Positions 1 to 64,000 of a DNA stretch of 64,000 nucleotides are shown here, piece by piece. The stretch is from contig OZ242320.1 of the NCBI GenBank assembly GCA_965208125.1, positions 544,001 to 608,000 on the forward strand, written 5' to 3'. Under the pieces are notes generated by a model. It was not told the DNA's origin. It saw only the letters and a list, made by a program, of their open reading frames with translations, and ran no database searches. Each line of letters starts with the position of its first letter. Within the stretch, counting starts at the first letter, position 1. The stretch comes from Candidatus Latescibacterota bacterium. Lineage in GTDB: Bacteria; Latescibacterota; UBA2968. The translations under genes were made by a program, and so were the position numbers.

Positions 1-1
1 T

Positions 2-154
2 TTTTCCGTGCATCTGTTTCTAAAAGAAGACGAGAGTGGTTTACCGCCTCCGAAGATGGATCGAGGCATCGTGAACATCAAGGGCGTAGCATTAGATATA
101 AAAGGCGATGTGTTTCAGAGAAAGATGCAGGTACAGTTAAAAAAAGGATTTTGA
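2..154 (+). CDS. 3' end of a gene entering the window (…KMDRGIVNIKGVALDIKGDVFQRKMQVQLKKGF*), product unknown
   Basis: Open frame 2 up to TGA at 152-154, followed directly by a terminator. Confidence 0.5.
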   Translation, partial: FSVHLFLKEDESGLPPPKMDRGIVNIKGVALDIKGDVFQRKMQVQLKKGF

Positions 155-165
155 AGAAACAAAAC

Positions 166-206
166 AAAAAAAGGGTCAATGCTCGCGTGAGTGTTGACCC
201 TTTTTT
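166..206 (+). terminator. Rho-independent terminator (possibly bidirectional)
   Basis: AAAAAAAGGGTCAATGCTC-GCGT-GAGTGTTGACCCTTTTTT stem-loop with A and T tracts. Confidence 0.85.
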
Positions 207-233
207 GCATGGTATTAGTGGAGGGCGTTTGAC

Positions 234-728
234 ATGCCGTCGGGTAAGACACATACGCGGATTGATCTTTTTTTGCTGATAATCATCATCGGCATAGGGG
301 CCTGTTTTTGGGGATCCCTCGTCGAATATTTCGGACGCGATGAAATGGTCGAATACGGAACTGTTTTTGTGATTGCCTATTTATTTGGCACGTTTTTATT
401 ATCGCCCGATCTGGACTTAAAGGCCAGTGATCCATTGAAGAACTGGGGGATTTTGCGTTTGCTGTGGCGGCCTTATTCCCATATTTTTAAACACAGAGGA
501 CTTTCTCATACGCCGATTGTGGGCACCCTGACCCGGGTGCTTTATATTTTCATAGTTGTGTACGCACTCGCAGCTATAGCCAACGCATTCTTTGATCTGG
601 GTTGGAAAATGTCGTTTAACGACTTGAAGGACATGAATTTCAAAATCGTAATATGGGCACTTGCGGGGTTGTGTTTGCCCGATCTTTTTCACATTTTGGC
701 CGATCACACACTTAAAAACGCCCGTTGA
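234..728 (+). CDS. DUF2227-like putative metal-binding membrane protein
   Basis: MPSGKTH start, LSPDLD, HRGLSH and terminal H..AD motifs; hydrophobic helices. Confidence 0.75.
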   Translation: MPSGKTHTRIDLFLLIIIIGIGACFWGSLVEYFGRDEMVEYGTVFVIAYLFGTFLLSPDLDLKASDPLKNWGILRLLWRPYSHIFKHRGLSHTPIVGTLTRVLYIFIVVYALAAIANAFFDLGWKMSFNDLKDMNFKIVIWALAGLCLPDLFHILADHTLKNAR

Positions 729-753
729 CTTCTGGTTTAGTGCCCCTTATATT
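725..753 (+). promoter_or_regulatory. sigma70-type promoter for the M23-bactofilin operon
   Basis: TTGACT-17 nt-TATATT, 11 nt before GTG at 765. Confidence 0.6.
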
Positions 754-764
754 GCACATCCGCT

Positions 765-1619
765 GTGCTCAAAGCATTGGGAGACAGGTTGAACTGGCAA
801 CGCAAAAATTTTTCAGTGCTGGTCATTCCAGACGATGGTTCAAGGACCCTGAAGTTTAAGCTCAGTTATCACATGCTATTGGGGATAGGTCTGGGATCGG
901 CCTTTGCGCTGTGTATGGTATTTATCGGTCTGTTTTTTTTATGGGAAGCCCTATATTGGAAACGCACCGCACAAATGCTTGAACAGGACAATGAGCGCCT
1001 GTACGCCGATGTTACTCGCGTGGATGAATTGGCGCAAGTGGTAACGCGCATGAAGGTCGGAGAGCAAACACTGCGTTCTATATTGGCCAGTCACACCGGC
1101 TTGTCGCCAACACCCGTTGAAGCACGGTACCTTGAAGGTGACTATGCAGTTGCAACGCTATTGGTGCAAAACAAGCCGCGTGGTGGTCTGGATATGCACT
1201 GGGTTCCCGCAATCTGGCCTGTATCCCCTTCTGTTGGATGGGTGGCACGCGAGTTTGAAGCGAGTGACAATTGCGTCAGCGTGCTATCTCCGACGGGCAT
1301 ATTCAAAAATCGCCATTCGGGGATTGATATCGCAGCCAGTGAAGGGACGCCTGTGCAGGCCACAGCCGATGGACAGGTGACATTTGCAGATTTCGATCCC
1401 GAGTTCGGATATATGGTGGTTATTGATCACGGTGGCATTTATACAACGCGATATGGTCACAATCGCACACTGCTGGTCAAAGAAGGAGAGTATGTTGGAC
1501 AAGGGCAATACGTTGCACTGGTGGGTACCTCAACGCAAAGCCGTGAGCCTCATTTACACTATGAAGTTATCGAAGGGGGACGGGCATGCAATCCGCGCGA
1601 TTTCTTACCTCGAAAATAG
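765..1619 (+). CDS. M23 family metallopeptidase with N-terminal TM helix and coiled coil
   Basis: HSGID (HxxxD) and PHLHYEV (HxH) motifs; GTPVQATADG; TRYGHN. Confidence 0.9.
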   Translation: MLKALGDRLNWQRKNFSVLVIPDDGSRTLKFKLSYHMLLGIGLGSAFALCMVFIGLFFLWEALYWKRTAQMLEQDNERLYADVTRVDELAQVVTRMKVGEQTLRSILASHTGLSPTPVEARYLEGDYAVATLLVQNKPRGGLDMHWVPAIWPVSPSVGWVAREFEASDNCVSVLSPTGIFKNRHSGIDIAASEGTPVQATADGQVTFADFDPEFGYMVVIDHGGIYTTRYGHNRTLLVKEGEYVGQGQYVALVGTSTQSREPHLHYEVIEGGRACNPRDFLPRK

Positions 1620-2089
1620 CGAAGTTTAACAAACAGAACCACGTAGAAGCCATCAATACGATTGTAGGCGAGAAATCGGTTGTGGAAGGGTATTTTGAGA
1701 TCGCCGATAGCATTCGCGTAGATGGAACTTTTCGCGGGAAAATTACGTCTTCTGGTTCACTGATCGTCAGTGCTCAGGGAGAGATAGATGCCGATTTGAT
1801 CCGGGTAAAAGATGCGGTTGTTGACGGATGCGTCAAAGGGCCTCTGGATGCCTCGCACTCAGTAAGGCTTGGCCCCAGTGCTGAAGTTGATGGCGACATT
1901 ACAACTCAGGTACTGATAGTCGAAAAGGGTGCTGTATTGCGCGGGACCTGTACTGTAGCACCCAATTCTGTAGATATAGAAAAGCAGGAAGATAACAAAG
2001 AGAAGCAGGAAGAGGTCGATATAGAAAAGCAAGAAGACGAAGACAGGGATATAAAAAAGCAAGAGGAGGTCGAGCAGGTAGCAGATTGA
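1586..2089 (+). CDS. Bactofilin (polymer-forming cytoskeletal protein) with acidic repetitive tail
   Basis: NTIVG…EG…IRVDG…G.I…L.V…A.V.GDI….L.VE.GA…G beta-helix pattern; usual M23-bactofilin pairing; SD-like GAAGGGGGA upstream. Confidence 0.88.
   Translation: MQSARFLTSKIAKFNKQNHVEAINTIVGEKSVVEGYFEIADSIRVDGTFRGKITSSGSLIVSAQGEIDADLIRVKDAVVDGCVKGPLDASHSVRLGPSAEVDGDITTQVLIVEKGAVLRGTCTVAPNSVDIEKQEDNKEKQEEVDIEKQEDEDRDIKKQEEVEQVAD
1973..2073 (+). repeat. Imperfect tandem repeats GATATAGAAAAGCA(A/G)GAAGA encoding DIEKQE(D/E)
   Basis: Copies start at 1973, 2018 and 2048, plus a partial copy near 2000. Confidence 0.8.
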
Positions 2090-2106
2090 TCGACACTGCG
2101 ATAAAC

Positions 2107-2138
2107 AAAAAACGCGCGTTTATGACGCGCGTTTTTTT
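2107..2138. terminator. Bidirectional terminator between convergent bactofilin and hflX
   Basis: AAAAAACGCGCGTT-TAT-GACGCGCGTTTTTTT. Confidence 0.85.
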
Positions 2139-2182
2139 ATTGCCTATTCCCAGATGGCTGACCCGCTGATACTAAATCGTAT

Positions 2183-3478
2183 TCAGCACAGGCTTTGATA
2201 ACGACCATTGGGCAAAAGACGCTGTGCATTGTGTTGGCTGAGCTTAACCTCCATTAAAACATCGTTGCCCTTGTAGTCCGTGTGCAAAACTTCGCCAATT
2301 CGGTAGAGTTCTGACAGGAGCTTGCCCTCGCGTTGCGGAATCTGCACCCTGAGCGTCAGACGGTCACCCTCAAGATAGTTGTAGATCGCCCACCTCAAAT
2401 CTTCGAGTCCCTCGCCCGTTTCAGCGGAAAGCCAGACAGCATCGGGATATGTCGCTATCAGATATTCGCGTCGGGTCTGATCTTCTAACAGATCATTTTT
2501 GTTAAACACCATCATCGTCGGCCTGTTGGCTACGTCGAGTTCGCCAAGCACCTCAATCACCGTGGCGATATGTTCTTCACAAGCTGGATGGCTGACATCA
2601 ACAACGTGAAGCAAAAGATCGGCTTCAATTGCTTCTTCGAGGGTACTGTGAAAAGAAGCGATCAGATGGTGGGGCAGCTTTTTGATAAAACCAACAGTAT
2701 CGGACAACAGAATATCGCGGTTATAACCAAGAGAGACGCGCCGCGTAGTGGAATCGAGGGTGGCAAAGAGCCGATCCTCAATCAAGACATTGGCGCCGGA
2801 AAGGGCACGCATAAGCGTAGATTTGCCCGCATTGGTATAGCCGACAAGTGCTGTGCGAAAAATATCGGTGCGTTGTTTGCGGGCAACCGCGCGTTGTCTG
2901 GCAATGCGGTCAAGTGCTTGCTTGAGGACGGTAATGCGGCGATTGGTCGCACGTCGATCCACCTCGAGCTGCGTTTCACCTGGACCGCGCGTACCCACCC
3001 CCCCAGTGCTACCAGTACCGCCGGCCTGCCGCGAAAGATGGGTCCATTGACGGGTCAATCTGGGCAACATATAGATGAGTTGGGCCAACTCGACCTGTGT
3101 TTGCGCCTCTCGGGTTCTGGCGCGGCTGGCAAAAATATCCAGAATAAGTCGGCTGCGATCGATAATTTTAACTTCAAGCAGAGTTTCGAGATTGCGGGTT
3201 TGTGCCGGCGAGAGGTCTTCGTCAAAAATAACGACCTGGGCATTGCATTCTGTGACCTGTTCGACGAGTTCTTCTGCCTTGCCGCGACCAATCAGGTACG
3301 CAGAGTCTCTCTGCCGGCGTTCCTGAAGCACCTGCACTGCAACATCAACACCCGCCGTATCCGCCAAAAGCCCGAGTTCATCAAGCGTGTCCTGTGCTTC
3401 GTCCAGTGAAATGCCGGGCAGCGCAAGCCCGACGAGTATGCCCCGCTCAAGCGCGTGTTCTTTTGTGAGATCGTACAT
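2183..3478 (-). CDS. hflX: Ribosome-splitting GTPase HflX
   Basis: LILDIFA.RA.TREA..QVELAQL.Y.LPRL, GPGETQLE.DRR, GYTNAGKST, LFATLD, DTVGF, NK.D. Confidence 0.97.
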   Translation of the reverse strand: MYDLTKEHALERGILVGLALPGISLDEAQDTLDELGLLADTAGVDVAVQVLQERRQRDSAYLIGRGKAEELVEQVTECNAQVVIFDEDLSPAQTRNLETLLEVKIIDRSRLILDIFASRARTREAQTQVELAQLIYMLPRLTRQWTHLSRQAGGTGSTGGVGTRGPGETQLEVDRRATNRRITVLKQALDRIARQRAVARKQRTDIFRTALVGYTNAGKSTLMRALSGANVLIEDRLFATLDSTTRRVSLGYNRDILLSDTVGFIKKLPHHLIASFHSTLEEAIEADLLLHVVDVSHPACEEHIATVIEVLGELDVANRPTMMVFNKNDLLEDQTRREYLIATYPDAVWLSAETGEGLEDLRWAIYNYLEGDRLTLRVQIPQREGKLLSELYRIGEVLHTDYKGNDVLMEVKLSQHNAQRLLPNGRYQSLC

Positions 3479-3517
3479 AGTAGTGTTTAAGTAAGTGTGA
3501 TAATGTTATTGTAACTC

Positions 3518-4069
3518 TCATGCATCCATCTGCGTGGATGCACTGTGAGATAGCCCATCTAACGTCTTAGAAGCTGTCTTAAAATTCGGTCTTATAATAG
3601 ACGCAATCTCTTCCGCCCGTTCCCATGATACGGTCACCTTCTGCTTCAAACCCCCATCTTTTGGCTGTAAGGCAGCGATATGCGGAGGTCCACTCCCCCA
3701 GTTGCTCGACTTTCGCCGAGGTACAACATGCATGTGAAAATGCGGCACCTCCTGCAAACTGGCCACGCCATTATTCTGATAGACCGTAATCCCATCCGGG
3801 TTGAAAGTTTTAACAAGCGCTTCCGCTGCTATACGGACCGTCTTCATAATTTCGCCAGCCTCATCATCCGTCAAATCCAATATCGTCGGCGCATGGCGGC
3901 GAGGAACAACGAGAAGCTGACCGATTTCAAACTGCCTGGGATTGAGCAACGCAAGCGTCTTTTCAGTCGCATGGATAACATGCCTTTTTTCACCGCGTCC
4001 GGCAACTATTTCACAAAATGGACAGGGATCCCACGTCGGCATCTCAAATGAGGCAACAGTATCACTCAT
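3518..4069 (-). CDS. HIT family nucleotide hydrolase
   Basis: CPFC, NNG..S.Q.VPHFHMHVVPR histidine triad. Confidence 0.92.
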   Translation of the reverse strand: MSDTVASFEMPTWDPCPFCEIVAGRGEKRHVIHATEKTLALLNPRQFEIGQLLVVPRRHAPTILDLTDDEAGEIMKTVRIAAEALVKTFNPDGITVYQNNGVASLQEVPHFHMHVVPRRKSSNWGSGPPHIAALQPKDGGLKQKVTVSWERAEEIASIIRPNFKTASKTLDGLSHSASTQMDA

Positions 4070-4983
4070 CTTTCATCCTCATCTCGTCCGCTTTGATTCA
4101 GTCTCCCCCAGTGCTTTTGTCGCACCAATGGCATCCAGCCAAACCGATTGTAGAACCTTCCCGCGCCTGCTTCTTCGTCCTCCCGTGCAACGGAAAGCAC
4201 CACCCTGTCGCACTTAGCCAGCCGCAACCATTCAACAGCGTGACGGACAACCCACGAACCGACTCTCTGATTTCGCATAGATTTGATCGTCTCAACCTCC
4301 GAAAGCTCCGCCCATCCTGTCAATGCGGGCAACAGACCGCCTTCGGTGAGATCTGAAATACACTCACACTGCCCAACGTTTCGTCCATCGAGCCGAGCGA
4401 CAAATCGCGTACCGAATCTCCCCACATCGCGATGAATCGTCATACCTTTTACTGGCGGCTTACCAGGAGCAGAGATACCAGTCAGCGTGCCACCATAGAC
4501 GGATTCGTCAACATCCTCATTCGATGAATAACCAAATTGCTCCATCAGACCGATTATGTGTGGCCAAACATCCGGCACTCCTAAGCAAATTGGAACCGAT
4601 AGACCATTCCCCCAGATCTTCTCGTCCTTGACCTGCCAGGCATCCATTTGGCACCGGCACTCCTTCAGAACTGCCGCCCCAGCTTCACGCTCTCCTGGAC
4701 GGAACAAAAACCAGGCAATATCTCCAACACCCTTCCAGCGCGTGTCATCGCCGTATCGGAGGAGATGCGCCGCCGCGCAAACGCGATCGTTGACGATTCC
4801 AACAATGGACTTTCTTTCAACAACCCAGGGATCAACAATAGCCTCCTTCGGATTCCTCTTCAGGTGCTCCCAAAAGTAATCTGGCGTCAAGCTCCACCCG
4901 GGTATCACGGTACTGAGATGACTATTCACAAGATCCATGACCTGGGGCAGATGAAAACGATCAAGAGGTGCTATTTGTACCAT
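4066..4983 (-). CDS. GNAT family N-acetyltransferase (tandem domain)
   Basis: C-terminal RNQRVGS…FYNRFGW acetyl-CoA motif; ATG at 4983 preferred; ATGA overlap with HIT gene. Confidence 0.75.
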   Translation of the reverse strand: MVQIAPLDRFHLPQVMDLVNSHLSTVIPGWSLTPDYFWEHLKRNPKEAIVDPWVVERKSIVGIVNDRVCAAAHLLRYGDDTRWKGVGDIAWFLFRPGEREAGAAVLKECRCQMDAWQVKDEKIWGNGLSVPICLGVPDVWPHIIGLMEQFGYSSNEDVDESVYGGTLTGISAPGKPPVKGMTIHRDVGRFGTRFVARLDGRNVGQCECISDLTEGGLLPALTGWAELSEVETIKSMRNQRVGSWVVRHAVEWLRLAKCDRVVLSVAREDEEAGAGRFYNRFGWMPLVRQKHWGRLNQSGRDEDER

Positions 4984-5001
4984 GCGTAATCCCAAAACGT
5001 T

Positions 5002-5721
5002 TTATGTATTATGAGGGCTATGGAAGTCTAACAAAGCATCTATGTACGCACCAGCGGATTTACGCAAGCGTTCAAACCGCTCTTTGGAAATAGGCCCCTG
5101 ATCTTCTTTGACACACAAATCTGATATAATGCGAATACCGACATATTTGATCTCGTTAATCGCACAAACATCCACAATAGCCGCTGACTCCCAATTCACA
5201 GCTATGGCACCACTCTCTACGGCGATTCTATCTCGCACCTCGCGGTCATAGATATCCATATCTCCGCAAATCACGGAAGATTTCCTGACCGTAGCGCCCG
5301 AATTATTTTTTGATAGACACATTGCGAACCTGTCTATCGAAGCGGAAGAGGCATCGAAGAGGCATCCTCTCCATTCATCTTGCTCGCTCTGAATCTCTGG
5401 CCTATTTGGTACATCGTGCTCAGAAACACCAGTGATTACGACAATGTCTCCAATACGTAAAAAATCTACCAGACCACCCGCAAATCCAAACTCGAAAAAT
5501 GTATCTACCTTATACTTGTCTATGATCATCTGACACATCGAAGCCGCTCGCACCTTGCCCATCCCCGACTGCATTATGACCCACTTCTCATCTCCATCGC
5601 ACCATGCAAACTGCAACCTGCCATTCCAGTCAACCGAATCGCTCGCATCATGTCCCAGAACATCGAGAAGCGCCCGCGTCTCATCTGCGTAAGCTGTCAT
5701 AACGCACAGCTTTGAACTCAT
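5002..5721 (-). CDS. MTA/SAH nucleosidase-like protein (PNP_UDP_1 fold)
   Basis: SGMGKVRAA, GFAGGL, GDIVV, NWESAAI, RIISD. Confidence 0.8.
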   Translation of the reverse strand: MSSKLCVMTAYADETRALLDVLGHDASDSVDWNGRLQFAWCDGDEKWVIMQSGMGKVRAASMCQMIIDKYKVDTFFEFGFAGGLVDFLRIGDIVVITGVSEHDVPNRPEIQSEQDEWRGCLFDASSASIDRFAMCLSKNNSGATVRKSSVICGDMDIYDREVRDRIAVESGAIAVNWESAAIVDVCAINEIKYVGIRIISDLCVKEDQGPISKERFERLRKSAGAYIDALLDFHSPHNT

Positions 5722-5736
5722 AGATATATCTCCATT

Positions 5737-6210
5737 TCATCGCAATAATTTCTCAAAAGAAACAATAGTCATTCTCTCGTTAATCTCTCGAGTGCCTCCA
5801 GTTCTCCTATATCCCATTTTCTCATAAAAATAACAGTTGCCTTCCTCTTGCAGAATCGTCTCAAGCTCCCAGCACTCCGCATCAACAACGCCCTCAACAA
5901 GTGCCAGAGCATCCTGGCCATACCCCTTCCCCTGATGCTCTGGAATAATAAACATGGGACTAACTCTCGCTCGTCTCACCTCATCATCGTAGATAATTCT
6001 GATCGCTCCGATTTGCACACCATCGAGCATAATAAAGTAGTAAGTGGTATGGGGCTGCTTTAATCTGTCGATAACCCGTTCAACATCTTCATTGGCCGGA
6101 TTCGTATCGTAATCCCGATACTTATGGAGCAGTGGCAAAAATGACGCAACCTGAAGTCGGTGAATAGCTGCGGCATCTCTAATAGATGCTTTCTTTAAAC
6201 TGATTCGCAT
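5737..6210 (-). CDS. GNAT family N-acetyltransferase
   Basis: PEHQGKGYG, N..FYEKMGY; start at ATG 6210. Confidence 0.88.
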   Translation of the reverse strand: MRISLKKASIRDAAAIHRLQVASFLPLLHKYRDYDTNPANEDVERVIDRLKQPHTTYYFIMLDGVQIGAIRIIYDDEVRRARVSPMFIIPEHQGKGYGQDALALVEGVVDAECWELETILQEEGNCYFYEKMGYRRTGGTREINERMTIVSFEKLLR

Positions 6211-6214
6211 AAGT

Positions 6215-6766
6215 TCACCTATTTTTCCGCGCCTCCCATTCATCACGCAATAAACCACACCATACCATGTTTTTAAATTCGCCTCTTAGATAGATATCCT
6301 GGCGCAGGACACCTTCACGGACCATTCCGAGCTTCTCCATTACCCGGAGAGAACCGACATTTCTCTCATCGGCTGCAGCGCGAATGCGATTCAAATCTGG
6401 ATAGGCTGAAAACGATTCGTCGATAACAGCACCCGCGGCTTCCGTAGTCAGTCCTTTTCCCCAAAAGCGTCGGGCAATGCTATAGCCCATTTCGCCAACG
6501 CGATTATCAAAATCAAATCCAATATTAATCCCACCAATAACAGAACCAGCGTGTTCAATCGCCCAGGATATGCGTGTTTTGCGATCCTGCAACAGTTGAC
6601 CTGCCACAAATTTTTCGGCATCTGCTCTCGTGTAGGGTTGGGGAACCGGGAGAAAGCGCGCCCATTCCGGATCGGATGCGTATGACAGAACATCCTCAAC
6701 ATCCACAAGGCTAAACACCCTGAGTATCAATCGGTCTGTTTTAATAAGTTCCGACAGCATTTTCAT
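6215..6766 (-). CDS. GNAT acetyltransferase, RimJ/RimL type
   Basis: TDRLILR, EMGY….FWGKG, N.GS.RVMEKLGM..EG. Confidence 0.92.
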   Translation of the reverse strand: MKMLSELIKTDRLILRVFSLVDVEDVLSYASDPEWARFLPVPQPYTRADAEKFVAGQLLQDRKTRISWAIEHAGSVIGGINIGFDFDNRVGEMGYSIARRFWGKGLTTEAAGAVIDESFSAYPDLNRIRAAADERNVGSLRVMEKLGMVREGVLRQDIYLRGEFKNMVWCGLLRDEWEARKNR

Positions 6767-6780
6767 ATCTCTCTTTTTCT

Positions 6781-7401
6781 TCAGAGCACATCCTCATTTA
6801 ACCACCTGAGAAAACTCTCGTCATTGGTGTATTGATAGGCAAAACCACCACAACCTCTGAACAACTCAGGCTCCTTGCTGCCATCTTCGATTAAGAGACT
6901 ATTTCCATAGTGAATATCATCCCCCAGAGCTTCAAATGCAATGGGCCAGAGTGCGCGCTTGTCGATTTCTCCGTAATCGGAAGAATTGATAATCACATCA
7001 AATTTCTCGTCCAATCCATGCTCTGGAACAACGACATCTGAAAAAACATCCATATTGGCAGTTACAATCGCTGTTCGTCTCCCTTGACTTCTCTGCGTCA
7101 GTGCGAAATTCAAAACTACCTCATTAAAGTCAAGATCCTTGCATCCCAACTCCATAGTTTCCAAAACCGCAGAAATATCCATATTTGCGTGATCGGAGAC
7201 AATGGCCGCAATATCTCTAAGACTCAAGGCATTCGTCATCCACATCCTGCAGATATGCCGATTGGCGAACACATGCTCTTGAATAATATCATGCCACTCG
7301 GGACATTCTGGCGGGGATACCTTGAAATAGAGATCCGAAGACAACGTAAAACCGAAATCGAAAACAATGCACTTGAACTTGCTCAGATCACCGACCTTCA
7401 T
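6781..7401 (-). CDS. HAD-like hydrolase
   Basis: IVFDFGFTL motif I (degenerate), IVTAN, LLIED. Confidence 0.65.
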   Translation of the reverse strand: MKVGDLSKFKCIVFDFGFTLSSDLYFKVSPPECPEWHDIIQEHVFANRHICRMWMTNALSLRDIAAIVSDHANMDISAVLETMELGCKDLDFNEVVLNFALTQRSQGRRTAIVTANMDVFSDVVVPEHGLDEKFDVIINSSDYGEIDKRALWPIAFEALGDDIHYGNSLLIEDGSKEPELFRGCGGFAYQYTNDESFLRWLNEDVL

Positions 7402-7416
7402 TTCTCACAGCCTTTT

Positions 7417-7478
7417 GACTGAACTCCTGGGATAGCCTCGAAATAGTGAAGGCATCACTCTACAAATAGGGATTCAAT
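7417..7478. repeat. 62-bp direct repeat, copy 1 (last 8 codons of APH plus downstream spacer and RBS)
   Basis: 60/62 identical to 11582-11643. Confidence 0.95.
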
Positions 7479-8300
7479 AGCTCTGACAACACCAGGTACG
7501 TACTGCTCAAAGCCGTAATTCAGAGCAAAGAAGACAACAAAAAAGAGCTTTCGCTTTGACTCATAATCCACCCTCGTCCAGAAGTTCTCCCCCAACGGCA
7601 ATTGGTAGTGTTCAACCATATCCTCGGCAAACTGCTTCCCGAACCTGCGGTAAAATATTGCGAAATCAGCAGCCGGATCGCTGAGACTCAAATCGCCGAA
7701 ATCAATCACCCCAACAATCTTCGAGTGTGCCTCATCAATCAGGACATTGTTGGTACCAAAATCCGAATGAGCAATGACGTTCTGATATGTGGCAGACGCG
7801 ACTTTTGGTATTGCTCGTTGGAAGTAGTCTTCGGCTTTCTCCCGAGTATGGCCTCGCAGGAGCGGAGACACGGCAGGCCATAATTCCCGCCAAAAATCTT
7901 TACCCCCAAATGGAGCAACCTTGATATGCTGGTGTTCGAATGCAACGGCGTGAAGGCAAGACAGAAAATTACCCAAAGCTTCTGCCGTGGATTTTCTCTC
8001 CTTCTGATCGAGATTCTGAAATATCGCCTCAGAAAACTTGACCCCCTCTATCTTTTCATAAGCTATGTAGTTGTTACCCGAGTACTGTATTTCCGGGATC
8101 TGTAAAGGTGAGTCTTTCTGGAAAAGGGGTAGAAAAGCCTGTTCAACAGCAAGCTGAGTATTTGATAGATCTCGAACAAAACGGAATATCCACTTCGCAT
8201 TTACTTCCAAAACCACATTCGTCCAGCCTTCATCCAACTGAATAATGGATTCTACAGGCTCAGTTAGCGCATTCCGAACAATTGATTCGTACGTCTGCAT
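7455..8300 (-). CDS. Aminoglycoside phosphotransferase family protein (APH(2'')-like fold)
   Basis: EGWTN.V..V…WIFRF, HSDFGTNNVL, GVIDFGD….DPA.DF. Confidence 0.88.
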   Translation of the reverse strand: MQTYESIVRNALTEPVESIIQLDEGWTNVVLEVNAKWIFRFVRDLSNTQLAVEQAFLPLFQKDSPLQIPEIQYSGNNYIAYEKIEGVKFSEAIFQNLDQKERKSTAEALGNFLSCLHAVAFEHQHIKVAPFGGKDFWRELWPAVSPLLRGHTREKAEDYFQRAIPKVASATYQNVIAHSDFGTNNVLIDEAHSKIVGVIDFGDLSLSDPAADFAIFYRRFGKQFAEDMVEHYQLPLGENFWTRVDYESKRKLFFVVFFALNYGFEQYVPGVVRAIESLFVE

Positions 8301-8530
8301 GCGATTTAGCTGAAATACGCGTAATCCCCAAGTCCTTCAGGCTTGGGATGTAACGCGCTAAAATTTCTGGGGCGGTGCTTTAGCCTGGGGCATATCGCGA
8401 ATATGCGATATGGGTGGTGAATCAACCAGACTATTCGAATAATTCTACATGACAATATGCTATGTATTTGTTAGATTTAACCTATACAACCTAACACAAG
8501 GGGTTGATCGTGAAGTTGAAAAGTCCTGAC

Positions 8531-8923
8531 ATGAAATATCACACCTCGCACAGTGCAGTTTTCAGTTGCCATTATCATGTTGTCTGGTGTACCAAATATC
8601 GACGCCAAGTGCTGTCTGTTGACATGCAAACCCGACTGAAAGACTTATTGCTTGAGAAGCAGTGCGAATATGGCTATGAAGTGCAAGGTTGTGAAATCTT
8701 GTCTGATCATGTTCATTTGCTTCTTTCTGTTACGCCGTCAAAGCCAGTGAGTAGTGTTGTAGGCAGGCTCAAAAGCTATACGGCTCATATTCTGCGGTCT
8801 GAATATCCAGAACTTAAAAGCAGATTGCCGTCTTTGTGGACGCGGAGTAAGTTTGTAGCAACCGCTGGCGAAGTGACGCTTGGAGTTCTGAAACGCTACG
8901 TTGAAAATCAAAAGGGCGTATAG
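8531..8923 (+). CDS. tnpA: Y1 HUH transposase TnpA
   Basis: YHVVWCTKYRR, DHVHLL (HUH), LWTRS, RYVENQ catalytic Tyr. Confidence 0.95.
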   Translation: MKYHTSHSAVFSCHYHVVWCTKYRRQVLSVDMQTRLKDLLLEKQCEYGYEVQGCEILSDHVHLLLSVTPSKPVSSVVGRLKSYTAHILRSEYPELKSRLPSLWTRSKFVATAGEVTLGVLKRYVENQKGV

Positions 8924-10029
8924 TGGACTATATAACTTACAAATTCAAGCTGTATTCGGCGTGTGACCGAAATCGGTATCTGCACTATGAGATAGACGCC
9001 TTTGCTGGCGTGTATAACCACTTCATTGCTTTGATTAAGCGATACTATCAGCGATACAGCAAGTATCCGAACAAGTATGCACTGAAGAGGCATCTGACAA
9101 AACTAAAAAAAACTAAGCGATTTGGTCATTGGAGTGCGCTACCGTCTCAGGCATTGCAAGATGTGGTATTTCGCATAGATTTTGGCTACCAGAAGTTCTT
9201 TGCCAGAGACAACAAGCGACCGCCCACTTTCAGATCACGCTTCCGGTATCAGTCCTATACCCTGACGCAAGCAGGATACAAATTCCTTGAGCGTAACAAA
9301 GTGCGTATCGGCAAGCGTATATTTCGCTATCACAAAAGCAGAAACTTCGATGTAGAAAGTATCAAGACGGTCACAATCAAGCGTGACCGTGTAGGCGACT
9401 TGTGGCTATGTGTTGTTGCAAAGGCTGAAGGTATCAAGTCATTCATTGTCAAGAACGGTAAAACCGCAGGCTTTGACTTCGGCTTGAAAACCTACCTGAC
9501 GGCCTCAGACGCCACACGAACACAATCGCCTTTGTTCTTTTCTCGCAACGCCAGACAGGCCAAAAAAGCCAACCGCAATCTGTCACGTAAGCAGAAGAGT
9601 AGCAACAACCGTCATAGAGCAAGAGTGAACCTTGCCAGAGTGCATCGGCGCGTAGCGAATCAGCGCAGGGACTATCACTGGCAACTTGCCCATCAACTGT
9701 GCAAAGACTATGATGTAATGTGCTTTGAAACGCTGAACATCAAAGCCATGCAACAGTTGTGGGGCAAAAAGATTAACGATCTGGGATTCTCGAACTTCTT
9801 GGTCACCCTCAAATATGTCGCACAAAAGACAGGCAAAACAGTTCGGCAAATTGACCAGTGGCTACCCACGTCTAAGACTTGCTCCGCATGTGGCACTGTC
9901 AAAGAAAATCTTGAATTGCGAGAAAGAACATTTCATTGTTGCGAATGTGGTCTTGAAATAGATAGAGATCTCAACGCAGCGATAAACATTCACAGGTGGG
10001 GGCGTCCGCCTATGGCGGAGGCAGCGTAA
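8923..10029 (+). CDS. tnpB: RNA-guided endonuclease TnpB
   Basis: RuvC I GFDFGLK, RuvC II FETLNI, zinc finger TSKTCSACG…CCECG, RuvC III DRDLNAAINI; D-E-D intact. Confidence 0.95.
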   Translation: MDYITYKFKLYSACDRNRYLHYEIDAFAGVYNHFIALIKRYYQRYSKYPNKYALKRHLTKLKKTKRFGHWSALPSQALQDVVFRIDFGYQKFFARDNKRPPTFRSRFRYQSYTLTQAGYKFLERNKVRIGKRIFRYHKSRNFDVESIKTVTIKRDRVGDLWLCVVAKAEGIKSFIVKNGKTAGFDFGLKTYLTASDATRTQSPLFFSRNARQAKKANRNLSRKQKSSNNRHRARVNLARVHRRVANQRRDYHWQLAHQLCKDYDVMCFETLNIKAMQQLWGKKINDLGFSNFLVTLKYVAQKTGKTVRQIDQWLPTSKTCSACGTVKENLELRERTFHCCECGLEIDRDLNAAINIHRWGRPPMAEAA

Positions 10030-10142
10030 GACCAGACTTGCATAGCTGGCTACTGCCGTTGATACCACAATCCCTGCTGAAGCAAAGAGAATCCCAATGC
10101 TTCAGCTTTGGGAGTATGTCAATCTCTCCACTTATCGCGCGG
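9990..10142 (+). ncRNA. Predicted TnpB omegaRNA/reRNA (scaffold plus flank-derived guide)
   Basis: Known architecture: reRNA overlaps the tnpB 3' end and right end, guide taken from the right flank; 5' boundary approximate. Confidence 0.6.
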
Positions 10143-10853
10143 ATGGGCCCGGAAGTTGAATTCTCCTCTATTGAGCGTCTCATCAAATTGAACAAGAGCC
10201 TTGATTACCTTTTTGCGGGCATCTGCCATAAACGGATTCAGCAATTGCGTCTCTCTGTATGTGGAAGGCGAGTTCGTTTTCAGGTGTTCAATCAATTGCA
10301 GGAGAAACCTGCCTGCTCCAGATGGCAACTTCTCGCGCTCTTCCTCCGGTAGATAGAGTTCAAGAGCCATCCCAATAAAATGCGCCATACCAGGACCTGT
10401 TCTGCGATCTTCATCTTCTGCAGTCCTGGGAATCAGCTTACAACCCATACGCTTCAGGCATGCTGATATCTCGGGATCCGCTTTTCCAAATAGGGATATA
10501 TTGCCTGGACCAAGATGCGATAGTCCAAACCTCTCTCGATTCAATATTGATAGTTCCTTATCTGCAGCAAGTCGTGCTGTGCAACAATCAATCACAACGC
10601 AATCAGATTTGGCATGCTCATTGATCTTCGGAACCCATTTGCCAAGTGCCCAAACGGGAATAGCCAGAAAAATAACATCTGCCCCGGAAAGACTTTCAGT
10701 ATTGTTGCTTGACTGCCGCACTCCAACATCGACCAGTTCAGAGCTTATATCGCGACTCGAAATAACCTCGACCTGAAATCGATCCGCGAATGCATTTACT
10801 GCCTGCTTTCCCATTCTGCCGAAACCGATTATGCAAAGTCTCTTACTTGCCAT
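10119..10853 (-). CDS. Prephenate/arogenate dehydrogenase-like NAD(P)-binding protein
   Basis: IIGFGRMG Rossmann motif, ADVIFLAIP, VIDCC. Confidence 0.65.
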   Translation of the reverse strand: MASKRLCIIGFGRMGKQAVNAFADRFQVEVISSRDISSELVDVGVRQSSNNTESLSGADVIFLAIPVWALGKWVPKINEHAKSDCVVIDCCTARLAADKELSILNRERFGLSHLGPGNISLFGKADPEISACLKRMGCKLIPRTAEDEDRRTGPGMAHFIGMALELYLPEEEREKLPSGAGRFLLQLIEHLKTNSPSTYRETQLLNPFMADARKKVIKALVQFDETLNRGEFNFRAHPRDKWRD

Positions 10854-10887
10854 TACAAATGATGTCCTTTATGTGAACTTTTGCTAT

Positions 10888-11580
10888 TCATATCGCCTGC
10901 TCAATCCAGTTGGGAAGATGCAAAACCAGATCATTCATTATCCTCTCTGTATTTTCTACATAAATCTGCACATTGCCTTCATAAGCCTCGCCGCCTTCAG
11001 CCCCCACCAAATCTGTAACCCCGCGTAAAATGAGACATCTGACCTTATTTCGGTTTGCTACCCAGGCAATTGCGCCCGACTCCCAATCCCCTGCTACTGC
11101 ACCATATTTGGACTTCAAAACCGAAATATCTTCTGCCACCAGATCGCGGTCTGCTGATACCAGAACAGTTCTCAACACGGGATGGGGATATGGCTCACTT
11201 AACCACGAAAGATCAATCTCAGTTGTATAATCTCTGATCGCTTCCTCGGCATCCAACATCTGCTCGACAATATCATAGACAACCGTACACTCAACCAGCA
11301 CAATCGTATCCTTCTCAACCCCGCTTTCAAATCCACCGCAAGTCCCCAAATTCACCACGAGATTTGGAGACCATCGATCAATAGCATATTGTGCTGATGC
11401 AGCCGCCGAAATCTTACCCCATCCTCCGTGAAAAAATAGAACTGACTGTTGCCCACCTTTAATGTCAAGGTGCGTCTCAAACCATTGTCCATAAGGAGAT
11501 ACTTGTAGGTCAGCATCGGGAAAAATTCTCCCGATAGAATCCCATTCAATATTGGCTGAAATGATCACAACAACAAACAT
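10888..11580 (-). CDS. MTA/SAH nucleosidase-like protein (PNP_UDP_1 fold)
   Basis: GGWGKISAAA, NLGTCGG, GDWESGAIA, LRGVTD. Confidence 0.8.
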   Translation of the reverse strand: MFVVVIISANIEWDSIGRIFPDADLQVSPYGQWFETHLDIKGGQQSVLFFHGGWGKISAAASAQYAIDRWSPNLVVNLGTCGGFESGVEKDTIVLVECTVVYDIVEQMLDAEEAIRDYTTEIDLSWLSEPYPHPVLRTVLVSADRDLVAEDISVLKSKYGAVAGDWESGAIAWVANRNKVRCLILRGVTDLVGAEGGEAYEGNVQIYVENTERIMNDLVLHLPNWIEQAI

Positions 11581-11581
11581 A

Positions 11582-11643
11582 GACTAAACTCTTGGGATAG
11601 CCTCGAAATAGTGAAGGCATCACTCTACAAATAGGGATTCAAT
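11582..11643. repeat. 62-bp direct repeat, copy 2 (orphan APH 3' stub IESLFVE* plus spacer)
   Basis: 60/62 identical to 7417-7478. Confidence 0.95.
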
Positions 11644-11709
11644 TTTCAGTCTCCAACTTGATTCCATACATTGGCTGCATACATTAAGCCTATTTCGGGA
11701 CTACGAAGA

Positions 11710-11750
11710 TTTACTAATATTGTGACAACTTTAGCGGCAAAATGGTTTCT
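11710..11750. repeat. 41-bp conserved intergenic module, copy B
   Basis: 32/41 ungapped identity to 21939-21979; + strand ATG follows after a 36-nt gap (11787). Confidence 0.7.
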
Positions 11751-11801
11751 ATATTGAAAAATATATCTACGATACAGGAACCAAAAATGGCGTGGGCTGG
11801 T

Positions 11802-12824
11802 TTACCCAGCTACGCCATGCAGGTGCTCTACATCGGAAACCGCCGCACTCAGGAAATCAGGCGTCCTGGGATGTAGAAGGCGGCCACAGTCCCAGAAAAA
11901 CCTTATCCCCCGGAGACTCGCGACAATTGACAGTATCTTCTCCTCTACAGGTGATAACTCCATAAGGGGCTTTTCAATGACGGTCTCGTAGGAACATCGA
12001 AAAGCATCAACATACCCGGGTTCGAAATGCTCTGAACCCGGCTTGACCACATATTCCCCTTCAGCTTGCCGCAGGTCATGGGCTGCCGTCCCCCATCCGG
12101 CCGATTGGAAGTCATGGACATTTGAAATACGCAGTGAGTTGCCGTTCTCCACAAGCACGTTGTGGAGTCCTGCTTCTCCCCACAGGAATACGTTATCGCC
12201 ATGCACCCTGACTTCGGGCACCGGGTCCGTGGCGACCAATAGCCTGCCCCAGAGTTCCGGCAGGGTTGCCGCCATGGAGGAAACCAATACCTCGTCTCCA
12301 AACATTGCTTCCTGGATTGTCTCTTCCCATGACGCAAGATCTCTCTCCGTCTGAGATTGAAGTTCGTCTGGACACTGTTGGCTGTGAATATGTGCCACTA
12401 TTTGTCCCAGTAGTGCGCCCAACTGCAACCGCTGTGCTCGAGATGCGTCCAGGTAGTAACTGAGTCCCGACTTCCCCAACTCGCATGGGATCAAAAGACA
12501 TTCTGATTCTCCATCGCCATCGTACACCAGAGATTCAGACACCGGAACACCGGCGACGCCGCGCAATGCCTTTGTGGCGACGAACTCGGTTTTCAAACTG
12601 AAACCGAGGGATTGGCGAAACTGTATCTTCAAGATCACCCGTCCGTGGACGCGAGTCTCCACCAGAAAAATCTGGTTTGTGAAATTAGTCTCCAGACGCC
12701 TGATCGACCGGGACGAGCTGAAACCATGTTTCTCGAAAAGCGCATCGATCTGTGCGCGGGTTACATCCGGCTTATCGCGGAATAGAGCACGGATATCCTT
12801 CATGCTGGCGAGTCTTGTTACCAT
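11802..12824 (-). CDS. APH/choline-kinase-like phosphotransferase (divergent)
   Basis: TNQIFLV…VILK N-lobe; degenerate WGEAGLHNVLV and VHDFQSAGWG…DL motifs. Confidence 0.65.
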   Translation of the reverse strand: MVTRLASMKDIRALFRDKPDVTRAQIDALFEKHGFSSSRSIRRLETNFTNQIFLVETRVHGRVILKIQFRQSLGFSLKTEFVATKALRGVAGVPVSESLVYDGDGESECLLIPCELGKSGLSYYLDASRAQRLQLGALLGQIVAHIHSQQCPDELQSQTERDLASWEETIQEAMFGDEVLVSSMAATLPELWGRLLVATDPVPEVRVHGDNVFLWGEAGLHNVLVENGNSLRISNVHDFQSAGWGTAAHDLRQAEGEYVVKPGSEHFEPGYVDAFRCSYETVIEKPLMELSPVEEKILSIVASLRGIRFFWDCGRLLHPRTPDFLSAAVSDVEHLHGVAG

Positions 12825-12884
12825 GCGGTGCTGTCTCCGCGGGATATTCTGACTGATTTGTTATGCAGACAGCCCAAGGAAGTG

Positions 12885-13319
12885 CTATAAATGTGAGTCA
12901 CGCGCTCGTATCAGATTATCTACTCCGTATTTCCCCGAACCGATAACCACAAACATCCCTGTAATAACCAGGTACAGAAATGCCATCTCCTTTGTGCTAA
13001 ATGGATCTGCTGCATGTTGAAAGAACGCGGCCACCAACATGGTAAACCATATAAAAAATGCCCCTGGCCGCGTGAGTAAACCCAGTGCCAACAGTAGCCC
13101 GCCGCCAAACTCCGAAAAGGCTGCCATCCAGGCAAAAAACTCGGGAACAGGAAACCCCAGATCTCCCGTAATGGTCACAAACCGCTCGGAAGGTGGGATC
13201 TTCCCCAATCCATGTCCCAATGCCATACTCAACCCTACAAACACCCTGAGAATCGCCAACCCGACATTTGCCGGGATCGACTCAATAACCGATCCACCAA
13301 ATAAAAGTCGCTTAATCAT
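12885..13319 (-). CDS. DoxX family membrane protein
   Basis: LRVFVG…HGLGK, EFGGGLLLALGLLTR, GSGKYGVD; RBS AGGAGG. Confidence 0.9.
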   Translation of the reverse strand: MIKRLLFGGSVIESIPANVGLAILRVFVGLSMALGHGLGKIPPSERFVTITGDLGFPVPEFFAWMAAFSEFGGGLLLALGLLTRPGAFFIWFTMLVAAFFQHAADPFSTKEMAFLYLVITGMFVVIGSGKYGVDNLIRARDSHL

Positions 13320-13329
13320 ATTCAACCTC

Positions 13330-13535
13330 CTAATTAAGGTTCACCGCCCTTTTCTCAGAGAGTTCAATACCGTATTTCCACTCCTGAGCATTACATACCC
13401 ACTATTCAATCATTTTTCAGAGTTCGCAATAGAATTTTTGAGATCCTCATTTTCCAGGTCTTCAAGAGAATGAAGGTCAATCGGTATGAGAATCCCGTTT
13501 GCGATCCCAACTTTGAGATCAAGACTTAACCTCAT
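13330..13535 (-). pseudogene. Fused gene remnants: 41-aa 5' stub (MRLSLDLKV…) plus 3' fragment of an ANT-like paralog (…WKYGIEL…)
   Basis: RBS and ATG at 13535, stop at 13410; 13363-13381 is identical to 19360-19378. Confidence 0.55.
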
Positions 13536-13536
13536 A

Positions 13537-15633
13537 TCACCCCTTGAGATATTGATTGAACCAGTTGAACACGCTTTCGTAATGATCCCTGGTATTCTCA
13601 GCCGACCAATTAGCAGGAACATGGCCCTCGCGTTGATATTCTCGCATTTCCACTCGTTTGCCAAGTCGCCTGAGACCGAGGAATGTCTCCCGTGCATTCA
13701 CCGATCCAGGTACATCTTTGGTTCCGCATATAACCAACACCGGCGCTTCGACCTGGTCGAAAGCAAAGATCGGCGAGTTCTCAATATACGCATCTCGTTT
13801 CTCCCAGAGACTGCCACCATTTCGCGCTTGCTTCCCCTCGCACCACCCTATTCTTGCTACATCTATAAGATAGGTACTGGTCATGTTGATTCCGAACGGC
13901 GCATTGGCAACCGCAGCGCGAAAAGCCCGTGTTTGCGTAACCAATGCCATCACACCATAAGCACCATAGCTGTGACCCCAAATACCGATTCGATTTTTGT
14001 CGGCAAAACCCATTTCTATGGCACGATTAACAGCAGGTAGTGTTACACCCACAATCTGCTCAATTGGATTATTGTCCTCCATAATCGAATCTGGATATAG
14101 TGCAGCATAACCGGCACTGGTGAGTAACCGCGCTTCCGAAGCATACCTATCGCGCCTTGAAAAATGACTCCCAGGATAGATAGTGACAACCATGGGGAGC
14201 TGGTCTCCCGCCCGAGTGTCTCTGGGAAGAAAAAGAGCCGCCTTCTGTACACGACCATTCGCGTCCTTAAACTCTATAACTTTGCGCACCGGTTGTTCCA
14301 CATCCTGTCGCCAGGGATTGGTCTTAAGTAGTGTAGTGGACTCTCCACCGTCGAGAGGGTATGCATGTACCGCCTCTCTGCCGCGAGCAAAAACGAAATG
14401 TTTGGATGCTATTAGAGTGAACTCATCAGGACTTGAAAGTGGCGCAGGACAAACCGTAGTTGTCTCGCCGGAAACAGAGTGAATGCGGACGATATATTTC
14501 AAGTTATCGCGTTTGTCAATTGCGTGGGCAAGAATATTGCCCTGATCGTCAGTACGAAGAACTGAATCACCGTACCGTTGCGCAATCACATTTATCCTCA
14601 TCTGAGTTGAATCCTTTAACAGCCGACGAATCTTACCGTCCTCAATAGAAAGATGATACAAACATCCTTTTTGGAGCCAAATCAGGCGCGTACCATCCTC
14701 GGTCCACCAGGGTATTTGAAAGTTACCCAGAGACGAAGTGAATTCTGCTACCCTTATAGGCCCAGTTGATCCGTCCGCCGGTGCGAAGTAGAGATGTTGA
14801 GGGTCACCCCACTTTCCACCGGTGACATAGGCAATTGTCTGACAATCGGGGGACCACGAGAAACGACAGGCATAACTGTTGACCGGTACTTCCCGAGCGA
14901 TCACATAAGACTCGCGACCATCAAGTGGGACAACAGTCACATCGGCAATAGTGTGGGGGCGATCCACCGGGTATGCAATTTGATTGAGAAGTGCGACAGC
15001 TTGCCCATCAGGAGCCATAGCCATACGCTGGGTATTGAATGTGTGACCAGACGCTAACTCTGTTACAATGCCTGAGCTTATCTCCACAACACCGACACAC
15101 TTATCAGTATCGGACAATTCAAAGACTGATCTATGCTGGTCTGATGCGGGCTGTTCCGGAGTGTATGATTGCACAATGATGTCAGGAGATTTTTTAGAAA
15201 CACGGGCATTCGGAATCAAAGGCACGATGATGCGGTGACCGTCAGGAGTCCATTGAGGAATGGTGCGCCACACGCGGATCACGGCGTTGGATACGAGGAA
15301 TACTTCGCGCGTCTGTCTGTTCCACAATCCAACACAGGCATGAGCATCTTGTGTCACGACACAGGCGGCAAGTATTTGTCCGTCTGGAGACCATTGGCCT
15401 GCCCAACTCATTCGCAGATCAGAAAACGGCTCTATGGACTCACCTGTTTCAACATCTATAAGGACAATGTATGCGCCGTTCACTTCACCATAATTGGCAT
15501 CGTCAGGCACGCGACGCTTCCCCCGGCTGAGTGTTACAGCAAGCAATCCGCCATCAGGCGAAAGATCCCACGGACAACGACTGGTAAACTGATTGACATT
15601 CAATAAGTCATCAACAGTGAATGCTCGCGACAT
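13537..15633 (-). CDS. S9 family peptidase (beta-propeller plus prolyl oligopeptidase domain)
   Basis: Repeated WSPDG, GIWGHSYG nucleophile, G.KD, EGH. Confidence 0.92.
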   Translation of the reverse strand: MSRAFTVDDLLNVNQFTSRCPWDLSPDGGLLAVTLSRGKRRVPDDANYGEVNGAYIVLIDVETGESIEPFSDLRMSWAGQWSPDGQILAACVVTQDAHACVGLWNRQTREVFLVSNAVIRVWRTIPQWTPDGHRIIVPLIPNARVSKKSPDIIVQSYTPEQPASDQHRSVFELSDTDKCVGVVEISSGIVTELASGHTFNTQRMAMAPDGQAVALLNQIAYPVDRPHTIADVTVVPLDGRESYVIAREVPVNSYACRFSWSPDCQTIAYVTGGKWGDPQHLYFAPADGSTGPIRVAEFTSSLGNFQIPWWTEDGTRLIWLQKGCLYHLSIEDGKIRRLLKDSTQMRINVIAQRYGDSVLRTDDQGNILAHAIDKRDNLKYIVRIHSVSGETTTVCPAPLSSPDEFTLIASKHFVFARGREAVHAYPLDGGESTTLLKTNPWRQDVEQPVRKVIEFKDANGRVQKAALFLPRDTRAGDQLPMVVTIYPGSHFSRRDRYASEARLLTSAGYAALYPDSIMEDNNPIEQIVGVTLPAVNRAIEMGFADKNRIGIWGHSYGAYGVMALVTQTRAFRAAVANAPFGINMTSTYLIDVARIGWCEGKQARNGGSLWEKRDAYIENSPIFAFDQVEAPVLVICGTKDVPGSVNARETFLGLRRLGKRVEMREYQREGHVPANWSAENTRDHYESVFNWFNQYLKG

Positions 15634-15700
15634 ATTTATCTCTCCTGGGGCTTACTGCTGTTGAGCTTCTGTTAAAAAACGTCTGCTGTTCAAATTGCGA

Positions 15701-16435
15701 CTATGCCACAGCATCTCTGAATATCCCCGCTGTGGTCGATATAACCTCATCCCAAAGCCTGCGCCCCAACTCGGCACTCGCTCTGGTCGCATCACCAATG
15801 ACACCAGTATCTGAGTATTTTGAGAAATCGAGATGCGGATCATTCCAATCCACTTCTCTTGAACTGGACGAAGGGATGTTCTCAAGTCTAACCGTAGCCG
15901 GGCGTCTATACATGGCAATCGAAGTCGTGAAACTATCGGCATGACCACCTGGAACGCTGGGATCAGATACCCGGCACCAAATGTCGTGATATGGCAAGGA
16001 TGGAAGACAAGCCTTGCATCTTAGATGGAACTTCGCGTTGAATCTATTCACCGCCTCCTGAAGTCGATGCTCACCGCAGCCGCGCCAGACAACAACAGTC
16101 CCAAAGCCCTGTTCTGCCAGCGATTCAAGGACGAAATAGACATACGCTTCATGAACAACGTGCGGGATGTTGACATATCCCGAGCCAAAGCCCCGATGTT
16201 CGGGCGTGGGGCCAAACGGTATGGCTGGCAAAACCAGAGCACGCACATCGTGATAACGTGCCGCCTGCTGTGCAGCCTCCAGAGCAACGGCTTCCGCAAA
16301 CCATGTGTCGAAATCTACTGGCAAATGTGGACCCTGTTGCTCTGTGCATCCTGTGGGTACAATCGCCAGGCACCCAGCTTCTATAAGGTCCTTGATTTCT
16401 AAGTACGTATAATCAGTGAATTTATGAGAGTTCAT
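15701..16435 (-). CDS. Creatininase family amidohydrolase
   Basis: P.G.TEQQGPHLP..FD, EH..F.G, GGHAD.FTTS, GVIGD. Confidence 0.88.
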   Translation of the reverse strand: MNSHKFTDYTYLEIKDLIEAGCLAIVPTGCTEQQGPHLPVDFDTWFAEAVALEAAQQAARYHDVRALVLPAIPFGPTPEHRGFGSGYVNIPHVVHEAYVYFVLESLAEQGFGTVVVWRGCGEHRLQEAVNRFNAKFHLRCKACLPSLPYHDIWCRVSDPSVPGGHADSFTTSIAMYRRPATVRLENIPSSSSREVDWNDPHLDFSKYSDTGVIGDATRASAELGRRLWDEVISTTAGIFRDAVA

Positions 16436-16510
16436 TTTTTAGAGTTTTGATAGTCCTGAATGCTCCCCGTAGCGAGTTGTGCGGAGGCGCAAGCGCGACA
16501 CAACGAAAAC

Positions 16511-16539
16511 CGCTGTGTTACACAATGTGCAACACAGCG
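16511..16539. repeat. Near-perfect 29-bp palindrome
   Basis: CGCTGTGTTACACA-A-TGTGCAACACAGCG (14-bp arms, 1 mismatch). Confidence 0.85.
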
Positions 16540-16599
16540 TACTGGCCATGGACAGCGTAATTCCATCTCATTGGATATTCAGTGGAAATAGACTGCCGA

Positions 16600-16860
16600 T
16601 CAAGCGGCTGTGGTCTGTCTAATTTCCCAACCGGGAAAAACGAGAACAGCCGGATGGCACTGCAACGCCCGAGCGAGTACCTTGGCGCGCTCAACTCCAA
16701 GCTGGATGCGGTTATTTTCGATGGCTGAAATAGTTGATTGGGGAATGCCTGTGCGTCTGGCAAGCTCGTTTTGACTAAACTCCTGAAGTTCGCGGATAAT
16801 ACGGACGGACTCACCTACGGATACCTCAATCTGCTTCCTGGCACGACGGTAATTTTTCAT
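16600..16860 (-). CDS. HigA-like Xre/HTH antitoxin
   Basis: RIIRELQEFSQNELARRTGIPQSTISAIEN HTH; directly downstream of the toxin. Confidence 0.85.
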   Translation of the reverse strand: MKNYRRARKQIEVSVGESVRIIRELQEFSQNELARRTGIPQSTISAIENNRIQLGVERAKVLARALQCHPAVLVFPGWEIRQTTAA

Positions 16861-16861
16861 T

Positions 16862-17143
16862 TTACTGTCTCCGATAATCATGAGCGGTTAGACTTACAAC
16901 CTGCACGAGAACTCTGCTGGCTTCGGTTTTGTATATGACGCGGTAGTGGAGACCAAGCCGAGATGACCTGTGTCCTTGCCATTTTCCTCTCAGTGCTTCG
17001 TCATGAAATCCTTTGATAAGCCTCAAACCTTGAGGACCTGATATCATAACGATATCTTTCCATTTTTCGTAACGCTTGAGAATTTCCTGGGGCATAGATT
17101 TTATCTGCTTGCCCACCCTTCGATGCTCGAGAATAGTCCACAT
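16862..17143 (-). CDS. RelE/HigB/YoeB-superfamily mRNA interferase toxin
   Basis: HDEALRGKWQGHRSSRL..HYRVIY; toxin-first order. Confidence 0.82.
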   Translation of the reverse strand: MWTILEHRRVGKQIKSMPQEILKRYEKWKDIVMISGPQGLRLIKGFHDEALRGKWQGHRSSRLGLHYRVIYKTEASRVLVQVVSLTAHDYRRQ

Positions 17144-17178
17144 ACCATATAATATATAGATTATTTATGGTATGTCAA
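17141..17178 (-). promoter_or_regulatory. TA promoter with inverted-repeat operator
   Basis: TTGACA-16 nt-TATATT, 7 nt before ATG; IR CATACCATA (17141-17149)/TATGGTATG (17166-17174). Confidence 0.75.
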
Positions 17179-17238
17179 TTCGCTCCTACCAATCGTTGTA
17201 GATCGCATTAACCCACTATTAGGTGATACAAATATTTT

Positions 17239-17682
17239 TTACATCTTTCCTTCGTTGATCAAATCGATCGCAGAAGGTCCTGTTTGCACCTTGTAATATG
17301 TCCTTGCCCTGTCCGCGAAGTAATCCTTAATGCGCTCGACCTGCTTGGGGGACGTGTTGCTCGGGATACGATCTAAATGAAAATACTCAATCTGATCCGC
17401 CTCATCGGTAAGCTGGATTGTACCCCCTGTAACCTGGCAGAAAAATGACAACACGACCTCATTTTTATCTGGTTTACTATACACCCCACTGAGATGGACG
17501 GGCACAGCTTTCAAACCCGTTTCTTCTTCTATCTCTCGCACCAGAGCAGCCCACGGACTCTCGCCTGCCTCAACGCCCCCACCGGGCAAATTCCACAAAT
17601 CGAAGTCGCGTCGGTGGCACAGCAAGACGCGGTCTTTATCATCGGTAATAATTCCAAAAACGCCGATTGTAAACACAATCAA
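17239..17682 (-). CDS. NUDIX hydrolase
   Basis: LPGGGVEAGESPWAALVREIEEETG Nudix box; TTG start overlapping upstream TGA. Confidence 0.92.
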   Translation of the reverse strand: MIVFTIGVFGIITDDKDRVLLCHRRDFDLWNLPGGGVEAGESPWAALVREIEEETGLKAVPVHLSGVYSKPDKNEVVLSFFCQVTGGTIQLTDEADQIEYFHLDRIPSNTSPKQVERIKDYFADRARTYYKVQTGPSAIDLINEGKM

Positions 17683-18224
17683 ATTTCCTTTTTGATATAT
17701 CGAACATATCCCAACTCGGCTTCGGAGATACCCAATCCATCCAGTTCACCTATTGGGACAAATGTCGCTTCCTCTTCATAGTCATCGGCGCACATTAAAC
17801 CTGGCACATATTTGGAAGCGCAGGCAGTGTAAACGATTTGAAAAAAGTGAGGATATGGGAACTGGAATCCAGGCGACTTCGGCTTGAGATGTTTCAGATG
17901 GATGAACCCCAGACGTGAGATAGATTCAATCGTCCAGCCTGTCTCCTCTGCAACTTCGCGGCGAAGTGTTTGTTCGAAAGTCTCGCCCTCTTCGCGACGA
18001 CCACCCGGCAAAATGTGGTTGCCCTTGCGATTCCTGAGTCCCAGAACAGAATCATGCTGAAAAACGAGACATCGAACAGAAGTTACAAACTCCTCTGGCG
18101 GCTGTTCATCGGAACAAAAATAACGCACGCGCAAAGGCATCGTCCCATCTGCCCACAGAGCTTCTGTCTCGTGAAAAGGAGTCTTACCCTTCAAAAATAT
18201 CTGTAAGTCTTCGTTATGATTCAA
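17679..18224 (-). CDS. NUDIX hydrolase
   Basis: LPGGRREEGETFEQTLRREVAEETG; start probably TTG 18224 (track start lies inside dcd). Confidence 0.85.
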   Translation of the reverse strand: MNHNEDLQIFLKGKTPFHETEALWADGTMPLRVRYFCSDEQPPEEFVTSVRCLVFQHDSVLGLRNRKGNHILPGGRREEGETFEQTLRREVAEETGWTIESISRLGFIHLKHLKPKSPGFQFPYPHFFQIVYTACASKYVPGLMCADDYEEEATFVPIGELDGLGISEAELGYVRYIKKEI

Positions 18225-18753
18225 TTCTATCCATACCTTTAAAATCGAGATACAAACGACTGGATTGAATACCCGTGTTATTTTGATACTTTCCACTTTT
18301 GTAGGTCTCGAAATCGCCATCCAGCGTATGGTAGTAAATCTGGCAGATTTCCACATTTGGATAGATCCGGATGGGTCGAATACAGAACATTTCCAAAGTC
18401 CAGTAGCCCGCGAAGCCCACATCGCCAAAACCTGCGGTTATGTGTACAAACAGCCCCAATCTGCCCACAGATGACCGCCCCTCAAGCATGGGAACATAAT
18501 TATTCGTTCTGGTAAATTCAACTGTCCTGCCAAGATAGAGCGTTTGGGGTTGCATCTCGTACCCATCATCCGGAATCTGAATAGATCGCGTGCGATTTTT
18601 CTTCTTCATATCGAGAACGCCATCCTCATATATCATGAGTTCATTGGCGAGTGAAAGATTATAGCTATTGGGGTTGAGCCTGGCGGGATCAAACGGTTGA
18701 ATAATAATGTCTTTTCCCATTCGCTCGTGAATCATTTTTCCCGATAAAATCAT
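18214..18753 (-). CDS. dcd: dCTP deaminase (trimeric dUTPase fold)
   Basis: MILS, NPNSYNL.L, EGRSSVGRLG..VH.TAG..D.GF.G..TLE, GKYQ. Confidence 0.9.
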   Translation of the reverse strand: MILSGKMIHERMGKDIIIQPFDPARLNPNSYNLSLANELMIYEDGVLDMKKKNRTRSIQIPDDGYEMQPQTLYLGRTVEFTRTNNYVPMLEGRSSVGRLGLFVHITAGFGDVGFAGYWTLEMFCIRPIRIYPNVEICQIYYHTLDGDFETYKSGKYQNNTGIQSSRLYLDFKGMDRIES

Positions 18754-18767
18754 AACGCGCTCCCCGA

Positions 18768-19250
18768 CTATTCTACTTCAGGTAAATCTCTATACATGAT
18801 ATGCATATAATCTGTAAACCCATGTTTTCTCCAGAATGAATATCCAACGGTATTCATAGAAGCCACTCGCAGTTCAACTCTGTCTATTCTCAGAGATCGA
18901 AACCAATTCAACATCTCTTTTAGCATCAACTCTCCAATTCCTTTTCTCCTGTGTTCAGAAGAAACAGCCAAATCTTGAATAGTGCCACAGATTTGCTTGA
19001 TGAATACGGGAGGATATTTGTCAATCTTTGCTGTTCCGTAGCCCAATACCTTTGTATTCTCAACCGCTATAACCACGAGAGCATCCTCTGCCGAGATCAG
19101 TCTTGCCAGATTCTCACCCATGCTTTCTTCTGCACCCTCAGACAGAGTATATCTGGAATCAAACGGGACATGAAAATCCATGAGTTCTTTCCAGATCTCC
19201 AGTATAGCGGGTATATCAGATTTGTGAGCAGTAACAACTTCCATTTTCAT
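18768..19250 (-). CDS. GNAT family N-acetyltransferase
   Basis: LAV..EHRRKGIG, N..GYSFWRKHGF. Confidence 0.88.
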   Translation of the reverse strand: MKMEVVTAHKSDIPAILEIWKELMDFHVPFDSRYTLSEGAEESMGENLARLISAEDALVVIAVENTKVLGYGTAKIDKYPPVFIKQICGTIQDLAVSSEHRRKGIGELMLKEMLNWFRSLRIDRVELRVASMNTVGYSFWRKHGFTDYMHIMYRDLPEVE

Positions 19251-20076
19251 CCTCTCCAATATACGATGCGTCATTGACCACCTGACTATATACTGCTGTT
19301 TTTGAAACCTCCGAAATTACGAAATCGAGAAAATCTATAGCCTCCTGTCTCGCGTCCAATTCAATACCGTATTTCCACGCCAGAGCTCTGCCTACCAAAT
19401 CACGCCACCTTTCTCCATAATCCTCCCGCACCCATGACGCAGCCATCTTCTTCGAGCCAACAACGGAGCAAATCACAGTATGCAGTATTCGACACAGATT
19501 CAGAATGAAATACGCTTCATGGTGGCTATCCCTAAACCACTCCGGAGTGAATTTTTTCGGTGCCCATTCCTGAAACAAATCTCGAACGCAGGCATTTCGC
19601 ACATCCTCAACATCAACCGGAGACAATAACTTCTTAAAACTCGGACCAAATAGCGCGATGGAATGGCTATAAAGAAAATATTTGTTGATTATCCATTCAT
19701 TCCCATAAGGTGCCTCTTCATAAAGAGTACAATCACCACCCCAGTACCACGGTCGAGGCTCCGTTGGAGGCATAACACATGGGAGCATATCAACAGGCGT
19801 ATAAGAACACTCTAACCGCCGCGCCCATTTCTCGAATTTTTCTTCTATCTCTCTGTGTAAACGTCCAATTGAATCGAGTTCACTTCGAGAAACAGGTCGA
19901 TGCACAATCACTGTAATATCAATATCACTGCTATGGTAGTTAAACGCCCCATGGGACAACGAGCCGGTCAGATATATCCCGAGTACATTTTCTCCGAGAG
20001 CAGGAAAAACGCTTTTAACGAAAAAATCTATAATCTCGTTCACATCGGGATATTTCGTAAGATTGCTTGCAGTCAT
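19216..20076 (-). CDS. Aminoglycoside adenylyltransferase-like nucleotidyltransferase (AadA/DUF4111-type)
   Basis: GIYLTGSL..G.F….SDID NTase motif; YFILNLCR..T…SKK.AA.W. Confidence 0.78.
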   Translation of the reverse strand: MTASNLTKYPDVNEIIDFFVKSVFPALGENVLGIYLTGSLSHGAFNYHSSDIDITVIVHRPVSRSELDSIGRLHREIEEKFEKWARRLECSYTPVDMLPCVMPPTEPRPWYWGGDCTLYEEAPYGNEWIINKYFLYSHSIALFGPSFKKLLSPVDVEDVRNACVRDLFQEWAPKKFTPEWFRDSHHEAYFILNLCRILHTVICSVVGSKKMAASWVREDYGERWRDLVGRALAWKYGIELDARQEAIDFLDFVISEVSKTAVYSQVVNDASYIGEDENGSCYCSQI

Positions 20077-20137
20077 CGTCCTATCGTACGGAGAAATTAC
20101 TTGAATCATTCGGAACAGTTGATTGTTTCCATCTATA

Positions 20138-20683
20138 CTATAACTTGCGCTTCATGAACACCGCAACTTCACCATCGACATCACTATTGGTATAATAGGA
20201 CAGATCGACACCATCGACTTCAAAACCTACGCTGTGATAGAAATCAATGGCTGGCACATTGGTATTTTGAGTCTCACAAACCAAAATTCTCAGCCCTTCA
20301 GCTTTGGCGGCTTCCGCTATCTTCTCCATCAATTGCCTGCCAACACCCTTTCTCCTGTATGACTCGTCAACTCCAAATTCCCTGATCCATAGGCTCCTAT
20401 TCCACTCTATTTCTTCCGAAATTGCGATACCCACAAGTTGTTCAGCATCGTAGGCTCCCAGCGACAGACCACAATTGACAAGTTTGCTGTAGATCCTGAA
20501 ATCCTCTTTTGAGAACGACCAGTGTTTCACATAGGGTTCATCCAATTTTTGACGCTTAAAAATAAAACAGAACTCATCAGCGGTCTCAGTCTTAGACACC
20601 TGGTACCTATCATTTGAAACATACCCATCCATTATATATAGATCCTCGCGCCGTAGCTGCTCCAATTTTCTGATTTCGACCAT
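20138..20683 (-). CDS. Streptothricin-acetyltransferase-like GNAT
   Basis: PYVK, YRRKGVG, ETQNTNVPAIDFY..GF..GVD..YY, terminal E.A.F. Confidence 0.75.
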   Translation of the reverse strand: MVEIRKLEQLRREDLYIMDGYVSNDRYQVSKTETADEFCFIFKRQKLDEPYVKHWSFSKEDFRIYSKLVNCGLSLGAYDAEQLVGIAISEEIEWNRSLWIREFGVDESYRRKGVGRQLMEKIAEAAKAEGLRILVCETQNTNVPAIDFYHSVGFEVDGVDLSYYTNSDVDGEVAVFMKRKL

Positions 20684-20717
20684 GTATCTCTTTCACCGGA
20701 TATTCATAAGTTTATTT

Positions 20718-21536
20718 TTATCTATTCTCTTCCAGCCAACCGACCGCGAAATCCACAACATCTCGTTGTGGCATGATCTGGCAACGCGCGAGACCAACCT
20801 TGCCGTGACGCACCACTTTCCCTGCATCTGACCGCAAAAAATCCTCACCGATGCGATCAAAATCCGAACTATCCAGCTCAACATCTTCAAAGGTAGCCCA
20901 TGTTCTTGAACCCGACTCAGAGATCGGTGCGCCCTCTTGCACAATGCGCCTGGTAGAAAAACTCGCCCGATATTCCGCAAGGTGCATAGACGTATTATTT
21001 CCGTGACCCACACCGAGAAGAAGGACAAAACCGTGCAAATCGTAGATTCTCGCAAGCGGTGAATGCTCGCCCATGCCAAAAGACAGTGAATGATCATCCA
21101 CGACATACGATGCTTGAGGTCCACAGGCACAAAATGAGTCCAGCGGATGTGAACTACGCAGAACCCCTCTCTGCTTGCGGAACGTCTCCGCAATAATACC
21201 CATAGCACGAGTTGGCGTAAGTGCCGGATCGTAAGCCGGCATAGTCTCGCGTATCACCGACCACCACGACCTGGGAACAGGGGGACTCTCCCACTTGCTC
21301 GGCTCACTCAGACCAGATGAGTGCGCGGGCATCACAAGCGTTCCAGTAGATCCCAGAACTTTCTGAAGCGCAATAACAACCGCCACGGCTCCTCCACACA
21401 CCCATCCCATCGCACTCAAAGACGAATGCACCAACACGACCATCCCCGGTCTAACGCCAAGCGCGCGAAGATCTGTCTGCAACGATTCAATCGTAGCGGG
21501 CATTTCTGTTTTTTCAACAACCTTGTCTTCACTCAT
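20718..21536 (-). CDS. AAC(3)/YokD family aminoglycoside N3-acetyltransferase
   Basis: VHSSLSAMGWVCGG, GTLVMPAH, RSSHP..SF, LLLGVGH.NNTSMHLAE. Confidence 0.92.
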   Translation of the reverse strand: MSEDKVVEKTEMPATIESLQTDLRALGVRPGMVVLVHSSLSAMGWVCGGAVAVVIALQKVLGSTGTLVMPAHSSGLSEPSKWESPPVPRSWWSVIRETMPAYDPALTPTRAMGIIAETFRKQRGVLRSSHPLDSFCACGPQASYVVDDHSLSFGMGEHSPLARIYDLHGFVLLLGVGHGNNTSMHLAEYRASFSTRRIVQEGAPISESGSRTWATFEDVELDSSDFDRIGEDFLRSDAGKVVRHGKVGLARCQIMPQRDVVDFAVGWLEENR

Positions 21537-21557
21537 TATTTTTTCCCACTGCACCAC

Positions 21558-21902
21558 CTATTTCGCTGCAATCACGACCATCTCCACAAGTGTATCTCCC
21601 TCCAATTTGACCTCCACACAGGCGCGCTGGGGCCAATTGTCGGCACCAATCCAAGCGTCCCAAACCGCATTGAGGACGGGTTTCTTTGACATATCTGTGA
21701 TATAGATCGTGACGGAAAGAAGACAAGACTTATCGGTTCCAGCCTCGGCGAGATTCGCATCCAACTGTTCGAGCGCCTGTTGAGTCTGACCCTTGAGATC
21801 TGTGGACACATCCGGTGCGGTGACAACTGTATAGACGATGCCATTGTGTTCAACGGACTTACTGCGACCAAATGCCTTTCCCGGATAGCGGTTGATGGCC
21901 AT
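21558..21902 (-). CDS. RidA/YoaB family protein
   Basis: QTQQAL..LD..LAEAGTDK, NAVWDAW…PQRACVE, LVEM.V.A. Confidence 0.9.
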   Translation of the reverse strand: MAINRYPGKAFGRSKSVEHNGIVYTVVTAPDVSTDLKGQTQQALEQLDANLAEAGTDKSCLLSVTIYITDMSKKPVLNAVWDAWIGADNWPQRACVEVKLEGDTLVEMVVIAAK

Positions 21903-21938
21903 AAATGCTCCAATGGATAGCGGTTTTACAACATAAAT

Positions 21939-21979
21939 TTTACTGATCTTGTGACAATTCTATCCACAAGATAGTTTCT
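21939..21979. repeat. 41-bp conserved intergenic module, copy A
   Basis: 32/41 ungapped identity to 11710-11750; + strand ATG follows after a 36-nt gap (22016). Confidence 0.7.
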
Positions 21980-22155
21980 GTGATGCACACGATAAGTTTT
22001 TTGGGAAGGACCAGGATGACTGGCGATAACGGTCTGCGGATTGCCGAACCTGACCGAAAGATAAGAGAAAGGTTGAGTGGGCTGAGTAAGGAAAGGATTG
22101 GGAATGGGTGTATTACATCTCCTTCTGGTGTGTAAGACCAGTCTCTTTCTCGTTT

Positions 22156-22896
22156 TTATTTTCGGCAAATGATAAAGTGTTCCATCCACAAATGCCAGAT
22201 ATAATCTACAGATCGAAAACCCGCCTCTTTTAGCCATTCAACCTGAAAAGAAAAACGAGATATCCGATCTCTCTCAGGACTGTCTTCATCTACCTGCTCA
22301 ATAATCTCACGCACCCGATTCGCCTCTTCAATATCAATCCCAGCTTCTTCGAACCTCTCTCCTCGGCGGAAATTGAGCCGCCTTCGCCCCAACTTATAAA
22401 CCTCGTCGTCAAAGCGCGTGGACATGGCATCGATCAAAAAGAACCAACCACCTGTCTCAAGCACATCGTAAATCTGCCTGAATATGCGGGCCTTATTCTC
22501 ATCTGTAAGATGATGGATAGTCGAAAACGATGCAACAAACTGAAAAGATCCCAAACCTTCTGGCAGCCCCTCATTGAGATCTTTCTGAAGAAACGCTACG
22601 CGATCTGAATGCGTGCCCATCTTCCGAGCCGCAAATCTCATCATCTCATCTGAAAAATCGATAGCCACACACGTTGCTTTTGGATATTTCATCAAAACAC
22701 AATTGAGAAATATACCCGTTCCGCATCCCAAATCGAGCATCCGAAATTCAGTCTGGTCATCAAACGGAATAAAATCCAGAGCCAGACTGTGATAAAATTC
22801 AAACATCTCAATCCGAATCGGCTGCAGGCGATCATAATCCTCAGCACGCGTTGAGAATTGAATACTTTGAGATTTCTGGATCTTTTGATTATCCAT
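22156..22896 (-). CDS. Class I SAM-dependent methyltransferase
   Basis: LDLGCGTG, IDFS..M, IHHL, L..GG. Confidence 0.9.
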   Translation of the reverse strand: MDNQKIQKSQSIQFSTRAEDYDRLQPIRIEMFEFYHSLALDFIPFDDQTEFRMLDLGCGTGIFLNCVLMKYPKATCVAIDFSDEMMRFAARKMGTHSDRVAFLQKDLNEGLPEGLGSFQFVASFSTIHHLTDENKARIFRQIYDVLETGGWFFLIDAMSTRFDDEVYKLGRRRLNFRRGERFEEAGIDIEEANRVREIIEQVDEDSPERDRISRFSFQVEWLKEAGFRSVDYIWHLWMEHFIICRK

Positions 22897-22898
22897 TT

Positions 22899-24050
22899 TT
22901 ATCTCAAACCCCTGGGAGCCAACTCCCCGATAGAACTCTCCAACCCATCCTCCGTATCCTCCTGAACCCGTTTCACAGACTCTGGCAGCGGTGTGTCGAA
23001 TTGGTAGCCCGGATCAATCTCCTGCTTCTGCCAGGTCTCATACATCTCTCGCCACGCGCCCAAAAGCGTGCGCGGCTCTGGCATATCATCGGCGACCTCC
23101 CGGTATAACTTCTTGAGGTTATAGCACGGGACACCGGCATACATGTGATGCTCCAGATGCCAGTTCATCCGCCAATAGAGAAACTCCGCGAGTGGATTGA
23201 GCGTCATCGAACGCACGCATTTGCGAAAATCGGGGTCATTATCGCGCAGACCGCAGTGCTGTGGCAGACCGACAAAATAGACCCCCCAATTCCCGATAAA
23301 CGGAAAAAAGGTGACGAGAAGCGGCAGCATCCATAAATCCGTGGCGATAGAAACCGCCACCACCGATCCGTGAAAGAGAAGCAGCAGACGCGACCACCAC
23401 ACCGACTTGCGTTTCTCATCCGGCTGGTCCGCGTGCAAAGCCTGCAACCATTCGCGACTTGGACTCTCCGTGGAACCGATGATACCAAGCGCCGACTTAA
23501 TCGTCAAAAAAATCGTCGAAATCACCCCACCCTTGCCAAAGGTGCGTCCCGGTTGCGTAAAAATATTCACCGTAAACATCTGTAACAAAAAGGTCGGATC
23601 AACCGATGGTTTGAGCGGCAGCAATACCTCTCGGTCCCCCTCCGGATGCAGCGTATAGCGGTGGTGATAGGTATGGCTGGTGGCATAGTCGAACGGGTCC
23701 CACCAGCTCAAGAGACTAAACAAATACTTGAAAACCTTATTTAGCCACTTTGTGCGAAACACAGTACCGTGACCAAGCTCATGCGGAGCCACGCCCGAAA
23801 AAAAACTCCCGACTGTCCCGTGGGCGAAAAGCGCCACTGCAAATCCGAGCCAGTACTGTTGTGACCAGAACAGATATGTCAAAGCACCCGTACCCAAAAA
23901 TAACGCGAAGTGCCCCCCAGCCTGAAACCATCCCTGCAAATCGCTCCGTTTTGAAAGCGCGCGAAGTTTGGCGTGGTCAATAGGACATCTATACCACTCC
24001 ACCCGAAGACTTTTTCGCACATCAGCAAGTGGTTGATAGTTCGCGTCCAT
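22899..24050 (-). CDS. Fatty acid desaturase family protein
   Basis: His boxes HELGH, HTYHH, HLEHH. Confidence 0.85.
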   Translation of the reverse strand: MDANYQPLADVRKSLRVEWYRCPIDHAKLRALSKRSDLQGWFQAGGHFALFLGTGALTYLFWSQQYWLGFAVALFAHGTVGSFFSGVAPHELGHGTVFRTKWLNKVFKYLFSLLSWWDPFDYATSHTYHHRYTLHPEGDREVLLPLKPSVDPTFLLQMFTVNIFTQPGRTFGKGGVISTIFLTIKSALGIIGSTESPSREWLQALHADQPDEKRKSVWWSRLLLLFHGSVVAVSIATDLWMLPLLVTFFPFIGNWGVYFVGLPQHCGLRDNDPDFRKCVRSMTLNPLAEFLYWRMNWHLEHHMYAGVPCYNLKKLYREVADDMPEPRTLLGAWREMYETWQKQEIDPGYQFDTPLPESVKRVQEDTEDGLESSIGELAPRGLR

Positions 24051-25350
24051 ATCTTTTTCCTTCTTTATTGATAACATCCAGAGCCTCTTTCACCTCACAC
24101 CACGGAACCTCATGGGGCAACCTATCCAACAGAACGGCTCTGGCCGCACAAACCCCAGCAGCCTGTCCCATTGCCACGGCATTTCCAGTCACCCGATAGC
24201 TCGAATGCGCTATAAAATCACCACTAATACAACGCCCTGCCATCAGCAAGCCATCGACATCCCGCGCGATCAGCGCCCTGAGTGGGATATCATAGGGCTG
24301 TGACCGATGCGGCTTGGCCTCCACGATCTTTGTTTTTTTCGGATCAGTCGAATGCACATCAATCCCCATCGTAACCCGACAGACCGCATCCTCGAACCGC
24401 GCACCCCGCAGAAGATCCTCCCCCGTCATCTCATACCGTCCGTGAATCCGCCGTCCCTCCCGAACACCAATCTGCGCGCCCGTTGACACCACGCGCATAT
24501 CCGACCATACACCGCCGTGCGCCCGCAAAGCAGCCACCTGTGTATGAATCTCTCGACGCGCGCGGATCGTCGCCTCTGTAATCGCATTGGCATCGTCGCA
24601 TTTCACGCCGTACTGATGATTCGCCATAAGCGCGAACAAATTATCCCTGATCCGAAATAACGTCGGATGACCATACGAAGGCGAAACACCGATCTCCTCC
24701 ATCAGCGCGAACAGCCGCTGCTTCGGCTCTGCCATAGACCCGCCCACATAGGGTTCGATCCGATCGAACTGCAACCCCGTAATCAACGCCATCAGACTCA
24801 TCGGCTGGACATCGCCTGTCTCCGGATGACCGACATCAAACCCACACCCGCAAAGTGCCCCCAGATCACCGTCACCAGTCGCATCGACAAAAGCCTTCGC
24901 ATGCCATGCTTCTCGACCGCTCTTGGACTCCGTAATCACGACCGAAAGCCTGTTCTCGCTATCCCGCGCTGCGCCAACCACGCGCGTCAACAGCCGAATA
25001 TCAACACCTGCCTCAACACACATCTCGTCGAGAAGCAACTTCATCTCTTCGACATCATACGCGTAGTTCTTTCCTTCAGGCGCGCGAAGCCTGCGCGCAT
25101 CCCGCGCATCGAGCCGAGACGTAATCTCCGCCATAATCCCGGGCTTGTCCGCCGAATCGATAATCCAACTCAACGCACCCGTCGTCCACACACCTCCCAG
25201 GCTACCGTGCAACTCGATCAGCCGCGTCCTGGCACCCTGCCGTGCACACGCAATCGCAGCGGCAATACCAGCCGGACCCCCGCCACAAACGACCACATCC
25301 ACATCTTCCACAATCGGAATGTCTCTTTTTTGTTCTCTATGGGTCAACAC
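24022..25350 (-). CDS. FAD-dependent oxidoreductase (FAD_oxidored family)
   Basis: DVVVCGGGPAG, VDATGDGD, GVREGRRI.G, YDIPLRAL, AGRCIS; GTG start after GGAGG. Confidence 0.88.
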   Translation of the reverse strand: MLTHREQKRDIPIVEDVDVVVCGGGPAGIAAAIACARQGARTRLIELHGSLGGVWTTGALSWIIDSADKPGIMAEITSRLDARDARRLRAPEGKNYAYDVEEMKLLLDEMCVEAGVDIRLLTRVVGAARDSENRLSVVITESKSGREAWHAKAFVDATGDGDLGALCGCGFDVGHPETGDVQPMSLMALITGLQFDRIEPYVGGSMAEPKQRLFALMEEIGVSPSYGHPTLFRIRDNLFALMANHQYGVKCDDANAITEATIRARREIHTQVAALRAHGGVWSDMRVVSTGAQIGVREGRRIHGRYEMTGEDLLRGARFEDAVCRVTMGIDVHSTDPKKTKIVEAKPHRSQPYDIPLRALIARDVDGLLMAGRCISGDFIAHSSYRVTGNAVAMGQAAGVCAARAVLLDRLPHEVPWCEVKEALDVINKEGKRYGRELSTTC

Positions 25351-25363
25351 GCCTACCTCCCGT

Positions 25364-27286
25364 TCAACTACAATACCTCTCCAGCCACGACAACATCCTA
25401 TCGAGATATTCCACGTGCAGTGCTGGATGACCGCTCCTTCTAAACCCGTGTGACGACTTTGGAAAGCGCACAAATTCCACCGTCTTGCCCTGTCGCTTCA
25501 ACGCGACAAAAAACTGCTCGGCCTGCTCGATTGGACAGCGATAGTCCTCCTCCCCGTGCATCAGCAACACCGGCGTCTGAACCTCAGACGCATACGTCAA
25601 CGGCGACCGCTCCACAAGAGCTTCCACATTCTCCAGAACCGAACCCTGCCACTGATTCTCCCCAAACGACACCCCGATATCCGACGTACCGTACATACTG
25701 TGCAAATTGATACACGGAGCACCGACCACTGCCGCCTTGAACCGGTGGTCGTGACCGACAATCCAGCTACTCATAAAACCGCCATAGCTATAGCCGTGAA
25801 CCCCCAACCGATCCGCATCCACATAGGACCGCTCGCACAGCAGATCAACCCCTGCCATCAGATCCAGAAAATCTTCCCCGCCCCAATCCCCCAGCACCGC
25901 CTTCAGAAACTCCGGTCCATAAGACGACGACCCCCTCGGATTCACAGCCAGCACAATATAGCCCGCACCCGCCAGAATTTGATGCGTAACATCGTACGAA
26001 TCCGAGAAACGGCCATTTGGTCCCCCGTGAATATCCAGCACCAGTGGATATGACCTCGCCTCGTCGAAATCCTGGGGAAACAGCACCCGTGCCTCAATCG
26101 TCTCCCCACCTCGCTCGAACACCAACTTCTCCACGCGCGCACCGGGATGCGCCTCCAAAAACCCGGCATTCACAGCCGTCACCGCGCGTTGACGCTTCGC
26201 ACCCACATCCATCACCACCACATCGCCCGGACAAACAGGCGAGGACATCACCATCGCGACATGCCCGCCCGTGCGGTCAACCGACAAACCCGTACAAACC
26301 TGACCACTCCCATCCAGGACTTCAATCTCCAGGGAAGGATCATCGGGATTCACCCGACACAAAAACGACTCACCCGCCCTATCACCAATAAACAATATCC
26401 CATCCCTCGGCGTCCAGCACCGCGGCGCAAGAGGTTGCACAACTGTATAAACATCACCCGCCAGGCACACCGGCGACTCGTCTTCCTCCAGCACAAACAG
26501 CCACGACTGCCTCGAATCCCACACATCCCCATCATGCGATCCCGCAACCACCAGCCGTTTCCCATCCGGCGACCATGCCACGGACTCCGCGCGGCTCAAC
26601 CCCTGCGACCAGCACTGCGACCTCCCACCCATCTTTTCCATCACATGCACCTCTGAACCCCGCATAAAATCGCGCCCCTCGACGCAATCTGTCACAAAAG
26701 CAATGCGGCTCCCATCGGGTGACCAGACCGGCGCCCCCTGGTCCCCTTCCCCATCCGTAATCTGCGTCGCTTCGCCCGTTACGACATCCACCAGAAACAA
26801 CTGCGAAAATGCATCGCCTCGCCAGCCACCCTCGTCATCGCGATACCGCACGCGACGGGCGACCTGCGTCCTCGGCACCTTCTCCTCGCCTTCTTCCACG
26901 CGATCTGGATCCACACGCGACACAACGATAAACTCTGAACCATCGGGCGACCACGCCATATCCTTCGCGCCATCGGGAAGCGCCGTCACCTGCCTCGCAT
27001 CCCCACCATCAACCGGCATTACCCAAACCTGCTTTTTATCATCCTCACCCGAACGCAAAAAAGCCAGAGACTTCCCATCAGCCGAAAGTCTGGGCGCTGT
27101 ATCTCCTTTTCCCACATCGACAGCATTCCCACCTGCAAGCGACTGCATCGCGATCTGCGACTCCCGCTTCATCATCTTCCTGTTGATCTCCTGCCGCACG
27201 AAAACCACAGCCGACCCATCCGCTGCGATCTCCACTGCGGATACTTCGATCAAATCGTACGTATGCTCGGGTTTAATTGGCGACAT
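25364..27286 (-). CDS. S9 family acylaminoacyl peptidase
   Basis: WSPDG repeats, IHGGP, GYSYGG, HGEED.RCP, SHG. Confidence 0.93.
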   Translation of the reverse strand: MSPIKPEHTYDLIEVSAVEIAADGSAVVFVRQEINRKMMKRESQIAMQSLAGGNAVDVGKGDTAPRLSADGKSLAFLRSGEDDKKQVWVMPVDGGDARQVTALPDGAKDMAWSPDGSEFIVVSRVDPDRVEEGEEKVPRTQVARRVRYRDDEGGWRGDAFSQLFLVDVVTGEATQITDGEGDQGAPVWSPDGSRIAFVTDCVEGRDFMRGSEVHVMEKMGGRSQCWSQGLSRAESVAWSPDGKRLVVAGSHDGDVWDSRQSWLFVLEEDESPVCLAGDVYTVVQPLAPRCWTPRDGILFIGDRAGESFLCRVNPDDPSLEIEVLDGSGQVCTGLSVDRTGGHVAMVMSSPVCPGDVVVMDVGAKRQRAVTAVNAGFLEAHPGARVEKLVFERGGETIEARVLFPQDFDEARSYPLVLDIHGGPNGRFSDSYDVTHQILAGAGYIVLAVNPRGSSSYGPEFLKAVLGDWGGEDFLDLMAGVDLLCERSYVDADRLGVHGYSYGGFMSSWIVGHDHRFKAAVVGAPCINLHSMYGTSDIGVSFGENQWQGSVLENVEALVERSPLTYASEVQTPVLLMHGEEDYRCPIEQAEQFFVALKRQGKTVEFVRFPKSSHGFRRSGHPALHVEYLDRMLSWLERYCS

Positions 27287-27288
27287 AT

Positions 27289-28434
27289 CTATCTCCCACG
27301 CGACGTATAAACGCGACCGCCTTTAACAACCGCAACCGGCACCAGATTCCGCCGACCCGTCCGAACTTCTCCGCGCGAATCCTCAAGACGAAACGCTCCT
27401 TCTCGCAACTCAAACACCACAGCGTCCCCAAACGCCCCTTTCGCCAGCGTCCCCACCTCGCCCTTCATCCCAATCACCTCGGCAGGCACAGACGTCACGC
27501 GCGAGATCGCCTCTTCCATCGGCAGACCCAGATGCAAAAACTTTGTCACCACAGATGCGAGATCGTAAACAGGACCGTTTACATTGTAAATATGCAGATC
27601 CGATGAAATCGTAGTCGGCAGAACATCCTGCGACATTGCCGCCTCGACAATCCCCCACGAAAAAGATCCCGCCCCGTGTCCCACATCAAACACAACGCCT
27701 CGCTCAATCGCGTCCAGAACCGAATCGCGGATGCGACCTTCGCCATCGAGAATCCCACACGGAAAGTCGTGAAAACAATGCGTCAAAATATCTCCGCCCT
27801 TCATCACACCTAAAATATCGTCAATCGAATCGCACCACGCGTCCTGCGGATGCACCATAATCGGCAATCCAGCCGCATCTGCCGCCTCTCTCGCTCTGTG
27901 CAAAGGCAACATCCCGGACCGCTCGCTGACAATACTATTCCTCGTCAATCGAACCTTCACCCCGAGAACAATATCGCGGTGCTGTTCAATCATGCGGCAA
28001 GCCTTATCCACATCCGCGTATTCGGGAATCTCGAACTCGCCGATCTCGGCAGTCAGCATACCCTGCGACGAAATATTCATCTGCGCCAAAATCCGCGTCT
28101 CGCTCACATCGATCACATACTTCCGGAACCCCGGAAAAATATCTGCACCCGCAGATCCCGCATCGACCACAGTCGTCGCGCCTCGTGCAAGACATGTGGG
28201 ATCAGGCTCAATACCGAAATGGCTAACACCGGCAAACACATGGACGTGAATATCGATCAACCCCGGCGTCACCACACAACCCGCCGCGTCAATCACCTCG
28301 CGGGCATCGCCCGTATCCAGATCTTCCCCAACAGCAGCAACCATGCCCCCCACAAACGCCACATCCCGCACGCCACTGAGGTCTTCCGCCGGATCGACCA
28401 GCATCCCGCCCTTGATGAGCAAATCGTACTTCAT
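27289..28434 (-). CDS. Amidohydrolase/deacetylase, dihydroorotase-like (EF_0837-type)
   Basis: PGLIDIHVH, VVDAGSAG, GVKVR, MVH, THC, DVGHGAGSFS, ISSDLH. Confidence 0.85.
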   Translation of the reverse strand: MKYDLLIKGGMLVDPAEDLSGVRDVAFVGGMVAAVGEDLDTGDAREVIDAAGCVVTPGLIDIHVHVFAGVSHFGIEPDPTCLARGATTVVDAGSAGADIFPGFRKYVIDVSETRILAQMNISSQGMLTAEIGEFEIPEYADVDKACRMIEQHRDIVLGVKVRLTRNSIVSERSGMLPLHRAREAADAAGLPIMVHPQDAWCDSIDDILGVMKGGDILTHCFHDFPCGILDGEGRIRDSVLDAIERGVVFDVGHGAGSFSWGIVEAAMSQDVLPTTISSDLHIYNVNGPVYDLASVVTKFLHLGLPMEEAISRVTSVPAEVIGMKGEVGTLAKGAFGDAVVFELREGAFRLEDSRGEVRTGRRNLVPVAVVKGGRVYTSRGR

Positions 28435-28464
28435 ACCAAACTCCCTTCTTGTAAACTCCTTCAC

Positions 28465-29247
28465 TCACCCGGCGTGTACGCGCGGCATGATCAGGCGGCG
28501 GTTGCGCGCCAGGGGCAACCCCGCAAAAGCGCAGCGGTTATTCCACTGATCTATAGCCGCGGCACTTTTGTATTCGTTAATAATGGCGTGACGGCCCCGC
28601 TGGGTATAGTTGTGCCCGGCCCGGTGTACCACCAGCACGTGAATAATCGCCACATCTCCGGGTTGCGCGCTCAAAACGACCGGACGTTCGGGAGCGATCA
28701 AATCATCTGCAATCGTATGGCCCTTATAGGTCGGAAACTCGCCCTCTCGATGGGAACCGGGCACCACCTCAGTAGCCCCGGCCTCAAAATCAGTGGGATC
28801 GAGATACGTGATGGCCGCAGCCAGATCTGGAATCGTGTGACGCTCATACGGCCAATCCTGATGCCAGCTCTGCGCGCAGAAAAAACCGGGTGGTTTATTG
28901 CGGATCTTCCCATTGTGAAAATCCAGATCAGGCCCCAAAAGATCGACCATAACCGAAACAATGCGCGGCTCGGTAAACTGATCGAACCAGTAGTCATCGG
29001 CCAGCGTCTGGTCCATCATACCCACCACATTCTTCGGATTAAAAGGATCGGGCTGATACCCCTCGGGCACCTCCATAAAACTGTAGCGCATATTTTGGGG
29101 GCGCCCTTCGGTGCGGATGACCAGATCGTGGAAACGGCCGCGCATCTCCTTCATTTCTCGGGAATTGTAAAAACCCTTCAGAAAAAGGAATCCATCGTCG
29201 TCAAAAGCGCGCTTCTGCTCTGGCGTCAGAATCAACAAATCGGACAT
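28465..29247 (-). CDS. Phytanoyl-CoA dioxygenase (PhyH) family
   Basis: WHQD, GAT.VVPGSH, GD…H…H…N. Confidence 0.9.
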   Translation of the reverse strand: MSDLLILTPEQKRAFDDDGFLFLKGFYNSREMKEMRGRFHDLVIRTEGRPQNMRYSFMEVPEGYQPDPFNPKNVVGMMDQTLADDYWFDQFTEPRIVSVMVDLLGPDLDFHNGKIRNKPPGFFCAQSWHQDWPYERHTIPDLAAAITYLDPTDFEAGATEVVPGSHREGEFPTYKGHTIADDLIAPERPVVLSAQPGDVAIIHVLVVHRAGHNYTQRGRHAIINEYKSAAAIDQWNNRCAFAGLPLARNRRLIMPRVHAG

Positions 29248-29300
29248 GACATAATCCTCCTACAGAATAAGCAAAGCCAACGTGATGAACAGGTGTTTCG

Positions 29301-30281
29301 TCAATGAGGATGGGTTAGTCCATGGAGAAAGGGCAGCAACAAGGCAATAGCAACGCTCACACCCAGACCGAAAGTAATCTTTGCGAAATCGGAAAGCACC
29401 AGCCGCGCCACATCTCGGCGGCGGCGGTGCCTCCCATTCCAGACGAGGGCGATCTCGCGCCCTGCCAGCAGACCGACAAAAACCCAGGTCGTGCTCATCG
29501 GGAGCTTGCTAACTTCCTTAAACAGGAATAGCACAATGCCGTAAATCAAATCTACAAAAGTCGCCGAACGGATATCAGTAGTATTCGTCTTCGTCAACAC
29601 CACCTTCTGGATCGCACCGCCATGCGTGTAAAAGATAATGGCTTGCATAGCCAACATAACGACGATGGATGCTATGAACCACTCCACAGCGATGTCTGGC
29701 GTGCGAGTAATCGGGTCGCGCGGCAGGAAAACATAGATATTGGCCAGATCCTGAATCAGCCACTGGCTCCAGAGAAAACCAGTTGAACACCACTGCGCCA
29801 CCACCCACCAGGGACTTTTCGGCCCCTCCGTTTGCCTGAAACGGGACTCTAACCCCCGCGTAACCAGCCTGTAAATAAAGATGGCGGCCACGAATGCCGT
29901 CGCATATCCAGCCAACGACTTGATCAGCATACTCGGCAATGCCTTTGGTGCAAACACCGTCAGAGTCAGGAATGTGGTACTGACTGGAATACCCCCGCGG
30001 GTCAGCAAAAGCAGTACAAAAGGCGGGATGCAGTAAACCCAGGTAAAATGGTCTGGCACTTCAATCGCCGTAAGCCTCCCGTACGAGACATCGCCGTCAT
30101 AAACCACCCACCCATACACGAGGACCACAGTCAGAATGCCGCCGCCAAAGAGCCACAGCACCCACCACGGACGGTGAGAATTGGAACTGAGAAACGTCCC
30201 CAGCGTCTGAATTGCGTCGTTGCCAACAATGGAATACGCGCCGAGCAAAAAGCCGACGACCATTAAAATCTCCAGACTCAT
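29301..30281 (-). CDS. Multi-pass membrane protein, distant phosphate-transporter-like
   Basis: GNDAIQTLGT, PVSTT and PMSTT repeated motifs; many TM segments. Confidence 0.55.
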   Translation of the reverse strand: MSLEILMVVGFLLGAYSIVGNDAIQTLGTFLSSNSHRPWWVLWLFGGGILTVVLVYGWVVYDGDVSYGRLTAIEVPDHFTWVYCIPPFVLLLLTRGGIPVSTTFLTLTVFAPKALPSMLIKSLAGYATAFVAAIFIYRLVTRGLESRFRQTEGPKSPWWVVAQWCSTGFLWSQWLIQDLANIYVFLPRDPITRTPDIAVEWFIASIVVMLAMQAIIFYTHGGAIQKVVLTKTNTTDIRSATFVDLIYGIVLFLFKEVSKLPMSTTWVFVGLLAGREIALVWNGRHRRRRDVARLVLSDFAKITFGLGVSVAIALLLPFLHGLTHPH

Positions 30282-30366
30282 AAATCCCCTCCCTATAAAG
30301 ATGTGTCAAATGTCCATTACCTGAGTCATGGCAGACATTCAACGAACGGTTGCGATGATAATGAGA

Positions 30367-31830
30367 TCACGCAATCGAAAAATCAAACCTGACATGCGAC
30401 TGATCGGGTGCAGCGGTAAATGTGACGATCGCTGTAGTACCTGTAATCTCAACTACTCGCTGTGTGATATCCGTCTCAATCCCAATCTCGAGACCATCCA
30501 GACGCCACACATCCTCTTCAAACACAGCAACATTTGGTGAAAAAATCTCAAACACAAACTCCCGCGGATGTCCAGCCTCTGTCTGCTGTTCACCTCTAAT
30601 CTCAGCCTCAATCGACAGACGGCCCGATTCCGCCTTTGCCGCAATCTGTCCAATATGCCGTAGCGCGAGCCAACCGGTTTCGCTATCTGACATGCGCCAG
30701 TGGATCGTCGCCGGATGATATTGGAAGCTCCGACCAGAATAGCCACCCGAATCCTCTGCACCGATCATGTAATGCTCATCCAGCCACGCGGTTGCAACGC
30801 GCTCATCCGTAATCCGTTTCTCAATACTTCGCGGATTCTCAAATGCCAAAAAAGCAGCAGCGATCTCTGGCGGCGTATCGACCCCGAGGATCGCAAGACA
30901 AGGTCCATAATTGAACTCTGCGTTAATCTCCTCTCCCCCCGGAAACGGCGTCACCTCACGGCCAAATGCGAGCCAGATATGCAAACTCGTAAGCGCAGTA
31001 TAGTGCTTCATATCCATCCCATAGCTGCGCGAAAAAGGCCCGCAGAGATTGCCCAATCCCGCGTGGTAATAGCGCGCAATATCCCGCCAGAGTTCTGCCT
31101 CCATATACGCGCCCAATTCGTGGAGCGCACTCTTCTTCAAATAGCGTCGCCAGAAACCGAGTGCGTAGAGATTCACACCGTAGTAGGTCGGTGAATTGTA
31201 CTCCTCAAAAGCATTATTCTGCGCGAACAAACGATAGACCTCACCGCCAAATTCCTCACCGTATAAAACCATCTCATCGTTTCCGATCCGCTCCCCAACC
31301 CATACGCACATCGCAGCCTTCATCAAAGCGATATTCGAATACGTCGGCGGACAGCGATCCGGTGGTTCGCCCACAACAGCCATCTCCAAAGACCGGATCA
31401 TGCGATCAATCAATCGCTGGGGCAACCGATCCTCATACTCCTCGAGCGCAGTCGCAAACCCAAGCCCGATAAACTGTCGCCAGTTCGGATCGTAAGCTCG
31501 CCACATCACGGCATCACCCTCTGACGGATGCGGCTCGCCCACATAGCGATAAAAAGTACCGTGGTATGGCGTCCCCGGCTCATCGAACTGATTATCGATA
31601 ATCGCATCAATCGTGCGACCTGCCTGTTCAACATCGTCACCCTGATTGCGCAGAAGAAGCCCCACCGCGAACCAGACCGAGTTCCGAACCATCAAAACCG
31701 CATCATTCCGGCGATGAGACCACAACAACGCGCTATCGGGGTCCCAGAACCCCTCTGACCACTCGAGCGACTCGGTTGCGAGATGTCTCGCATAAGGCGA
31801 CAGATCGGATAAAGAAATTCCTTCAGACAT
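30367..31830 (-). CDS. Hypothetical protein (heparinase/lyase-like alpha-barrel plus beta domain)
   Basis: DPNWRQF, YSNI.LM, EYNSPTYYG, GPFSRSY motifs. Confidence 0.55.
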   Translation of the reverse strand: MSEGISLSDLSPYARHLATESLEWSEGFWDPDSALLWSHRRNDAVLMVRNSVWFAVGLLLRNQGDDVEQAGRTIDAIIDNQFDEPGTPYHGTFYRYVGEPHPSEGDAVMWRAYDPNWRQFIGLGFATALEEYEDRLPQRLIDRMIRSLEMAVVGEPPDRCPPTYSNIALMKAAMCVWVGERIGNDEMVLYGEEFGGEVYRLFAQNNAFEEYNSPTYYGVNLYALGFWRRYLKKSALHELGAYMEAELWRDIARYYHAGLGNLCGPFSRSYGMDMKHYTALTSLHIWLAFGREVTPFPGGEEINAEFNYGPCLAILGVDTPPEIAAAFLAFENPRSIEKRITDERVATAWLDEHYMIGAEDSGGYSGRSFQYHPATIHWRMSDSETGWLALRHIGQIAAKAESGRLSIEAEIRGEQQTEAGHPREFVFEIFSPNVAVFEEDVWRLDGLEIGIETDITQRVVEITGTTAIVTFTAAPDQSHVRFDFSIA

Positions 31831-31918
31831 TGTGTGTTTCCATGTTCCAATTGGCGTTCTTCATAATATACGCTTTCATTGCAAATCGCTTACCGAAAAA
31901 ATTCCGTTAAAAAATGGG

Positions 31919-32626
31919 CTATGCCCCCTCCTTGTGTTGCCGCAACGCTTCGGCAATACGTGTAAAGCGCGTATCCTCGGGAAACTGTGCAAGCCATTCC
32001 ATCAACGTCTTATTATCCTCTGTAAACTCCGCAGCGGGATCGGCGCCACTTTCCAAAAGCAACTCTACCGTATCGAGATGCCCGTGCCCGCCAGCGCAAT
32101 ACAACACCGTATGCCCGCGATCATTTGCTACATTGACATCTGCACCATGCGCGATCAACAAACGCACAATCTCCGTATCGCCATTGCGCGCCGCATGATG
32201 CACAGGCTGATCTCCGCGCCCATCTGTCGCCGTCGCCAGATGGGGATGCCTGTTGAGCAACGCCTGCACCCGCGCTACATCTGCGAGAAAGACAGCCCCC
32301 AGGAACTGCCGAGACAAATCATCAGTCGGACGAACATGGGGATCCAGAGCACCGTATTGAATAAGCAACGAAACAATATTTTTATTATTCGGAACCTCAC
32401 CAGCGTAGTGCAACACATAGCCATCATGAGCAGCCAGATCAGCACCCGCCTCAATCAGCAGTCGCACGATATCCTCGTGTCGCCAAAGTCCCGCATGAAA
32501 AACTGGCCGCCATTCGTATTCATCATCCGCGTCAACAACAGCGGGATCGGCTGCGATCATTTTCCGCACAGCGTCGATATCCCCACGCCTGCATGCATCG
32601 TGAATTGTCAATGTGTCACTCATCAT
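31919..32626 (-). CDS. Ankyrin repeat protein
   Basis: Repeats such as QPVHHAARNGDTEIVRLLIAHGADVN and TVLYCAGGHGHLDTVELLLESGAD. Confidence 0.92.
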   Translation of the reverse strand: MMSDTLTIHDACRRGDIDAVRKMIAADPAVVDADDEYEWRPVFHAGLWRHEDIVRLLIEAGADLAAHDGYVLHYAGEVPNNKNIVSLLIQYGALDPHVRPTDDLSRQFLGAVFLADVARVQALLNRHPHLATATDGRGDQPVHHAARNGDTEIVRLLIAHGADVNVANDRGHTVLYCAGGHGHLDTVELLLESGADPAAEFTEDNKTLMEWLAQFPEDTRFTRIAEALRQHKEGA

Positions 32627-32644
32627 TAACCCTCAATTATTTTG

Positions 32645-33253
32645 TTAAAAGCGTCTTCGAGCAATAACAGAATGAAAACAAATACCGTCTCGGGGTTCTA
32701 ATCTGCGATAGTACTCCAACCTGAATGACTTTTGCAAAACTTTGAGAAGTGTCTCCGTCCTTCTCAAAGAAAAAAACCGCTTCGGCTCATAAGTATCTCG
32801 CTCCAAAACACCCTCAAAATCCTCGCCTCCCCACACGCCAACATACATCAACCCATCCTCCACGAGCCGAGCCGCAATCAAATCAAAAACCTCATCTATA
32901 TCTGCCTGCGGAATATGCAACAGACAATTCATAGAATACACCGCATCAAAAGTCTCGCTCATCTGATCGAGATTATAACAATCCAGAACGCGAGCGGAAA
33001 TACCCTTCTCTCTCGCCAGCTTTACCATCGTCGGCGCGTTGTCAACCGCAACAACCTCGAACCCTTGCTCCTGAAAGAATTTCGCATCGTGGCCGGGACC
33101 GCATCCCAATTCGAGAATAGAACTTCGCTGCTCGTTTCTCAAACACTGCAAAAACGCGCTTCGCTCTCGCACCTTAAACTCATCAGTAGAACTATGCTCC
33201 CTCTCCAGCGCATATCTTTCATACGAGGCAATCAGACTATTGGTGAACTTCAT
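32645..33253 (-). CDS. Class I SAM-dependent methyltransferase
   Basis: LELGCGPG, FDAVYSMNCLLH. Confidence 0.9.
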   Translation of the reverse strand: MKFTNSLIASYERYALEREHSSTDEFKVRERSAFLQCLRNEQRSSILELGCGPGHDAKFFQEQGFEVVAVDNAPTMVKLAREKGISARVLDCYNLDQMSETFDAVYSMNCLLHIPQADIDEVFDLIAARLVEDGLMYVGVWGGEDFEGVLERDTYEPKRFFSLRRTETLLKVLQKSFRLEYYRRLEPRDGICFHSVIARRRF

Positions 33254-33291
33254 GAAAGCCTCCTCAAAATGGATTGGCAGATGGGAACAGC

Positions 33292-33320
33292 TTGATTTTC
33301 AGCCACAGCCTCCTTATTAT
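33292..33320 (+). promoter_or_regulatory. sigma70-type promoter for the GS-family gene
   Basis: TTGATT-17 nt-TATTAT. Confidence 0.55.
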
Positions 33321-33376
33321 GCCTCGCAACATCCACAAAACCAAAGACATTTTTTGTAGATAGGGCAAAGAACTTT

Positions 33377-34741
33377 ATGACAACAGATCAAATCAGAGCG
33401 CGTCTTGAAAGCGACAAAATTCAAAAAATTAAACTCGCTGGCTTCGACATCGACGGCGTTATGCGCGGCAAATACATATCGCTCGACAAATTCTTTTCTG
33501 CCATCGAAAAGGGCCTGGGCTTCTGCGATGTGACATTTGGCTGGGATATGATCGATCAACTCTACGAACAACCCACCGTCACGGGCTGGCATACCGGATA
33601 CCCGGACCTCCTCGCCAAAATCGACCTCAGCACCTATCGCGTGATACCCTGGGAACAAAATACCGCGTTATTTTTACTCGACTTTTACGAAAACAAAAAT
33701 CAGCCACTTGCGGTATCCCCGCGCCAACTGCTCCAAACAGTCGTACGCAAAGCAAATGACATGGGATTCCAGCCATACATGTCCGCAGAATACGAATACT
33801 TCATCTTTCGGGAAACGCCCCACTCTCTTGAGGACAAAGGGTATGAAAATATGACGCCACTCTCGCCTGGATGGTTTGGCTACAGCGTGCTGCGTGCATC
33901 TGCGGCTTCAGAACTTGTTCACGCAATAATCGATGGAATGGGAGCGTATAGCGTTGAACTGGAAGGCATACACACCGAAACAGGACCCGGCGTATATGAA
34001 ACCGCGATTCGGTACGACACGGCATGTAACGCCGCAGACAAAGCCGCGCTATTCAAAACTGGCGTCAAAGAGATACTATCCAGACACGGACTCGTCGCAA
34101 CCTTTATGGCGAGGTGGAGCCCAGATTACCCCGGCTGCAGCGGGCACCTGCACCAGAGCTTGTGGAATTTAGAGGAAGACACAAATTTATTCGCCGATGA
34201 ATCAGATCCACAGGGCATATCTCAAATAATGAAACACTATATCGCCGGACAAATCGCTACAATGCCCCAAATGATGGCACTGATATGCCCGACCATCAAC
34301 GCCTACAAGCGGACAGTCCCCGGTGCCTGGGCGCCGACCAACGCCTCCTGGGGCATTGAAAATCGAACCACATCTCTCCGCGCGATTCCCGGTACATCTC
34401 CTGAATCCACGCGCACCGAATATCGACTGGCTGGCGCCGACGCCAATCCCCATATCTCGATGGCGGCCAGCCTCGCCGCCGGGCTATACGGCATAGAGCA
34501 TCAACTCGACCCCGGCGAGCCGTACAACGGAAATGCCTACGAAGCCCCCGAAGAACGGTTTGCACCTTTGCCAAAATCACTTGAAGAAGCGACAGACCGG
34601 TTAAAAAATAGCGAAATTATCCGCGCCTGTCTCGGCGACGCATTTGTAGATCACTTCGCAATCACCCGCGAACACGAAATTGCGGAATATCGACGCGCCA
34701 TAACGGATTGGGAACTCAAGCGATACTTTGAGATCATCTGA
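33377..34741 (+). CDS. Glutamine synthetase family protein (gamma-glutamyl ligase type)
   Basis: DIDGVMRGK, EYEYF, HTETGPG.YE, GCSGHLHQSL, WG.ENRT, EYR. Confidence 0.9.
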   Translation: MTTDQIRARLESDKIQKIKLAGFDIDGVMRGKYISLDKFFSAIEKGLGFCDVTFGWDMIDQLYEQPTVTGWHTGYPDLLAKIDLSTYRVIPWEQNTALFLLDFYENKNQPLAVSPRQLLQTVVRKANDMGFQPYMSAEYEYFIFRETPHSLEDKGYENMTPLSPGWFGYSVLRASAASELVHAIIDGMGAYSVELEGIHTETGPGVYETAIRYDTACNAADKAALFKTGVKEILSRHGLVATFMARWSPDYPGCSGHLHQSLWNLEEDTNLFADESDPQGISQIMKHYIAGQIATMPQMMALICPTINAYKRTVPGAWAPTNASWGIENRTTSLRAIPGTSPESTRTEYRLAGADANPHISMAASLAAGLYGIEHQLDPGEPYNGNAYEAPEERFAPLPKSLEEATDRLKNSEIIRACLGDAFVDHFAITREHEIAEYRRAITDWELKRYFEII

Positions 34742-36236
34742 ACGCCTCCACAATATAGTTCCCCACCCGCAGGGCATTTGCCGCAATTGTCAAACTCGGA
34801 TTGACGCCGCCAGATGTGGGAAACACGCTCCCATCCGTCACAAACAAATTGTCAATTCCTCGAAATCGACAGTTTTCATCCAGCACACTCGTCTCTTCAT
34901 CATCGCCCATACGCACTGACCCCACACCATGAGAAAAAGTATCAATGCGATACGTATGAAAAAAAAGCGCGCCTGACGCGCGCAAAATGTCTTTAGCCTT
35001 CTCCACCAGATAATCGCGGCGTTCGCAATCTCGCGCTGTGTACTGATGTATGACCTGTGCACGGCTGATTCCATAAACATCCTTCTCATCTGCCAGCACC
35101 ACGCGATTCTCAAACTGCGGTTCATCCTCTGCAACACACAACAGATTCTGCAAAAAGCCAGCAGCCATTGCCGTCAGGTTTTTAAGTCCAAAAGGCGCGT
35201 GGTGTTTCAGTGCTATAGGCGACGGCGTGTAAATATCCTGGATCACCCCAACGGCGCGACCGTCCTGCCCTCGACAATCTTCGTAAAAATCCGAAAAACA
35301 CACCTGCTTGTGAAACACCTGTTCGGGATTCGTGCGAAATGGAAACACCCCCGCCACAACAGCATTGCAATGCCGCATCAAAAAACGCCCAATCAAATCG
35401 CCCTGCGGAAACGAATGCAACTCTGACCGCAACAAAATAGCCGGACTTTGCAGCGCCCCCGCAGCGACAACAGCAACAGACGCGGGCACATCAAACGCCT
35501 TTTTTGTACGCCGATCCACACACGCCACAGTGCGCACGCGCCCCCGTTTGCAAATAACACGCGCGACCTGCACCCCCGTCAAAATCTCAGCCCCTGCATC
35601 TTGTGCCAATTTGAGCAACGTCATAGTCAGATCATTTTTAGCCTCAATTTGACACGGAAAACCATCGCAGGTCAAACATCGAATACACACGGTTCGCGCT
35701 CGATCCGAAAAATTGATCGCCAGTGGCATGCGAAAAGGCCGATATCCCAATGTACATCCAGCATCCCAAATGCGTTGTGCGGGGCGGGACAGTTCAATAG
35801 GCGGATACAAAAAGTCGCCCGTCCGCGGCGGCTCACACGGATCGACACCCACCTCTCCATGCACTTCCAAAAAGCGCTCGACACAATCGTAATGCGGAGC
35901 CAGATCCCCATACAAAATCGGCCACGCGACCAGATCTTCTTCGCGCAGCCTCAGCGATGCCCCACCGTAAAACACAGACATCCCACCAACCACTTCATTC
36001 TCGACCACATCTGAAAAATCGCGGTCCTCATATTGCCTGACGCGAATCGGTGATGGTCCTTGATAGCGTTTCTCAACCAGCACAGAACGGGGGTCCCAAT
36101 CCTCTGCATCGCGCCTTGCCCAATCGCCCCGCTCCAACAGTAAAACCTTCATACCCGCCGCAGCCAACACATAAGCGCAGGCACTACCTCCAAATCCCGT
36201 ACCGATAATAACAGCGTCGTAATCGTTAAAATTCAT
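34734..36236 (-). CDS. GMC family oxidoreductase
   Basis: IIGTGFGG, VGG.S..Y.G, C..C..C..FPC…AK, H..G..RMG, NLFVTDGS.FP..GVNPSLTI.ANA. Confidence 0.9.
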   Translation of the reverse strand: MNFNDYDAVIIGTGFGGSACAYVLAAAGMKVLLLERGDWARRDAEDWDPRSVLVEKRYQGPSPIRVRQYEDRDFSDVVENEVVGGMSVFYGGASLRLREEDLVAWPILYGDLAPHYDCVERFLEVHGEVGVDPCEPPRTGDFLYPPIELSRPAQRIWDAGCTLGYRPFRMPLAINFSDRARTVCIRCLTCDGFPCQIEAKNDLTMTLLKLAQDAGAEILTGVQVARVICKRGRVRTVACVDRRTKKAFDVPASVAVVAAGALQSPAILLRSELHSFPQGDLIGRFLMRHCNAVVAGVFPFRTNPEQVFHKQVCFSDFYEDCRGQDGRAVGVIQDIYTPSPIALKHHAPFGLKNLTAMAAGFLQNLLCVAEDEPQFENRVVLADEKDVYGISRAQVIHQYTARDCERRDYLVEKAKDILRASGALFFHTYRIDTFSHGVGSVRMGDDEETSVLDENCRFRGIDNLFVTDGSVFPTSGGVNPSLTIAANALRVGNYIVEAFR

Positions 36237-37027
36237 TAAACCTCAAAAACATACAAAACAATTAATCCAACAATAATAACCAGCGCCCCGTAGTGGAATT
36301 TTTCTCGGTTATCAATACATCGCTGAATTCGCGGCAAATCGGGGCGAAATTTGCCCGACATCGTGCGCTGAATATAAGTCTTGTAATACTCCACAACAAA
36401 ACGCTCCAACCCACCATTCATATACACCAGAAATCCCAACGATATGGGATGCAGGGGATCATTTAAAAAATAGAACAGCGGCGAGCAAATCGCCAGCACC
36501 AGGCCCGACCGCTGAAATTTCAAAATTTTAAACCCCTCAAACGGCGCGTCTTTATACGCCCCGCCAAGCGACACCAGCAGACCTGTTACATAAGCAGTCA
36601 GAAGAAATACCCAGAACATCGTCACAGGCGCGGGAATCAACAATACGGCAAAAACGCCCAGCACCAGCACGGTACCAACCGCATAACGCAACAAATCGCT
36701 CGCCACATATCGACCGAAAAACGTAATGCGGGAAGGCACAAAATACTTATCCTGATCTTCCGTGCGAAAAAACCCCTTATAAAGCTCGGCCAAAAACCGT
36801 TCCAACCCCATAATCAGAAAAAAAATCTGAACCCATCCCAACGCAGAAAAACTCGCCTTAAAAATCGGGGCAAAATACAACACCGCAAAAATCACAACAT
36901 GAAAATAAACACTCCTCGGAAACGTCCTGGCCTTAAAATCCTCGTAAGGCGAATCCTTAAACGCCCCCCACAGGGAAGTATAAAGTCCAGATACAATACT
37001 CACGCCCAGACCAATATAGAAATTCAT
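36236..37027 (-). CDS. Uncharacterised membrane protein with internal two-fold repeat
   Basis: GAFKDSPYEDFK vs GAYKDAPFEGFK; GLERFLAELYK vs GLERFVVEYYK. Confidence 0.75.
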   Translation of the reverse strand: MNFYIGLGVSIVSGLYTSLWGAFKDSPYEDFKARTFPRSVYFHVVIFAVLYFAPIFKASFSALGWVQIFFLIMGLERFLAELYKGFFRTEDQDKYFVPSRITFFGRYVASDLLRYAVGTVLVLGVFAVLLIPAPVTMFWVFLLTAYVTGLLVSLGGAYKDAPFEGFKILKFQRSGLVLAICSPLFYFLNDPLHPISLGFLVYMNGGLERFVVEYYKTYIQRTMSGKFRPDLPRIQRCIDNREKFHYGALVIIVGLIVLYVFEV

Positions 37028-37029
37028 AG

Positions 37030-39474
37030 CTATAATTCCGATTCGTCTAATGCCTTCACTTCACCTTTTTTTCGCACCCGATCTCCTTCAAGCACTTCCA
37101 AAATAGCTGGCAGCACCAGCACGGCGGCCACAAAACAGGTCAACAACCCAATCAGTGCCAGACGCCCAATTGAGTTCAGGCCGGGATGCGTCGCCATCAT
37201 CAATCCAAAAAAGCCGATCATCGTCGTCAACATAGAAATGAACATCGCCCCACCTGTGCTCCTGATCACCACCGGCATGGAACCGGGACCCTCCTCTCGA
37301 TATCGGTGATAGAGATGCACCCCATTGTCAATCCCCATACCAATAATAGTGGGCAACGCGACCATATTGTAGAAATTGAGCTTCAAATCCTGCAAATACA
37401 GCGAACCACACATCCACACAGTGCCACAGGTAAGGGGAAAAATCACCAGCAAAGCAGAGCGCAAACTGCGAAAATCAGCCAGCACAATGAGAAACACAAC
37501 CGCCACTGTCAGCGAAATCGCACGCGGACTATCGCGCAGCATCAACTGCAACATATCGGCAAAAATGATATTGGAACTCGACGAATAAAACACCTTGCCC
37601 GATGCGGTTTGAATCTCGTGTGAATCTTCGGCAAATGCAATGGCATTTTTTCCATCGCGCAACTGCACACTCGGCAAAATTTGTGCGAAATACGCCTGAC
37701 TGCCATCAATAGTCTCAAATTTTCTCAATAAATTCTCGGGCAAATCCTCAACCGAAAGTCTTTTGACATCCAACAAACCGCGCAGAGAATCGAGCTGTGC
37801 CTTTTGCTCTCCCCTGATCAACTTCGCGCCCTCGCCATCGGCCAGCGCGCGAATTTCCCCAATAATATCCAGCTTCTCGTCCTGACCGCGCAACTCTGTC
37901 CAGAGCGTTTTGACTTTGTCAATCGTCGGCGTTGGATCATCTTCGGCTATCTTCTTTTCCAATGCATCCACAATCTCATCGAGTTCCGCTTTGCTATCCG
38001 CCAGCACAATACCATAAGACTGCGATTCACTGCCATATTTCGGAATCGTCGCCATCTTTTGTTTTACTTTCACCGATGCGGGCAAATTGGAACGCAAATT
38101 GGTGAAATCGTATTCAAAATCGATATCGGGCAAATGGATGCCCAGGTATATCGTGAGGATCAGCGCGCTGGCAATCACCAGCTTTGGATATGGAAAATGT
38201 CCCCGGCCACCGCCCCAATTATGCCCCCACACATGCCGCATGCGAATCCACATGAACCTTTGATCCGCCAGCACCAGCACAGCGGGCAATACGGTCGTCA
38301 TCGAGACCAGCGACATCAAAATACCCGTACCCACAATAAAACCAAATTCCGTAAAACCCCTGAAATCTGTCAACGTCAGAGAAAAGAACGCAATAGATGT
38401 GGTTATCGCCGCCGTCAAAATAGCCTGTCCAGTCTGACTCAGCATCGTCTCTATGGACATTCGCACATCCGTCTTGTCCATGCGAACTTCGAGATATCGC
38501 GCAAACATGTGAATGCCAAAATCGATTCCCAGCCCAAACAAAATCACAAACAAGAAAGCCGTCATGGTATTCAAATTGCCGATAACCCAATAAGTAATCG
38601 CAAACGCCCAGATCAGGCCCATCGCCAGCGGAATAGCCACAAAAAAAGCCGCCAACGGCTGGCGAAAATAAAACGTCAAAAGTGCGACAATACCCATGAT
38701 ACCAAATATCAACGTCGAGCGGACATCGCTTAAAATGGTATCGTATTCATCAATCTTGTTCTTAAACGGTCCTCCGTATTCAATCAACATCTGTGGGTGA
38801 TACGCGCGCGGATTCACCTTCTTGACAGCCTGCTGAATCACTCGCTGCATATCTTTGGCAAAACCGATATTGCTCACCGTACCCGCTGCCATTGCCTCCA
38901 GTGCCAGGATGGTGCGGTCGGGATTGGTATAATACGTCTCGTCCCCATTATCCGCCGTGCGATACTTCGACTCAATATCCGAAAAATCGAGCACGGCTTC
39001 TTCTTCATCAAGAGAAATATACAACGGCGACAGCTTCAACTTTTCCTGGATGATATAATCATCTATACGCGTGAGAACCTCATCTAAATCATCCGTTTCC
39101 ATAAACAACAGCGCGTTCTTGCGATAAAATTCCGCATCTCGCTTGTAATCGACAAAGTTGATGTACGTCTCGTAGTTCTCGTCCTGTAATTCACGTGCCA
39201 GATCCTCTGCAAAACGCCTGTTTGCCTCAAACTCAGGACTCTGGACCAAAACCACCAGACTGCCCACACCGCCCACGCGCTGTTTGATCTCATTGAGCGT
39301 CTTCACACTCTGATAATTTTCCGGGATCAGGGCAATGAGATCCGTCTCGAGCTTCCGTCCAAGCCTGTACACAAAAATACTACAAAAAGCCGTCAACAAA
39401 ATCGACACCACAAGAATACCTCTGTAGTGCCGATAAGTCCACCCCGCCAAAAAACGAAGCCCCACTTCAACCAA
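37030..39474 (-). CDS. MMPL/HpnN-like RND lipid transporter
   Basis: Two 1+5 TM repeats; GLGIDFGIH and GMGIDNGVH TM4/TM10 Asp motifs. Confidence 0.9.
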   Translation of the reverse strand: MVEVGLRFLAGWTYRHYRGILVVSILLTAFCSIFVYRLGRKLETDLIALIPENYQSVKTLNEIKQRVGGVGSLVVLVQSPEFEANRRFAEDLARELQDENYETYINFVDYKRDAEFYRKNALLFMETDDLDEVLTRIDDYIIQEKLKLSPLYISLDEEEAVLDFSDIESKYRTADNGDETYYTNPDRTILALEAMAAGTVSNIGFAKDMQRVIQQAVKKVNPRAYHPQMLIEYGGPFKNKIDEYDTILSDVRSTLIFGIMGIVALLTFYFRQPLAAFFVAIPLAMGLIWAFAITYWVIGNLNTMTAFLFVILFGLGIDFGIHMFARYLEVRMDKTDVRMSIETMLSQTGQAILTAAITTSIAFFSLTLTDFRGFTEFGFIVGTGILMSLVSMTTVLPAVLVLADQRFMWIRMRHVWGHNWGGGRGHFPYPKLVIASALILTIYLGIHLPDIDFEYDFTNLRSNLPASVKVKQKMATIPKYGSESQSYGIVLADSKAELDEIVDALEKKIAEDDPTPTIDKVKTLWTELRGQDEKLDIIGEIRALADGEGAKLIRGEQKAQLDSLRGLLDVKRLSVEDLPENLLRKFETIDGSQAYFAQILPSVQLRDGKNAIAFAEDSHEIQTASGKVFYSSSSNIIFADMLQLMLRDSPRAISLTVAVVFLIVLADFRSLRSALLVIFPLTCGTVWMCGSLYLQDLKLNFYNMVALPTIIGMGIDNGVHLYHRYREEGPGSMPVVIRSTGGAMFISMLTTMIGFFGLMMATHPGLNSIGRLALIGLLTCFVAAVLVLPAILEVLEGDRVRKKGEVKALDESEL

Positions 39475-39488
39475 TGAGTGCCACCTTT

Positions 39489-40139
39489 CTAATCCGACGT
39501 ATCTTCACTTAGTTTTTCTTTTAATTTATCCATCAAGCCCGTAAAAGAAGACCTGCGAATCTCCCGGCGAAACTGCGATCGGTTGCTGCGCGCAACACTC
39601 AACTCATCGATGACCATATCGTAAATCAACCACTTCCCATCAACGAGATGCAATTTATAGTCAATCGTACTCGACTCGCGCCTGTAATACACCACCGTCT
39701 TGACAACAGCCTGTGTGCTGTCAACCTCAACGCCCGTATAATCGATCTTTTCCGCTTTAGTATATAACGCGGGATCGGCATAATTTTTCTCGATCAACTG
39801 CCTGTTCACAGCCACAAAATCAGCCCGCTCTTCTTCTGTTCGCGCTGTCCAATCTCGACCGAGGGACTCCCGGCTAAATGTTTCAAAATCGAACAACTCA
39901 CCCACGATAGCTTTAAGCGCAGCGCGCTCTTCAGCCGTATCACCGCCGGTTTCTGAACGCACAATATCCTGAATCGCCCGATCGCGGCTCTTCACCATCT
40001 CGAGCAGCGCATCGCCCTGATTAGACGCGCTCGCCACACCCATCAAAACGAGCATCAGAAACGCAGGCCAGAGCAACAAAATCATAATATATCGCCTATT
40101 AATATCAACAACTTGTTTGCAGACAGAATTTTCATCCAT
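39489..40139 (-). CDS. MlaC/Ttg2D (HpnM-like) periplasmic lipid-binding protein
   Basis: FDFE..SR.SLG..W, IDYKL….W.IYD.VID..S…..RSQF; start uncertain (40085-40166). Confidence 0.88.
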   Translation of the reverse strand: MDENSVCKQVVDINRRYIMILLLWPAFLMLVLMGVASASNQGDALLEMVKSRDRAIQDIVRSETGGDTAEERAALKAIVGELFDFETFSRESLGRDWTARTEEERADFVAVNRQLIEKNYADPALYTKAEKIDYTGVEVDSTQAVVKTVVYYRRESSTIDYKLHLVDGKWLIYDMVIDELSVARSNRSQFRREIRRSSFTGLMDKLKEKLSEDTSD

Positions 40140-40342
40140 TTTAATATTTTTTTCCTCCAAAGTCAAGCCAGCGACAGCCTGTCTTAAAAAAAGAGAACTT
40201 GAGTATTAACAAAAAGAAAGAATAGTCTATCGCGCAACAAAATTCTCTAATGATTTTGAAAAAAATACCGCGTACAAACAAACTTCTGTTGAAGTTATAC
40301 ACCCCCCAACAGAAGTTTATCCCAATCCAGATAGGATTTGCA

Positions 40343-41788
40343 TCAATCTGCTTTCTCTCCCACATCCACATTCAAAGCACCGCGCGCGCGAAGCATCTGT
40401 CCGCCAAAGCCAAAAATACCCGCCGTCAACAGGGCAGAACCAATCACGAGGAACCAGTACATACCCTCAATGCTATTGGCGACAGCCAGCGTGCAAAAGA
40501 AAGCGGCAAAAAAATCGCGGCGACTCACAAATTTGAGCGACATACAAAAGCGGTGAAACCACCCGCGTTCACTCTCGGGAACATCGCTCGAAAACGCCAT
40601 ATTAAAACTCACAATACTGCCGGACCCCACCAATTTCATATACAGAAAAATCAGCAATACCCCCAACACATCGAGAAAAACCATCACACCGCCCAGCAGG
40701 GGATAAAATGCCTCACCCGTATATTCGTACATCCCGGCGAGCACCGCGGTAAAAAACACGAGATAGGACATATTATCCGCCAGCGTATCGACCCACTCAC
40801 CCAGGCGAGAACCCATAAATTTTAATTTCGCAATCTCGCCATCACACCCATCTACAATAGACGCAAACTGAAACAACAGCCCGCCCAGTGCCAGATGCAA
40901 ATAACTCGTACTCCCCTTAAAAACCAGCCATGCCGACAGAAAACTCAACAACATCGTCGCAATCGACAACTGGTTTGGCGTTATGGGCGTATGCACGAGC
41001 AGGCGAGAAATGCGCGTGGAAATTTTGCGATTGAAATAGCGCGAAACAAAACCATCGGTCGGCTTGCCGAGTCTGCGAAACATCTCCTGCTCCGCGTGGA
41101 CATGTGCCTCGGGCGTATCCACATCGAGCCAAAACGCGCCATCGATATCCGCAGTCCGCATACTGCCTCTCTCAGCCAGAACGCGAATCCCTCCCGACAA
41201 TGACCCCTCGCCCTCTGCAATAGACTGCTCGAGCGCGCCAAACAAAAACGGACTGCACAGAAAAATTCCCGTATCCACCGCATTGAAATCGGCCAACTCT
41301 TTCCCAATTTTGACCACGCGACGGTTCACTGTCATAACCTTCGTAGCATCTTCCATATCAAAAATGCCATCGAGACCTGTATCGACACACAGCACAGCTT
41401 CATCCTGCCCAACCGGCATACGACGCAATTTGACCAGTATCTCGGGATCAAACAGATGATCGGACATCAAAAGAATAAACGGCTCATCGACATATTCTCT
41501 GGCACTCAATACCGACACCCCATTGCCGCGCGCCCATTCCTTATTTTCAACCCAGTCAATCGCCGCATCCGAAAGCTGTGGATCATCGGCAAGCGCGTGC
41601 ATAATCTCGTGGCACCGATATCCAACCACAACCACAAACTCCGAAATGCCCGCGCGCATAGCCGACAAAATCGTGCGCTTGAGCAATGGCACACCGGCCA
41701 GGGGCACGAGAGGCTTGGGCAAATCCGCCCCATAACCTCTCAACCGACTACCCATACCAGCGGCAATAATTACAGCTTTATTCACCAT
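40343..41788 (-). CDS. Bifunctional NTP transferase / CDP-alcohol phosphotransferase (IPCT/DIPPS-like)
   Basis: AVIIAAGMGSRL…PKPL; LMSDH; W.DVDTPE; KPTDGFVSR.FNR.IS; TPNQ; DGCDGEIAK-x8-G-x3-D-x3-D. Confidence 0.9.
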   Translation of the reverse strand: MVNKAVIIAAGMGSRLRGYGADLPKPLVPLAGVPLLKRTILSAMRAGISEFVVVVGYRCHEIMHALADDPQLSDAAIDWVENKEWARGNGVSVLSAREYVDEPFILLMSDHLFDPEILVKLRRMPVGQDEAVLCVDTGLDGIFDMEDATKVMTVNRRVVKIGKELADFNAVDTGIFLCSPFLFGALEQSIAEGEGSLSGGIRVLAERGSMRTADIDGAFWLDVDTPEAHVHAEQEMFRRLGKPTDGFVSRYFNRKISTRISRLLVHTPITPNQLSIATMLLSFLSAWLVFKGSTSYLHLALGGLLFQFASIVDGCDGEIAKLKFMGSRLGEWVDTLADNMSYLVFFTAVLAGMYEYTGEAFYPLLGGVMVFLDVLGVLLIFLYMKLVGSGSIVSFNMAFSSDVPESERGWFHRFCMSLKFVSRRDFFAAFFCTLAVANSIEGMYWFLVIGSALLTAGIFGFGGQMLRARGALNVDVGEKAD

Positions 41789-41822
41789 AACTTCTACAAC
41801 CTTTCGCAATATCCCGAGCAAT

Positions 41823-43139
41823 TTACAACAGACTGCGCCCGACAGCCCGTTGCAATCTCACCCAGGATCGGTTAAAATTGAATACTGCTTCGTAATATTT
41901 GGCGCGAATAACACCGTACTCTTTTGCGGCATCAATCATATCCGATGCCTCTTCAAGCCCGGCATTAAACCCATCGCGAACCGATATAAACCACCGGCGG
42001 GTCGCCCGCCGCGCCACGCTGGCAGCCGCCATATTTTTCTGTGCCTCGATCAACTCGCGGTAAATCTTCTCAATTTCAATTGCCACGCCCTTCTCGGCCA
42101 GTTGCTTTTGATACAACAACTTCTGATATTCCAAACTCGCTTTCCGCGCCTTCGCCGACGTAAGCCCAAACGACAGCGACTGCCGAACACCTATCACCGC
42201 CCCCGCCTGCAAAATATTGAAATCATCTCTGGCAAAAGGACTTAGTTGATCGTCGCGATTCGGTGCGTAGCCATACTTAAATTGGCCCGCAATAAATATC
42301 TGGGGATACTGCTCGCCTTTTGCCACCTGCATTAGAGATTCACGCACCTGCACAGCAGCCTGCAACTGCTGCATATCCTCGCGCGCTCCCGCGCGTTTGA
42401 GATAAAATTCAAGCGGTTCAATCTCCACATCAACCGGTGTTAAAGGACCAGCAAGAATTAGCGAATCCCCTTCGCTCAATCCCAAAAGCAGGCGCAGGGC
42501 AGACTCGGCAAGCGCTTTTGTTTTCGCTGCCTCATGTACTTTTTCACGCACATCAAAGGCAAACCGATCAATGCGGTTCAGATCCGCATACGTAAAATCG
42601 CCTTCCTCTGCCTCCAGCTTCTCCGACACAAAATCGCGCGCCGTTTGAAAATCACTTTGCGCCTCCAATGCCAATGCCCACAAATCCTGCGTCAGTTGCA
42701 ACCCAAAATACACCTCGGCAACCTGAAGTTCCAGATCGCCTCTCGCTTTTCGCAGACCCGCCTGTTGAGCCGTCACCCCTGCCATAGCTGCTGCTTTGGC
42801 CCCGGACAAATAGCCAAATGTGAACAGAGGTTGCACAACCGTGGCTTCCGTACGCGTAAAAATACTCAAATGACTCAGCATGGTCTCACCGACAAGCGCG
42901 TCACCGCGCGCCTCGGGCGAGGGACCAATAACAGATCGCAGTTCAAACTGCGGCAAAAAGCGGATGGCATTGGCCTGGTCTAATTGCGCCCGCGCAATAT
43001 CGACATCAACCACTGCTGCACGCACGCCGGGATGCACGCGCATGGCCTGTGCAATACTCGCGGACAAATCATACGTTTCGGCGCGAAGAGAATGCACACA
43101 AATAAAAATCCCCAAATAGGACACACATAGCTTGAACAT
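41823..43139 (-). CDS. TolC-family outer membrane efflux protein
   Basis: N-terminal signal-like segment, P….A, QPLFTFG, VAEVYF, helical repeats, terminal L.RAVG; start ATG 43139 preferred. Confidence 0.85.
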   Translation of the reverse strand: MFKLCVSYLGIFICVHSLRAETYDLSASIAQAMRVHPGVRAAVVDVDIARAQLDQANAIRFLPQFELRSVIGPSPEARGDALVGETMLSHLSIFTRTEATVVQPLFTFGYLSGAKAAAMAGVTAQQAGLRKARGDLELQVAEVYFGLQLTQDLWALALEAQSDFQTARDFVSEKLEAEEGDFTYADLNRIDRFAFDVREKVHEAAKTKALAESALRLLLGLSEGDSLILAGPLTPVDVEIEPLEFYLKRAGAREDMQQLQAAVQVRESLMQVAKGEQYPQIFIAGQFKYGYAPNRDDQLSPFARDDFNILQAGAVIGVRQSLSFGLTSAKARKASLEYQKLLYQKQLAEKGVAIEIEKIYRELIEAQKNMAAASVARRATRRWFISVRDGFNAGLEEASDMIDAAKEYGVIRAKYYEAVFNFNRSWVRLQRAVGRSLL

Positions 43140-43317
43140 GTGTGAAAAAAAACCACACCTGTTGCGATTTAACAACACAACCCCCTGGACTCCAGCGAAA
43201 AATTCAGAATCATAAAAATCTATATCTATATTAAACAAATACTTAAAAAGACCATCCAAACAGTCACAAAATATTGTCCCCTATATAAGCGAAATCCGTG
43301 CCATCGTAAAATATATG

Positions 43318-43342
43318 AAAAAACCGGACAAAAGTCCGGGTT
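43318..43342 (-). terminator. Rho-independent terminator after the LPG-TM gene
   Basis: Minus strand CCGGAC-TTTT-GTCCGG-TTTTTT. Confidence 0.55.
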
Positions 43343-43387
43343 AGCTATACTAACGTTTTAATCCGAGAGGAGTTCCCTTCCACATAT

Positions 43388-44335
43388 TCATCGCCGCACC
43401 GCCATCAAAACAAATCCAAAAGACACCCAGAAAATTTTCCGGATGCGCCGGATCAAGGCAACGCCCAATCCCAATTCGGGTGTCAACCCCAACAATTGAA
43501 AAAGAAACACATGCCCACTCTCAAAAACGCCAACACCAGATGGAATAAAGAAAAACGCCGTGTTTATAATCAACGACAGGGACGTGAGTAAAAAAGCGGT
43601 CAAAAAAGATTGTGGCTGCCCCAACAAGCTGAGAATCGCATACACTTCAAAAGTTCCCAAAACCCAACTCAGCATGTGCAGTGCCATACACACCCAGAAC
43701 CCCAGACGATTCTGCTTGTAAAATGCCGCAATCGTCCGATCAACTTCTTCAAACTTCTCGCGCCTCGACTCCAAAACAGAGAGACGCAACTTCTTTAAAA
43801 CATCCAGCAACCATATAGACGCCCGTTGGCGCTGAGACACATACGCTGCCACAATTCCAATCGTACCTAACACCAGGGCAGCCCCCAATCCAATCTGCAC
43901 CTCTACTGAAAGTGGAAACATGCCCACGGCCAACCCCGTACCAATCAGCGCAAAGACCAGACCGCTCACCAATTCAACCGTCTTATTGATCACCAGAGAA
44001 GGTACGCCCCGCGTCACAGAAACCCGATCGCGCAACATATACGCTTTGGCCACCTCACCGCCCACATGAGAAGCCGGTGTGACATTACCAATAGCTTCTC
44101 CCGACAACTTTGTGCAAAAAAGTGACCAAAAATGCGGACGATCGCCATCAAAACACATCGCCCATGCCCACGTATTGCTCACATGCCAGCCCAATGCAAT
44201 GAGCAAAACAGGCACATAGCCCCACCCCATCTGCCGCACCTGCGTCCAGGCGGCGATAATCCCAACCTCGTAAATCAACACCGCCAGCAGCGTTAACCCA
44301 ATTCCCCAGAACATCACCTTGCGCGCAGTTTTCAT
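43388..44335 (-). CDS. Lysylphosphatidylglycerol-synthase TM-region (HpnL/flippase-like) membrane protein
   Basis: N.TP…GGE..KAY.L, P.G.G..E, RRIR..FW; multiple TM helices. Confidence 0.82.
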   Translation of the reverse strand: MKTARKVMFWGIGLTLLAVLIYEVGIIAAWTQVRQMGWGYVPVLLIALGWHVSNTWAWAMCFDGDRPHFWSLFCTKLSGEAIGNVTPASHVGGEVAKAYMLRDRVSVTRGVPSLVINKTVELVSGLVFALIGTGLAVGMFPLSVEVQIGLGAALVLGTIGIVAAYVSQRQRASIWLLDVLKKLRLSVLESRREKFEEVDRTIAAFYKQNRLGFWVCMALHMLSWVLGTFEVYAILSLLGQPQSFLTAFLLTSLSLIINTAFFFIPSGVGVFESGHVFLFQLLGLTPELGLGVALIRRIRKIFWVSFGFVLMAVRR

Positions 44336-44349
44336 TCACCATCTATCCC

Positions 44350-44390
44350 AAAAGAAACGGCGACCAAAATGCGCCGCCGTTTGCCAAAAA
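44350..44390 (-). terminator. Probable terminator after TPR-PPIase gene
   Basis: AAACGGCG…CGCCGTTT stem followed by CTTTT on the minus strand. Confidence 0.55.
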
Positions 44391-44408
44391 ATATCTTCTA
44401 ACACACCG

Positions 44409-45917
44409 TCAATTAACCCGCATAATCACGTGATAGCCCAGAGGGGTTTTGACAACTCCACTGACTTCATTGGGTTTGAGCTTCATGACCGCGGCTTCAA
44501 AATCCGGGTGCAAATCGCCCTTGGAAAAAAACCCCGTACTTCCGCCATTTTCTTTTGAAGGATCAATAGAATAACTCCTCGCCAAAGTGGCAAAATCTTC
44601 TCCTGCTTTGAGCTTATTCAAAATTTCCTGAGCCTCAATCTCCGTCTTCACCAGAATATGCCGTACCCGCATCTTGCCCGCCTGAATCGACTTAATAATA
44701 TCCAGATTGCCCTGTGCATCGCGCAACGTACTGGCATCCTTGCTCTCGGCCATTGCCGTTTCATACGCTCTTCGCGCCTTGTCAAAATCTCCCCGAGCCG
44801 AATAAATAAATCCCAAATTATTGTGAACTTCAGCATCTTTGGGATCAATCGCCAATGCCTTCTCGTAAATCACACCCGCAGAATCAACCTTCTCTTCGCC
44901 CAAATACAGCAATGCCAACCGCTTATAGGGCGCAATCCACTTGGGAGCACGCGAGATACAGGTCAACAGCTCGGCCTTGCCTTGTGCGATATCGCCCTTG
45001 GCCACATAGACTTCTGCCAGCCGGAATCGCACCAAATTGCCATCGGGCGCGCGTTCCAAAATGCCCAGCATCTCGCCAATACTGGCATCAAAATTACCCC
45101 TGGCCGCGTACAACTGCGCAAGAGCATCGCGCACCTCGAGATCATCCGGAGCGAGATCGCGCACCTTTTCCCACGCTGCCTGTGCGATATCTAAAGAATC
45201 CACTTCTGCACTCATAAAACCGAGCGCGCGATACACAGATGGATCTTCTGGCGCAGCTTCAACAGCCTGTCGATATGCCGAAAAAGCCTTCTGTGTCATA
45301 CCCAGCGCGTGAAAAACCCCACCCCGGTTGACCATCAACATCACATTGTCCGAATTGGCAGCAAGACCGCGATCCATAACGGCAATTGCATTGAGTGTAT
45401 CGCCCACTGCAATATGGATCAGTGCCAGAGATTGATACGCCTCGATAAAATCGGGACGGCGTTTGAGTGCCGCTTCAAAATCGGCAATAGCTTCTCTGGG
45501 CTTGCCCAGATCGCTATTGAGAGATGCGCGCTCTGCCAGAAGCAAAGCGGGTTCATCGCTTTGCCCAATACCCTGATCCAGAGCAGAAAGAGCCTGAGAA
45601 ATTTTGCCCTGTCGAACGAGCACCAGCGCCAGATCGCGATATCCGCGAACAGAACCCGGTTTTATCTCCACCACCTTTTGAAAAGCAGCCTCCGCAGCGT
45701 CCAATTGCCCGGCCTCAGCGTAAAGCGTCCCCAAAAAACCATGCGCTGCCACACTATCGGCATGTGCCTCGACAAAAGCGCGCGCCACCTCGAGGGCATC
45801 GTCAATTTTGCCGTCGCTGTAATGCGCCTCAATCTCTTTCAAAAAATCCCGCGCATCCACAACTGGAGCCTGAAAAAATATCATACCCCATACAAAACAC
45901 AGCATCCACCGTTTCAA
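44409..45917 (-). CDS. Exported TPR-repeat protein with C-terminal parvulin (PpiC) PPIase
   Basis: Signal peptide, about 10 TPRs, VRHILVK…F..LA..YS.D..GG..G.F…F..A…S..VKT..GYH. Confidence 0.9.
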   Translation of the reverse strand: MKRWMLCFVWGMIFFQAPVVDARDFLKEIEAHYSDGKIDDALEVARAFVEAHADSVAAHGFLGTLYAEAGQLDAAEAAFQKVVEIKPGSVRGYRDLALVLVRQGKISQALSALDQGIGQSDEPALLLAERASLNSDLGKPREAIADFEAALKRRPDFIEAYQSLALIHIAVGDTLNAIAVMDRGLAANSDNVMLMVNRGGVFHALGMTQKAFSAYRQAVEAAPEDPSVYRALGFMSAEVDSLDIAQAAWEKVRDLAPDDLEVRDALAQLYAARGNFDASIGEMLGILERAPDGNLVRFRLAEVYVAKGDIAQGKAELLTCISRAPKWIAPYKRLALLYLGEEKVDSAGVIYEKALAIDPKDAEVHNNLGFIYSARGDFDKARRAYETAMAESKDASTLRDAQGNLDIIKSIQAGKMRVRHILVKTEIEAQEILNKLKAGEDFATLARSYSIDPSKENGGSTGFFSKGDLHPDFEAAVMKLKPNEVSGVVKTPLGYHVIMRVN

Positions 45918-45933
45918 AACTCAACCTCCATCC

Positions 45934-45962
45934 TTGACAATATCAATGCAACACAATATAAT
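45934..45962 (+). promoter_or_regulatory. Consensus sigma70 promoter
   Basis: TTGACA-17 nt-TATAAT, 12 nt before ATG 45975. Confidence 0.8.
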
Positions 45963-45974
45963 CACATCTCACCT

Positions 45975-46535
45975 ATGAAAACTCTAAAACAAAACGCCGT
46001 ACCACTCATAGCCTTTCTAATCGCGGGAAGCACAGCGATACTCGCCTACGACCACTTGTCCTATGTAATTCCCTATGTGGTCTTTAAGTATCCCATCGCC
46101 ATTGTCGTACTCTACGCATTTTTTCAACTCATCGCATTTGCAGAGCGTCGCCGCAGCGCCCAACTCGACGAAGTGGGCTTGCTTCGACCCCTGCGCGACG
46201 GCGCATTCCTCGTATGCCTGCACGCACACCTGCGCGACCTCGGCATAGACCTGAACCTTTTATCGTCGGCATCCAGCATGCACCTCGCCCTGTTGTCCTG
46301 GGCAGTCGCCCTCATCGGATATTATGCCCTTGAGCAACCCGGGGGACTACCTGGTCGCACAATCAATATCCTGTCCCCTTCTGCCACGCGCATCGCAGTC
46401 TGCCGCGGACTCATCCTCTCGGGACTGCTTGGGGTGATCGGCACATTTGCGGCAATCGCACAACCCCTCTGGCTCGGCCTCCCCCTGCTTCTGGTATTCA
46501 TTCGCGCCTATCTGCGGTCCGGAGACGGATCGTGA
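45975..46535 (+). CDS. Hypothetical membrane protein
   Basis: MKTLKQNAV… hydrophobic; start set by the promoter; GTGA overlap with EamA gene. Confidence 0.65.
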   Translation: MKTLKQNAVPLIAFLIAGSTAILAYDHLSYVIPYVVFKYPIAIVVLYAFFQLIAFAERRRSAQLDEVGLLRPLRDGAFLVCLHAHLRDLGIDLNLLSSASSMHLALLSWAVALIGYYALEQPGGLPGRTINILSPSATRIAVCRGLILSGLLGVIGTFAAIAQPLWLGLPLLLVFIRAYLRSGDGS

Positions 46536-47416
46536 ACGTACAGAACGAACGCCTCAACACCCGTGCCGCCCTGCTCAACCTCTTGACAGCAATCCTCTGG
46601 GGCGGCAATTCCGTATCCATCAAAATGGGGCTATCTGGTATTCCGCCGCTTTGTCTGGCCGGCATGCGTTTTTTGCTCGGCGGCCTCGTCGTCTATATTT
46701 GGACGCGCCCCCTGAAAATCGACCTGAAACTCAAATCCAACGAAAGACGAGGCATTATCGGCCTCATTTTTCTTTTTCTCGCGCAGATCTACCTGCTCAA
46801 TGCGGGAACCGATTACACCCTCGCCAGCCGCTCGACCATCTTTATCTCGGCCTATCCCTTCTTCACAGCCTCATTTGCACACATCTTTATACCGGGCGAC
46901 AAAATCAGCACGCGCAAAATGACCGGCATGGTATTGTCTTTTCTCGGCGTAGTGCTCATCTTTGCCGAAAGCCTATCGCTTGGCGAACTTCAACATCTTT
47001 TGGGCGACATCCTCGTACTCGCAAGTGCCGCTCTGCTCGGTGCTCGCCAGGTTTACCTCAAACGTCTCGTCCAGAACATACACCCCGGAAAAGTCTTGAT
47101 CTGGCAATCCGCCCCCAGCGTACCCATCTTTTTTTTACTCAGTGCACTATTTGAAGCACAAGCCATTCAACTCGATATCCGCGTCCTGAGTGCCGTTCTC
47201 TATCAGGGGCTCGTCGTCGCAGGATTTTGCTTTATCCTCCTGACCAGCCTTCTAAAACGCTATTCGGCCAGTCGCCTCTCTGTATTTGGATTCATCACCC
47301 CAATTGTCGGCGTCGTCGTCAGCAACCTCCTCCTCGGCGACCCCATCTCACCCATCCTCATCCTCAGCCTCGCACTCGTGGGCATCGGCATCACCATTGT
47401 CAATACATCACAATGA
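46532..47416 (+). CDS. EamA/DMT family transporter
   Basis: LWGGN…K.GL..IPP…A.MRF; 10 TM two-repeat structure. Confidence 0.92.
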   Translation: MNVQNERLNTRAALLNLLTAILWGGNSVSIKMGLSGIPPLCLAGMRFLLGGLVVYIWTRPLKIDLKLKSNERRGIIGLIFLFLAQIYLLNAGTDYTLASRSTIFISAYPFFTASFAHIFIPGDKISTRKMTGMVLSFLGVVLIFAESLSLGELQHLLGDILVLASAALLGARQVYLKRLVQNIHPGKVLIWQSAPSVPIFFLLSALFEAQAIQLDIRVLSAVLYQGLVVAGFCFILLTSLLKRYSASRLSVFGFITPIVGVVVSNLLLGDPISPILILSLALVGIGITIVNTSQ

Positions 47417-47498
47417 GCAAAACGCACAGCCTATCAATTTATGCGGTCTCATTATGCGCCGCAAGAAAAAACTGGTTTCAGAACCCAATGTACGCACT

Positions 47499-48878
47499 TT
47501 ACTCAAGCCGAATATCAGGCAACTCAAAATCATCGCCCGTATCTTCAATCCACTGTGCGAGGCGCTCGTGGCACCGCTCCTTCTCCTTCTGAAACGCCCT
47601 ATTATAAACGTAATTCGCCTGTTCGTAGGGATCATCCGCCGTATTGAAAAGCAACCAATCATTACCCGGCGTACAGGCGTATTTCCACCCATCTCGCATC
47701 ACCACAGCCCGCCACGCCTTATTCACAGTGTGCGAATGCATCTTTCGGGGAATCTGCTGTAAATACGCCGAATCGGGTTCTGCATTTCTATTGGGCTTGC
47801 CTTTGAACTCGGCAGCATTGCTGGAAATACAGTACCCAGAATAATCGTGTCCGACCATATCCTCGGGAACGGGAATACCGCAAAGACCCAGCGTAGTAGG
47901 TGCAATATCGACGTGATTGATCACCGCATCAGTAGATCCCGTATTCATATTAGCACCTCCTCCTACCTTGCCGATAATAAACGGGATGCGGACCGACTCT
48001 TCCCACGGCGATGATTTGCCGGTCTGCGCGTGGCTCCACAGCATATCGCCGTGATCGGAAAAGAAAATCACATAAGTCTCCCGATCAACACCCATATCTT
48101 TGAGAGCCATGCGAATCCGTCCCACATTGTAATCCAGATTTTCCACCATCGCGTAATAACCCGCATGATCCAGGACTGCCCGCTCGCGGATCCGGGGAAC
48201 AACCGGCACATTGCGCCGAAGCTGAATATCCGATGGATGAATCCGAGGCACACCGCGATCTGGATTGGTAGGCGGCACAAAGGGACTGTGGGGCGGCTGC
48301 ACCGAAAGCACGGCAAAAAACGGCTGATAGTCTTCTTCACTACCCACATGATCCGCGAGATGGTCTAAAAACAAGGACGTCAGGCTATCCGTTTCGTACC
48401 CGTCCAAACGCTGGGGTGTTTCGCCCTCCGAACCATAAACATAGCACTCGTTCTGATTATTATTGTTCTCATACCCCATCCAGTACTGAAAATTCCCCCT
48501 GCGCTCGGGAGGAATACAGTTCTCCCGAGCATTGGACCCGTCCAAATGCCACTTGCCGACATAAGCCGTGTGATACCCCGCATCATTAAAAGGTATAGCA
48601 ACAGTCGGAATCGCCGGATCCAGTGGAGACGGCGTCTGCGTCACGCCATTCTGATGCGGATAAGTACCCGTCATTAGCGCACCGCGAAAAGGCGAGCACC
48701 ACGGCGCACCGGAAACCGCACAGTCAAAACGCATACCCTCCCGCGCGAGATTGTCGATATTCGGCGTAAACACATTGGGATCACCCCGATAGCTCAATGC
48801 GTGTGCGCGATGTTGATCCCCAAAAACCCAGATCACATTCGGTTTGCGTTCAGGACGAAACGAAAATTTTTCACTCAT
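47499..48878 (-). CDS. Sulfatase (Cys-type)
   Basis: PNVIW.F.DQ, CSPFRGALMTG, GKWHL, SDHG. Confidence 0.92.
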   Translation of the reverse strand: MSEKFSFRPERKPNVIWVFGDQHRAHALSYRGDPNVFTPNIDNLAREGMRFDCAVSGAPWCSPFRGALMTGTYPHQNGVTQTPSPLDPAIPTVAIPFNDAGYHTAYVGKWHLDGSNARENCIPPERRGNFQYWMGYENNNNQNECYVYGSEGETPQRLDGYETDSLTSLFLDHLADHVGSEEDYQPFFAVLSVQPPHSPFVPPTNPDRGVPRIHPSDIQLRRNVPVVPRIRERAVLDHAGYYAMVENLDYNVGRIRMALKDMGVDRETYVIFFSDHGDMLWSHAQTGKSSPWEESVRIPFIIGKVGGGANMNTGSTDAVINHVDIAPTTLGLCGIPVPEDMVGHDYSGYCISSNAAEFKGKPNRNAEPDSAYLQQIPRKMHSHTVNKAWRAVVMRDGWKYACTPGNDWLLFNTADDPYEQANYVYNRAFQKEKERCHERLAQWIEDTGDDFELPDIRLE

Positions 48879-48891
48879 CGTAAAAACCTCT

Positions 48892-51438
48892 CTAATGCTC
48901 ATGCCCGTGATCGTGCAGGGGCGTATGATCGTGATAAATACCGTGCTTGTGCATCTGCTGGTGCAAGCGATTGTGCGCGGCCTCCAGCGTAGCGCGCATC
49001 TGTTTCAAACGCCTCGCCTCGGGTCTTGGTGCGAGCGTATCCAGATAGGCAATTGCCCCTTCGATTTGTTCCAAAACCGTCGTAGCATCCGCCTGTGAAA
49101 AAATGGGCCTATCCTCTACAACCACCTGTACAGCACTCGTGTGTGCGGCAATCTCCCCGTGCCGTCCCTTATAACTCCCGCGCACCCGCAGTGCAATCCA
49201 CGTCGAATCCTCCACCCGTACCTCCGCACTCCCCGACGCCGACAGGCTCTTATCCACATTCACCTGCTCATGCGTCAACCCGCCCACAACGATCTCGACC
49301 TGATCAATCGGCAAACGCACCGACGCCACCTCCCACGTCACATTGACCGTCCCACCAGAGGAGGGTAACGCCACCCGTGAACCGGGAGCCTTCCCCTCCA
49401 CCTGAATCTCTGCAAGCGGTCCCACCGTCACAAACGTATGACCCGCTTTTGTCGCCGCCATCCAGTTCTCATAGCTAAACTCGCGATCTCCCAAATGCGT
49501 ATAAGTCCGCACCCCGCCGAGTTGCGACGCAGCCGCCATCTTATCTGACCCACCCACAACCGGAATGTGGTATCCCAAATTCAAATAGCGGTACCAATCG
49601 GCAATCCCATAGGGATTGATCTGTGCATTGTGCGGATTAAACGTCATCATCTCCATCGCGTGGATCAGCCCCAGCACAATATCTGCAGCGCGTTCACACT
49701 GCGGATTTGGGCCGTGCGGCATCACCACCAGTCCCCCCTGATCAATGCACTGCTGTGCCCACTCCGCCATCGTGACTTCCTGCGCGTCGCCCAGCGCGGA
49801 TTCCGACGGTCCGCCCGAACACAGCGGGTGAATCATAAGCCCCGAGTACCCCAGCAGCGAAATATGCCCGAGCACCTGCATGCGATTCTCTGTACCAACG
49901 CGCACGAGAAACTCCCCATCACCTCCAAAATCCCGCGCACCAAAAGTCGTCTTCCCATCAAAATCCGACACATTGCTGAACATTTCACCCCACTGGCTCG
50001 CCAGCAAATTCACCACATTCACGCCCTCGCCCTCGCCTTCCAGAAGCGCCGTTTGCGGACTCAAAAAATGCACATGCGTATCGGCAGTCACCCACCCCTT
50101 TTCCCGCCAATTGAGCACGCGATCAATCTCAAACGTAACAACATCCGTATCAGAGCCAACCGTAAACTTCTCGCGGATTGGCACAATCTCATATCCCTTC
50201 TGGATATCGACATACACATCGCCCAGAGGCAGGTCTGCCACGCATTCTCCCGGAATATAACAATACTGATTCAAACCATTGACGTGCTCGCCGTAATTAT
50301 CCTCAAACCAGTGCGGATTCACCTTGCGGTGATACCCTTTCGGAGGCAAATACTCCCCGGTCTCGCCGTGCATGTGCAACCGCACAGCAACCGGCGTCTC
50401 TGTTCCTCTCTCCACCACGCGAATTGTGACCGGGCGATGTGCGGGCCGCACCTCGACAATCTGCTTTGCATCTGCCAGATCGTAAACCTGCGCCTCTCCA
50501 TCTCCCTCCACCCCCACGTAGAGCTTCCCCTGCGGGTGTGCGATATACTCGACAACCACCGCAGAAGAAGACCGCTCGGGCTGCACATCCACCTCCGCGC
50601 TCAACCAGCGTTCCACATCGTAATCCAGCACAGCCCGCGCCGACATCACCACGCCCAGATCGATATTTATATCTTCAAGCTCGCCATTTCTGTTCAACTG
50701 CGCGCCCTCGGGCAATTCCAACTTCAATTTTTGGCGCACACCCGGTCGCAGCGGATGATCTGCGACCCGTGTATGCGTGATCCCCAGCACCAGTGACCGC
50801 TCGTTCTTGGGAACCAATGTCAGATGCCCAATAGGCTTTTCCGGATAGGGATTGGGCAACGCATAAGCCCACATCTTTATGCGCCCGCCATCTCGCCCTG
50901 AACTGTGCCGCGTCTCTGCGCGACCATAAGCCGATGCAGGACGGTGCCCCAAACCGTGTTCGTCCGTCGCACCCATCACAACACCGGGTTTGGCCGCAGG
51001 CATCGCTGCAAACGCACTTGCCCCCCACCCAATACTGGACTGTTGAATCGCAAACCGGCGCAAAATACGCGTCGCCTCGGACTCTCCATCTGCATATTCC
51101 AGCACGTAATCCGACACGTGATCGCCGAGTTCATTGCCATCCATAGCAAAATCGGCCAACCCCTCCTGATAATTACTCACGCGATTTTCAACTACGTGTA
51201 AAAACACCACATAGCTCGCCTTCACACCGTCCATATCAACGCGCACAGCATCGCCATCGAGCAATATACCGTTCGGTTCGCCTGGCGCACCCAGATCAAA
51301 AGGCATACCCAGAATGGACTGCCCACCATACATCGCGCCCAAATCCTCGCCACCAAACCCATCCAATTGCACGCGATCCACATTGTAATTTTCCGCCAGA
51401 GAAACAGGCGTAAAATGTTCAGATAGGGGAATATTCAT
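48892..51438 (-). CDS. CehA/McbA-like metallohydrolase (PHP-type)
   Basis: ADTHVH, G.E.R….GH, PH, WYRYLN.G…GGSD, RTY, AHTS. Confidence 0.7.
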   Translation of the reverse strand: MNIPLSEHFTPVSLAENYNVDRVQLDGFGGEDLGAMYGGQSILGMPFDLGAPGEPNGILLDGDAVRVDMDGVKASYVVFLHVVENRVSNYQEGLADFAMDGNELGDHVSDYVLEYADGESEATRILRRFAIQQSSIGWGASAFAAMPAAKPGVVMGATDEHGLGHRPASAYGRAETRHSSGRDGGRIKMWAYALPNPYPEKPIGHLTLVPKNERSLVLGITHTRVADHPLRPGVRQKLKLELPEGAQLNRNGELEDINIDLGVVMSARAVLDYDVERWLSAEVDVQPERSSSAVVVEYIAHPQGKLYVGVEGDGEAQVYDLADAKQIVEVRPAHRPVTIRVVERGTETPVAVRLHMHGETGEYLPPKGYHRKVNPHWFEDNYGEHVNGLNQYCYIPGECVADLPLGDVYVDIQKGYEIVPIREKFTVGSDTDVVTFEIDRVLNWREKGWVTADTHVHFLSPQTALLEGEGEGVNVVNLLASQWGEMFSNVSDFDGKTTFGARDFGGDGEFLVRVGTENRMQVLGHISLLGYSGLMIHPLCSGGPSESALGDAQEVTMAEWAQQCIDQGGLVVMPHGPNPQCERAADIVLGLIHAMEMMTFNPHNAQINPYGIADWYRYLNLGYHIPVVGGSDKMAAASQLGGVRTYTHLGDREFSYENWMAATKAGHTFVTVGPLAEIQVEGKAPGSRVALPSSGGTVNVTWEVASVRLPIDQVEIVVGGLTHEQVNVDKSLSASGSAEVRVEDSTWIALRVRGSYKGRHGEIAAHTSAVQVVVEDRPIFSQADATTVLEQIEGAIAYLDTLAPRPEARRLKQMRATLEAAHNRLHQQMHKHGIYHDHTPLHDHGHEH

Positions 51439-51450
51439 AATACACCTCAT

Positions 51451-53319
51451 TTATAAAAAATACCGTTCCTTCTTCACCATCACCTCAAACTCCTCTCTCG
51501 CCTTCTGCACCTCTTCCACCGTCGAAACCTCGGCAACCGGCACATCCCACCAGCTCTCGTAGCCCGACACGCGCACATCGCGATCGACCTCCACCGCAAT
51601 CACCGTCGTGCGATCTATAGTTCGCGCCTCTTCAATCGCTCTCATCAGCCCTTCTTTGCCTTCGGGCCGCAACACATAAGCCCCCAAACTCTCGGCATTT
51701 GTCGCCAAATCGGTCGGCACATTCTCGCCATCCAACTGCCCGGTCTGCTCATCGCGCATCCTGTACTCTGTCCCAAACTCCTGCGCGCCCACAGCATCCG
51801 ACAATCCCCCAATACTCGCAAAACCGTGATTATCCAGCAGCACAATATTCAGTTTAATCCCCTCCTGCACTGCCGTCGCTATCTCCTGCGCCATCATCAA
51901 ATACGAACCATCCCCAACCATCACATACACCTCCCGAGAGGGATCGGCCATCTTAATACCCAACCCCCCGGCAATCTCGTATCCCATGCACGAATATCCA
52001 TACTCGAGGTGGTATCCCTTGGGATTGCGCGTTCGCCACAACTTGTGGAGATCGCCCGGCATACTGCCCGCCGCACAAATCATGACATCCTCCGGTGCCG
52101 AACCTTCATTCACCGCGCCAATCACTTCCCCCTGACTCAAAATGGGCCGATGACCCAAATTGTAAATGCGATCCACCTCATCTGCCCACGCCTCCCGAAA
52201 TGCGGCAACCCGCTGTGTCAAATCCCCCGACACGCGATACCCCTGCACCGCTTCTGTCAATTCTTCCAACACTATCCGCGCATCGCCCACCAGCGGCAAT
52301 GCCCCGTGTTTGGCCGCGTCAAATTCCGCCACATTAATCGCGATAAATTTCACATCCGGATTTTGAAACGCCGTCTTTGAAGCCGTCGTAAAATCGCTCA
52401 ACCGCGTACCAATAGCGATCACCAGATCCGCTTCCCGCGCGACAATATTCGCCCCCGGTGTACCCGTCACACCCACCGCACCCAAATTATTGGCGTGGTC
52501 GTAATTAAGCGACCCCTTGCCCGCCTGTGTCTCGCCCACTGGAATACCCGTCTGCTCGACAAATGCCGACAGCGCGTCTGTTGCCTCGCTGTACAACACT
52601 CCCCCGCCCGCAATCACCACAGGTTGCACACTCTCCTGAATCCACGCCGCAGCTTTTGACACCAGATCGCGATCCGGCCGGTTGCGCGGCACCACCCACA
52701 CTCGTCTTTCAAACAACGCTTCGGGATAATCAAACGCCTCTGTCTGCGTATCCTGCGGACAACACAGCGTCACAGCACCCGTCTCAACAGGCGAAGTCAA
52801 AACCCGCATCGCCTCGGGCAATGCCAAAATCGCCTGATCTGCCCGATTCAACCGATCCCAGTACCGCGACACCGGCTTAAAACAATCATTCACAGAAATA
52901 TCCTGCGACGCATTGGACTCCAACTGCTGCAATACAGGCGCCACATTTCGCCGCGCAAAAATATCACCCGGCAGCAGCAACACCGGCAAACGATTAATCG
53001 TCGCCGTCGCCGCGCCCGTCACCATATTCGTCGCCCCCGGTCCAATCGACGTCGTACACGCCAGTGTACCCAACCGATTCTTCATCTTGGCATAAGCCGC
53101 AGCCGTATGCACCATCGCCTGTTCATTGCGCGTCTGGTAATACCGAAACTCATCGCGATACTCATGCAGCGCCTGGCCGATCCCGGCCACATTCCCATGC
53201 CCAAAAATACCCGACATCCCCGCAAAAAAGGGCTGTTCAACCCCATCGCGCGAAACGTACTGCGCCCTCAAAAACTGAACAATCGCCTGTGCCATTGTCA
53301 ATCGTCGCGTCTTTGCCAT
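51451..53319 (-). CDS. iolD: 3D-(3,5/4)-trihydroxycyclohexane-1,2-dione acylhydrolase (inositol catabolism)
   Basis: RLTMAQA..FL, GIFGHGNVAG, NEQAMVH, TSIGPGATNM, EYGYSCMGYE, GDGSYLM, WWDVPV. Confidence 0.93.
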   Translation of the reverse strand: MAKTRRLTMAQAIVQFLRAQYVSRDGVEQPFFAGMSGIFGHGNVAGIGQALHEYRDEFRYYQTRNEQAMVHTAAAYAKMKNRLGTLACTTSIGPGATNMVTGAATATINRLPVLLLPGDIFARRNVAPVLQQLESNASQDISVNDCFKPVSRYWDRLNRADQAILALPEAMRVLTSPVETGAVTLCCPQDTQTEAFDYPEALFERRVWVVPRNRPDRDLVSKAAAWIQESVQPVVIAGGGVLYSEATDALSAFVEQTGIPVGETQAGKGSLNYDHANNLGAVGVTGTPGANIVAREADLVIAIGTRLSDFTTASKTAFQNPDVKFIAINVAEFDAAKHGALPLVGDARIVLEELTEAVQGYRVSGDLTQRVAAFREAWADEVDRIYNLGHRPILSQGEVIGAVNEGSAPEDVMICAAGSMPGDLHKLWRTRNPKGYHLEYGYSCMGYEIAGGLGIKMADPSREVYVMVGDGSYLMMAQEIATAVQEGIKLNIVLLDNHGFASIGGLSDAVGAQEFGTEYRMRDEQTGQLDGENVPTDLATNAESLGAYVLRPEGKEGLMRAIEEARTIDRTTVIAVEVDRDVRVSGYESWWDVPVAEVSTVEEVQKAREEFEVMVKKERYFL

Positions 53320-53341
53320 ATTATCCCTCGTGTTGAGATAT

Positions 53342-54112
53342 TCACACCAATACATCCGGCCGGTCGTGTACGCCTGGACGCGCCAAAATCCGCTTCTGCT
53401 GCTCAGTCAGCCCCTCATAAACCGAATTATCGTACCCCTTTGGCGCGGAAATCAAATGTCCCGGACCGTATTTGTAAAGCAACACCCTGCGCTCGTGATC
53501 TGCCCGCCACGGCAATGTACCGTGCACCAGAGCCTCCGTAAAAAAAATCGCATCCCCCGCCTTTGCCTCGGGCTGCACAACATAGTGCGGAACCCGCTCA
53601 AACCGCTGCACATCGCGCGGCAAATCCATCCTGAAATTGCTCTTGTGACTGCCCCGAACACAGGCAAAACCCCCATCCCCTGCATCGGCGTCTGACAATA
53701 CATATGTCAACACCGACAAACCACACTGCATCACGCCATCTCGATATCTGTAATAATGGTGAAACAAATTCGGCTGCCCGCCGTGCAAACTACCTCGCCT
53801 CCCATTCTTCATCATAAAAATGGCATAATCGTGATCCAGACGGAACTTTGGCCCCAGCAAGTCAACGAGATAAGGCAACACGTTGGGATGATCGATTAAA
53901 TCCCGACACGCCACATCCCAATCCACAATACTCGGCGCGCGGCGCACACCTCTGGCATTGCCAAATTCATCATCTGCCTCCACATCCCCGTAATCCCTGG
54001 GAAACTCTCTATCCGCCACTGCATTGAGCACATCCAATTCCTCGCGGCTCAACACATCTTTAATCACCAGATAACCGTCGAGATCAAACATAAACTTTTC
54101 TTCTGGGGTCAT
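53342..54112 (-). CDS. PhyH family dioxygenase
   Basis: FRLDHDY, LHGG, GGF..V.GSHK, GDA..FTEAL.HG. Confidence 0.85.
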   Translation of the reverse strand: MTPEEKFMFDLDGYLVIKDVLSREELDVLNAVADREFPRDYGDVEADDEFGNARGVRRAPSIVDWDVACRDLIDHPNVLPYLVDLLGPKFRLDHDYAIFMMKNGRRGSLHGGQPNLFHHYYRYRDGVMQCGLSVLTYVLSDADAGDGGFACVRGSHKSNFRMDLPRDVQRFERVPHYVVQPEAKAGDAIFFTEALVHGTLPWRADHERRVLLYKYGPGHLISAPKGYDNSVYEGLTEQQKRILARPGVHDRPDVLV

Positions 54113-54123
54113 ATCGCATACTC

Positions 54124-55260
54124 CTATCGATAGGGCAATGGCCTGGGATCGAGCCATTCTACAATTCGGTCTTTAATCGCCCATGCAAAAAAGAAATTTC
54201 CGCGCGGCGTGTGATGCCCAATATAATACGGTTCCAAAAACGCCTGCACATCCCCCCGATATGTCGCGTACTCCTCCCGAAAAGCATCGCGCAAATCGAT
54301 CACAGGCACATCCTTTGTCGCCAACCAATCCAAAAACGTCTGGTCAAAAAGCGGCTCACCTTCTAATGCCCGAGCTATATTACTCGAACCAAATGACAAA
54401 ATCACCAGCAACTTTTTCCCATTGGCCTTCGTAAATGCCTCTGCCTTTTCAATCACAAACCGCGTCGCAAACAAAGCCGCCTCGGTATGCAAGCTATAGA
54501 CCTCGGCATCCGATCCCGCATTCTCGAGTTCTCCCCCCATACCTTGCGCCATAGCCGACGCATCTTCCGCACTGCCTCTCCGCGCCATAACCGCATGTAA
54601 AATCGGATCATCGCCAAAAGTCTCCCACACCCAATCCGCATCGCAAAGCCGATAGAGTTCCTCGGGCGTCTTACACAAATTCTCGCGCTCTTCCACAGTA
54701 CTACTTTCCAGATTCACGCGCAAATGCGGCAGCGTAAACCGACCCTGTCGTCCCATGCGAATGGACCGCCACGCATCCAAATTGCGAAAGTGATCGTCGT
54801 CCCACACATTCAAAATCACGTACTCGGCGGGATACTCCCGCTCCACAATCAACATTCGGCGATACGCCTGATACACACTGTGCCCACCAATGCCGTAATT
54901 GCGAATAGGCTCCAGCAAATGCGCGGCCAAATACTCCTGCCATGTCTCCCCATTGCTCACCTGATCGCAATGCGTAAAACTATTCCCATACGTATGAATG
55001 CGACAGGGGCGATCCGCATAATTGACCACCTGCCGCGCACCGTCTTTCTCATAAGCGTAAAACCCGCGCGAATCATCCACACCACCCCCGCGAAACCCAT
55101 CGCAAACCACCCACCCGATCTCTGGATCAAACGCCGACTGTGCATTATTGCACATAATCCGCGCCAACTCCGCTGGCACATCTGCCTTTGCAGGCGTCAC
55201 AAAATGATCCACCATCTCGCGCGTTGGCATAATCGACTCCAAATATTCGCGCCCTGTCAT
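54124..55260 (-). CDS. Hypothetical protein, SGNH-like fold
   Basis: GNSFT, NYGIGG..VYQ, GHHTP.GN. Confidence 0.55.
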   Translation of the reverse strand: MTGREYLESIMPTREMVDHFVTPAKADVPAELARIMCNNAQSAFDPEIGWVVCDGFRGGGVDDSRGFYAYEKDGARQVVNYADRPCRIHTYGNSFTHCDQVSNGETWQEYLAAHLLEPIRNYGIGGHSVYQAYRRMLIVEREYPAEYVILNVWDDDHFRNLDAWRSIRMGRQGRFTLPHLRVNLESSTVEERENLCKTPEELYRLCDADWVWETFGDDPILHAVMARRGSAEDASAMAQGMGGELENAGSDAEVYSLHTEAALFATRFVIEKAEAFTKANGKKLLVILSFGSSNIARALEGEPLFDQTFLDWLATKDVPVIDLRDAFREEYATYRGDVQAFLEPYYIGHHTPRGNFFFAWAIKDRIVEWLDPRPLPYR

Positions 55261-55334
55261 CTTGTGTTCCTCATATCTCATCGCCTTTCATCTGTGTGCA
55301 TCTGCGTAAAACGCTCAAATTACTCGCGTTTTTT

Positions 55335-55541
55335 CTACGGATCATCTCGCTTCCTGATCAACCGGGCCGGTGTCCCTCCAACCACCGAATACGGTTCCAC
55401 ATCGCGCGTTACAACCGCGCCTGCGCCCACAATACTATGCGCGCCAATGCGCACCAATTCTGGATGTCGGATATCGACCAGCGGATCAAAGTGAACCGAC
55501 TCTCCAATCGCCTTAAATACCGATCTGTCTATCTCAAACAT
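55335..55541 (-). pseudogene. Internally deleted hexapeptide-repeat acyltransferase (68 aa)
   Basis: RBS and ATG intact; N-terminal piece joined directly to C-terminal [29 protein letters not shown]. Confidence 0.65.
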
Positions 55542-55758
55542 AAGTGTTCCCCTCCACACACAGATTAATCAATTACAGGACGTGATGCAATGGTATTTGC
55601 CCCTGCACAAAGCCGAGTGAAATTTACCGCTGTTTTCTTTTTAAAAGTTCTTTATACCATGTGCTGTTGCCGGATAATCTCTGTTGTCTAAGGAAGGTCG
55701 CCTACCTATATTTCGGCATTGACGCGCCTCCATATCACAGTAATTACACGAGGTTTTT

Positions 55759-58422
55759 ATGAAACAAGTTTTTCTGGTGTTTTTGTTTTTAGCGCCTGCA
55801 ACTCTGTCTGCCGCTGTGCTCAGCGGCCAGGTGCGCGATGAGAAAACCGGGGAATCTCTGTTCGGCGCAAATGTTTATTTGGAAACACACGCGGGGGGAA
55901 CAGCCACAGACCTCGATGGAAATTTTGCGATTCCCAATGTCAGCGAGGGTAGCCACACGCTCGTTATCAGCTTTGTGGGCTATAAGGAATATCGCGATAC
56001 CATTACAGTAAAAGAGGGGATGGGTGCGTTGGTTGTGGCACTAACGCCCGAAGCCATGCAGTTTGAAGAGGTCGTTGTGAGCGCGCCGCGCGCCAAATTG
56101 CGCGAAACGCCCATTGCGTTCTCCGATGTGCCAAAAACCGATATAGATCGCAAACTCGGCTCTCGCAGCCTGCCGATGCTTTTGAACGATACGCCGGGCG
56201 TTTATGCGACCGAGCAAGGCGGTGGCGATGGCGATTCGCGCATCAATGTGCGGGGATTTGACCAGCGCAATATCGCCGTCATGGTCAATGGCGTGCCAGT
56301 CAATAACATGGAAACCGGGTGGGTCTATTGGGTTGACTGGGATGTTCTCAGCGATGTGACGTCCTCCATACAGGTGCAGCGCGGATTGGGCGCCTCAAAT
56401 TTGGCGATAGCCTCGGTGGGGGGCACGCTGAATATTATTACCGATGCCGCCCGTCAACAGCGCGGGTTTAAGATCAAACAGGAAGCTGCGACCAGTGCCT
56501 ATTACAAAACCACGGTCAATTTTTCATCGGGCTTACTCAATGAAAAAACCGCGATGAGCATGGGCATTTCACGCAAAGTTGGCAATGGCATACCCGATCA
56601 AACGTGGACAGAAGGGTGGGCGTATTTCGGAGCATTGAGCTTTTTGGCCTCTGAAACACACAAATTCGAGTTGTTTGTCGTGGGTACGCCGCAACGCCAC
56701 GGGCACCGCCTGTTCAAGCAACCCATTGGCACTTTTGATGCCGATTACGCGCAGTCTCTGGGCGCTGGCGTAACAGATGCGAAAAATTACGGGATCAATT
56801 ACAATCCCAACTGGGGATATTCGCCGTTTTCATCTTATCGGGAATTTTTTAACGGCAAGGTGCGAGACGCACGCGACAATGCGACCATTATGGAACGCGA
56901 GAACTACTATCACAAAACGCAAGCCAATTTGAACTGGTATTGGATACCCAACGATCGGTTTGTTTTGTCCAATGTCTTTTATTGGGCGCGCGGCAAGGGC
57001 GGAGGTCTGGGGCGCCTGGGCGTCAATCCGGGAACCAGGGCAGACGGCAGCATCGACTGGCAGCACGCAGTAGATGAGTTGAACACGGAACCCGCATCAC
57101 GAGCCAATCCCAACCTGGTGCTTGCAGGCGAGGTCGGAGCCCATGAGATTGCGGCAAAGACCATTATGCGAAACACGGGCAGCCTGCAATACTATTACGG
57201 ATATTTGGGCACGGGCGAATACGCGCTAACGCCTGCCTATAAGCTCGCCTTTGGCATTGATTTGCGCGGCTATGAGGGGCAGCACTGGCGCGAAGTGCGA
57301 AATTTGATAGGGGCAGATTATTACGTTTTTACAGGAGACAGCAATGCCGCGACTTCTGTGAAACGCCTTGGAGACAGGATCGCATATCACACCGATGGTC
57401 TGACGCGCTGGGGAGGCGGATTTGTTCAAATCGAAAGGCAGGTGAACGACTTTACGGCATTTTTGAGCACATCGGCATCCATAACAGCTTATAAACGCAT
57501 CGACTATTTCCGCGCCAGGGTCAATGGGGAATGGGATCAGACAGATTGGAAAAGCTTTGGAGGCTATACGCTCAAGGCGGGGGGCAATTACAATATGACC
57601 CCTACGGTCAATGTGTATGCCAATATGGGCTGGCTTTCAACAGCCCCCAAATTTGGATCGGTTTATCACTACGACAACAGCCTCTACGATCCCACATTCA
57701 ATGAAAAAGTGGCGTCTTTTGAGTTAGGCGCAGGCTATCTCAAACGCGGAGTGATAACCGGAAACGCAAACTTCTATTACACCAAATGGATCGATCGCTC
57801 GTGGCCCAAGAGCGTTTACAGCGCAAAGCTCGACCAGAACTTTCGGTTTTTGCTCAGCGGCATTGACGCGCGGCACACAGGCATAGAGTTCGACTTCAAG
57901 GCGCGCCCCCATCCCAAGTTGGAGGTGCGCAGCCTGGTCTCACTCGGCAACTGGGAATGGCTCAACGATGCGCGCGCCACATTTTTTCCCGAAGAAGACC
58001 CATTGGTTGCAGACGCGTTTCAAGTCTATGCCAATGGATTGAAGGTAGGCGACTCGGCGCAAAAAACCCTTGCGCTGAGCAGTACGGTATTTCCCATGCG
58101 CGGACTTTACACCACGCTGAGTTTGAGGCGATTTATGGATCACTACGCCAAATTCGATCCCGCCAATCGAACAGATCCCGATGACCGCCAGCAATCGTGG
58201 AAAGTGCCAAATTACAATTTGGCTGACCTCCACGCAGGTTACATCCTGCCCGGCAATACATTTGGCAATGGCAAAGTAAAACTGCAATTGCACATCTTCA
58301 ATTTGTTCAACGCGCGCTATATTTCCGATGCAGACGATGGCGACAACCACGACGCCTCAACCGCGCTCGTCTTCCTCGGTCTGCTCCGCCGCTGGAATAT
58401 TTCGTTATCCTACGATTATTAA
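55759..58422 (+). CDS. TonB-dependent receptor with N-terminal carboxypeptidase-regulatory-like domain
   Basis: Signal peptide, G.V.D..TGE.L.GANV, plug RINVRGF…VNGVPVN…IQVQRG…GGTLNIIT, terminal NLFN..Y…LSYDY. Confidence 0.93.
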   Translation: MKQVFLVFLFLAPATLSAAVLSGQVRDEKTGESLFGANVYLETHAGGTATDLDGNFAIPNVSEGSHTLVISFVGYKEYRDTITVKEGMGALVVALTPEAMQFEEVVVSAPRAKLRETPIAFSDVPKTDIDRKLGSRSLPMLLNDTPGVYATEQGGGDGDSRINVRGFDQRNIAVMVNGVPVNNMETGWVYWVDWDVLSDVTSSIQVQRGLGASNLAIASVGGTLNIITDAARQQRGFKIKQEAATSAYYKTTVNFSSGLLNEKTAMSMGISRKVGNGIPDQTWTEGWAYFGALSFLASETHKFELFVVGTPQRHGHRLFKQPIGTFDADYAQSLGAGVTDAKNYGINYNPNWGYSPFSSYREFFNGKVRDARDNATIMERENYYHKTQANLNWYWIPNDRFVLSNVFYWARGKGGGLGRLGVNPGTRADGSIDWQHAVDELNTEPASRANPNLVLAGEVGAHEIAAKTIMRNTGSLQYYYGYLGTGEYALTPAYKLAFGIDLRGYEGQHWREVRNLIGADYYVFTGDSNAATSVKRLGDRIAYHTDGLTRWGGGFVQIERQVNDFTAFLSTSASITAYKRIDYFRARVNGEWDQTDWKSFGGYTLKAGGNYNMTPTVNVYANMGWLSTAPKFGSVYHYDNSLYDPTFNEKVASFELGAGYLKRGVITGNANFYYTKWIDRSWPKSVYSAKLDQNFRFLLSGIDARHTGIEFDFKARPHPKLEVRSLVSLGNWEWLNDARATFFPEEDPLVADAFQVYANGLKVGDSAQKTLALSSTVFPMRGLYTTLSLRRFMDHYAKFDPANRTDPDDRQQSWKVPNYNLADLHAGYILPGNTFGNGKVKLQLHIFNLFNARYISDADDGDNHDASTALVFLGLLRRWNISLSYDY

Positions 58423-59843
58423 TGATCCAGATGCTCATCAAGAGCAGCACTCAACCGCTGAAAGACCTGGGGAAATTCAGCGGCAACATCATCCCTCTCA
58501 TTGCGTTGCAGATCGAACAGCAACTGGGGACGCTCGCGCTGAAGTCGCTCCGTCTCATCGGACGGCACATGCATCGGTTCGAAGACATTGCCCCCGATGC
58601 GCTTTGCCGGATCATAGCCGCGAACCAGCTTGAAATGCCCGTCGAAGACCATGCGCCAGGCACTCAGGCCAGAAAATACCATGTCTCGATGCCTGCGTGC
58701 GCGGGCACCGAGATAATCGACGAGAGAACGGCTGTCGAGATCACCGCCGGGTGTCAGGCCAGCCCACTCGAGGAAACTGGCGGTCAGGTCCAGTGTCGTC
58801 ATCGGAGCGTCGTCGCGTCCGAAAGCCCTCACGCCCGGACCAGCGATCACCAGCGGAACTCCCACCGAGGCCTGCAGGGGCGACAACTTCTGCCACTGGT
58901 CGTAATCGCCGAGCATCTCGCCGTGGTCGCTGGTGAAGACAATGACCGTGTTGTCGAGATCACTCCTCGCACGCACACGCGCGACAAGACGCCCGAGACA
59001 AGAATCGAGATGTTCGACAGTAGCCGCCCAGTTGCGACGTACCTCCTGGTGCGTCTCGGGCGCGATATCCTCGGTATTAAACACGGGAAGAGGAAACTCC
59101 ACGGACGGCTCGCGGTACCATCGGTGCATTGACTCTGTGATATCCCACGGATGATGGGGATTCTGCAGATTCACCTCCAAATACCACGGCCTGTCGTCGG
59201 GCGCCCGATCCAGAAGGGTGAGCGCATTATTGGTGATCCAGGTATCGAAATACGCATCGTCGGGAAGTGTCGTCGGGAAGGTAGCCGTCCACACACCCTC
59301 CCGGCTTCGGCGCACGTAATCGGCAATGTGCTCCTCTGCCAGGCCGCGCGCGTGCAAAAACGCCATGTACGCATCCTGAGGCACCATCTCATTGTTGCGC
59401 ATCAAAATGGTCGCCTGATTCAGCCCAGCATTGAAAATGGCGTCGGAAAATCCCCATGCCTCCACGCCCTGGCCCCCATCCACACCACAGAGGAATCTGG
59501 CCGGATTCCCCGATTGGTTATTGCCCACATGGTGTTTGCCGGCGCCCATAACGTGGTATCCTGCCTCGTCGCGCAAGCGCAGATGGTACTTGAACATATT
59601 ATCGGGCGCATCAGTGCTATTGCCCCAAACGCGCGTGCGATCGTATTCCTGCCCAGCCACCAGGCAGGCGCGCGACGGGGCGCAAACGGGCGACGGACAG
59701 ATTGCGTTGGCAAGCCAGACACCGCGCTCGGCGAGTTGCCGCAGATGCGGCGTGCGCACCGGAATGTCGGGATTCATTTCGACCCACTCTGGCCTCTGCT
59801 GATCCGTTTGGACAAAAAGTATGTTGGGACGTTTGTCTGGCAT
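58419..59843 (-). CDS. Sulfatase (Cys-type, choline-sulfatase-like)
   Basis: RPNILF..TDQ, CAPSRA, GKHH, PHHP, TSDHGEMLG. Confidence 0.9.
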   Translation of the reverse strand: MPDKRPNILFVQTDQQRPEWVEMNPDIPVRTPHLRQLAERGVWLANAICPSPVCAPSRACLVAGQEYDRTRVWGNSTDAPDNMFKYHLRLRDEAGYHVMGAGKHHVGNNQSGNPARFLCGVDGGQGVEAWGFSDAIFNAGLNQATILMRNNEMVPQDAYMAFLHARGLAEEHIADYVRRSREGVWTATFPTTLPDDAYFDTWITNNALTLLDRAPDDRPWYLEVNLQNPHHPWDITESMHRWYREPSVEFPLPVFNTEDIAPETHQEVRRNWAATVEHLDSCLGRLVARVRARSDLDNTVIVFTSDHGEMLGDYDQWQKLSPLQASVGVPLVIAGPGVRAFGRDDAPMTTLDLTASFLEWAGLTPGGDLDSRSLVDYLGARARRHRDMVFSGLSAWRMVFDGHFKLVRGYDPAKRIGGNVFEPMHVPSDETERLQRERPQLLFDLQRNERDDVAAEFPQVFQRLSAALDEHLDH

Positions 59844-59862
59844 GCGCGTTCACCATTTCTTT

Positions 59863-60039
59863 TTAAAATAACGCTTCTCTACCAAACGTTTCAATATGAA
59901 ACCGAATGGCAGATTTTACATCCGCCAATGCCTCTTCATAAGTATCTCCCTGCCCAACGACTACCCCCTTCAATCCGAGCGGATATCCCACATAACCATC
60001 GGCATATCTCTCAACGATAATTCTAAAATTTTTCATCAT
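59863..60039 (-). CDS. HicB-like (UPF0150) antitoxin domain, 58 aa, missing from the ORF track
   Basis: MMKNFRIIVERYADGYVGYPLGLKGVVVGQGDTYEEALADVKSAIRFHIETFGREALF*; QGDTYEEAL motif; ATGA overlap with upstream gene. Confidence 0.75.
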   Translation of the reverse strand: MMKNFRIIVERYADGYVGYPLGLKGVVVGQGDTYEEALADVKSAIRFHIETFGREALF

Positions 60040-61139
60040 GTTTTATCTCCTATCCCCACCAACACTTCCCGCAACCGTCTCGCGACGATCACATCCTCCC
60101 CCTGCTCCATCATATAGGGCATCACTTCCACGCCGTTTTCATGCGTAAACATTTCAATGCGCGGATCGCCATCTGACAACTGTTGCTGGACCTCCTCTGG
60201 CGCAATCGGCAAAATCGCCTGATCCCAGTGAACCTCCAGAATCGGCGCCACATTAGACCGCCCGGGGTCTCGCACCCGTCTCGTCACCGACGGCAAATCC
60301 GCAACTGCATCGCCAATCACCTGCAACCATCGCTCCCACTCTGCCCACTCGGCATCGTGATCCCGCTGCACCCACTTCTCCACCGCCGCCAGCAGCCCCA
60401 TCACCTCCTCCTTACCCGCCTTCATCGCCCGCCCCAGCGAATGATGCGGCGCGCCATTGGCAAACGCCGCCTGCAAAATATCCTTGCGCCCCAGCACCAA
60501 CCCCGACGACTGGGGACCCCGCAAACACTTGCCCCCACTATAAGCCACAACATCTGCACCCGCTTGCAAATACGCATTGGGCACATCTGGTCGCTCTGCC
60601 GCGGCATCCACAAATACCGGCACACCCTTGCGATGGCAAATCGCCACCACATCTTCAAGCGGAATATCGCTATGATCCGTTTGATCCCCAAAAAACGCAA
60701 ACATCGCCGTACGATCATCAATCGCTAAAGAAAGCGCGTCGTGATCCTCCACCTCCACCATCTCCACCCCCGCCGCCCGAATCGCATGCGTATAAATATG
60801 CAAATGCCCCGGCTGGTACAACACCCGATTCTTCATCCCCGTCGTATCGGGCAATTGCCTGATCTTATTCGGATCATCCCCTGCCACACACGCCGACGTC
60901 ACCTGCGTCAGCGCCGCCGCGCACCCATTTGTCACCAACCCCCACTCGCACTGCATCAACTCGGCGATACGCGCCCCCACCGCATCCATCAACTCATCCA
61001 AATGCACATACGCCTTCGCCGCCTCCATCATCGCCTCGCACACCTCGGGCAACATCAGCGAACCGCTAATAATCGTATATGTCCCGCGACAGTTAATCAG
61101 CGGCCGCACACCAATTGAACGATAAGTAGGAATAGCCAT
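60036..61139 (-). CDS. SelA-like PLP-dependent enzyme (DgaE-related)
   Basis: INCRGT.T..SGS, VDAAAE, YSGGK.L.GPQ..G, GR.MK.GKE. Confidence 0.85.
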   Translation of the reverse strand: MAIPTYRSIGVRPLINCRGTYTIISGSLMLPEVCEAMMEAAKAYVHLDELMDAVGARIAELMQCEWGLVTNGCAAALTQVTSACVAGDDPNKIRQLPDTTGMKNRVLYQPGHLHIYTHAIRAAGVEMVEVEDHDALSLAIDDRTAMFAFFGDQTDHSDIPLEDVVAICHRKGVPVFVDAAAERPDVPNAYLQAGADVVAYSGGKCLRGPQSSGLVLGRKDILQAAFANGAPHHSLGRAMKAGKEEVMGLLAAVEKWVQRDHDAEWAEWERWLQVIGDAVADLPSVTRRVRDPGRSNVAPILEVHWDQAILPIAPEEVQQQLSDGDPRIEMFTHENGVEVMPYMMEQGEDVIVARRLREVLVGIGDKT

Positions 61140-61153
61140 AGTCGCCCTCCACA

Positions 61154-62563
61154 TCAGGCAAAATAGCGCGTGTACAAAATATAAACCGCCAGACCAATCA
61201 TCAGCAAAAAACAGAACCACAACAGCAGATCCGTCTTCAAAGACGGTTTCAGACGCTGATCGAGATGTCTATAGCGCAAATACAGCGTCCCCCCGGCAAT
61301 CAGAGGAAACTTAATCGCCCCAAACAAATGCCCGATAGTCAGCATCCAAACCGGATTTTGAAAAAAGAAATACGCCAGAGAAGTCACCAGAGGGGAAACC
61401 ACCGCCCAAATGCGCAAAATGCGAACCCGGGTCTTGTAATCATTGCGCTCAATCAAACCCATCACAGACATCCCATCCGCAAAAATGCGTACCCCACCCC
61501 CCAGACCGGATATCGCTGTCGAATAAAGCACAAAAAAAGCACCCACCATAAATAACCAGAACGCCCATTCCCCAAGCGTCTGCGTGTACATATTGGAAAG
61601 CACGGGAATCGTCTCCAGGCCATCGGGTTGTTTATTGAGCCGATACAACACCCCCGCGCCCAGCATATAAAACGGAATCGTCGCACAGGTCAGCAACCCC
61701 AGCGTCAAAAGCACATCGGTTTGCATCACCCGAATCCATCCCCTCGCGCGCTGAACCCAGGCAGCGGACTGATCTGCCGGTCCCGAAAAACGCGCATAGC
61801 CCTTTTCCACACACCAATACGTATAAGCCATCTGTTCGCCCGAACCCACCCCGGTTCCCCCATACATCGCCAGCGCGGCCAACAGCGCAAAAACCGGAAA
61901 ACCAAACGTCAGCCCACCGCGCACCTCTTCCCAGGTAATCGCATATTCGGTCAATTGTAGCAAAATAGCGCAGGCGACCGTAATAAACGTAAACATAACC
62001 ACCAGAACCGTCATCAGCTTTTCGAGAAACCGATACGTCCCGGTCAGAATAATCACAGACGCTGTAACAGCCAGAATAACCGTCCACCATTCCGACCCAA
62101 GAGAAGGCAGAGCCATGTGAATCGCCTGACCAGCCCCCCCGTAAATACCACCGCTGATCAACTGCCCGGGAATAATCCAGATCAACCAAAAATAGATATA
62201 CCACGACACCTTCCGCCCGTTAAACGCGGGCAACTTTCCGGGCAATCGGTTAAAAGCGTGCAAAAAAGGTTCGCCAGAAGCAACCGAAAAACGCGCGAGT
62301 TCTGCCTGAACAATATTCTTACTCCAGCAACTCACCAGCACAAACCAGAGCATTGAAAATCCAACAATAGAACCCAAATTCGTCGTCAAAATAATCTCAC
62401 CAGAACCCACCACAGACCCCACCAGGATCAGCCCTGGACCGAGAAACTTCAGCGTACCGCGAAGTCCTTGTGGGGGTTCCTGAACCGCCCGTGGATCCAG
62501 CGCATAGAGATCTGGATTTTCATCTTCTCCCAATGGTTGTACAGTTTTGGATTCTTCTGGCAT
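61154..62563 (-). CDS. Nramp-like/YcsG-type membrane transporter
   Basis: LGPGL…….GSGE.I, about 11 TM, Y.YW..EKG. Confidence 0.75.
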   Translation of the reverse strand: MPEESKTVQPLGEDENPDLYALDPRAVQEPPQGLRGTLKFLGPGLILVGSVVGSGEIILTTNLGSIVGFSMLWFVLVSCWSKNIVQAELARFSVASGEPFLHAFNRLPGKLPAFNGRKVSWYIYFWLIWIIPGQLISGGIYGGAGQAIHMALPSLGSEWWTVILAVTASVIILTGTYRFLEKLMTVLVVMFTFITVACAILLQLTEYAITWEEVRGGLTFGFPVFALLAALAMYGGTGVGSGEQMAYTYWCVEKGYARFSGPADQSAAWVQRARGWIRVMQTDVLLTLGLLTCATIPFYMLGAGVLYRLNKQPDGLETIPVLSNMYTQTLGEWAFWLFMVGAFFVLYSTAISGLGGGVRIFADGMSVMGLIERNDYKTRVRILRIWAVVSPLVTSLAYFFFQNPVWMLTIGHLFGAIKFPLIAGGTLYLRYRHLDQRLKPSLKTDLLLWFCFLLMIGLAVYILYTRYFA

Positions 62564-62593
62564 ATACCCTCCCTTTGAATTAGCTTATCCTGC

Positions 62594-62696
62594 AAAAACA
62601 AAAAGCCACCCGGTATGCACAGCGCATTTTCAGGCAGTCCCATGCCATTGGCACTACTGACGTTGTGCTGCGCGTATGACTCGCGGGTGGTTATTT
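62594..62696. other. Long irregular stem-loop (terminator-like or small structured RNA)
   Basis: Nested stems AGCCACCCG/CGGGTGGTT, GTATGCACAGCGCA/TGTGCTGCGCGTAT, TGCCA/TGGCA; T tract on minus strand. Confidence 0.55.
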
Positions 62697-62714
62697 ACGT
62701 GTCGATTTGAGTAT

Positions 62715-63023
62715 TTAACGGCGGCGACGCGATCTACTGCGTCCACCGCGGCCGGGACGCCTGCTCCCGCCTCCTTGCGTGCTCGGAGGAGGTGGCCCAC
62801 CTGTTCCGGAATCGCGGAATGTAATGCGCCCCCGGTTCAGGTCATAAGGAGAGGTCTCAATCGTGACGGTATCGCCTACAACAATGCGAATATTAAAACG
62901 GCGCATTTTGCCCGACGTATAACCGAGAATCTGATGACCTCCCTCAATCTCAACTTTGTATTGCCCATCGGGCAAAATATCGACAATCGTTCCTTCCAGT
63001 ACAACTTTTTCTTCTTTTGCCAT
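62715..63023 (-). CDS. infA: Translation initiation factor IF-1 with 32-aa C-terminal extension
   Basis: MAKEE…EG….LP…SGKMR…IRI..GD.V..E.SPYDL.RGRITFR. Confidence 0.95.
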   Translation of the reverse strand: MAKEEKVVLEGTIVDILPDGQYKVEIEGGHQILGYTSGKMRRFNIRIVVGDTVTIETSPYDLNRGRITFRDSGTGGPPPPSTQGGGSRRPGRGGRSRSRRRR

Positions 63024-63190
63024 AAAACCTCCAACTATGGGATGGATAAACTCGCCGTTCTTCCTTACACCATTTGGGATGCATAGCTAAAAATAAAGCC
63101 AGCCTTTCAATAAGATATGAGAGAAAATTTATATCGACAAGTATTTTTGACACGCGACCAATTTCCAAATTTTACACCCGAACGCACAAC

Positions 63191-64000
63191 TCAAAAAATG
63201 CGATAGCTCAGAGCAAAAAGAAGACTCTGCCTGAATGGTGACCCTTCTTCTTTGGAAATTTGCTCAATAGCCGTCAAGCTAATTTTATTTTCAATAAAAA
63301 ATGTGAAACTGATATTTGAAAAATGTCTAAACCTCGCATCTTGATCGCGTTTTTTGTTAATGTGCAGTGTATTGGAACTCACAAAGGCAATTCTGTTGGT
63401 AATTTCGTAGATAAAATCGACATTCTGCCGGATATTATACTCTCGCCTGAAATAGTCTCTCTTGAATGGCGTATCCAATTTGAAATCTGTATTGACCTGT
63501 ACCTGCCAACTGATAGGTCGCGAATACCGCATATTAAGAGCCAGAGCAGGAGGAGGACGTTCTATGTCTTTATCCCTGGTCTGTAATTGATACTGAACCC
63601 CCGCATTGACATCCCAACCAAAAAACCGGTCGCTGATCTGCTCCTGTGTAAGTACCTCGCGCATGCGAAAGAGGCCAACAGGACCAATATTACCACCCCC
63701 GGTCACAAGGCCGGTTTTGTCAATTTCACTGCTCATATCTTCGTACCAGTAGTGCAGATAGGTACGATCGCCGTGGATATTGCGGTACTCATCTTCTTTT
63801 TCGATAATTTGCCCAAGTGTGATCATTGTGTCTTTGGGCAGAAAATCGCTAATAACGCCTTCTTCGAACAAAAAGTCTTCGATACGCACGGCTTTGCGCA
63901 GGGCAGTAGCATTGATAAACCGACCATATCCAAGGCCTAAAATGACATCGCTCTGCGGACGATCAAAGCCCTTACGCATCAAAGCATCTGGACTGACAAA
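63191..64000 (-). CDS. Partial outer-membrane beta-barrel-like protein (5' end outside window)
   Basis: Open frame to the window edge; amphipathic beta strands; terminal LSYRIF. Confidence 0.55.
   Translation of the reverse strand, partial: FVSPDALMRKGFDRPQSDVILGLGYGRFINATALRKAVRIEDFLFEEGVISDFLPKDTMITLGQIIEKEDEYRNIHGDRTYLHYWYEDMSSEIDKTGLVTGGGNIGPVGLFRMREVLTQEQISDRFFGWDVNAGVQYQLQTRDKDIERPPPALALNMRYSRPISWQVQVNTDFKLDTPFKRDYFRREYNIRQNVDFIYEITNRIAFVSSNTLHINKKRDQDARFRHFSNISFTFFIENKISLTAIEQISKEEGSPFRQSLLFALSYRIF

Follow-up and report, generated by a model that had tools for sequence, protein, structure and literature searches.

The closest described relatives of the locus considered here are the CALIN that derive from rearranged sedentary chromosomal integrons (Cury et al., 2016; PMC4889954) and the ilvD integrons of Xanthomonas with inactivated intI (bioRxiv 10.1101/2025.06.18.660453). 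It has been proposed that arrays lacking an integrase arise when a rearrangement splits an integron. The window, by which we mean the whole 64,000-nucleotide stretch that was analysed from a Candidatus Latescibacterota genome, contains a probable array of this general kind upstream of hflX. At positions 3518–22896 there are 24 accessory genes, all on the minus strand, and one IS200/IS605 element whose tnpA and tnpB genes lie on the plus strand, unlike the array genes. This agrees with the first-pass annotation, which was made from the letters alone and had counted about 25 genes, all on the minus strand except the insertion sequence. Its description of them as small does not fit the 698-residue S9 peptidase.

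Searches with Pfam and NCBIfam likewise bear out the list of functionally unrelated families, with five GNAT, two NUDIX, two APH and two PNP_UDP_1 (MTAN-like) genes, HIT, DoxX, RidA and methyltransferase genes and a RelE/HTH pair; the exception is a supposed HAD gene (6781–7401), which has no match in either collection. The AAC(3)-like, ANT-like, dCTP deaminase, creatininase and prephenate-dehydrogenase-like genes and the S9 peptidase had been missed. As in CALIN, the genes are co-oriented, mutually unrelated and of cassette type, and include a toxin–antitoxin pair. The very short or overlapping junctions noted earlier were also found, with 18 of the 24 being 67 bp or less or overlapping. The GC content is 47.4%, compared with 51.2% for the genome. 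The variable region also takes in the desaturase gene (22899–24077) and the co-oriented block continues to 33253. The features are listed below; fractions of 12 give presence among the 12 complete arrays.

2183–3478, minus: hflX (Pfam), ancestrally next to the UVR-motif gene on its downstream side, and fixed distal anchor of the array
3518–4069, minus: HIT protein (Pfam), most distal array gene, 12/12; close relatives in 17 of 132 genomes of the class; 80% identity with a protein labelled as poribacterial
4066–4983, minus: GNAT acetyltransferase (Pfam), 3/12
5002–5721, minus: PNP_UDP_1 (MTAN-like) protein (Pfam), 2/12
5737–6258, minus: GNAT acetyltransferase (Pfam), likely start 6210, 10/12
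6215–6766, minus: GNAT, Acetyltransf_3 (Pfam), 12/12
6781–7401, minus: 206-residue protein without a family match, 8/12
7417–7478, no strand: 62-bp repeat copy 1, the 3' end of an APH gene plus spacer
7455–8300, minus: APH-family phosphotransferase (Pfam), 2/12
8310–10122, plus: IS200/IS605 element, tnpA 8504–8923 and tnpB 8923–10029; a late insertion common to G003 and G015
10119–10853, minus: prephenate-dehydrogenase-like protein (Pfam/NCBIfam)
10888–11580, minus: PNP_UDP_1 (MTAN-like) protein (Pfam)
11582–11643, no strand: 62-bp repeat copy 2, the scar left by a second APH copy, which G002 has in full at the same position
11658–11776, minus: what is left of a deleted Asp/Glu-racemase-like gene, together with its leader (element E); this leader recurs ahead of different genes in congener arrays
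11802–12824, minus: APH-family phosphotransferase (Pfam)
12885–13325, minus: DoxX protein (Pfam), 12/12
13537–15633, minus: S9 peptidase (Pfam)
15701–16435, minus: creatininase-family protein (Pfam)
16466–16523, minus: attC remnant 1, the 5' ~60% of a lineage-type site (nhmmer)
16600–17143, minus: RelE-type toxin (16862–17143) and HTH antitoxin (16600–16881) (Pfam/NCBIfam), with a predicted sigma-70-like promoter at 17149–17178
17239–18224, minus: two NUDIX hydrolases (Pfam)
18214–18753, minus: dCTP deaminase (Pfam/NCBIfam)
18768–19274, minus: GNAT acetyltransferase (Pfam)
19216–20109, minus: nucleotidyltransferase with AadA_C domain (ANT-like), far under resistance-family cut-offs
20138–20683, minus: GNAT acetyltransferase (Pfam)
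20718–21557, minus: AAC(3)-like N-acetyltransferase, under the NCBIfam cut-off
21558–21902, minus: RidA-family protein (Pfam), 12/12
21913–21987, minus: leader element E again, in a diverged second copy
22024–22118, minus: attC remnant 2, full length with a GTT box at its end (covariance model)
22156–22896, minus: SAM methyltransferase (Pfam)
22899–24077, minus: accessory gene of the fatty-acid-desaturase family, present in 4 of the 21 genomes of the genus
24022–33253, minus: co-oriented, more stable, host-like block between array and breakpoint (GC 54.4%), with FAD oxidoreductase, S9 peptidase, amidohydrolase, PhyH, PHO4-like, 487-residue, ankyrin and methyltransferase genes
34734–36236, minus: GMC oxidoreductase, whose 3' side is the inversion breakpoint

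Co-orientation and leading-strand bias were dropped as evidence: our own simple gene caller finds 16 runs of at least 23 co-oriented genes in this genome, so co-orientation alone is unexceptional. A repeat search and self-BLAST revealed no regular repeat in the array, only the 62-bp duplicate, leader E and IS copies, and an Rfam search gave nothing close to a gathering score. Element E is not established as a promoter because promoter and terminator counts (26 and 13) are no different from those of shuffles (26.3 and 17.8). Two sponge metatranscriptome runs contain contigs near-identical to the toxin–antitoxin pair (one difference over 584 and 687 nt), but these were not used as evidence, since neither expression nor a ranking of genes can be read from contigs.

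Matches to the UVR-motif gene and hflX lie no more than 304 bp apart in all 19 outgroup genomes with both, and no more than 1.9 kb apart in three of four basal congeners; in the 17-species clade this adjacency is found in none (0/17). Similarly, the GMC gene adjoins a Gfo/Idh/MocA gene in 17 of 17 outgroups with both and lies within 2.9 kb of it in all four basal congeners. Within the clade, GMC is found 16.6–31.3 kb upstream of hflX (13/13 on one contig) and Gfo 151–305 kb downstream of the UVR gene (9/11 on one contig; now G000:4074683–4075639 in this genome). Both ancestral pairs are broken and cross-joined, and therefore it is probable that one inversion split the region. Gene order and strands in G009 and G014 are as expected of a single inversion. 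We do note, as a point against, that basal congeners also have a small insert between GMC and Gfo.

The first-pass annotation had found no tyrosine recombinase in the window, and indeed none of the genome's five PF00589 matches falls there; no integrase stands beside the array. A candidate tyrosine recombinase (G000:4368012–4368842) with an attI-like site and intact attC sites is located 3.8 Mb away, directly after the UVR-motif gene. Its best PDB match is VchIntIA (2A3V), than which it is ~42 residues shorter at the IntI-specific (I2) region, so that this domain is missing. Against TIGR02249 it scores 196.9 bits (cut-off 265), a cut-off passed in one of 41 genomes and in none of the genus. 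The intI search proposed earlier returned no canonical match in this genome, and would miss the enzyme because its score is below the cut-off. A metagenome scan with the full-length integrase yielded no relative, and a literature search, with most subscription journals outside it, turned up no publication about integrases of this sort or about Latescibacterota integrons. The attI-like motif is found after the UVR gene and, allowing up to five mismatches, is absent from the window, including the array head, and from the hflX-side loci. In the intact arrays, the first box of an attC matches the box at the 5' end of its own cassette at 3.40 of four variable bases (48 pairs, including some common to G025 and G039), compared with 1.96 in shuffles (maximum 2.35), as for two halves of one attC at the cassette ends. 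To judge from these sequences, a recombinase lacking the IntI domain probably inserted attC cassettes at the attI-like site.

No intact or regularly repeated attC had been recognized in the window. This is correct, but two eroded remnants are present. Remnant 1 scores 13.6 bits with nhmmer (E = 0.0036; control maximum 10.1 bits) but is missed when the window is searched with the covariance model, and its first bases double as part of a terminator-like hairpin (16511–16539). Remnant 2 is the top covariance-model match in the 64 kb (16.9 bits, E = 0.029), with an orthologue at 21.9 bits; its nhmmer score is only 10.0 bits, the same level as controls. It has no end-to-end fold (z = −1.2, ends unpaired; −3.1, −6.4 and −1.6 for three intact sites) and remnant 1 is truncated, such that neither retains the recombinogenic hairpin of an attC bottom strand. 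Taken alone, each remnant is weak evidence. In five congener loci all five model matches land on the two remnant sites; a native control of 100 kb yielded a single match, of 11.4 bits. No remnants were found upstream of 24 kb in 20 loci. A scrap of the integrase 3' end (48–61 nt, 75–81% identity, E from 8e-9 to 2e-4) is fused to remnant 1 in six of 16 congener arrays.

With only two attC sites for 24 genes, a cassette origin is not established for each gene. Elsewhere in the order, attC-flanked cassettes are related to array genes (methyltransferase 59%, HTH antitoxin 63%, HIT 40%); for the window's own genes, identity to cassette relatives is no more than 24–40%. One of the latter type, a full-length S9 peptidase relative (27%), comes after an intact attC in the integrase-proximal array of this genome. 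A metagenome scan with HIT gave four loci with relatives, none with attC. We also note, against an array origin, that toxin–antitoxin remnants may hop independently.

Gene order across the 17 species is 97.6% concordant (6568 of 6732 gene pairs). Conserved order across relatives had been named at first as a refuting result, and it tells against the capture-hotspot alternative. Content differs (Jaccard 0.46, excluding five of the 17 arrays, which are truncated where a contig or locus ends). Array genes have dN/dS values of 0.05–0.27, and dS values of 0.16–0.42 compared with 0.31 for hflX; all of these figures are from our own ORF and tblastn calls. The array varies by gene loss under purifying selection. 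Indel ends lie within 15 nt of gene ends in 18 of 58 cases (6.9% expected) and within 30 nt in 30 of 58 (12.6% expected), the IS site having been dropped and three near-duplicate junctions merged (33 to 29), and losses often leave fragments behind, which fits repeated deletion under selection. Microhomology was rejected as the main mode of deletion (mean 1.1 nt; only four of 33 with at least 4 nt).

In our view, the most consistent interpretation, to which we give a probability of about 0.78, is that the array represents the distal, oldest end of an eroded integron-like array split off from its integrase by inversion. The eroded integron array was one of two explanations offered at first, and the attC remnants, the congener integrase scrap and the reciprocal breakpoints tied to an attC array favour it. 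A sedentary chromosomal integron-like array would have grown between the UVR-motif gene and hflX in the genus ancestor, built by the short recombinase without the IntI-specific domain, pointing toward its cassettes, which would have inserted them at the attI-like site. In the ancestor of the 17 species, one inversion with breakpoints inside the array region and between the GMC and Gfo genes would have left 17–31 kb at hflX and placed the integrase end elsewhere. Severed from attI, the hflX end would then have shed nearly all attC sites and spacers through repeated deletion. Today it is an inherited, operon-like block under purifying selection, which varies through the loss of genes, through internal duplicates of old date and, probably, through homologous exchange among species. 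We read the array as a fossil subject to deletion and to recombination between species, rather than as a hotspot that is still capturing genes. The host-like genes at 24–33 kb have no account in this explanation, and no genome examined has a long intact array between the UVR gene and hflX; in G016, G010 and G018 none of the 24 genes of the window was detected. A wider reading, which we consider doubtful, is that more than 300 kb of stacked co-oriented domain between the two once-adjacent genes (G000:4.369 to 4.076 Mb plus 3.5–33 kb of the window) was built by the same recombinase with host catabolic genes drawn in, a sizeable part of the accessory genome then being a fossil integron invisible to attC scanners.

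The same builder may have had another history, in which the inversion came first or each junction grew its own array, a second integrase platform building the hflX array in place before decaying. The integrase scrap does sit mid-array, G019 has attI-like sites at three widely separated positions and G006 at two, and integrase fragments recur within arrays of G025 and G039. However, two of the three sites in G019 and both in G006 map to the UVR-to-Gfo domain. Furthermore, in G001, which is outside the clade, hflX is immediately preceded by a HIT fragment and by 28 nt from the region upstream of the integrase, and G018 has an 87%-identical orthologue of a congener-array antitoxin between the UVR gene and hflX. 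These traces point to a platform at the UVR/hflX junction that predates the break, and we regard this other history as unlikely.

More improbable still is an additive flexible genomic island, assembled by homologous recombination and illegitimate insertion, with the attC remnants and integrase scrap as passengers. The attC traces are only two, and gene trees conflict with hflX (a GNAT group supported at 100/98 against hflX groups at 99/98 and 100/99). Shared junctions across congeners cut across one another, and the desaturase start is 99.4% identical to that of G015 over 333 bp (neighbours ~90%). The tree conflict suggests homologous exchange between species, and a few near-identical cross-species segments exist. 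An island would account for this present variation but not for the origin: the junction to which the site belonged has been broken, and its other half is now an attC array. In islands as described in PMC4898812, the order and number of shared cassettes are unrelated to phylogeny and copies are near-identical, unlike the conserved order and core-like dS found here.

The other explanation offered at first, an active attC-independent hotspot moving genes with their translation-initiation regions, is hardly credible: indel ends do cluster at gene ends and microhomology is short (mean 1.1 versus 0.68 nt), but the conserved order already largely refutes it, many truncated leftovers remain, junctions carry no repeat, synonymous divergence is as old as that of hflX and the core, and a gene-precise indel occurs in the stable block too (glnA missing in G002).

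With a probable origin by integron splitting and both breakpoints mapped, the subsequent decay, namely attC loss, spacer shrinkage, purifying selection and exchange by homologous recombination, is visible across 17 species, and the fate of cassettes after the death of an integron becomes testable. The case illustrates how genes, once captured, can be stripped of the signals for mobility and become an ordinary inherited gene block, and it suggests that surveys relying on attC count too few genes of integron origin. Contrary to the view in PMC4889954, a recombinase without the IntI domain is tied here to real cassette arrays.

Compared with the known systems, the locus resembles additive flexible genomic islands (PMC4898812) in having one site, differing gene sets and exchange between species, but it has no tRNA target, its order is kept, its divergence is core-like and its variation is mostly loss. 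The recombinase appears to share with canonical IntI (VchIntIA, 2A3V) an attI-like site with a crossover between G and TT and attC hairpins with box matching, and it is co-oriented with its cassettes as in the inverted-integrase group; it differs in being shorter at the IntI-specific region. The Xanthomonas ilvD integrons are similar in their ancestral fixed locus by a core gene, in integrase loss in most lineages and in arrays that turn stable, with CALINs far off at loci that are conserved. The Xanthomonas arrays are tallied by attC sites and have canonical IntI, whereas here the attC sites are nearly gone and the enzyme lacks that domain. In common with CALIN (PMC4889954), cassette genes are parted from the integrase by inversion or translocation, with an IS inside and the integrase elsewhere in the genome. 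The hflX array is more decayed, its two non-folding remnants for 24 genes being 5.5 kb apart and so below the CALIN definition of at least two attC within 4 kb, and, unlike CALIN, both of its reciprocal breakpoints can be located.

The array (window positions 3518-22896) comprises 24 genes on the minus strand and one plus-strand IS200/IS605 element, and lies immediately upstream of hflX (2183-3478, minus strand), whose closest named relative, at 97%, is from Candidatus Latescibacterota. Junctions of 67 bp or less are found at 18 of 24 positions, and the GC content is 47.4%, compared with 51.2% for the genome; co-orientation alone is a common feature of this genome. The gene families listed in the first-pass annotation were borne out by family searches, except that the gene called HAD has no family match. 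Its statement that the window holds no tyrosine recombinase also stood, and a repeat search found no regularly repeated element. Of 132 genomes in the class, only 17 carry close relatives of the HIT gene, and its product shares 80% identity with a protein labelled as from Poribacteria; the gene was therefore acquired horizontally.

A related array occupies the same locus in 16 of 20 congeners, which together with the present genome form one clade of 17 species (support 99/99 for hflX and 98/97 for the UVR gene). Gene order agreed in 6568 of 6732 pair comparisons, the conflicts being confined mainly to a few genes with duplicate traces, such as an APH gene behind a 62 bp repeat. The 12 complete arrays all differ in their gene sets, which range from 8 to 25 genes (mean Jaccard index 0.46), and fragments often remain where array genes were lost. 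For 26 array genes dN/dS was 0.05-0.27 and dS was 0.16-0.42; the latter is comparable to that of hflX (0.31), so the array genes were already in the clade ancestor. The array gene trees disagree with the hflX tree and shared junctions cross-cut one another, which we read as homologous exchange between species.

Traces of attC were sought with two models, a profile and a covariance model, both trained on 21 intact sites that all lie outside this array. Two eroded sites were found in the window, both intergenic and on the right strand.

16466-16523, remnant 1: 13.6 bits (controls at most 10.1)
22024-22118, remnant 2: top match in the 64 kb, E = 0.029

At five congener loci, all five model matches fell on the sites of these remnants, and 100 kb of native control DNA gave one, weaker match. 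In six of the 16 congener arrays remnant 1 continues straight into 48-61 nt of an integrase 3' end. In G019, remnant 2 ends in a GTT-N6-AAT motif. In other genera of the order, attC-flanked cassettes include relatives of the array genes. Neither remnant folds like an intact attC. At 16511-16539 a hairpin of 13 base pairs precedes a T run, and the right arm of the hairpin is formed by the first bases of remnant 1; this hairpin may end the toxin-antitoxin transcript and account for the survival of this half of the site. In the basal congener G001, a short fragment of HIT lies just upstream of hflX, together with 28 nt that match the region upstream of the integrase (locus L020, 1915-1942 and adjacent bases). 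Another low-GC co-oriented array in the present genome (contig positions 2510820-2547461), possibly another detached piece, carries a 75%-identical RidA copy and the same leader, element E, which in congener arrays recurs before different genes.

When the intergenic regions of the genome were compared with one another, attC hairpins emerged at 4.33-4.37 Mb; a tyrosine recombinase in the same orientation lies upstream of them. The best solved relative of this protein is VchIntIA, but some 42 residues of the IntI-specific region are missing from it; it also scores under the TIGR02249 cut-off and, relative to the G005 copy, has lost about 129 N-terminal residues in frame. Two of 21 genus genomes carry close copies that are complete or nearly so, and canonical IntI is present in one of 41 genomes and in none of the genus. 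The cassettes that come after a conserved attI-like motif, which itself ends in GTT, differ between genomes. In 48 cassettes with attC on both sides, the first box of the downstream site matches the cassette's own 5' end at 3.40 of 4 variable positions (1.96 when shuffled), the signature left when circles insert at G|TT. From its position we infer that the short recombinase performs this insertion. Three identical IS copies with a split transposase (4365258-4366130, 2547819-2548689 and 5254823-5255772) include one at the GTT end of an attC. Relatives of the recombinase (49-51%) occur in G026 (C1:1722408-1723166) and as near-identical copies at six places in G036, perhaps a mobile element. Large attC arrays in scattered clusters are present in G029 (0.97, 3.45, 4.17 and 5.30 Mb) and G039 (1.41 and 4.7 Mb), genomes without canonical IntI. 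Elsewhere on the contig, matches to one 9-mer spaced at about 680 bp (1691000-1706000) suggest a long tandem-repeat gene.

The gene upstream of the recombinase encodes a 249-residue UVR-motif protein. It abuts hflX in all 19 outgroups holding both and lies within 1.9 kb of it in three basal congeners (G016, G010 and G018); in the 11 clade genomes that have both on one contig, at least 0.78 Mb separates them. Likewise, a Gfo/Idh/MocA gene comes after the GMC oxidoreductase gene (34734-36236) in each of the 17 outgroups holding both and in four of four basal congeners. In the clade, GMC heads a block of 16.6-31.3 kb ending in hflX (13 genomes) and Gfo terminates one begun by the UVR gene (151-305 kb in nine of 11; G015 and G019 are rearranged further). 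The broken GMC-Gfo pair is the reciprocal junction of the UVR-hflX break. The geometry in G009 and G014 is exactly that of one inversion; the other clade genomes need an additional later inversion.

In the present genome the UVR-to-Gfo block spans 293 kb (4076000-4368900) and is mostly minus-strand, 216 of its 267 called genes sharing one strand. Genes for sulfatases, PhyH and oxidoreductases are interspersed with its attC cassettes, and it has weak attC traces at 4087038 and 4139724. Apart from deletions, the block is collinear in G009 and G014. Orthologues of the block contain attI-like sites; a third such site, in an unrelated region of G019 (C1:5693082), matches the present genome at 1.12 Mb.

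Several observations count against reading the array as a fossil integron. The remnants are individually weak, no attI survives on the hflX side, no genome has kept a long array unbroken, no attC was found in four HIT relatives and the reading does not account for the host-like genes at 24-33 kb. We consider it unlikely that a second integrase platform built the hflX array in place. The FAD oxidoreductase gene at 24067-25350 has an orthologue of 84% identity in each of four basal congeners, always at a place where the neighbours do not match those in the window; individual host genes thus seem to move about within this genus. At the breakpoint, the GMC stop overlaps a plus-strand glutamine-synthetase-like gene (33377-34741), which G002 cleanly lacks.

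Spacers and attC sites have been pared down by deletion. Indel ends concentrate at gene ends with slight microhomology, the pattern expected if recurrent deletions halt at genes that selection maintains. As the array has neither an attI nor an attC that folds, its genes can presumably no longer be shuffled by the integrase. The gap between array and hflX is 39 bp, and transcripts could possibly read through into hflX.

The window fails the tests for both a complete integron and a CALIN, yet it fits the end stage of one. In the sources concerned, the origins of CALINs are restated with a phylum list that does not include Latescibacterota (PMC8618304), additive islands are defined (PMC4898812), the extra IntI domain is called necessary for integron recombination (bioRxiv 10.1101/2022.02.06.479319) and Xanthomonas arrays are described as stable after loss of intI (bioRxiv 10.1101/2025.06.18.660453).

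What the first reader, a model, noticed from the sequence alone, without database searches (positions are those of the whole stretch)
34734..44335. Candidate undescribed lipid head-group synthesis and export system (IPCT/DIPPS-like + MMPL + MlaC + TolC + flippase-like + GMC oxidoreductase + unknown membrane protein)
Seen: seven co-oriented genes in tightly coupled blocks. tolC is followed by the bifunctional NTP-transferase/CDP-alcohol phosphotransferase; mlaC-like, mmpL, a repeat membrane protein and a GMC enzyme are spaced 0-14 nt apart; an LPG-synthase-TM gene lies upstream. Known: IPCT/DIPPS makes the soluble solute di-myo-inositol phosphate, whereas HpnL/HpnM/HpnN-like and MMPL/MlaC/TolC proteins move lipids across the diderm envelope. 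No squalene-hopene cyclase or sterol gene is in the window. Inference: a CDP-polyol is transferred to a lipid acceptor, flipped, possibly oxidised by the GMC enzyme, and delivered to the outer membrane or exported, giving a possibly new phospho-polyol lipid pathway.
Basis: partly seen in the sequence, partly recalled or inferred. Interest (0 to 1): 0.78.

Follow-up and report, generated by a model that had tools for sequence, protein, structure and literature searches.

The report
Conserved inositol-type envelope lipid gene cluster
An uncultured Latescibacterota bacterium keeps a relative of an archaeal inositol-solute enzyme next to outer-membrane lipid-transport genes, two sugar-type oxidoreductases and a membrane protein of unknown fold, which points to an undescribed envelope lipid pathway but does not prove one.

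Summary
Seven minus-strand genes lie at 34734-44335 with the stated families and spacing.

The window is Latescibacterota. The core order TolC-like, enzyme, MlaC-like, HpnN-like RND, unknown 263-aa protein, GMC recurs in related loci down to 56% enzyme identity.

- **Enzyme:** it is a true relative of Archaeoglobus IPCT/DIPPS and AF2299. The nucleotidyltransferase and donor-binding halves are conserved. The acceptor side (TM4-6) is diverged, with six TM helices and no extra lipid-acceptor module.
- **263-aa protein:** an unnamed family with an internal duplication. Its model is confident, no solved fold matches it, and some relatives are fused to DedA/VTT domains.
- **GMC:** it resembles the Fe-S-bearing catalytic subunit of sugar dehydrogenase complexes.
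- **Extra gene:** an IolG-like Gfo/Idh/MocA gene follows GMC in deeper lineages.

Caveats:
- mlaC has its own conserved promoter-like site, and insertions are tolerated upstream of it.
- Synteny also covers unrelated genes.
- The flippase-like gene is replaced by a GT4 in one lineage.
- No lipid acceptor is shown.
- shc and ino1 status of the genome stayed unchecked.

Verdict: partly supported, a new variant of known kinds.

The parts
44409..45917 (-). Periplasmic TPR + parvulin-type PPIase protein (502 aa, signal peptide). It is a conserved upstream neighbour; whether it belongs to the system is uncertain.
   Evidence: TPR families plus Rotamase_3 83.6 bits. Signal-peptide-like N-terminus. 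Present on the same strand in 27 of 29 informative loci.
43388..44335 (-). LPG_synthase_TM / HpnL-like 'flippase-like domain' membrane protein (315 aa).
   Evidence: PF03706 99.2 bits. TIGR00374 70.6 bits, above its 43.2 cut-off. HpnL TIGR03476 147.4 bits, below its 195.65 cut-off. Present in 21 of 29 informative loci; a GT4 glycosyltransferase sits in this place in L025-L029 and L031.
41823..43259 (-). TolC-like outer-membrane factor (OEP family). The likely true start is near 43139, before a signal peptide.
   Evidence: PF02321 98.8 bits in 2 stretches. TIGR01844 78.6 bits, below its 225 cut-off. Internal signal-like segment MFKLCVSYLGIFICVHSLRA. Directly upstream of the enzyme in 30 of 31 informative loci.
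40343..41821 (-). Bifunctional NTP-transferase (IPCT-like) / CDP-alcohol phosphotransferase (DIPPS/AF2299-like). Six TM helices, with a helical insert between TM4 and TM5. The likely start is the ATG at 41788.
   Evidence: Sequence match to PDB 4mnd E 7e-53 over residues 11-382. Transferase domain alone: AF2299 90.1 bits, 4mnd 79.6 bits. AF2 model pLDDT 93.9. Foldseek 4mnd E 1e-24, TM 0.67/0.79, followed by the IPCTs 4jd0 and 2xme. Motif D324xxD327G328xxA331K332...G341xxxD345xxxD349.
40138..40166 (-). Promoter-like site TTGACT-17 nt-TAAAAT just upstream of mlaC.
   Evidence: 10 of 12 consensus matches. The scan as a whole is not above chance: 17 sites against 14.2 +/- 3.8 in shuffles. The block CTTGACTTTG...ATAyTAAA is kept in L013 and L014 although 1.3 and 2.1 kb of other DNA lie between their enzyme and mlaC genes.
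39489..40166 (-). MlaC-like / HpnM-like periplasmic lipid-binding protein (225 aa as the longest ORF; signal peptide).
   Evidence: PF05494 110.5 bits. HpnM TIGR03481 61.9 bits, below its 160.1 cut-off. Hydrophobic N-terminal segment 27-45. Present in 32 of 33 informative loci.
37030..39474 (-). HpnN-like RND transporter of the MMPL/HAE3 type (814 aa).
   Evidence: PF03176 137.7 bits. TIGR03480 HpnN 320 bits (cut-off 752). BstA 201 bits (cut-off 1400). HAE3 TIGR00921 188 bits (cut-off 352). Best solved relative is Burkholderia HpnN 5khn, E 2.5e-31. Present in 32 of 33 informative loci.
36236..37027 (-). 263-aa polytopic membrane protein of an unnamed family. It has an internal duplication, no known fold, and is the most conserved protein of the cluster.
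   Evidence: No Pfam, NCBIfam or PDB sequence hit. 374 relatives, the 120 listed all at least 69% identical. 263 representatives at the 50% level. AF2 pLDDT 95.9, pTM 0.92. Best PDB fold match E 0.21, TM no higher than 0.24. Repeat z-score 17.7. D25, E29, K84, E164 and K216 are invariant in 62 sequences. Present in 29 of 31 informative loci.
34734..36236 (-). GMC-family flavoprotein dehydrogenase with an invariant CxxCxxCxxxxC block. It has no signal peptide and is translationally coupled to the 263-aa gene.
   Evidence: GMC_oxred_N and GMC_oxred_C. The profile of 17 orthologues matches FAD-glucose dehydrogenase alpha 6a2u_B, E 8e-41, end to end. C184, C187, C190 and C195 are invariant and fall in the loop that holds the 3Fe-4S cysteines of that enzyme (PMC6719666, passages). 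TAATG overlap with the 263-aa gene. Present in 26 of 29 informative loci.
46532..47416 (+). Divergently transcribed EamA/DMT transporter. It is a conserved neighbour; whether it belongs to the system is uncertain.
   Evidence: PF00892 115.5 bits. Present on the opposite strand in 25 of 29 informative loci.

Best explanation
This is a Latescibacterota envelope-lipid locus made of two or three adjacent transcription units.

**Proposed steps (all inferred unless marked)**
1. The tolC-coupled bifunctional enzyme activates a phosphorylated polyol with CTP. The polyol is most likely myo-inositol-1-phosphate, giving CDP-inositol.
2. At the cytoplasmic face of the inner membrane, its six-TM transferase domain passes the phospho-polyol to a hydroxyl group. 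I infer that this hydroxyl belongs to a membrane-anchored molecule: a lipid, or the polar head of a lipid or glycolipid.
3. The head group is then worked on by sugar/cyclitol-type oxidoreductases. One is the Fe-S-type GMC dehydrogenase, coupled to the unknown six-helix-type membrane protein. In most other lineages there is also an IolG-like Gfo/Idh/MocA enzyme.
4. In different lineages a flippase-like LPG_synthase_TM protein or a GT4 glycosyltransferase takes part.
5. The HpnN-like RND pump extracts the product, the MlaC-like periplasmic carrier takes it over, and it reaches the outer membrane. There the TolC-like protein is the only candidate receiver encoded here.

**Shown:** gene families, folds, motifs, spacing and conservation of the neighbourhood.
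**Inferred:** the identity of the donor, the lipid nature of the acceptor, the order of steps and the direction of transport.
For: **Neighbourhood**
- The core order is kept in Latescibacterota-type loci spanning 97% to 56% enzyme identity: TolC 30 of 31, MlaC 32 of 33, RND 32 of 33, 263-aa protein 29 of 31, GMC 26 of 29 informative loci.
- The window's own flanks (sulfatase and CehA-like genes upstream; GlnA-like, methyltransferase and ankyrin genes downstream) are found only in loci at 83% identity or more.
- Gaps are very short or genes overlap: 1-34 nt, 14 nt, 2 nt and TAATG in the window. GMC and Gfo/Idh/MocA are 3 nt apart or overlap in L018, L026 and L032.

**Enzyme**
- Both halves match AfIPCT/DIPPS. 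The best fold matches for the N-domain are inositol-1-phosphate cytidylyltransferases, ahead of RmlA and MurU.
- R26, K36 and D121 are invariant in 67 sequences. They have the spacing of the catalytic R16, K26 and D112 of T. maritima IMPCT (PMC12275187, passages). The mapping is my inference.
- Against 56 distant fused relatives, identity is 0.50 (N-domain) and 0.47 (JM + TM1-3) but only 0.22 in TM4-6. No significant alignment to AfDIPPS or AF2299 extends beyond residue 382. This is what a kept donor and a changed acceptor would look like.

**Partners point to lipids and cyclitols**
- The RND is closest to the hopanoid transporter HpnN. MlaC is a periplasmic lipid carrier family.
- 3 of 17 longer relatives of the 263-aa protein carry a VTT/DedA domain, a family I recall as lipid scramblases or flippases.
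- The GMC is closest to sugar dehydrogenase catalytic subunits. The best hits of the Gfo/Idh/MocA are inositol 2-dehydrogenases.

**Precedents**
- An unverified Kennedy-type CDP-inositol route to inositol lipids, with an LPG-synthase-like neighbour, has been proposed in Bacteroides and Prevotella (PMC9246714, passages).
- An IMPCT-like cytidylyltransferase feeds a ceramide head group in Caulobacter (PMC12275187).
- In an Erythrobacter locus, the N-domain relative (37% identity) sits beside MIPS, two CDP-alcohol transferases, GT4s and KpsE/M/T-type export genes.
- Sponge-associated Latescibacterota MAGs are reported to have a complete myo-inositol synthesis pathway (PMC12993501, passages).
Against: - **No lipid acceptor is shown.** The transferase has six TM helices and no extra C-terminal TM module. 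Clarke et al. associate that architecture with soluble acceptors. They state that AF2299 and AfDIPPS, the two closest solved relatives here, do not process lipids (PMC4634129, passages).
- **R435/D436 conservation.** These residues at the start of TM5 are at least 90% conserved across the family. They line up, in a non-significant alignment, with an Arg of AfDIPPS. That would suit a phosphorylated soluble acceptor.
- **The donor is not settled.** The transferase domain scores higher with AF2299 (90.1 bits), which binds CDP-glycerol, than with AfDIPPS (79.6 bits).
- **The enzyme and transport modules are separable.**
  - There is a 176-nt gap with a conserved promoter-like site before mlaC.
  - Insertions of 1.3-6 kb lie between them in L010, L013 and L014.
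  - L017 keeps tolC and the enzyme only, and L024 lacks the 263-aa and GMC genes.
- **Gene order here also covers unrelated genes.** A glycerate-2-kinase-like gene is present in 12 loci and an MrfA-like helicase in 6. Synteny alone therefore does not define a pathway.
- **Outside the phylum the association is absent.** The enzyme's relatives in 3 Myxococcota loci have no RND or MlaC neighbours.
- **No supporting biosynthetic genes.** There is no MIPS, acyltransferase, ceramide or DAG-forming gene in the window or in the 34 related loci.
- **The loci are not independent.** In 16 of 34 loci the enzyme is at least 94% identical to the window's.
Confidence: 0.4

Rival explanations
1. Two unrelated functions lie side by side. 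The bifunctional enzyme makes a soluble anionic phosphodiester solute: di-myo-inositol phosphate, glycerophosphoinositol or a diglycerol-phosphate-like compound. This would serve osmotic or stress protection, as its archaeal relatives do. The mlaC-RND-263aa-GMC unit is an independent outer-membrane lipid transport and modification module. Only inherited gene order links them.
For: - Both halves are homologous to AfIPCT/DIPPS, and the transferase domain to AF2299. Both are described as acting on soluble substrates (PMC4634129).
- Six-TM architecture.
- Conserved R435/D436.
- A separate promoter-like site and tolerated insertions before mlaC.
- The modules are separated in L017 and L024.
- Synteny extends to unrelated genes.
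- IPCT/DIPPS genes are reported in non-thermophilic deep-sea archaea (search listing).
Against: - The enzyme gene is translationally close to a TolC-like outer-membrane gene in 30 of 31 loci. That is unexpected for a cytoplasmic solute.
- The acceptor half is the least conserved part: identity 0.22 against 0.47-0.50 for the other parts. It does not align significantly with DIPPS.
- It scores 255 bits against the 580-bit cut-off of the IPCT/DIPPS equivalog model.
- The two modules stay adjacent across all roughly six lineages sampled.
Confidence: 0.3
2. The locus is a hopanoid or other isoprenoid-lipid system. The HpnL-, HpnM- and HpnN-like proteins move hopanoid-type lipids to the outer membrane, as proposed for Pseudomonadota. 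The transferase decorates the polyol side chain of such a lipid with a phospho-cyclitol.
For: - The three best NCBIfam names are HpnN, HpnM and HpnL.
- The best solved relative of the RND is HpnN.
- An HpnN-HpnM-HpnS route is proposed in PMC12324291 (passages).
- Terpene clusters of unstated type are reported in sponge Latescibacterota MAGs (PMC12993501, passages).
- A polyprenyl synthetase lies a few genes downstream in L024 and L026.
Against: - All three Hpn scores are far below their curated cut-offs: 320 of 752, 62 of 160 and 147 of 196.
- No squalene-hopene cyclase, HpnH, HpnG or MlaA-like HpnS was found in the window or in the loci scanned.
- The radical SAM gene of L024 is not HpnH: 51 bits against a 225-bit cut-off.
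- The main text of the hopanoid survey does not mention Latescibacterota: 0 occurrences. Its supplements were not read.
Confidence: 0.1
3. The enzyme adds phospho-inositol or phospho-glycerol units to an envelope glycan or glycolipid anchor, giving a capsule-like or teichoic-acid-like decoration. The neighbouring envelope genes serve the export or assembly of that polymer.
For: - In Erythrobacter (L038), relatives of both enzyme halves lie with MIPS, three GT4 glycosyltransferases and a KpsE/ABC-2/ABC export set.
- A GT4 replaces the flippase-like gene in L025-L029 and L031.
- A GT2-LPG_synthase_TM fusion lies near the split enzyme in Myxococcota L037.
Against: - No polymerase, Wzx/Wzy or Kps-type exporter lies in the window or in the Latescibacterota loci.
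- The transport genes present, an RND of the HAE3/HpnN type and MlaC, belong to lipid-handling families.
- The Erythrobacter protein is only 37% identical and covers the N-domain alone.
Confidence: 0.1

Closest known systems
Archaeoglobus fulgidus IPCT/DIPPS (PDB 4MND), the bifunctional enzyme of di-myo-inositol-phosphate synthesis
   Same: - Same two-domain order.
- Sequence E 7e-53 over residues 11-382.
- Fold E 1e-24, TM 0.67/0.79, 27% identity.
- Six TM helices.
- 7 of 8 signature residues.
   Different: - Lys replaces the signature Arg (K332).
- There is a helical insert of about 30 residues (403-433) between TM4 and TM5.
- TM4-6 does not align significantly.
- It scores 255 bits against the 580-bit equivalog cut-off.
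- The host is a bacterium of sponge- and marine-type MAG lineages, and the gene sits in an envelope gene context.
AF2299 of A. fulgidus (PDB 4O6M), a CDP-alcohol phosphotransferase that binds CDP-glycerol
   Same: It is the best sequence match for the transferase domain alone: 90.1 bits, E 1.8e-24, covering JM1 to TM3 and including RISRLL..TPNQ and DGCDGEIA.LKFM.
   Different: - The N-terminal domains do not align.
- The window protein has a full IPCT-like catalytic N-domain.
- The function of AF2299 is itself unsettled.
HpnN / HpnM (/HpnS) hopanoid trafficking of Pseudomonadota
   Same: An RND of the HpnN type beside an MlaC-type periplasmic protein, with an LPG_synthase_TM (HpnL-type) gene nearby (PMC12324291).
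   Different: - All scores are below the curated cut-offs.
- There is no MlaA-like HpnS and no hopanoid biosynthesis gene nearby.
- A TolC-like gene, a CDP-alcohol enzyme, the 263-aa protein and a GMC are present instead.
Putative alternative (Kennedy-type) inositol-lipid cluster of Bacteroides vulgatus and Prevotella (Heaver et al. 2022)
   Same: An NTP-transferase plus a CDP-alcohol phosphotransferase are proposed to make CDP-inositol and hand it to a lipid. An LPG-synthase-like gene lies in the vicinity (PMC9246714, passages).
   Different: - There the two enzymes are separate and lie next to MIPS and a HAD hydrolase.
- Here they are fused, with no MIPS or HAD in the locus.
- The Bacteroides pathway is itself unverified.
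CpgD / CPG2 pathway of Caulobacter crescentus
   Same: An IMPCT-like cytidylyltransferase makes a CDP-activated head-group donor that ends up on a membrane lipid's head group (PMC12275187, passages).
   Different: - The substrate there is phosphoglycerate and the lipid is a ceramide.
- The transferring enzyme is not a fused CDP-alcohol phosphotransferase.
Catalytic (alpha) subunit of FAD-dependent sugar dehydrogenase complexes (Burkholderia FAD-GDH 6A2U; Gluconobacter fructose dehydrogenase)
   Same: - End-to-end profile match, E 8e-41.
- A cysteine-rich loop lies at the place of the 3Fe-4S ligands.
   Different: - The cysteine spacing differs: CxxCxxCxxxxC against CCxxxxCxxxC.
- The cluster has no hitchhiker subunit and no multihaem cytochrome c subunit.
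- There is no signal peptide.
- It is coupled instead to the unknown 263-aa membrane protein.

Membership tests
IPCT/DIPPS (bifunctional DIP-phosphate synthase) | N-terminal inositol-1-phosphate cytidylyltransferase domain with its catalytic Arg/Lys/Asp | tested here: met
   2xme E 1.1e-25 and 4jd0 E 4.2e-23. IPCT structures are the best N-domain fold hits. R26, K36 and D121 are invariant in 67 sequences. Their equivalence to R16/K26/D112 is inferred from spacing. Substrate specificity was not tested.
IPCT/DIPPS (bifunctional DIP-phosphate synthase) | CDP-alcohol signature D1xxD2G1xxAR...G2xxxD3xxxD4, with eight residues called absolutely conserved | tested here: not met
   Seven of eight residues are present: D324, D327, G328, A331, G341, D345, D349. 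The Arg is Lys (K332) in the window and in at least 80% of the Latescibacterota-type group. This is a conservative change.
IPCT/DIPPS (bifunctional DIP-phosphate synthase) | Six-TM transferase domain | tested here: met
   The AF2 model (pLDDT 93.9) has helices 282-302, 307-333, 339-368, 372-398, 435-447 and 451-479, plus JM helix 258-275.
IPCT/DIPPS (bifunctional DIP-phosphate synthase) | Score above the curated equivalog cut-off (NF041135, built for Thermococcales) | tested here: not met
   255.2 bits against a 580-bit cut-off. The match covers model positions 2-349 of 419 only.
IPCT/DIPPS (bifunctional DIP-phosphate synthase) | Acceptor site for inositol-1-phosphate (TM4-6) conserved | tested here: inconclusive
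   There is no significant alignment beyond residue 382 (second stretch -0.3 and 0.8 bits). Only R435/D436 and G401 are conserved family-wide. The paper that defines the AfDIPPS pocket is not held in the library.
IPCT/DIPPS (bifunctional DIP-phosphate synthase) | Makes DIP-phosphate from CDP-inositol and inositol-1-phosphate | not testable with these tools
   Needs an enzyme assay.
HpnN hopanoid RND transporter | Score above the curated cut-offs (TIGR03480; NF052374) | tested here: not met
   320.3 bits against 751.85, and 206.5 bits against 1100.
HpnN hopanoid RND transporter | Genome makes hopanoids (shc present), with hpn genes nearby | not testable with these tools
   None was found in the window (61 ORFs) or in the loci scanned.
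MlaC / HpnM periplasmic lipid carrier | MlaC domain and export signal; HpnM subfamily score | tested here: met
   PF05494 scores 110.5 bits against a 26-bit cut-off, and there is a signal-like N-terminus. The HpnM subfamily is NOT met: 61.9 bits against 160.1.
HpnL (TIGR03476) | Score above the curated cut-off | tested here: not met
   147.4 bits against 195.65. It is a member of the wider LPG_synthase_TM / flippase-like domain family: PF03706 99.2 bits against 33.4, and TIGR00374 70.6 bits against 43.2.
Tripartite RND efflux pump (RND + membrane-fusion protein + TolC) | A periplasmic adaptor (HlyD/MFP) gene with the RND and the outer-membrane factor | tested here: not met
   None of the 19 ORFs between 27.3 and 51.5 kb has an MFP/HlyD domain. 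None was found in the flanks of 7 divergent loci.
FAD-dependent dehydrogenase complex, catalytic subunit (Fe-S-bearing GMC) | GMC fold plus a cysteine cluster for 3Fe-4S, with cytochrome c and hitchhiker subunits | tested here: inconclusive
   The fold-family match and four invariant Cys in the corresponding loop are met. The Cys spacing differs, and no cytochrome c or small-subunit gene is present. Cofactor content is not testable.
Bacteroides vulgatus-type alternative inositol-lipid cluster | MIPS + NTP-transferase + CDP-alcohol transferase + HAD hydrolase together | tested here: not met
   The transferase pair is present, as a fusion. No MIPS and no HAD lie in the window. tblastn with the L038 MIPS found no MIPS in L001-L037 or in the window.

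The most novel reading that the evidence does not exclude
Latescibacterota build a dedicated outer-membrane lipid that no characterised bacterium makes.

- A DIPPS/AF2299-derived enzyme has a re-tooled acceptor side. It puts a CDP-activated cyclitol phosphate onto a membrane lipid or onto a lipid head group.
- A new-fold, internally duplicated membrane protein presents the lipid to an Fe-S flavoprotein and an IolG-like dehydrogenase. Its relatives are fused to DedA/VTT domains. The two dehydrogenases oxidise or epimerise the cyclitol.
- An adaptor-less HpnN-like RND, an MlaC-like carrier and a TolC-like protein together form a new inner-to-outer-membrane lipid route.
Probability: 0.25. Interest if true: 0.8.

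Novelty: new variant of a known kind. Interest (0 to 1): 0.55.

Why it matters
- **Inositol lipids in bacteria.** They are rare, and their routes are known in only a few groups. A Kennedy-type route via CDP-inositol has been proposed but never shown. This locus offers a fused, compact candidate enzyme for such a route, or for a new use of an 'archaeal thermophile' solute enzyme in mesophilic marine and sponge bacteria.
- **A possible lipid transport route.** It couples that enzyme to a possible inner-to-outer-membrane route of the HpnN/MlaC type in a phylum without cultured members.
- **A family worth a structure and a function.** The 263-aa protein is at least 69% identical in the 120 clusters listed, has a confident model and matches no solved fold.
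- **Testable without the organism.** The locus can be studied by expression in E. coli, so no culture is needed.

Tried and rejected
- **Complex prediction, GMC (A2) with the 263-aa protein (A1).** The result was no verdict, score 0.00 in both runs. It gives nothing for or against binding.
- **Protein Atlas for the 263-aa protein.** Only unnamed clusters were returned (0.92-0.94; commonest phyla Myxococcota, Bacteroidota, Gemmatimonadota). No usable named cluster was found.
- **PDB searches for the 263-aa protein.** Nothing by sequence or by fold.
- **Search for short stand-alone relatives of the transferase domain.** The aim was to reach the Bacteroides/Prevotella enzyme. It returned 45 hits, mostly fragments and unnamed metagenome proteins, none named Bacteroides or Prevotella. 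The search depends on shared words, so this is no evidence of absence.
- **Paper on the AfIPCT/DIPPS structure.** It would define the acceptor pocket but is not held in the library. A review (PMC9385802) gave no residue list for it.
- **Rfam on the whole window.** No family reached its gathering score.
- **Terminator and promoter scans.** Promoters were not above shuffles (17 against 14.2 +/- 3.8). Terminator-like sites numbered 31 against 18.6 +/- 3.4, and most lie inside genes. Only the site before mlaC was used, because it is conserved.
- **Canonical tripartite efflux pump.** Considered and set aside, because there is no adaptor gene.
- **Sterol transport (BstA).** Considered and set aside. 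BstA scores 201 bits against a 1400-bit cut-off, lower than HpnN, and no BstB or BstC match was found.
- **Phosphoglycerate as the activated head group.** A glycerate-2-kinase-like gene lies upstream in 12 deeper loci, and CpgD is a precedent. This is kept as a possibility only. The kinase gene sits behind a divergently oriented gene and is absent from the window.
- **Not checked.**
  - The rest of the genome was not searched for ino1, shc, spt or lpx genes.
  - The gene neighbourhoods of the enzyme's 40-48% identical relatives and of distant members of the 263-aa family were not examined.
  - The supplements of PMC12324291 and PMC12993501 were not read.

Full report
**What is in the window**

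Between 34734 and 45917 the minus strand carries eight genes in a row. Pfam and NCBIfam name them as follows:

1. A secreted TPR + parvulin PPIase protein (44409-45917).
2. An LPG_synthase_TM / 'flippase-like domain' protein. Its best specific model is HpnL, at 147 bits against a 196-bit cut-off.
3. A TolC-like OEP protein.
4. A 492-aa fusion of an NTP-transferase and a CDP-alcohol phosphotransferase. Its best model is the Thermococcales IPCT/DIPPS equivalog, at 255 bits against a 580-bit cut-off.
5. An MlaC-domain protein (HpnM model, 62 bits against 160).
6. An MMPL/RND transporter (HpnN models: 320 bits against 752, and 206 against 1100; BstA 201 against 1400).
7. A 263-aa membrane protein with no hit in either library.
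8. A GMC flavoprotein.

- tolC to the enzyme is 1 nt for the longest ORF, or 34 nt to a better-placed ATG.
- mlaC to the RND is 14 nt.
- The RND to the 263-aa gene is 2 nt.
- The 263-aa gene and GMC overlap in TAATG.
- The enzyme and mlaC are 176 nt apart.

The TPR-PPIase, MlaC-like and TolC-like proteins have signal-peptide-like N-termini. The GMC has none.

None of the 61 distinct window ORFs scanned carries a squalene-hopene cyclase, sterol, MIPS or serine-palmitoyltransferase domain. Co-orientation by itself means little here, because 45 of 60 selected ORFs lie on the minus strand.

**Whose genome, and is the neighbourhood conserved?**

A scan of one genome per species with the enzyme returned 38 loci.
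- 34 loci encode a both-domain relative at 97-56% identity. Their titles are 30 Latescibacteria/Latescibacterota, 2 'Gemmatimonadota' and 2 'uncultured bacterium'.
- 3 loci are Myxococcota (38-46% identity), where the two domains are separate genes.
- 1 locus is an Erythrobacter, where only the N-domain matches (37%).

I ran tblastn with the window's proteins and counted only loci with enough fetched DNA on the relevant side:

| Gene | Present in informative loci |
|---|---|
| TolC-like | 30 of 31 |
| MlaC-like | 32 of 33 |
| RND | 32 of 33 |
| 263-aa protein | 29 of 31 |
| GMC | 26 of 29 |
| TPR-PPIase | 27 of 29 |
| Divergent EamA transporter | 25 of 29 |
| HpnL-like | 21 of 29 |

All are on the same strand as in the window, apart from the EamA gene, which lies on the opposite strand there too.

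The exceptions are informative:
- L017 keeps only tolC and the enzyme, followed by CARDB proteins.
- L024 lacks the 263-aa and GMC genes.
- L010 has about 6 kb of inserted DNA (a WD40 giant and two unknowns) between the enzyme and mlaC, so its GMC probably lies beyond the fetched end.
- L022 has barely enough upstream DNA to judge tolC.
- In L025-L029 and L031 a GT4 glycosyltransferase occupies the place of the HpnL-like gene.

The loci are not independent samples. In 16 of 34 the enzyme is at least 94% identical to the window's. By identity there are about six lineages.

The window's own flanks occur only in loci at 83% identity or more. These are the sulfatase and CehA-like hydrolase upstream, and the GlnA-like, methyltransferase and ankyrin genes downstream.

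**A gene the window lacks**

In 12 of 29 informative loci a 310-316-aa Gfo/Idh/MocA oxidoreductase follows GMC, at 3 nt or with an overlap. These are all the deeper lineages plus L014.
- Its best NCBIfam model is inositol 2-dehydrogenase IolG: 67-81 bits, far below the 355-bit cut-off.
- Its best solved relatives are inositol dehydrogenases (4hkt, E 4.5e-14).
- In the window's clade a convergent GlnA-like gene sits there instead.

The deeper loci also share upstream genes:
- a glycerate-2-kinase-like gene in 12 loci;
- a dual-specificity/PTP-type phosphatase with weak PTP-like-phytase similarity in 6 loci.

Downstream, 6 loci share an MrfA-like helicase.

This cuts both ways. It adds a cyclitol-type enzyme to the ancestral cluster. 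It also shows that gene order in this phylum is conserved for plainly unrelated genes, so synteny alone cannot delimit a pathway.

**The enzyme**

*Homology.*
- By sequence it matches A. fulgidus IPCT/DIPPS (4mnd) with E 7e-53 over residues 11-382. It also matches the stand-alone IPCTs 2xme and 4jd0.
- An AlphaFold model built on 67 sequences is confident (pLDDT 93.9, pTM 0.90).
- Its best fold match is 4mnd (E 1e-24, TM 0.67/0.79, 27% identity). The two inositol-1-phosphate cytidylyltransferases come next, ahead of RmlA, MurU and GalU.

*Motifs.*
- R26, K36 and D121 are invariant. They have the spacing of the catalytic R16/K26/D112 quoted for T. maritima IMPCT (PMC12275187, passages). The equivalence is my inference.
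- The transferase signature is D324xxD327G328xxA331K332...G341xxxD345xxxD349. That is seven of the eight canonical residues, with Lys for Arg.

*Architecture.*
- The model has one juxtamembrane helix and six TM helices, plus a helical insert (403-433) between TM4 and TM5. There is no additional TM module.
- Clarke et al. tie the six-TM form to soluble acceptors. They tie three or four extra helices to lipid acceptors. They place the acceptor pocket between TM4, TM5 and TM6 (PMC4634129, passages).

*Three observations that qualify the label 'DIPPS'.*
1. The transferase domain alone scores higher with AF2299 (90.1 bits) than with AfDIPPS (79.6 bits). AF2299 is an A. fulgidus enzyme of unsettled function that binds CDP-glycerol.
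2. Neither alignment continues significantly past residue 382.
3. Against 56 distant fused relatives, mean identity is 0.50 in the N-domain and 0.47 in JM + TM1-3, but 0.22 in TM4-6 and the tail. Family-wide conservation there is limited to G401 and R435/D436.

The donor-making and donor-binding parts are therefore conserved, and the acceptor side is free to differ. That fits a new acceptor. It would also fit relaxed constraint on those helices.

*Family size.* The family is large and unstudied. 1321 proteins score E <= 1e-10 among the 8000 candidates scored. Named members come from Latescibacteria, Gemmatimonadota/Longimicrobiales, Deltaproteobacteria, Myxococcota and Nitrospirae. Their names are only generic or automatic.

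**The 263-aa protein**

- It has no Pfam, NCBIfam or PDB sequence match.
- It is the best-conserved protein of the cluster. It is 66-71% identical in the loci where the enzyme is 56-62% identical.
- All 120 listed cluster representatives are at least 69% identical and are called hypothetical.
- An exhaustive search of 1.84 billion representatives found 263 at E <= 1e-3 and 160 at E <= 1e-10.
- Its halves are homologous, with z = 17.7 against shuffles. Each half carries a G-A-x-K-D-x-P-[YF]-E-x-F...F-x-R-S block and an E-R-x-x-x-E-x-Y-K block.
- D25, E29, K84, E164 and K216 are invariant in 62 sequences. That looks more like a catalytic or substrate-binding site than a passive anchor.
- The AlphaFold model is very confident (pLDDT 95.9, pTM 0.92), yet no solved structure resembles it (best E 0.21, TM <= 0.24).
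- Of 17 longer or odd-length relatives scanned:
  - three carry a VTT/DedA domain (E 3.4e-7 to 4.7e-5, each below the 33.9-bit gathering score);
  - one carries DUF3047;
  - one carries RecX helices, which is probably a gene-calling fusion.
- From memory, not from a call: DedA/VTT proteins are lipid scramblases or polyprenyl-phosphate flippases. The fusions are therefore a lead towards lipid handling.

**The GMC**

- A profile of 17 orthologues matches the catalytic subunit of Burkholderia FAD-glucose dehydrogenase end to end (6a2u_B, E 8e-41). It also matches the large subunit of fructose dehydrogenase (E about 5e-32). Cholesterol and choline oxidases are far weaker.
- Four cysteines (C184, C187, C190, C195) are invariant. 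They lie in the loop that aligns with Cys212/213/218/222 of that enzyme, three of which hold its 3Fe-4S cluster (PMC6719666, passages).
- The spacing differs, and no cytochrome c or hitchhiker subunit is encoded nearby.
- I therefore read it as a dehydrogenase that probably hands electrons on through an Fe-S centre, with an unknown partner. The translationally coupled 263-aa protein is the obvious candidate. The one complex prediction gave no verdict (see tried and rejected).

**Operon structure**

- A promoter-like TTGACT-17-TAAAAT lies at 40166-40138, just before mlaC.
- The same block is kept in L013 and L014, although 1.3 and 2.1 kb of unrelated DNA separate their enzyme and mlaC genes.
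- Hence mlaC-RND-263aa-GMC(-Gfo/Idh/MocA) is most likely its own transcription unit. tolC-enzyme is a second unit, and TPR-PPIase-HpnL-like perhaps a third.
- The tightest and most constant pair is tolC with the enzyme. That is an odd pairing for a cytoplasmic solute enzyme.

**What is known**

- Heaver et al. proposed, without proof, that Bacteroides vulgatus and Prevotella make inositol lipids by a Kennedy-type route. In it an NTP-transferase makes CDP-inositol and a CDP-alcohol transferase passes it to a lipid. An LPG-synthase-like gene lies near both kinds of cluster (PMC9246714, passages).
- CpgD of Caulobacter is an IMPCT-like enzyme that makes CDP-glycerate for a ceramide head group (PMC12275187). 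The N-domain's substrate therefore cannot be read from the fold alone.
- A 2025 preprint proposes HpnN-HpnM-HpnS as a hopanoid route to the outer membrane and leaves HpnL unexplained. Its main text does not mention Latescibacterota (PMC12324291, passages).
- Sponge-associated Latescibacterota MAGs are reported to hold a complete myo-inositol synthesis pathway and unspecified terpene clusters (PMC12993501, passages).
- Searches for 'CDP-inositol', for DIPPS/CDP-alcohol/di-myo-inositol, for HpnN/HpnM/HpnL/MlaC/inositol and for Latescibacter* with lipid terms turned up no description of this cluster.

**Verdict**

An envelope-lipid pathway that uses a CDP-activated cyclitol or polyol is the best single reading (confidence 0.4). 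Its central step, transfer to a lipid, is inferred from context only and runs against the six-TM, soluble-acceptor precedent.

The main rival (0.3) is a soluble phosphodiester synthase lying next to an independent HpnN/MlaC-type lipid module. Hopanoid-linked and glycan-linked variants take about 0.1 each.

Whatever the pathway, the 263-aa family and its coupling to an Fe-S-type GMC are new and worth study.

Noticed in passing
window 8504-10029 (+): An IS200/IS605-type element: a Y1 transposase (PF01797, 124.7 bits) followed by a TnpB-like gene (OrfB_IS605 + Cas12f1-like TNB domain).
   Followed up: no
window 4066-21557 (-): A long run of small-molecule-modifying genes:
- five GNAT acetyltransferases;
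- two APH-type kinases;
- an aminoglycoside 3-N-acetyltransferase (PF02522, 309.5 bits);
- an AadA_C-domain nucleotidyltransferase;
- two NUDIX proteins;
- two PNP_UDP_1 phosphorylases.

It looks like an antibiotic-modification or detoxification island.
   Followed up: no
window 22156-25473 (-): A methyltransferase (weak CMAS similarity), a fatty-acid desaturase and an FAD_oxidored protein (336.9 bits) lie in a row. This may be a lipid-tail modification trio. It is not conserved with the cluster.
   Followed up: no
window 27289-33253, 47499-59843: Features typical of sponge and marine symbiont genomes:
- an ankyrin-repeat protein;
- two sulfatases;
- two PhyH dioxygenases;
- a CehA/McbA-type metallohydrolase;
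- a TPP enzyme;
- a TonB-dependent receptor with a CarboxypepD_reg domain.

Several related loci come from MAGs whose isolate names suggest sponge or coral sources.
   Followed up: partly
L010 11733-17580; L013 about 11490-12770; L014 about 11490-13620: The gap between the enzyme and mlaC is an insertion hot spot in relatives. L010 holds a 1386-aa WD40 protein plus two unknown ORFs. L013 and L014 hold 1.3 and 2.1 kb of unrelated DNA. The promoter-like block before mlaC is kept in L013 and L014.
   Followed up: partly
L038 5352-16647 (Erythrobacter): This locus holds MIPS, an IPCT-like NTP-transferase, two CDP-alcohol phosphotransferases (one DIPPS-like in its juxtamembrane part), three GT4 glycosyltransferases and KpsE / ABC-2 / ABC export genes. 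It looks like a capsule-type locus that uses an inositol-phosphate building block or anchor.
   Followed up: partly
L035-L037 (Myxococcota), about 9974-12170: The enzyme is split into a 253-255-aa NTP-transferase and a 467-534-aa transferase. The first 250 or so residues of the transferase match no Pfam family. In L037 a GT2-LPG_synthase_TM fusion and CTP synthase lie nearby.
   Followed up: no
L018 2128-4208; L023, L024, L032-L034 equivalents: A dual-specificity/PTP-type phosphatase with weak PTP-like-phytase similarity and a glycerate-2-kinase-like gene lie upstream of the cluster in deeper Latescibacterota lineages. They could supply or trim a phosphorylated head group. Both are absent from the window.
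   Followed up: partly
window 45934-45962 (+): A perfect 12-of-12 sigma-70 consensus (TTGACA-17-TATAAT) lies in the 600-nt divergent region between the TPR-PPIase gene and the EamA gene.
   Followed up: no
window 29301-31830 (-), 48892-51450 (-): Large conserved ORFs with little or no family assignment:
- a 487-aa ORF with no hit;
- a 326-aa membrane protein with only a sub-threshold PHO4 match;
- an 852-aa protein whose only match is a CehA/McbA metallohydrolase domain.
   Followed up: no
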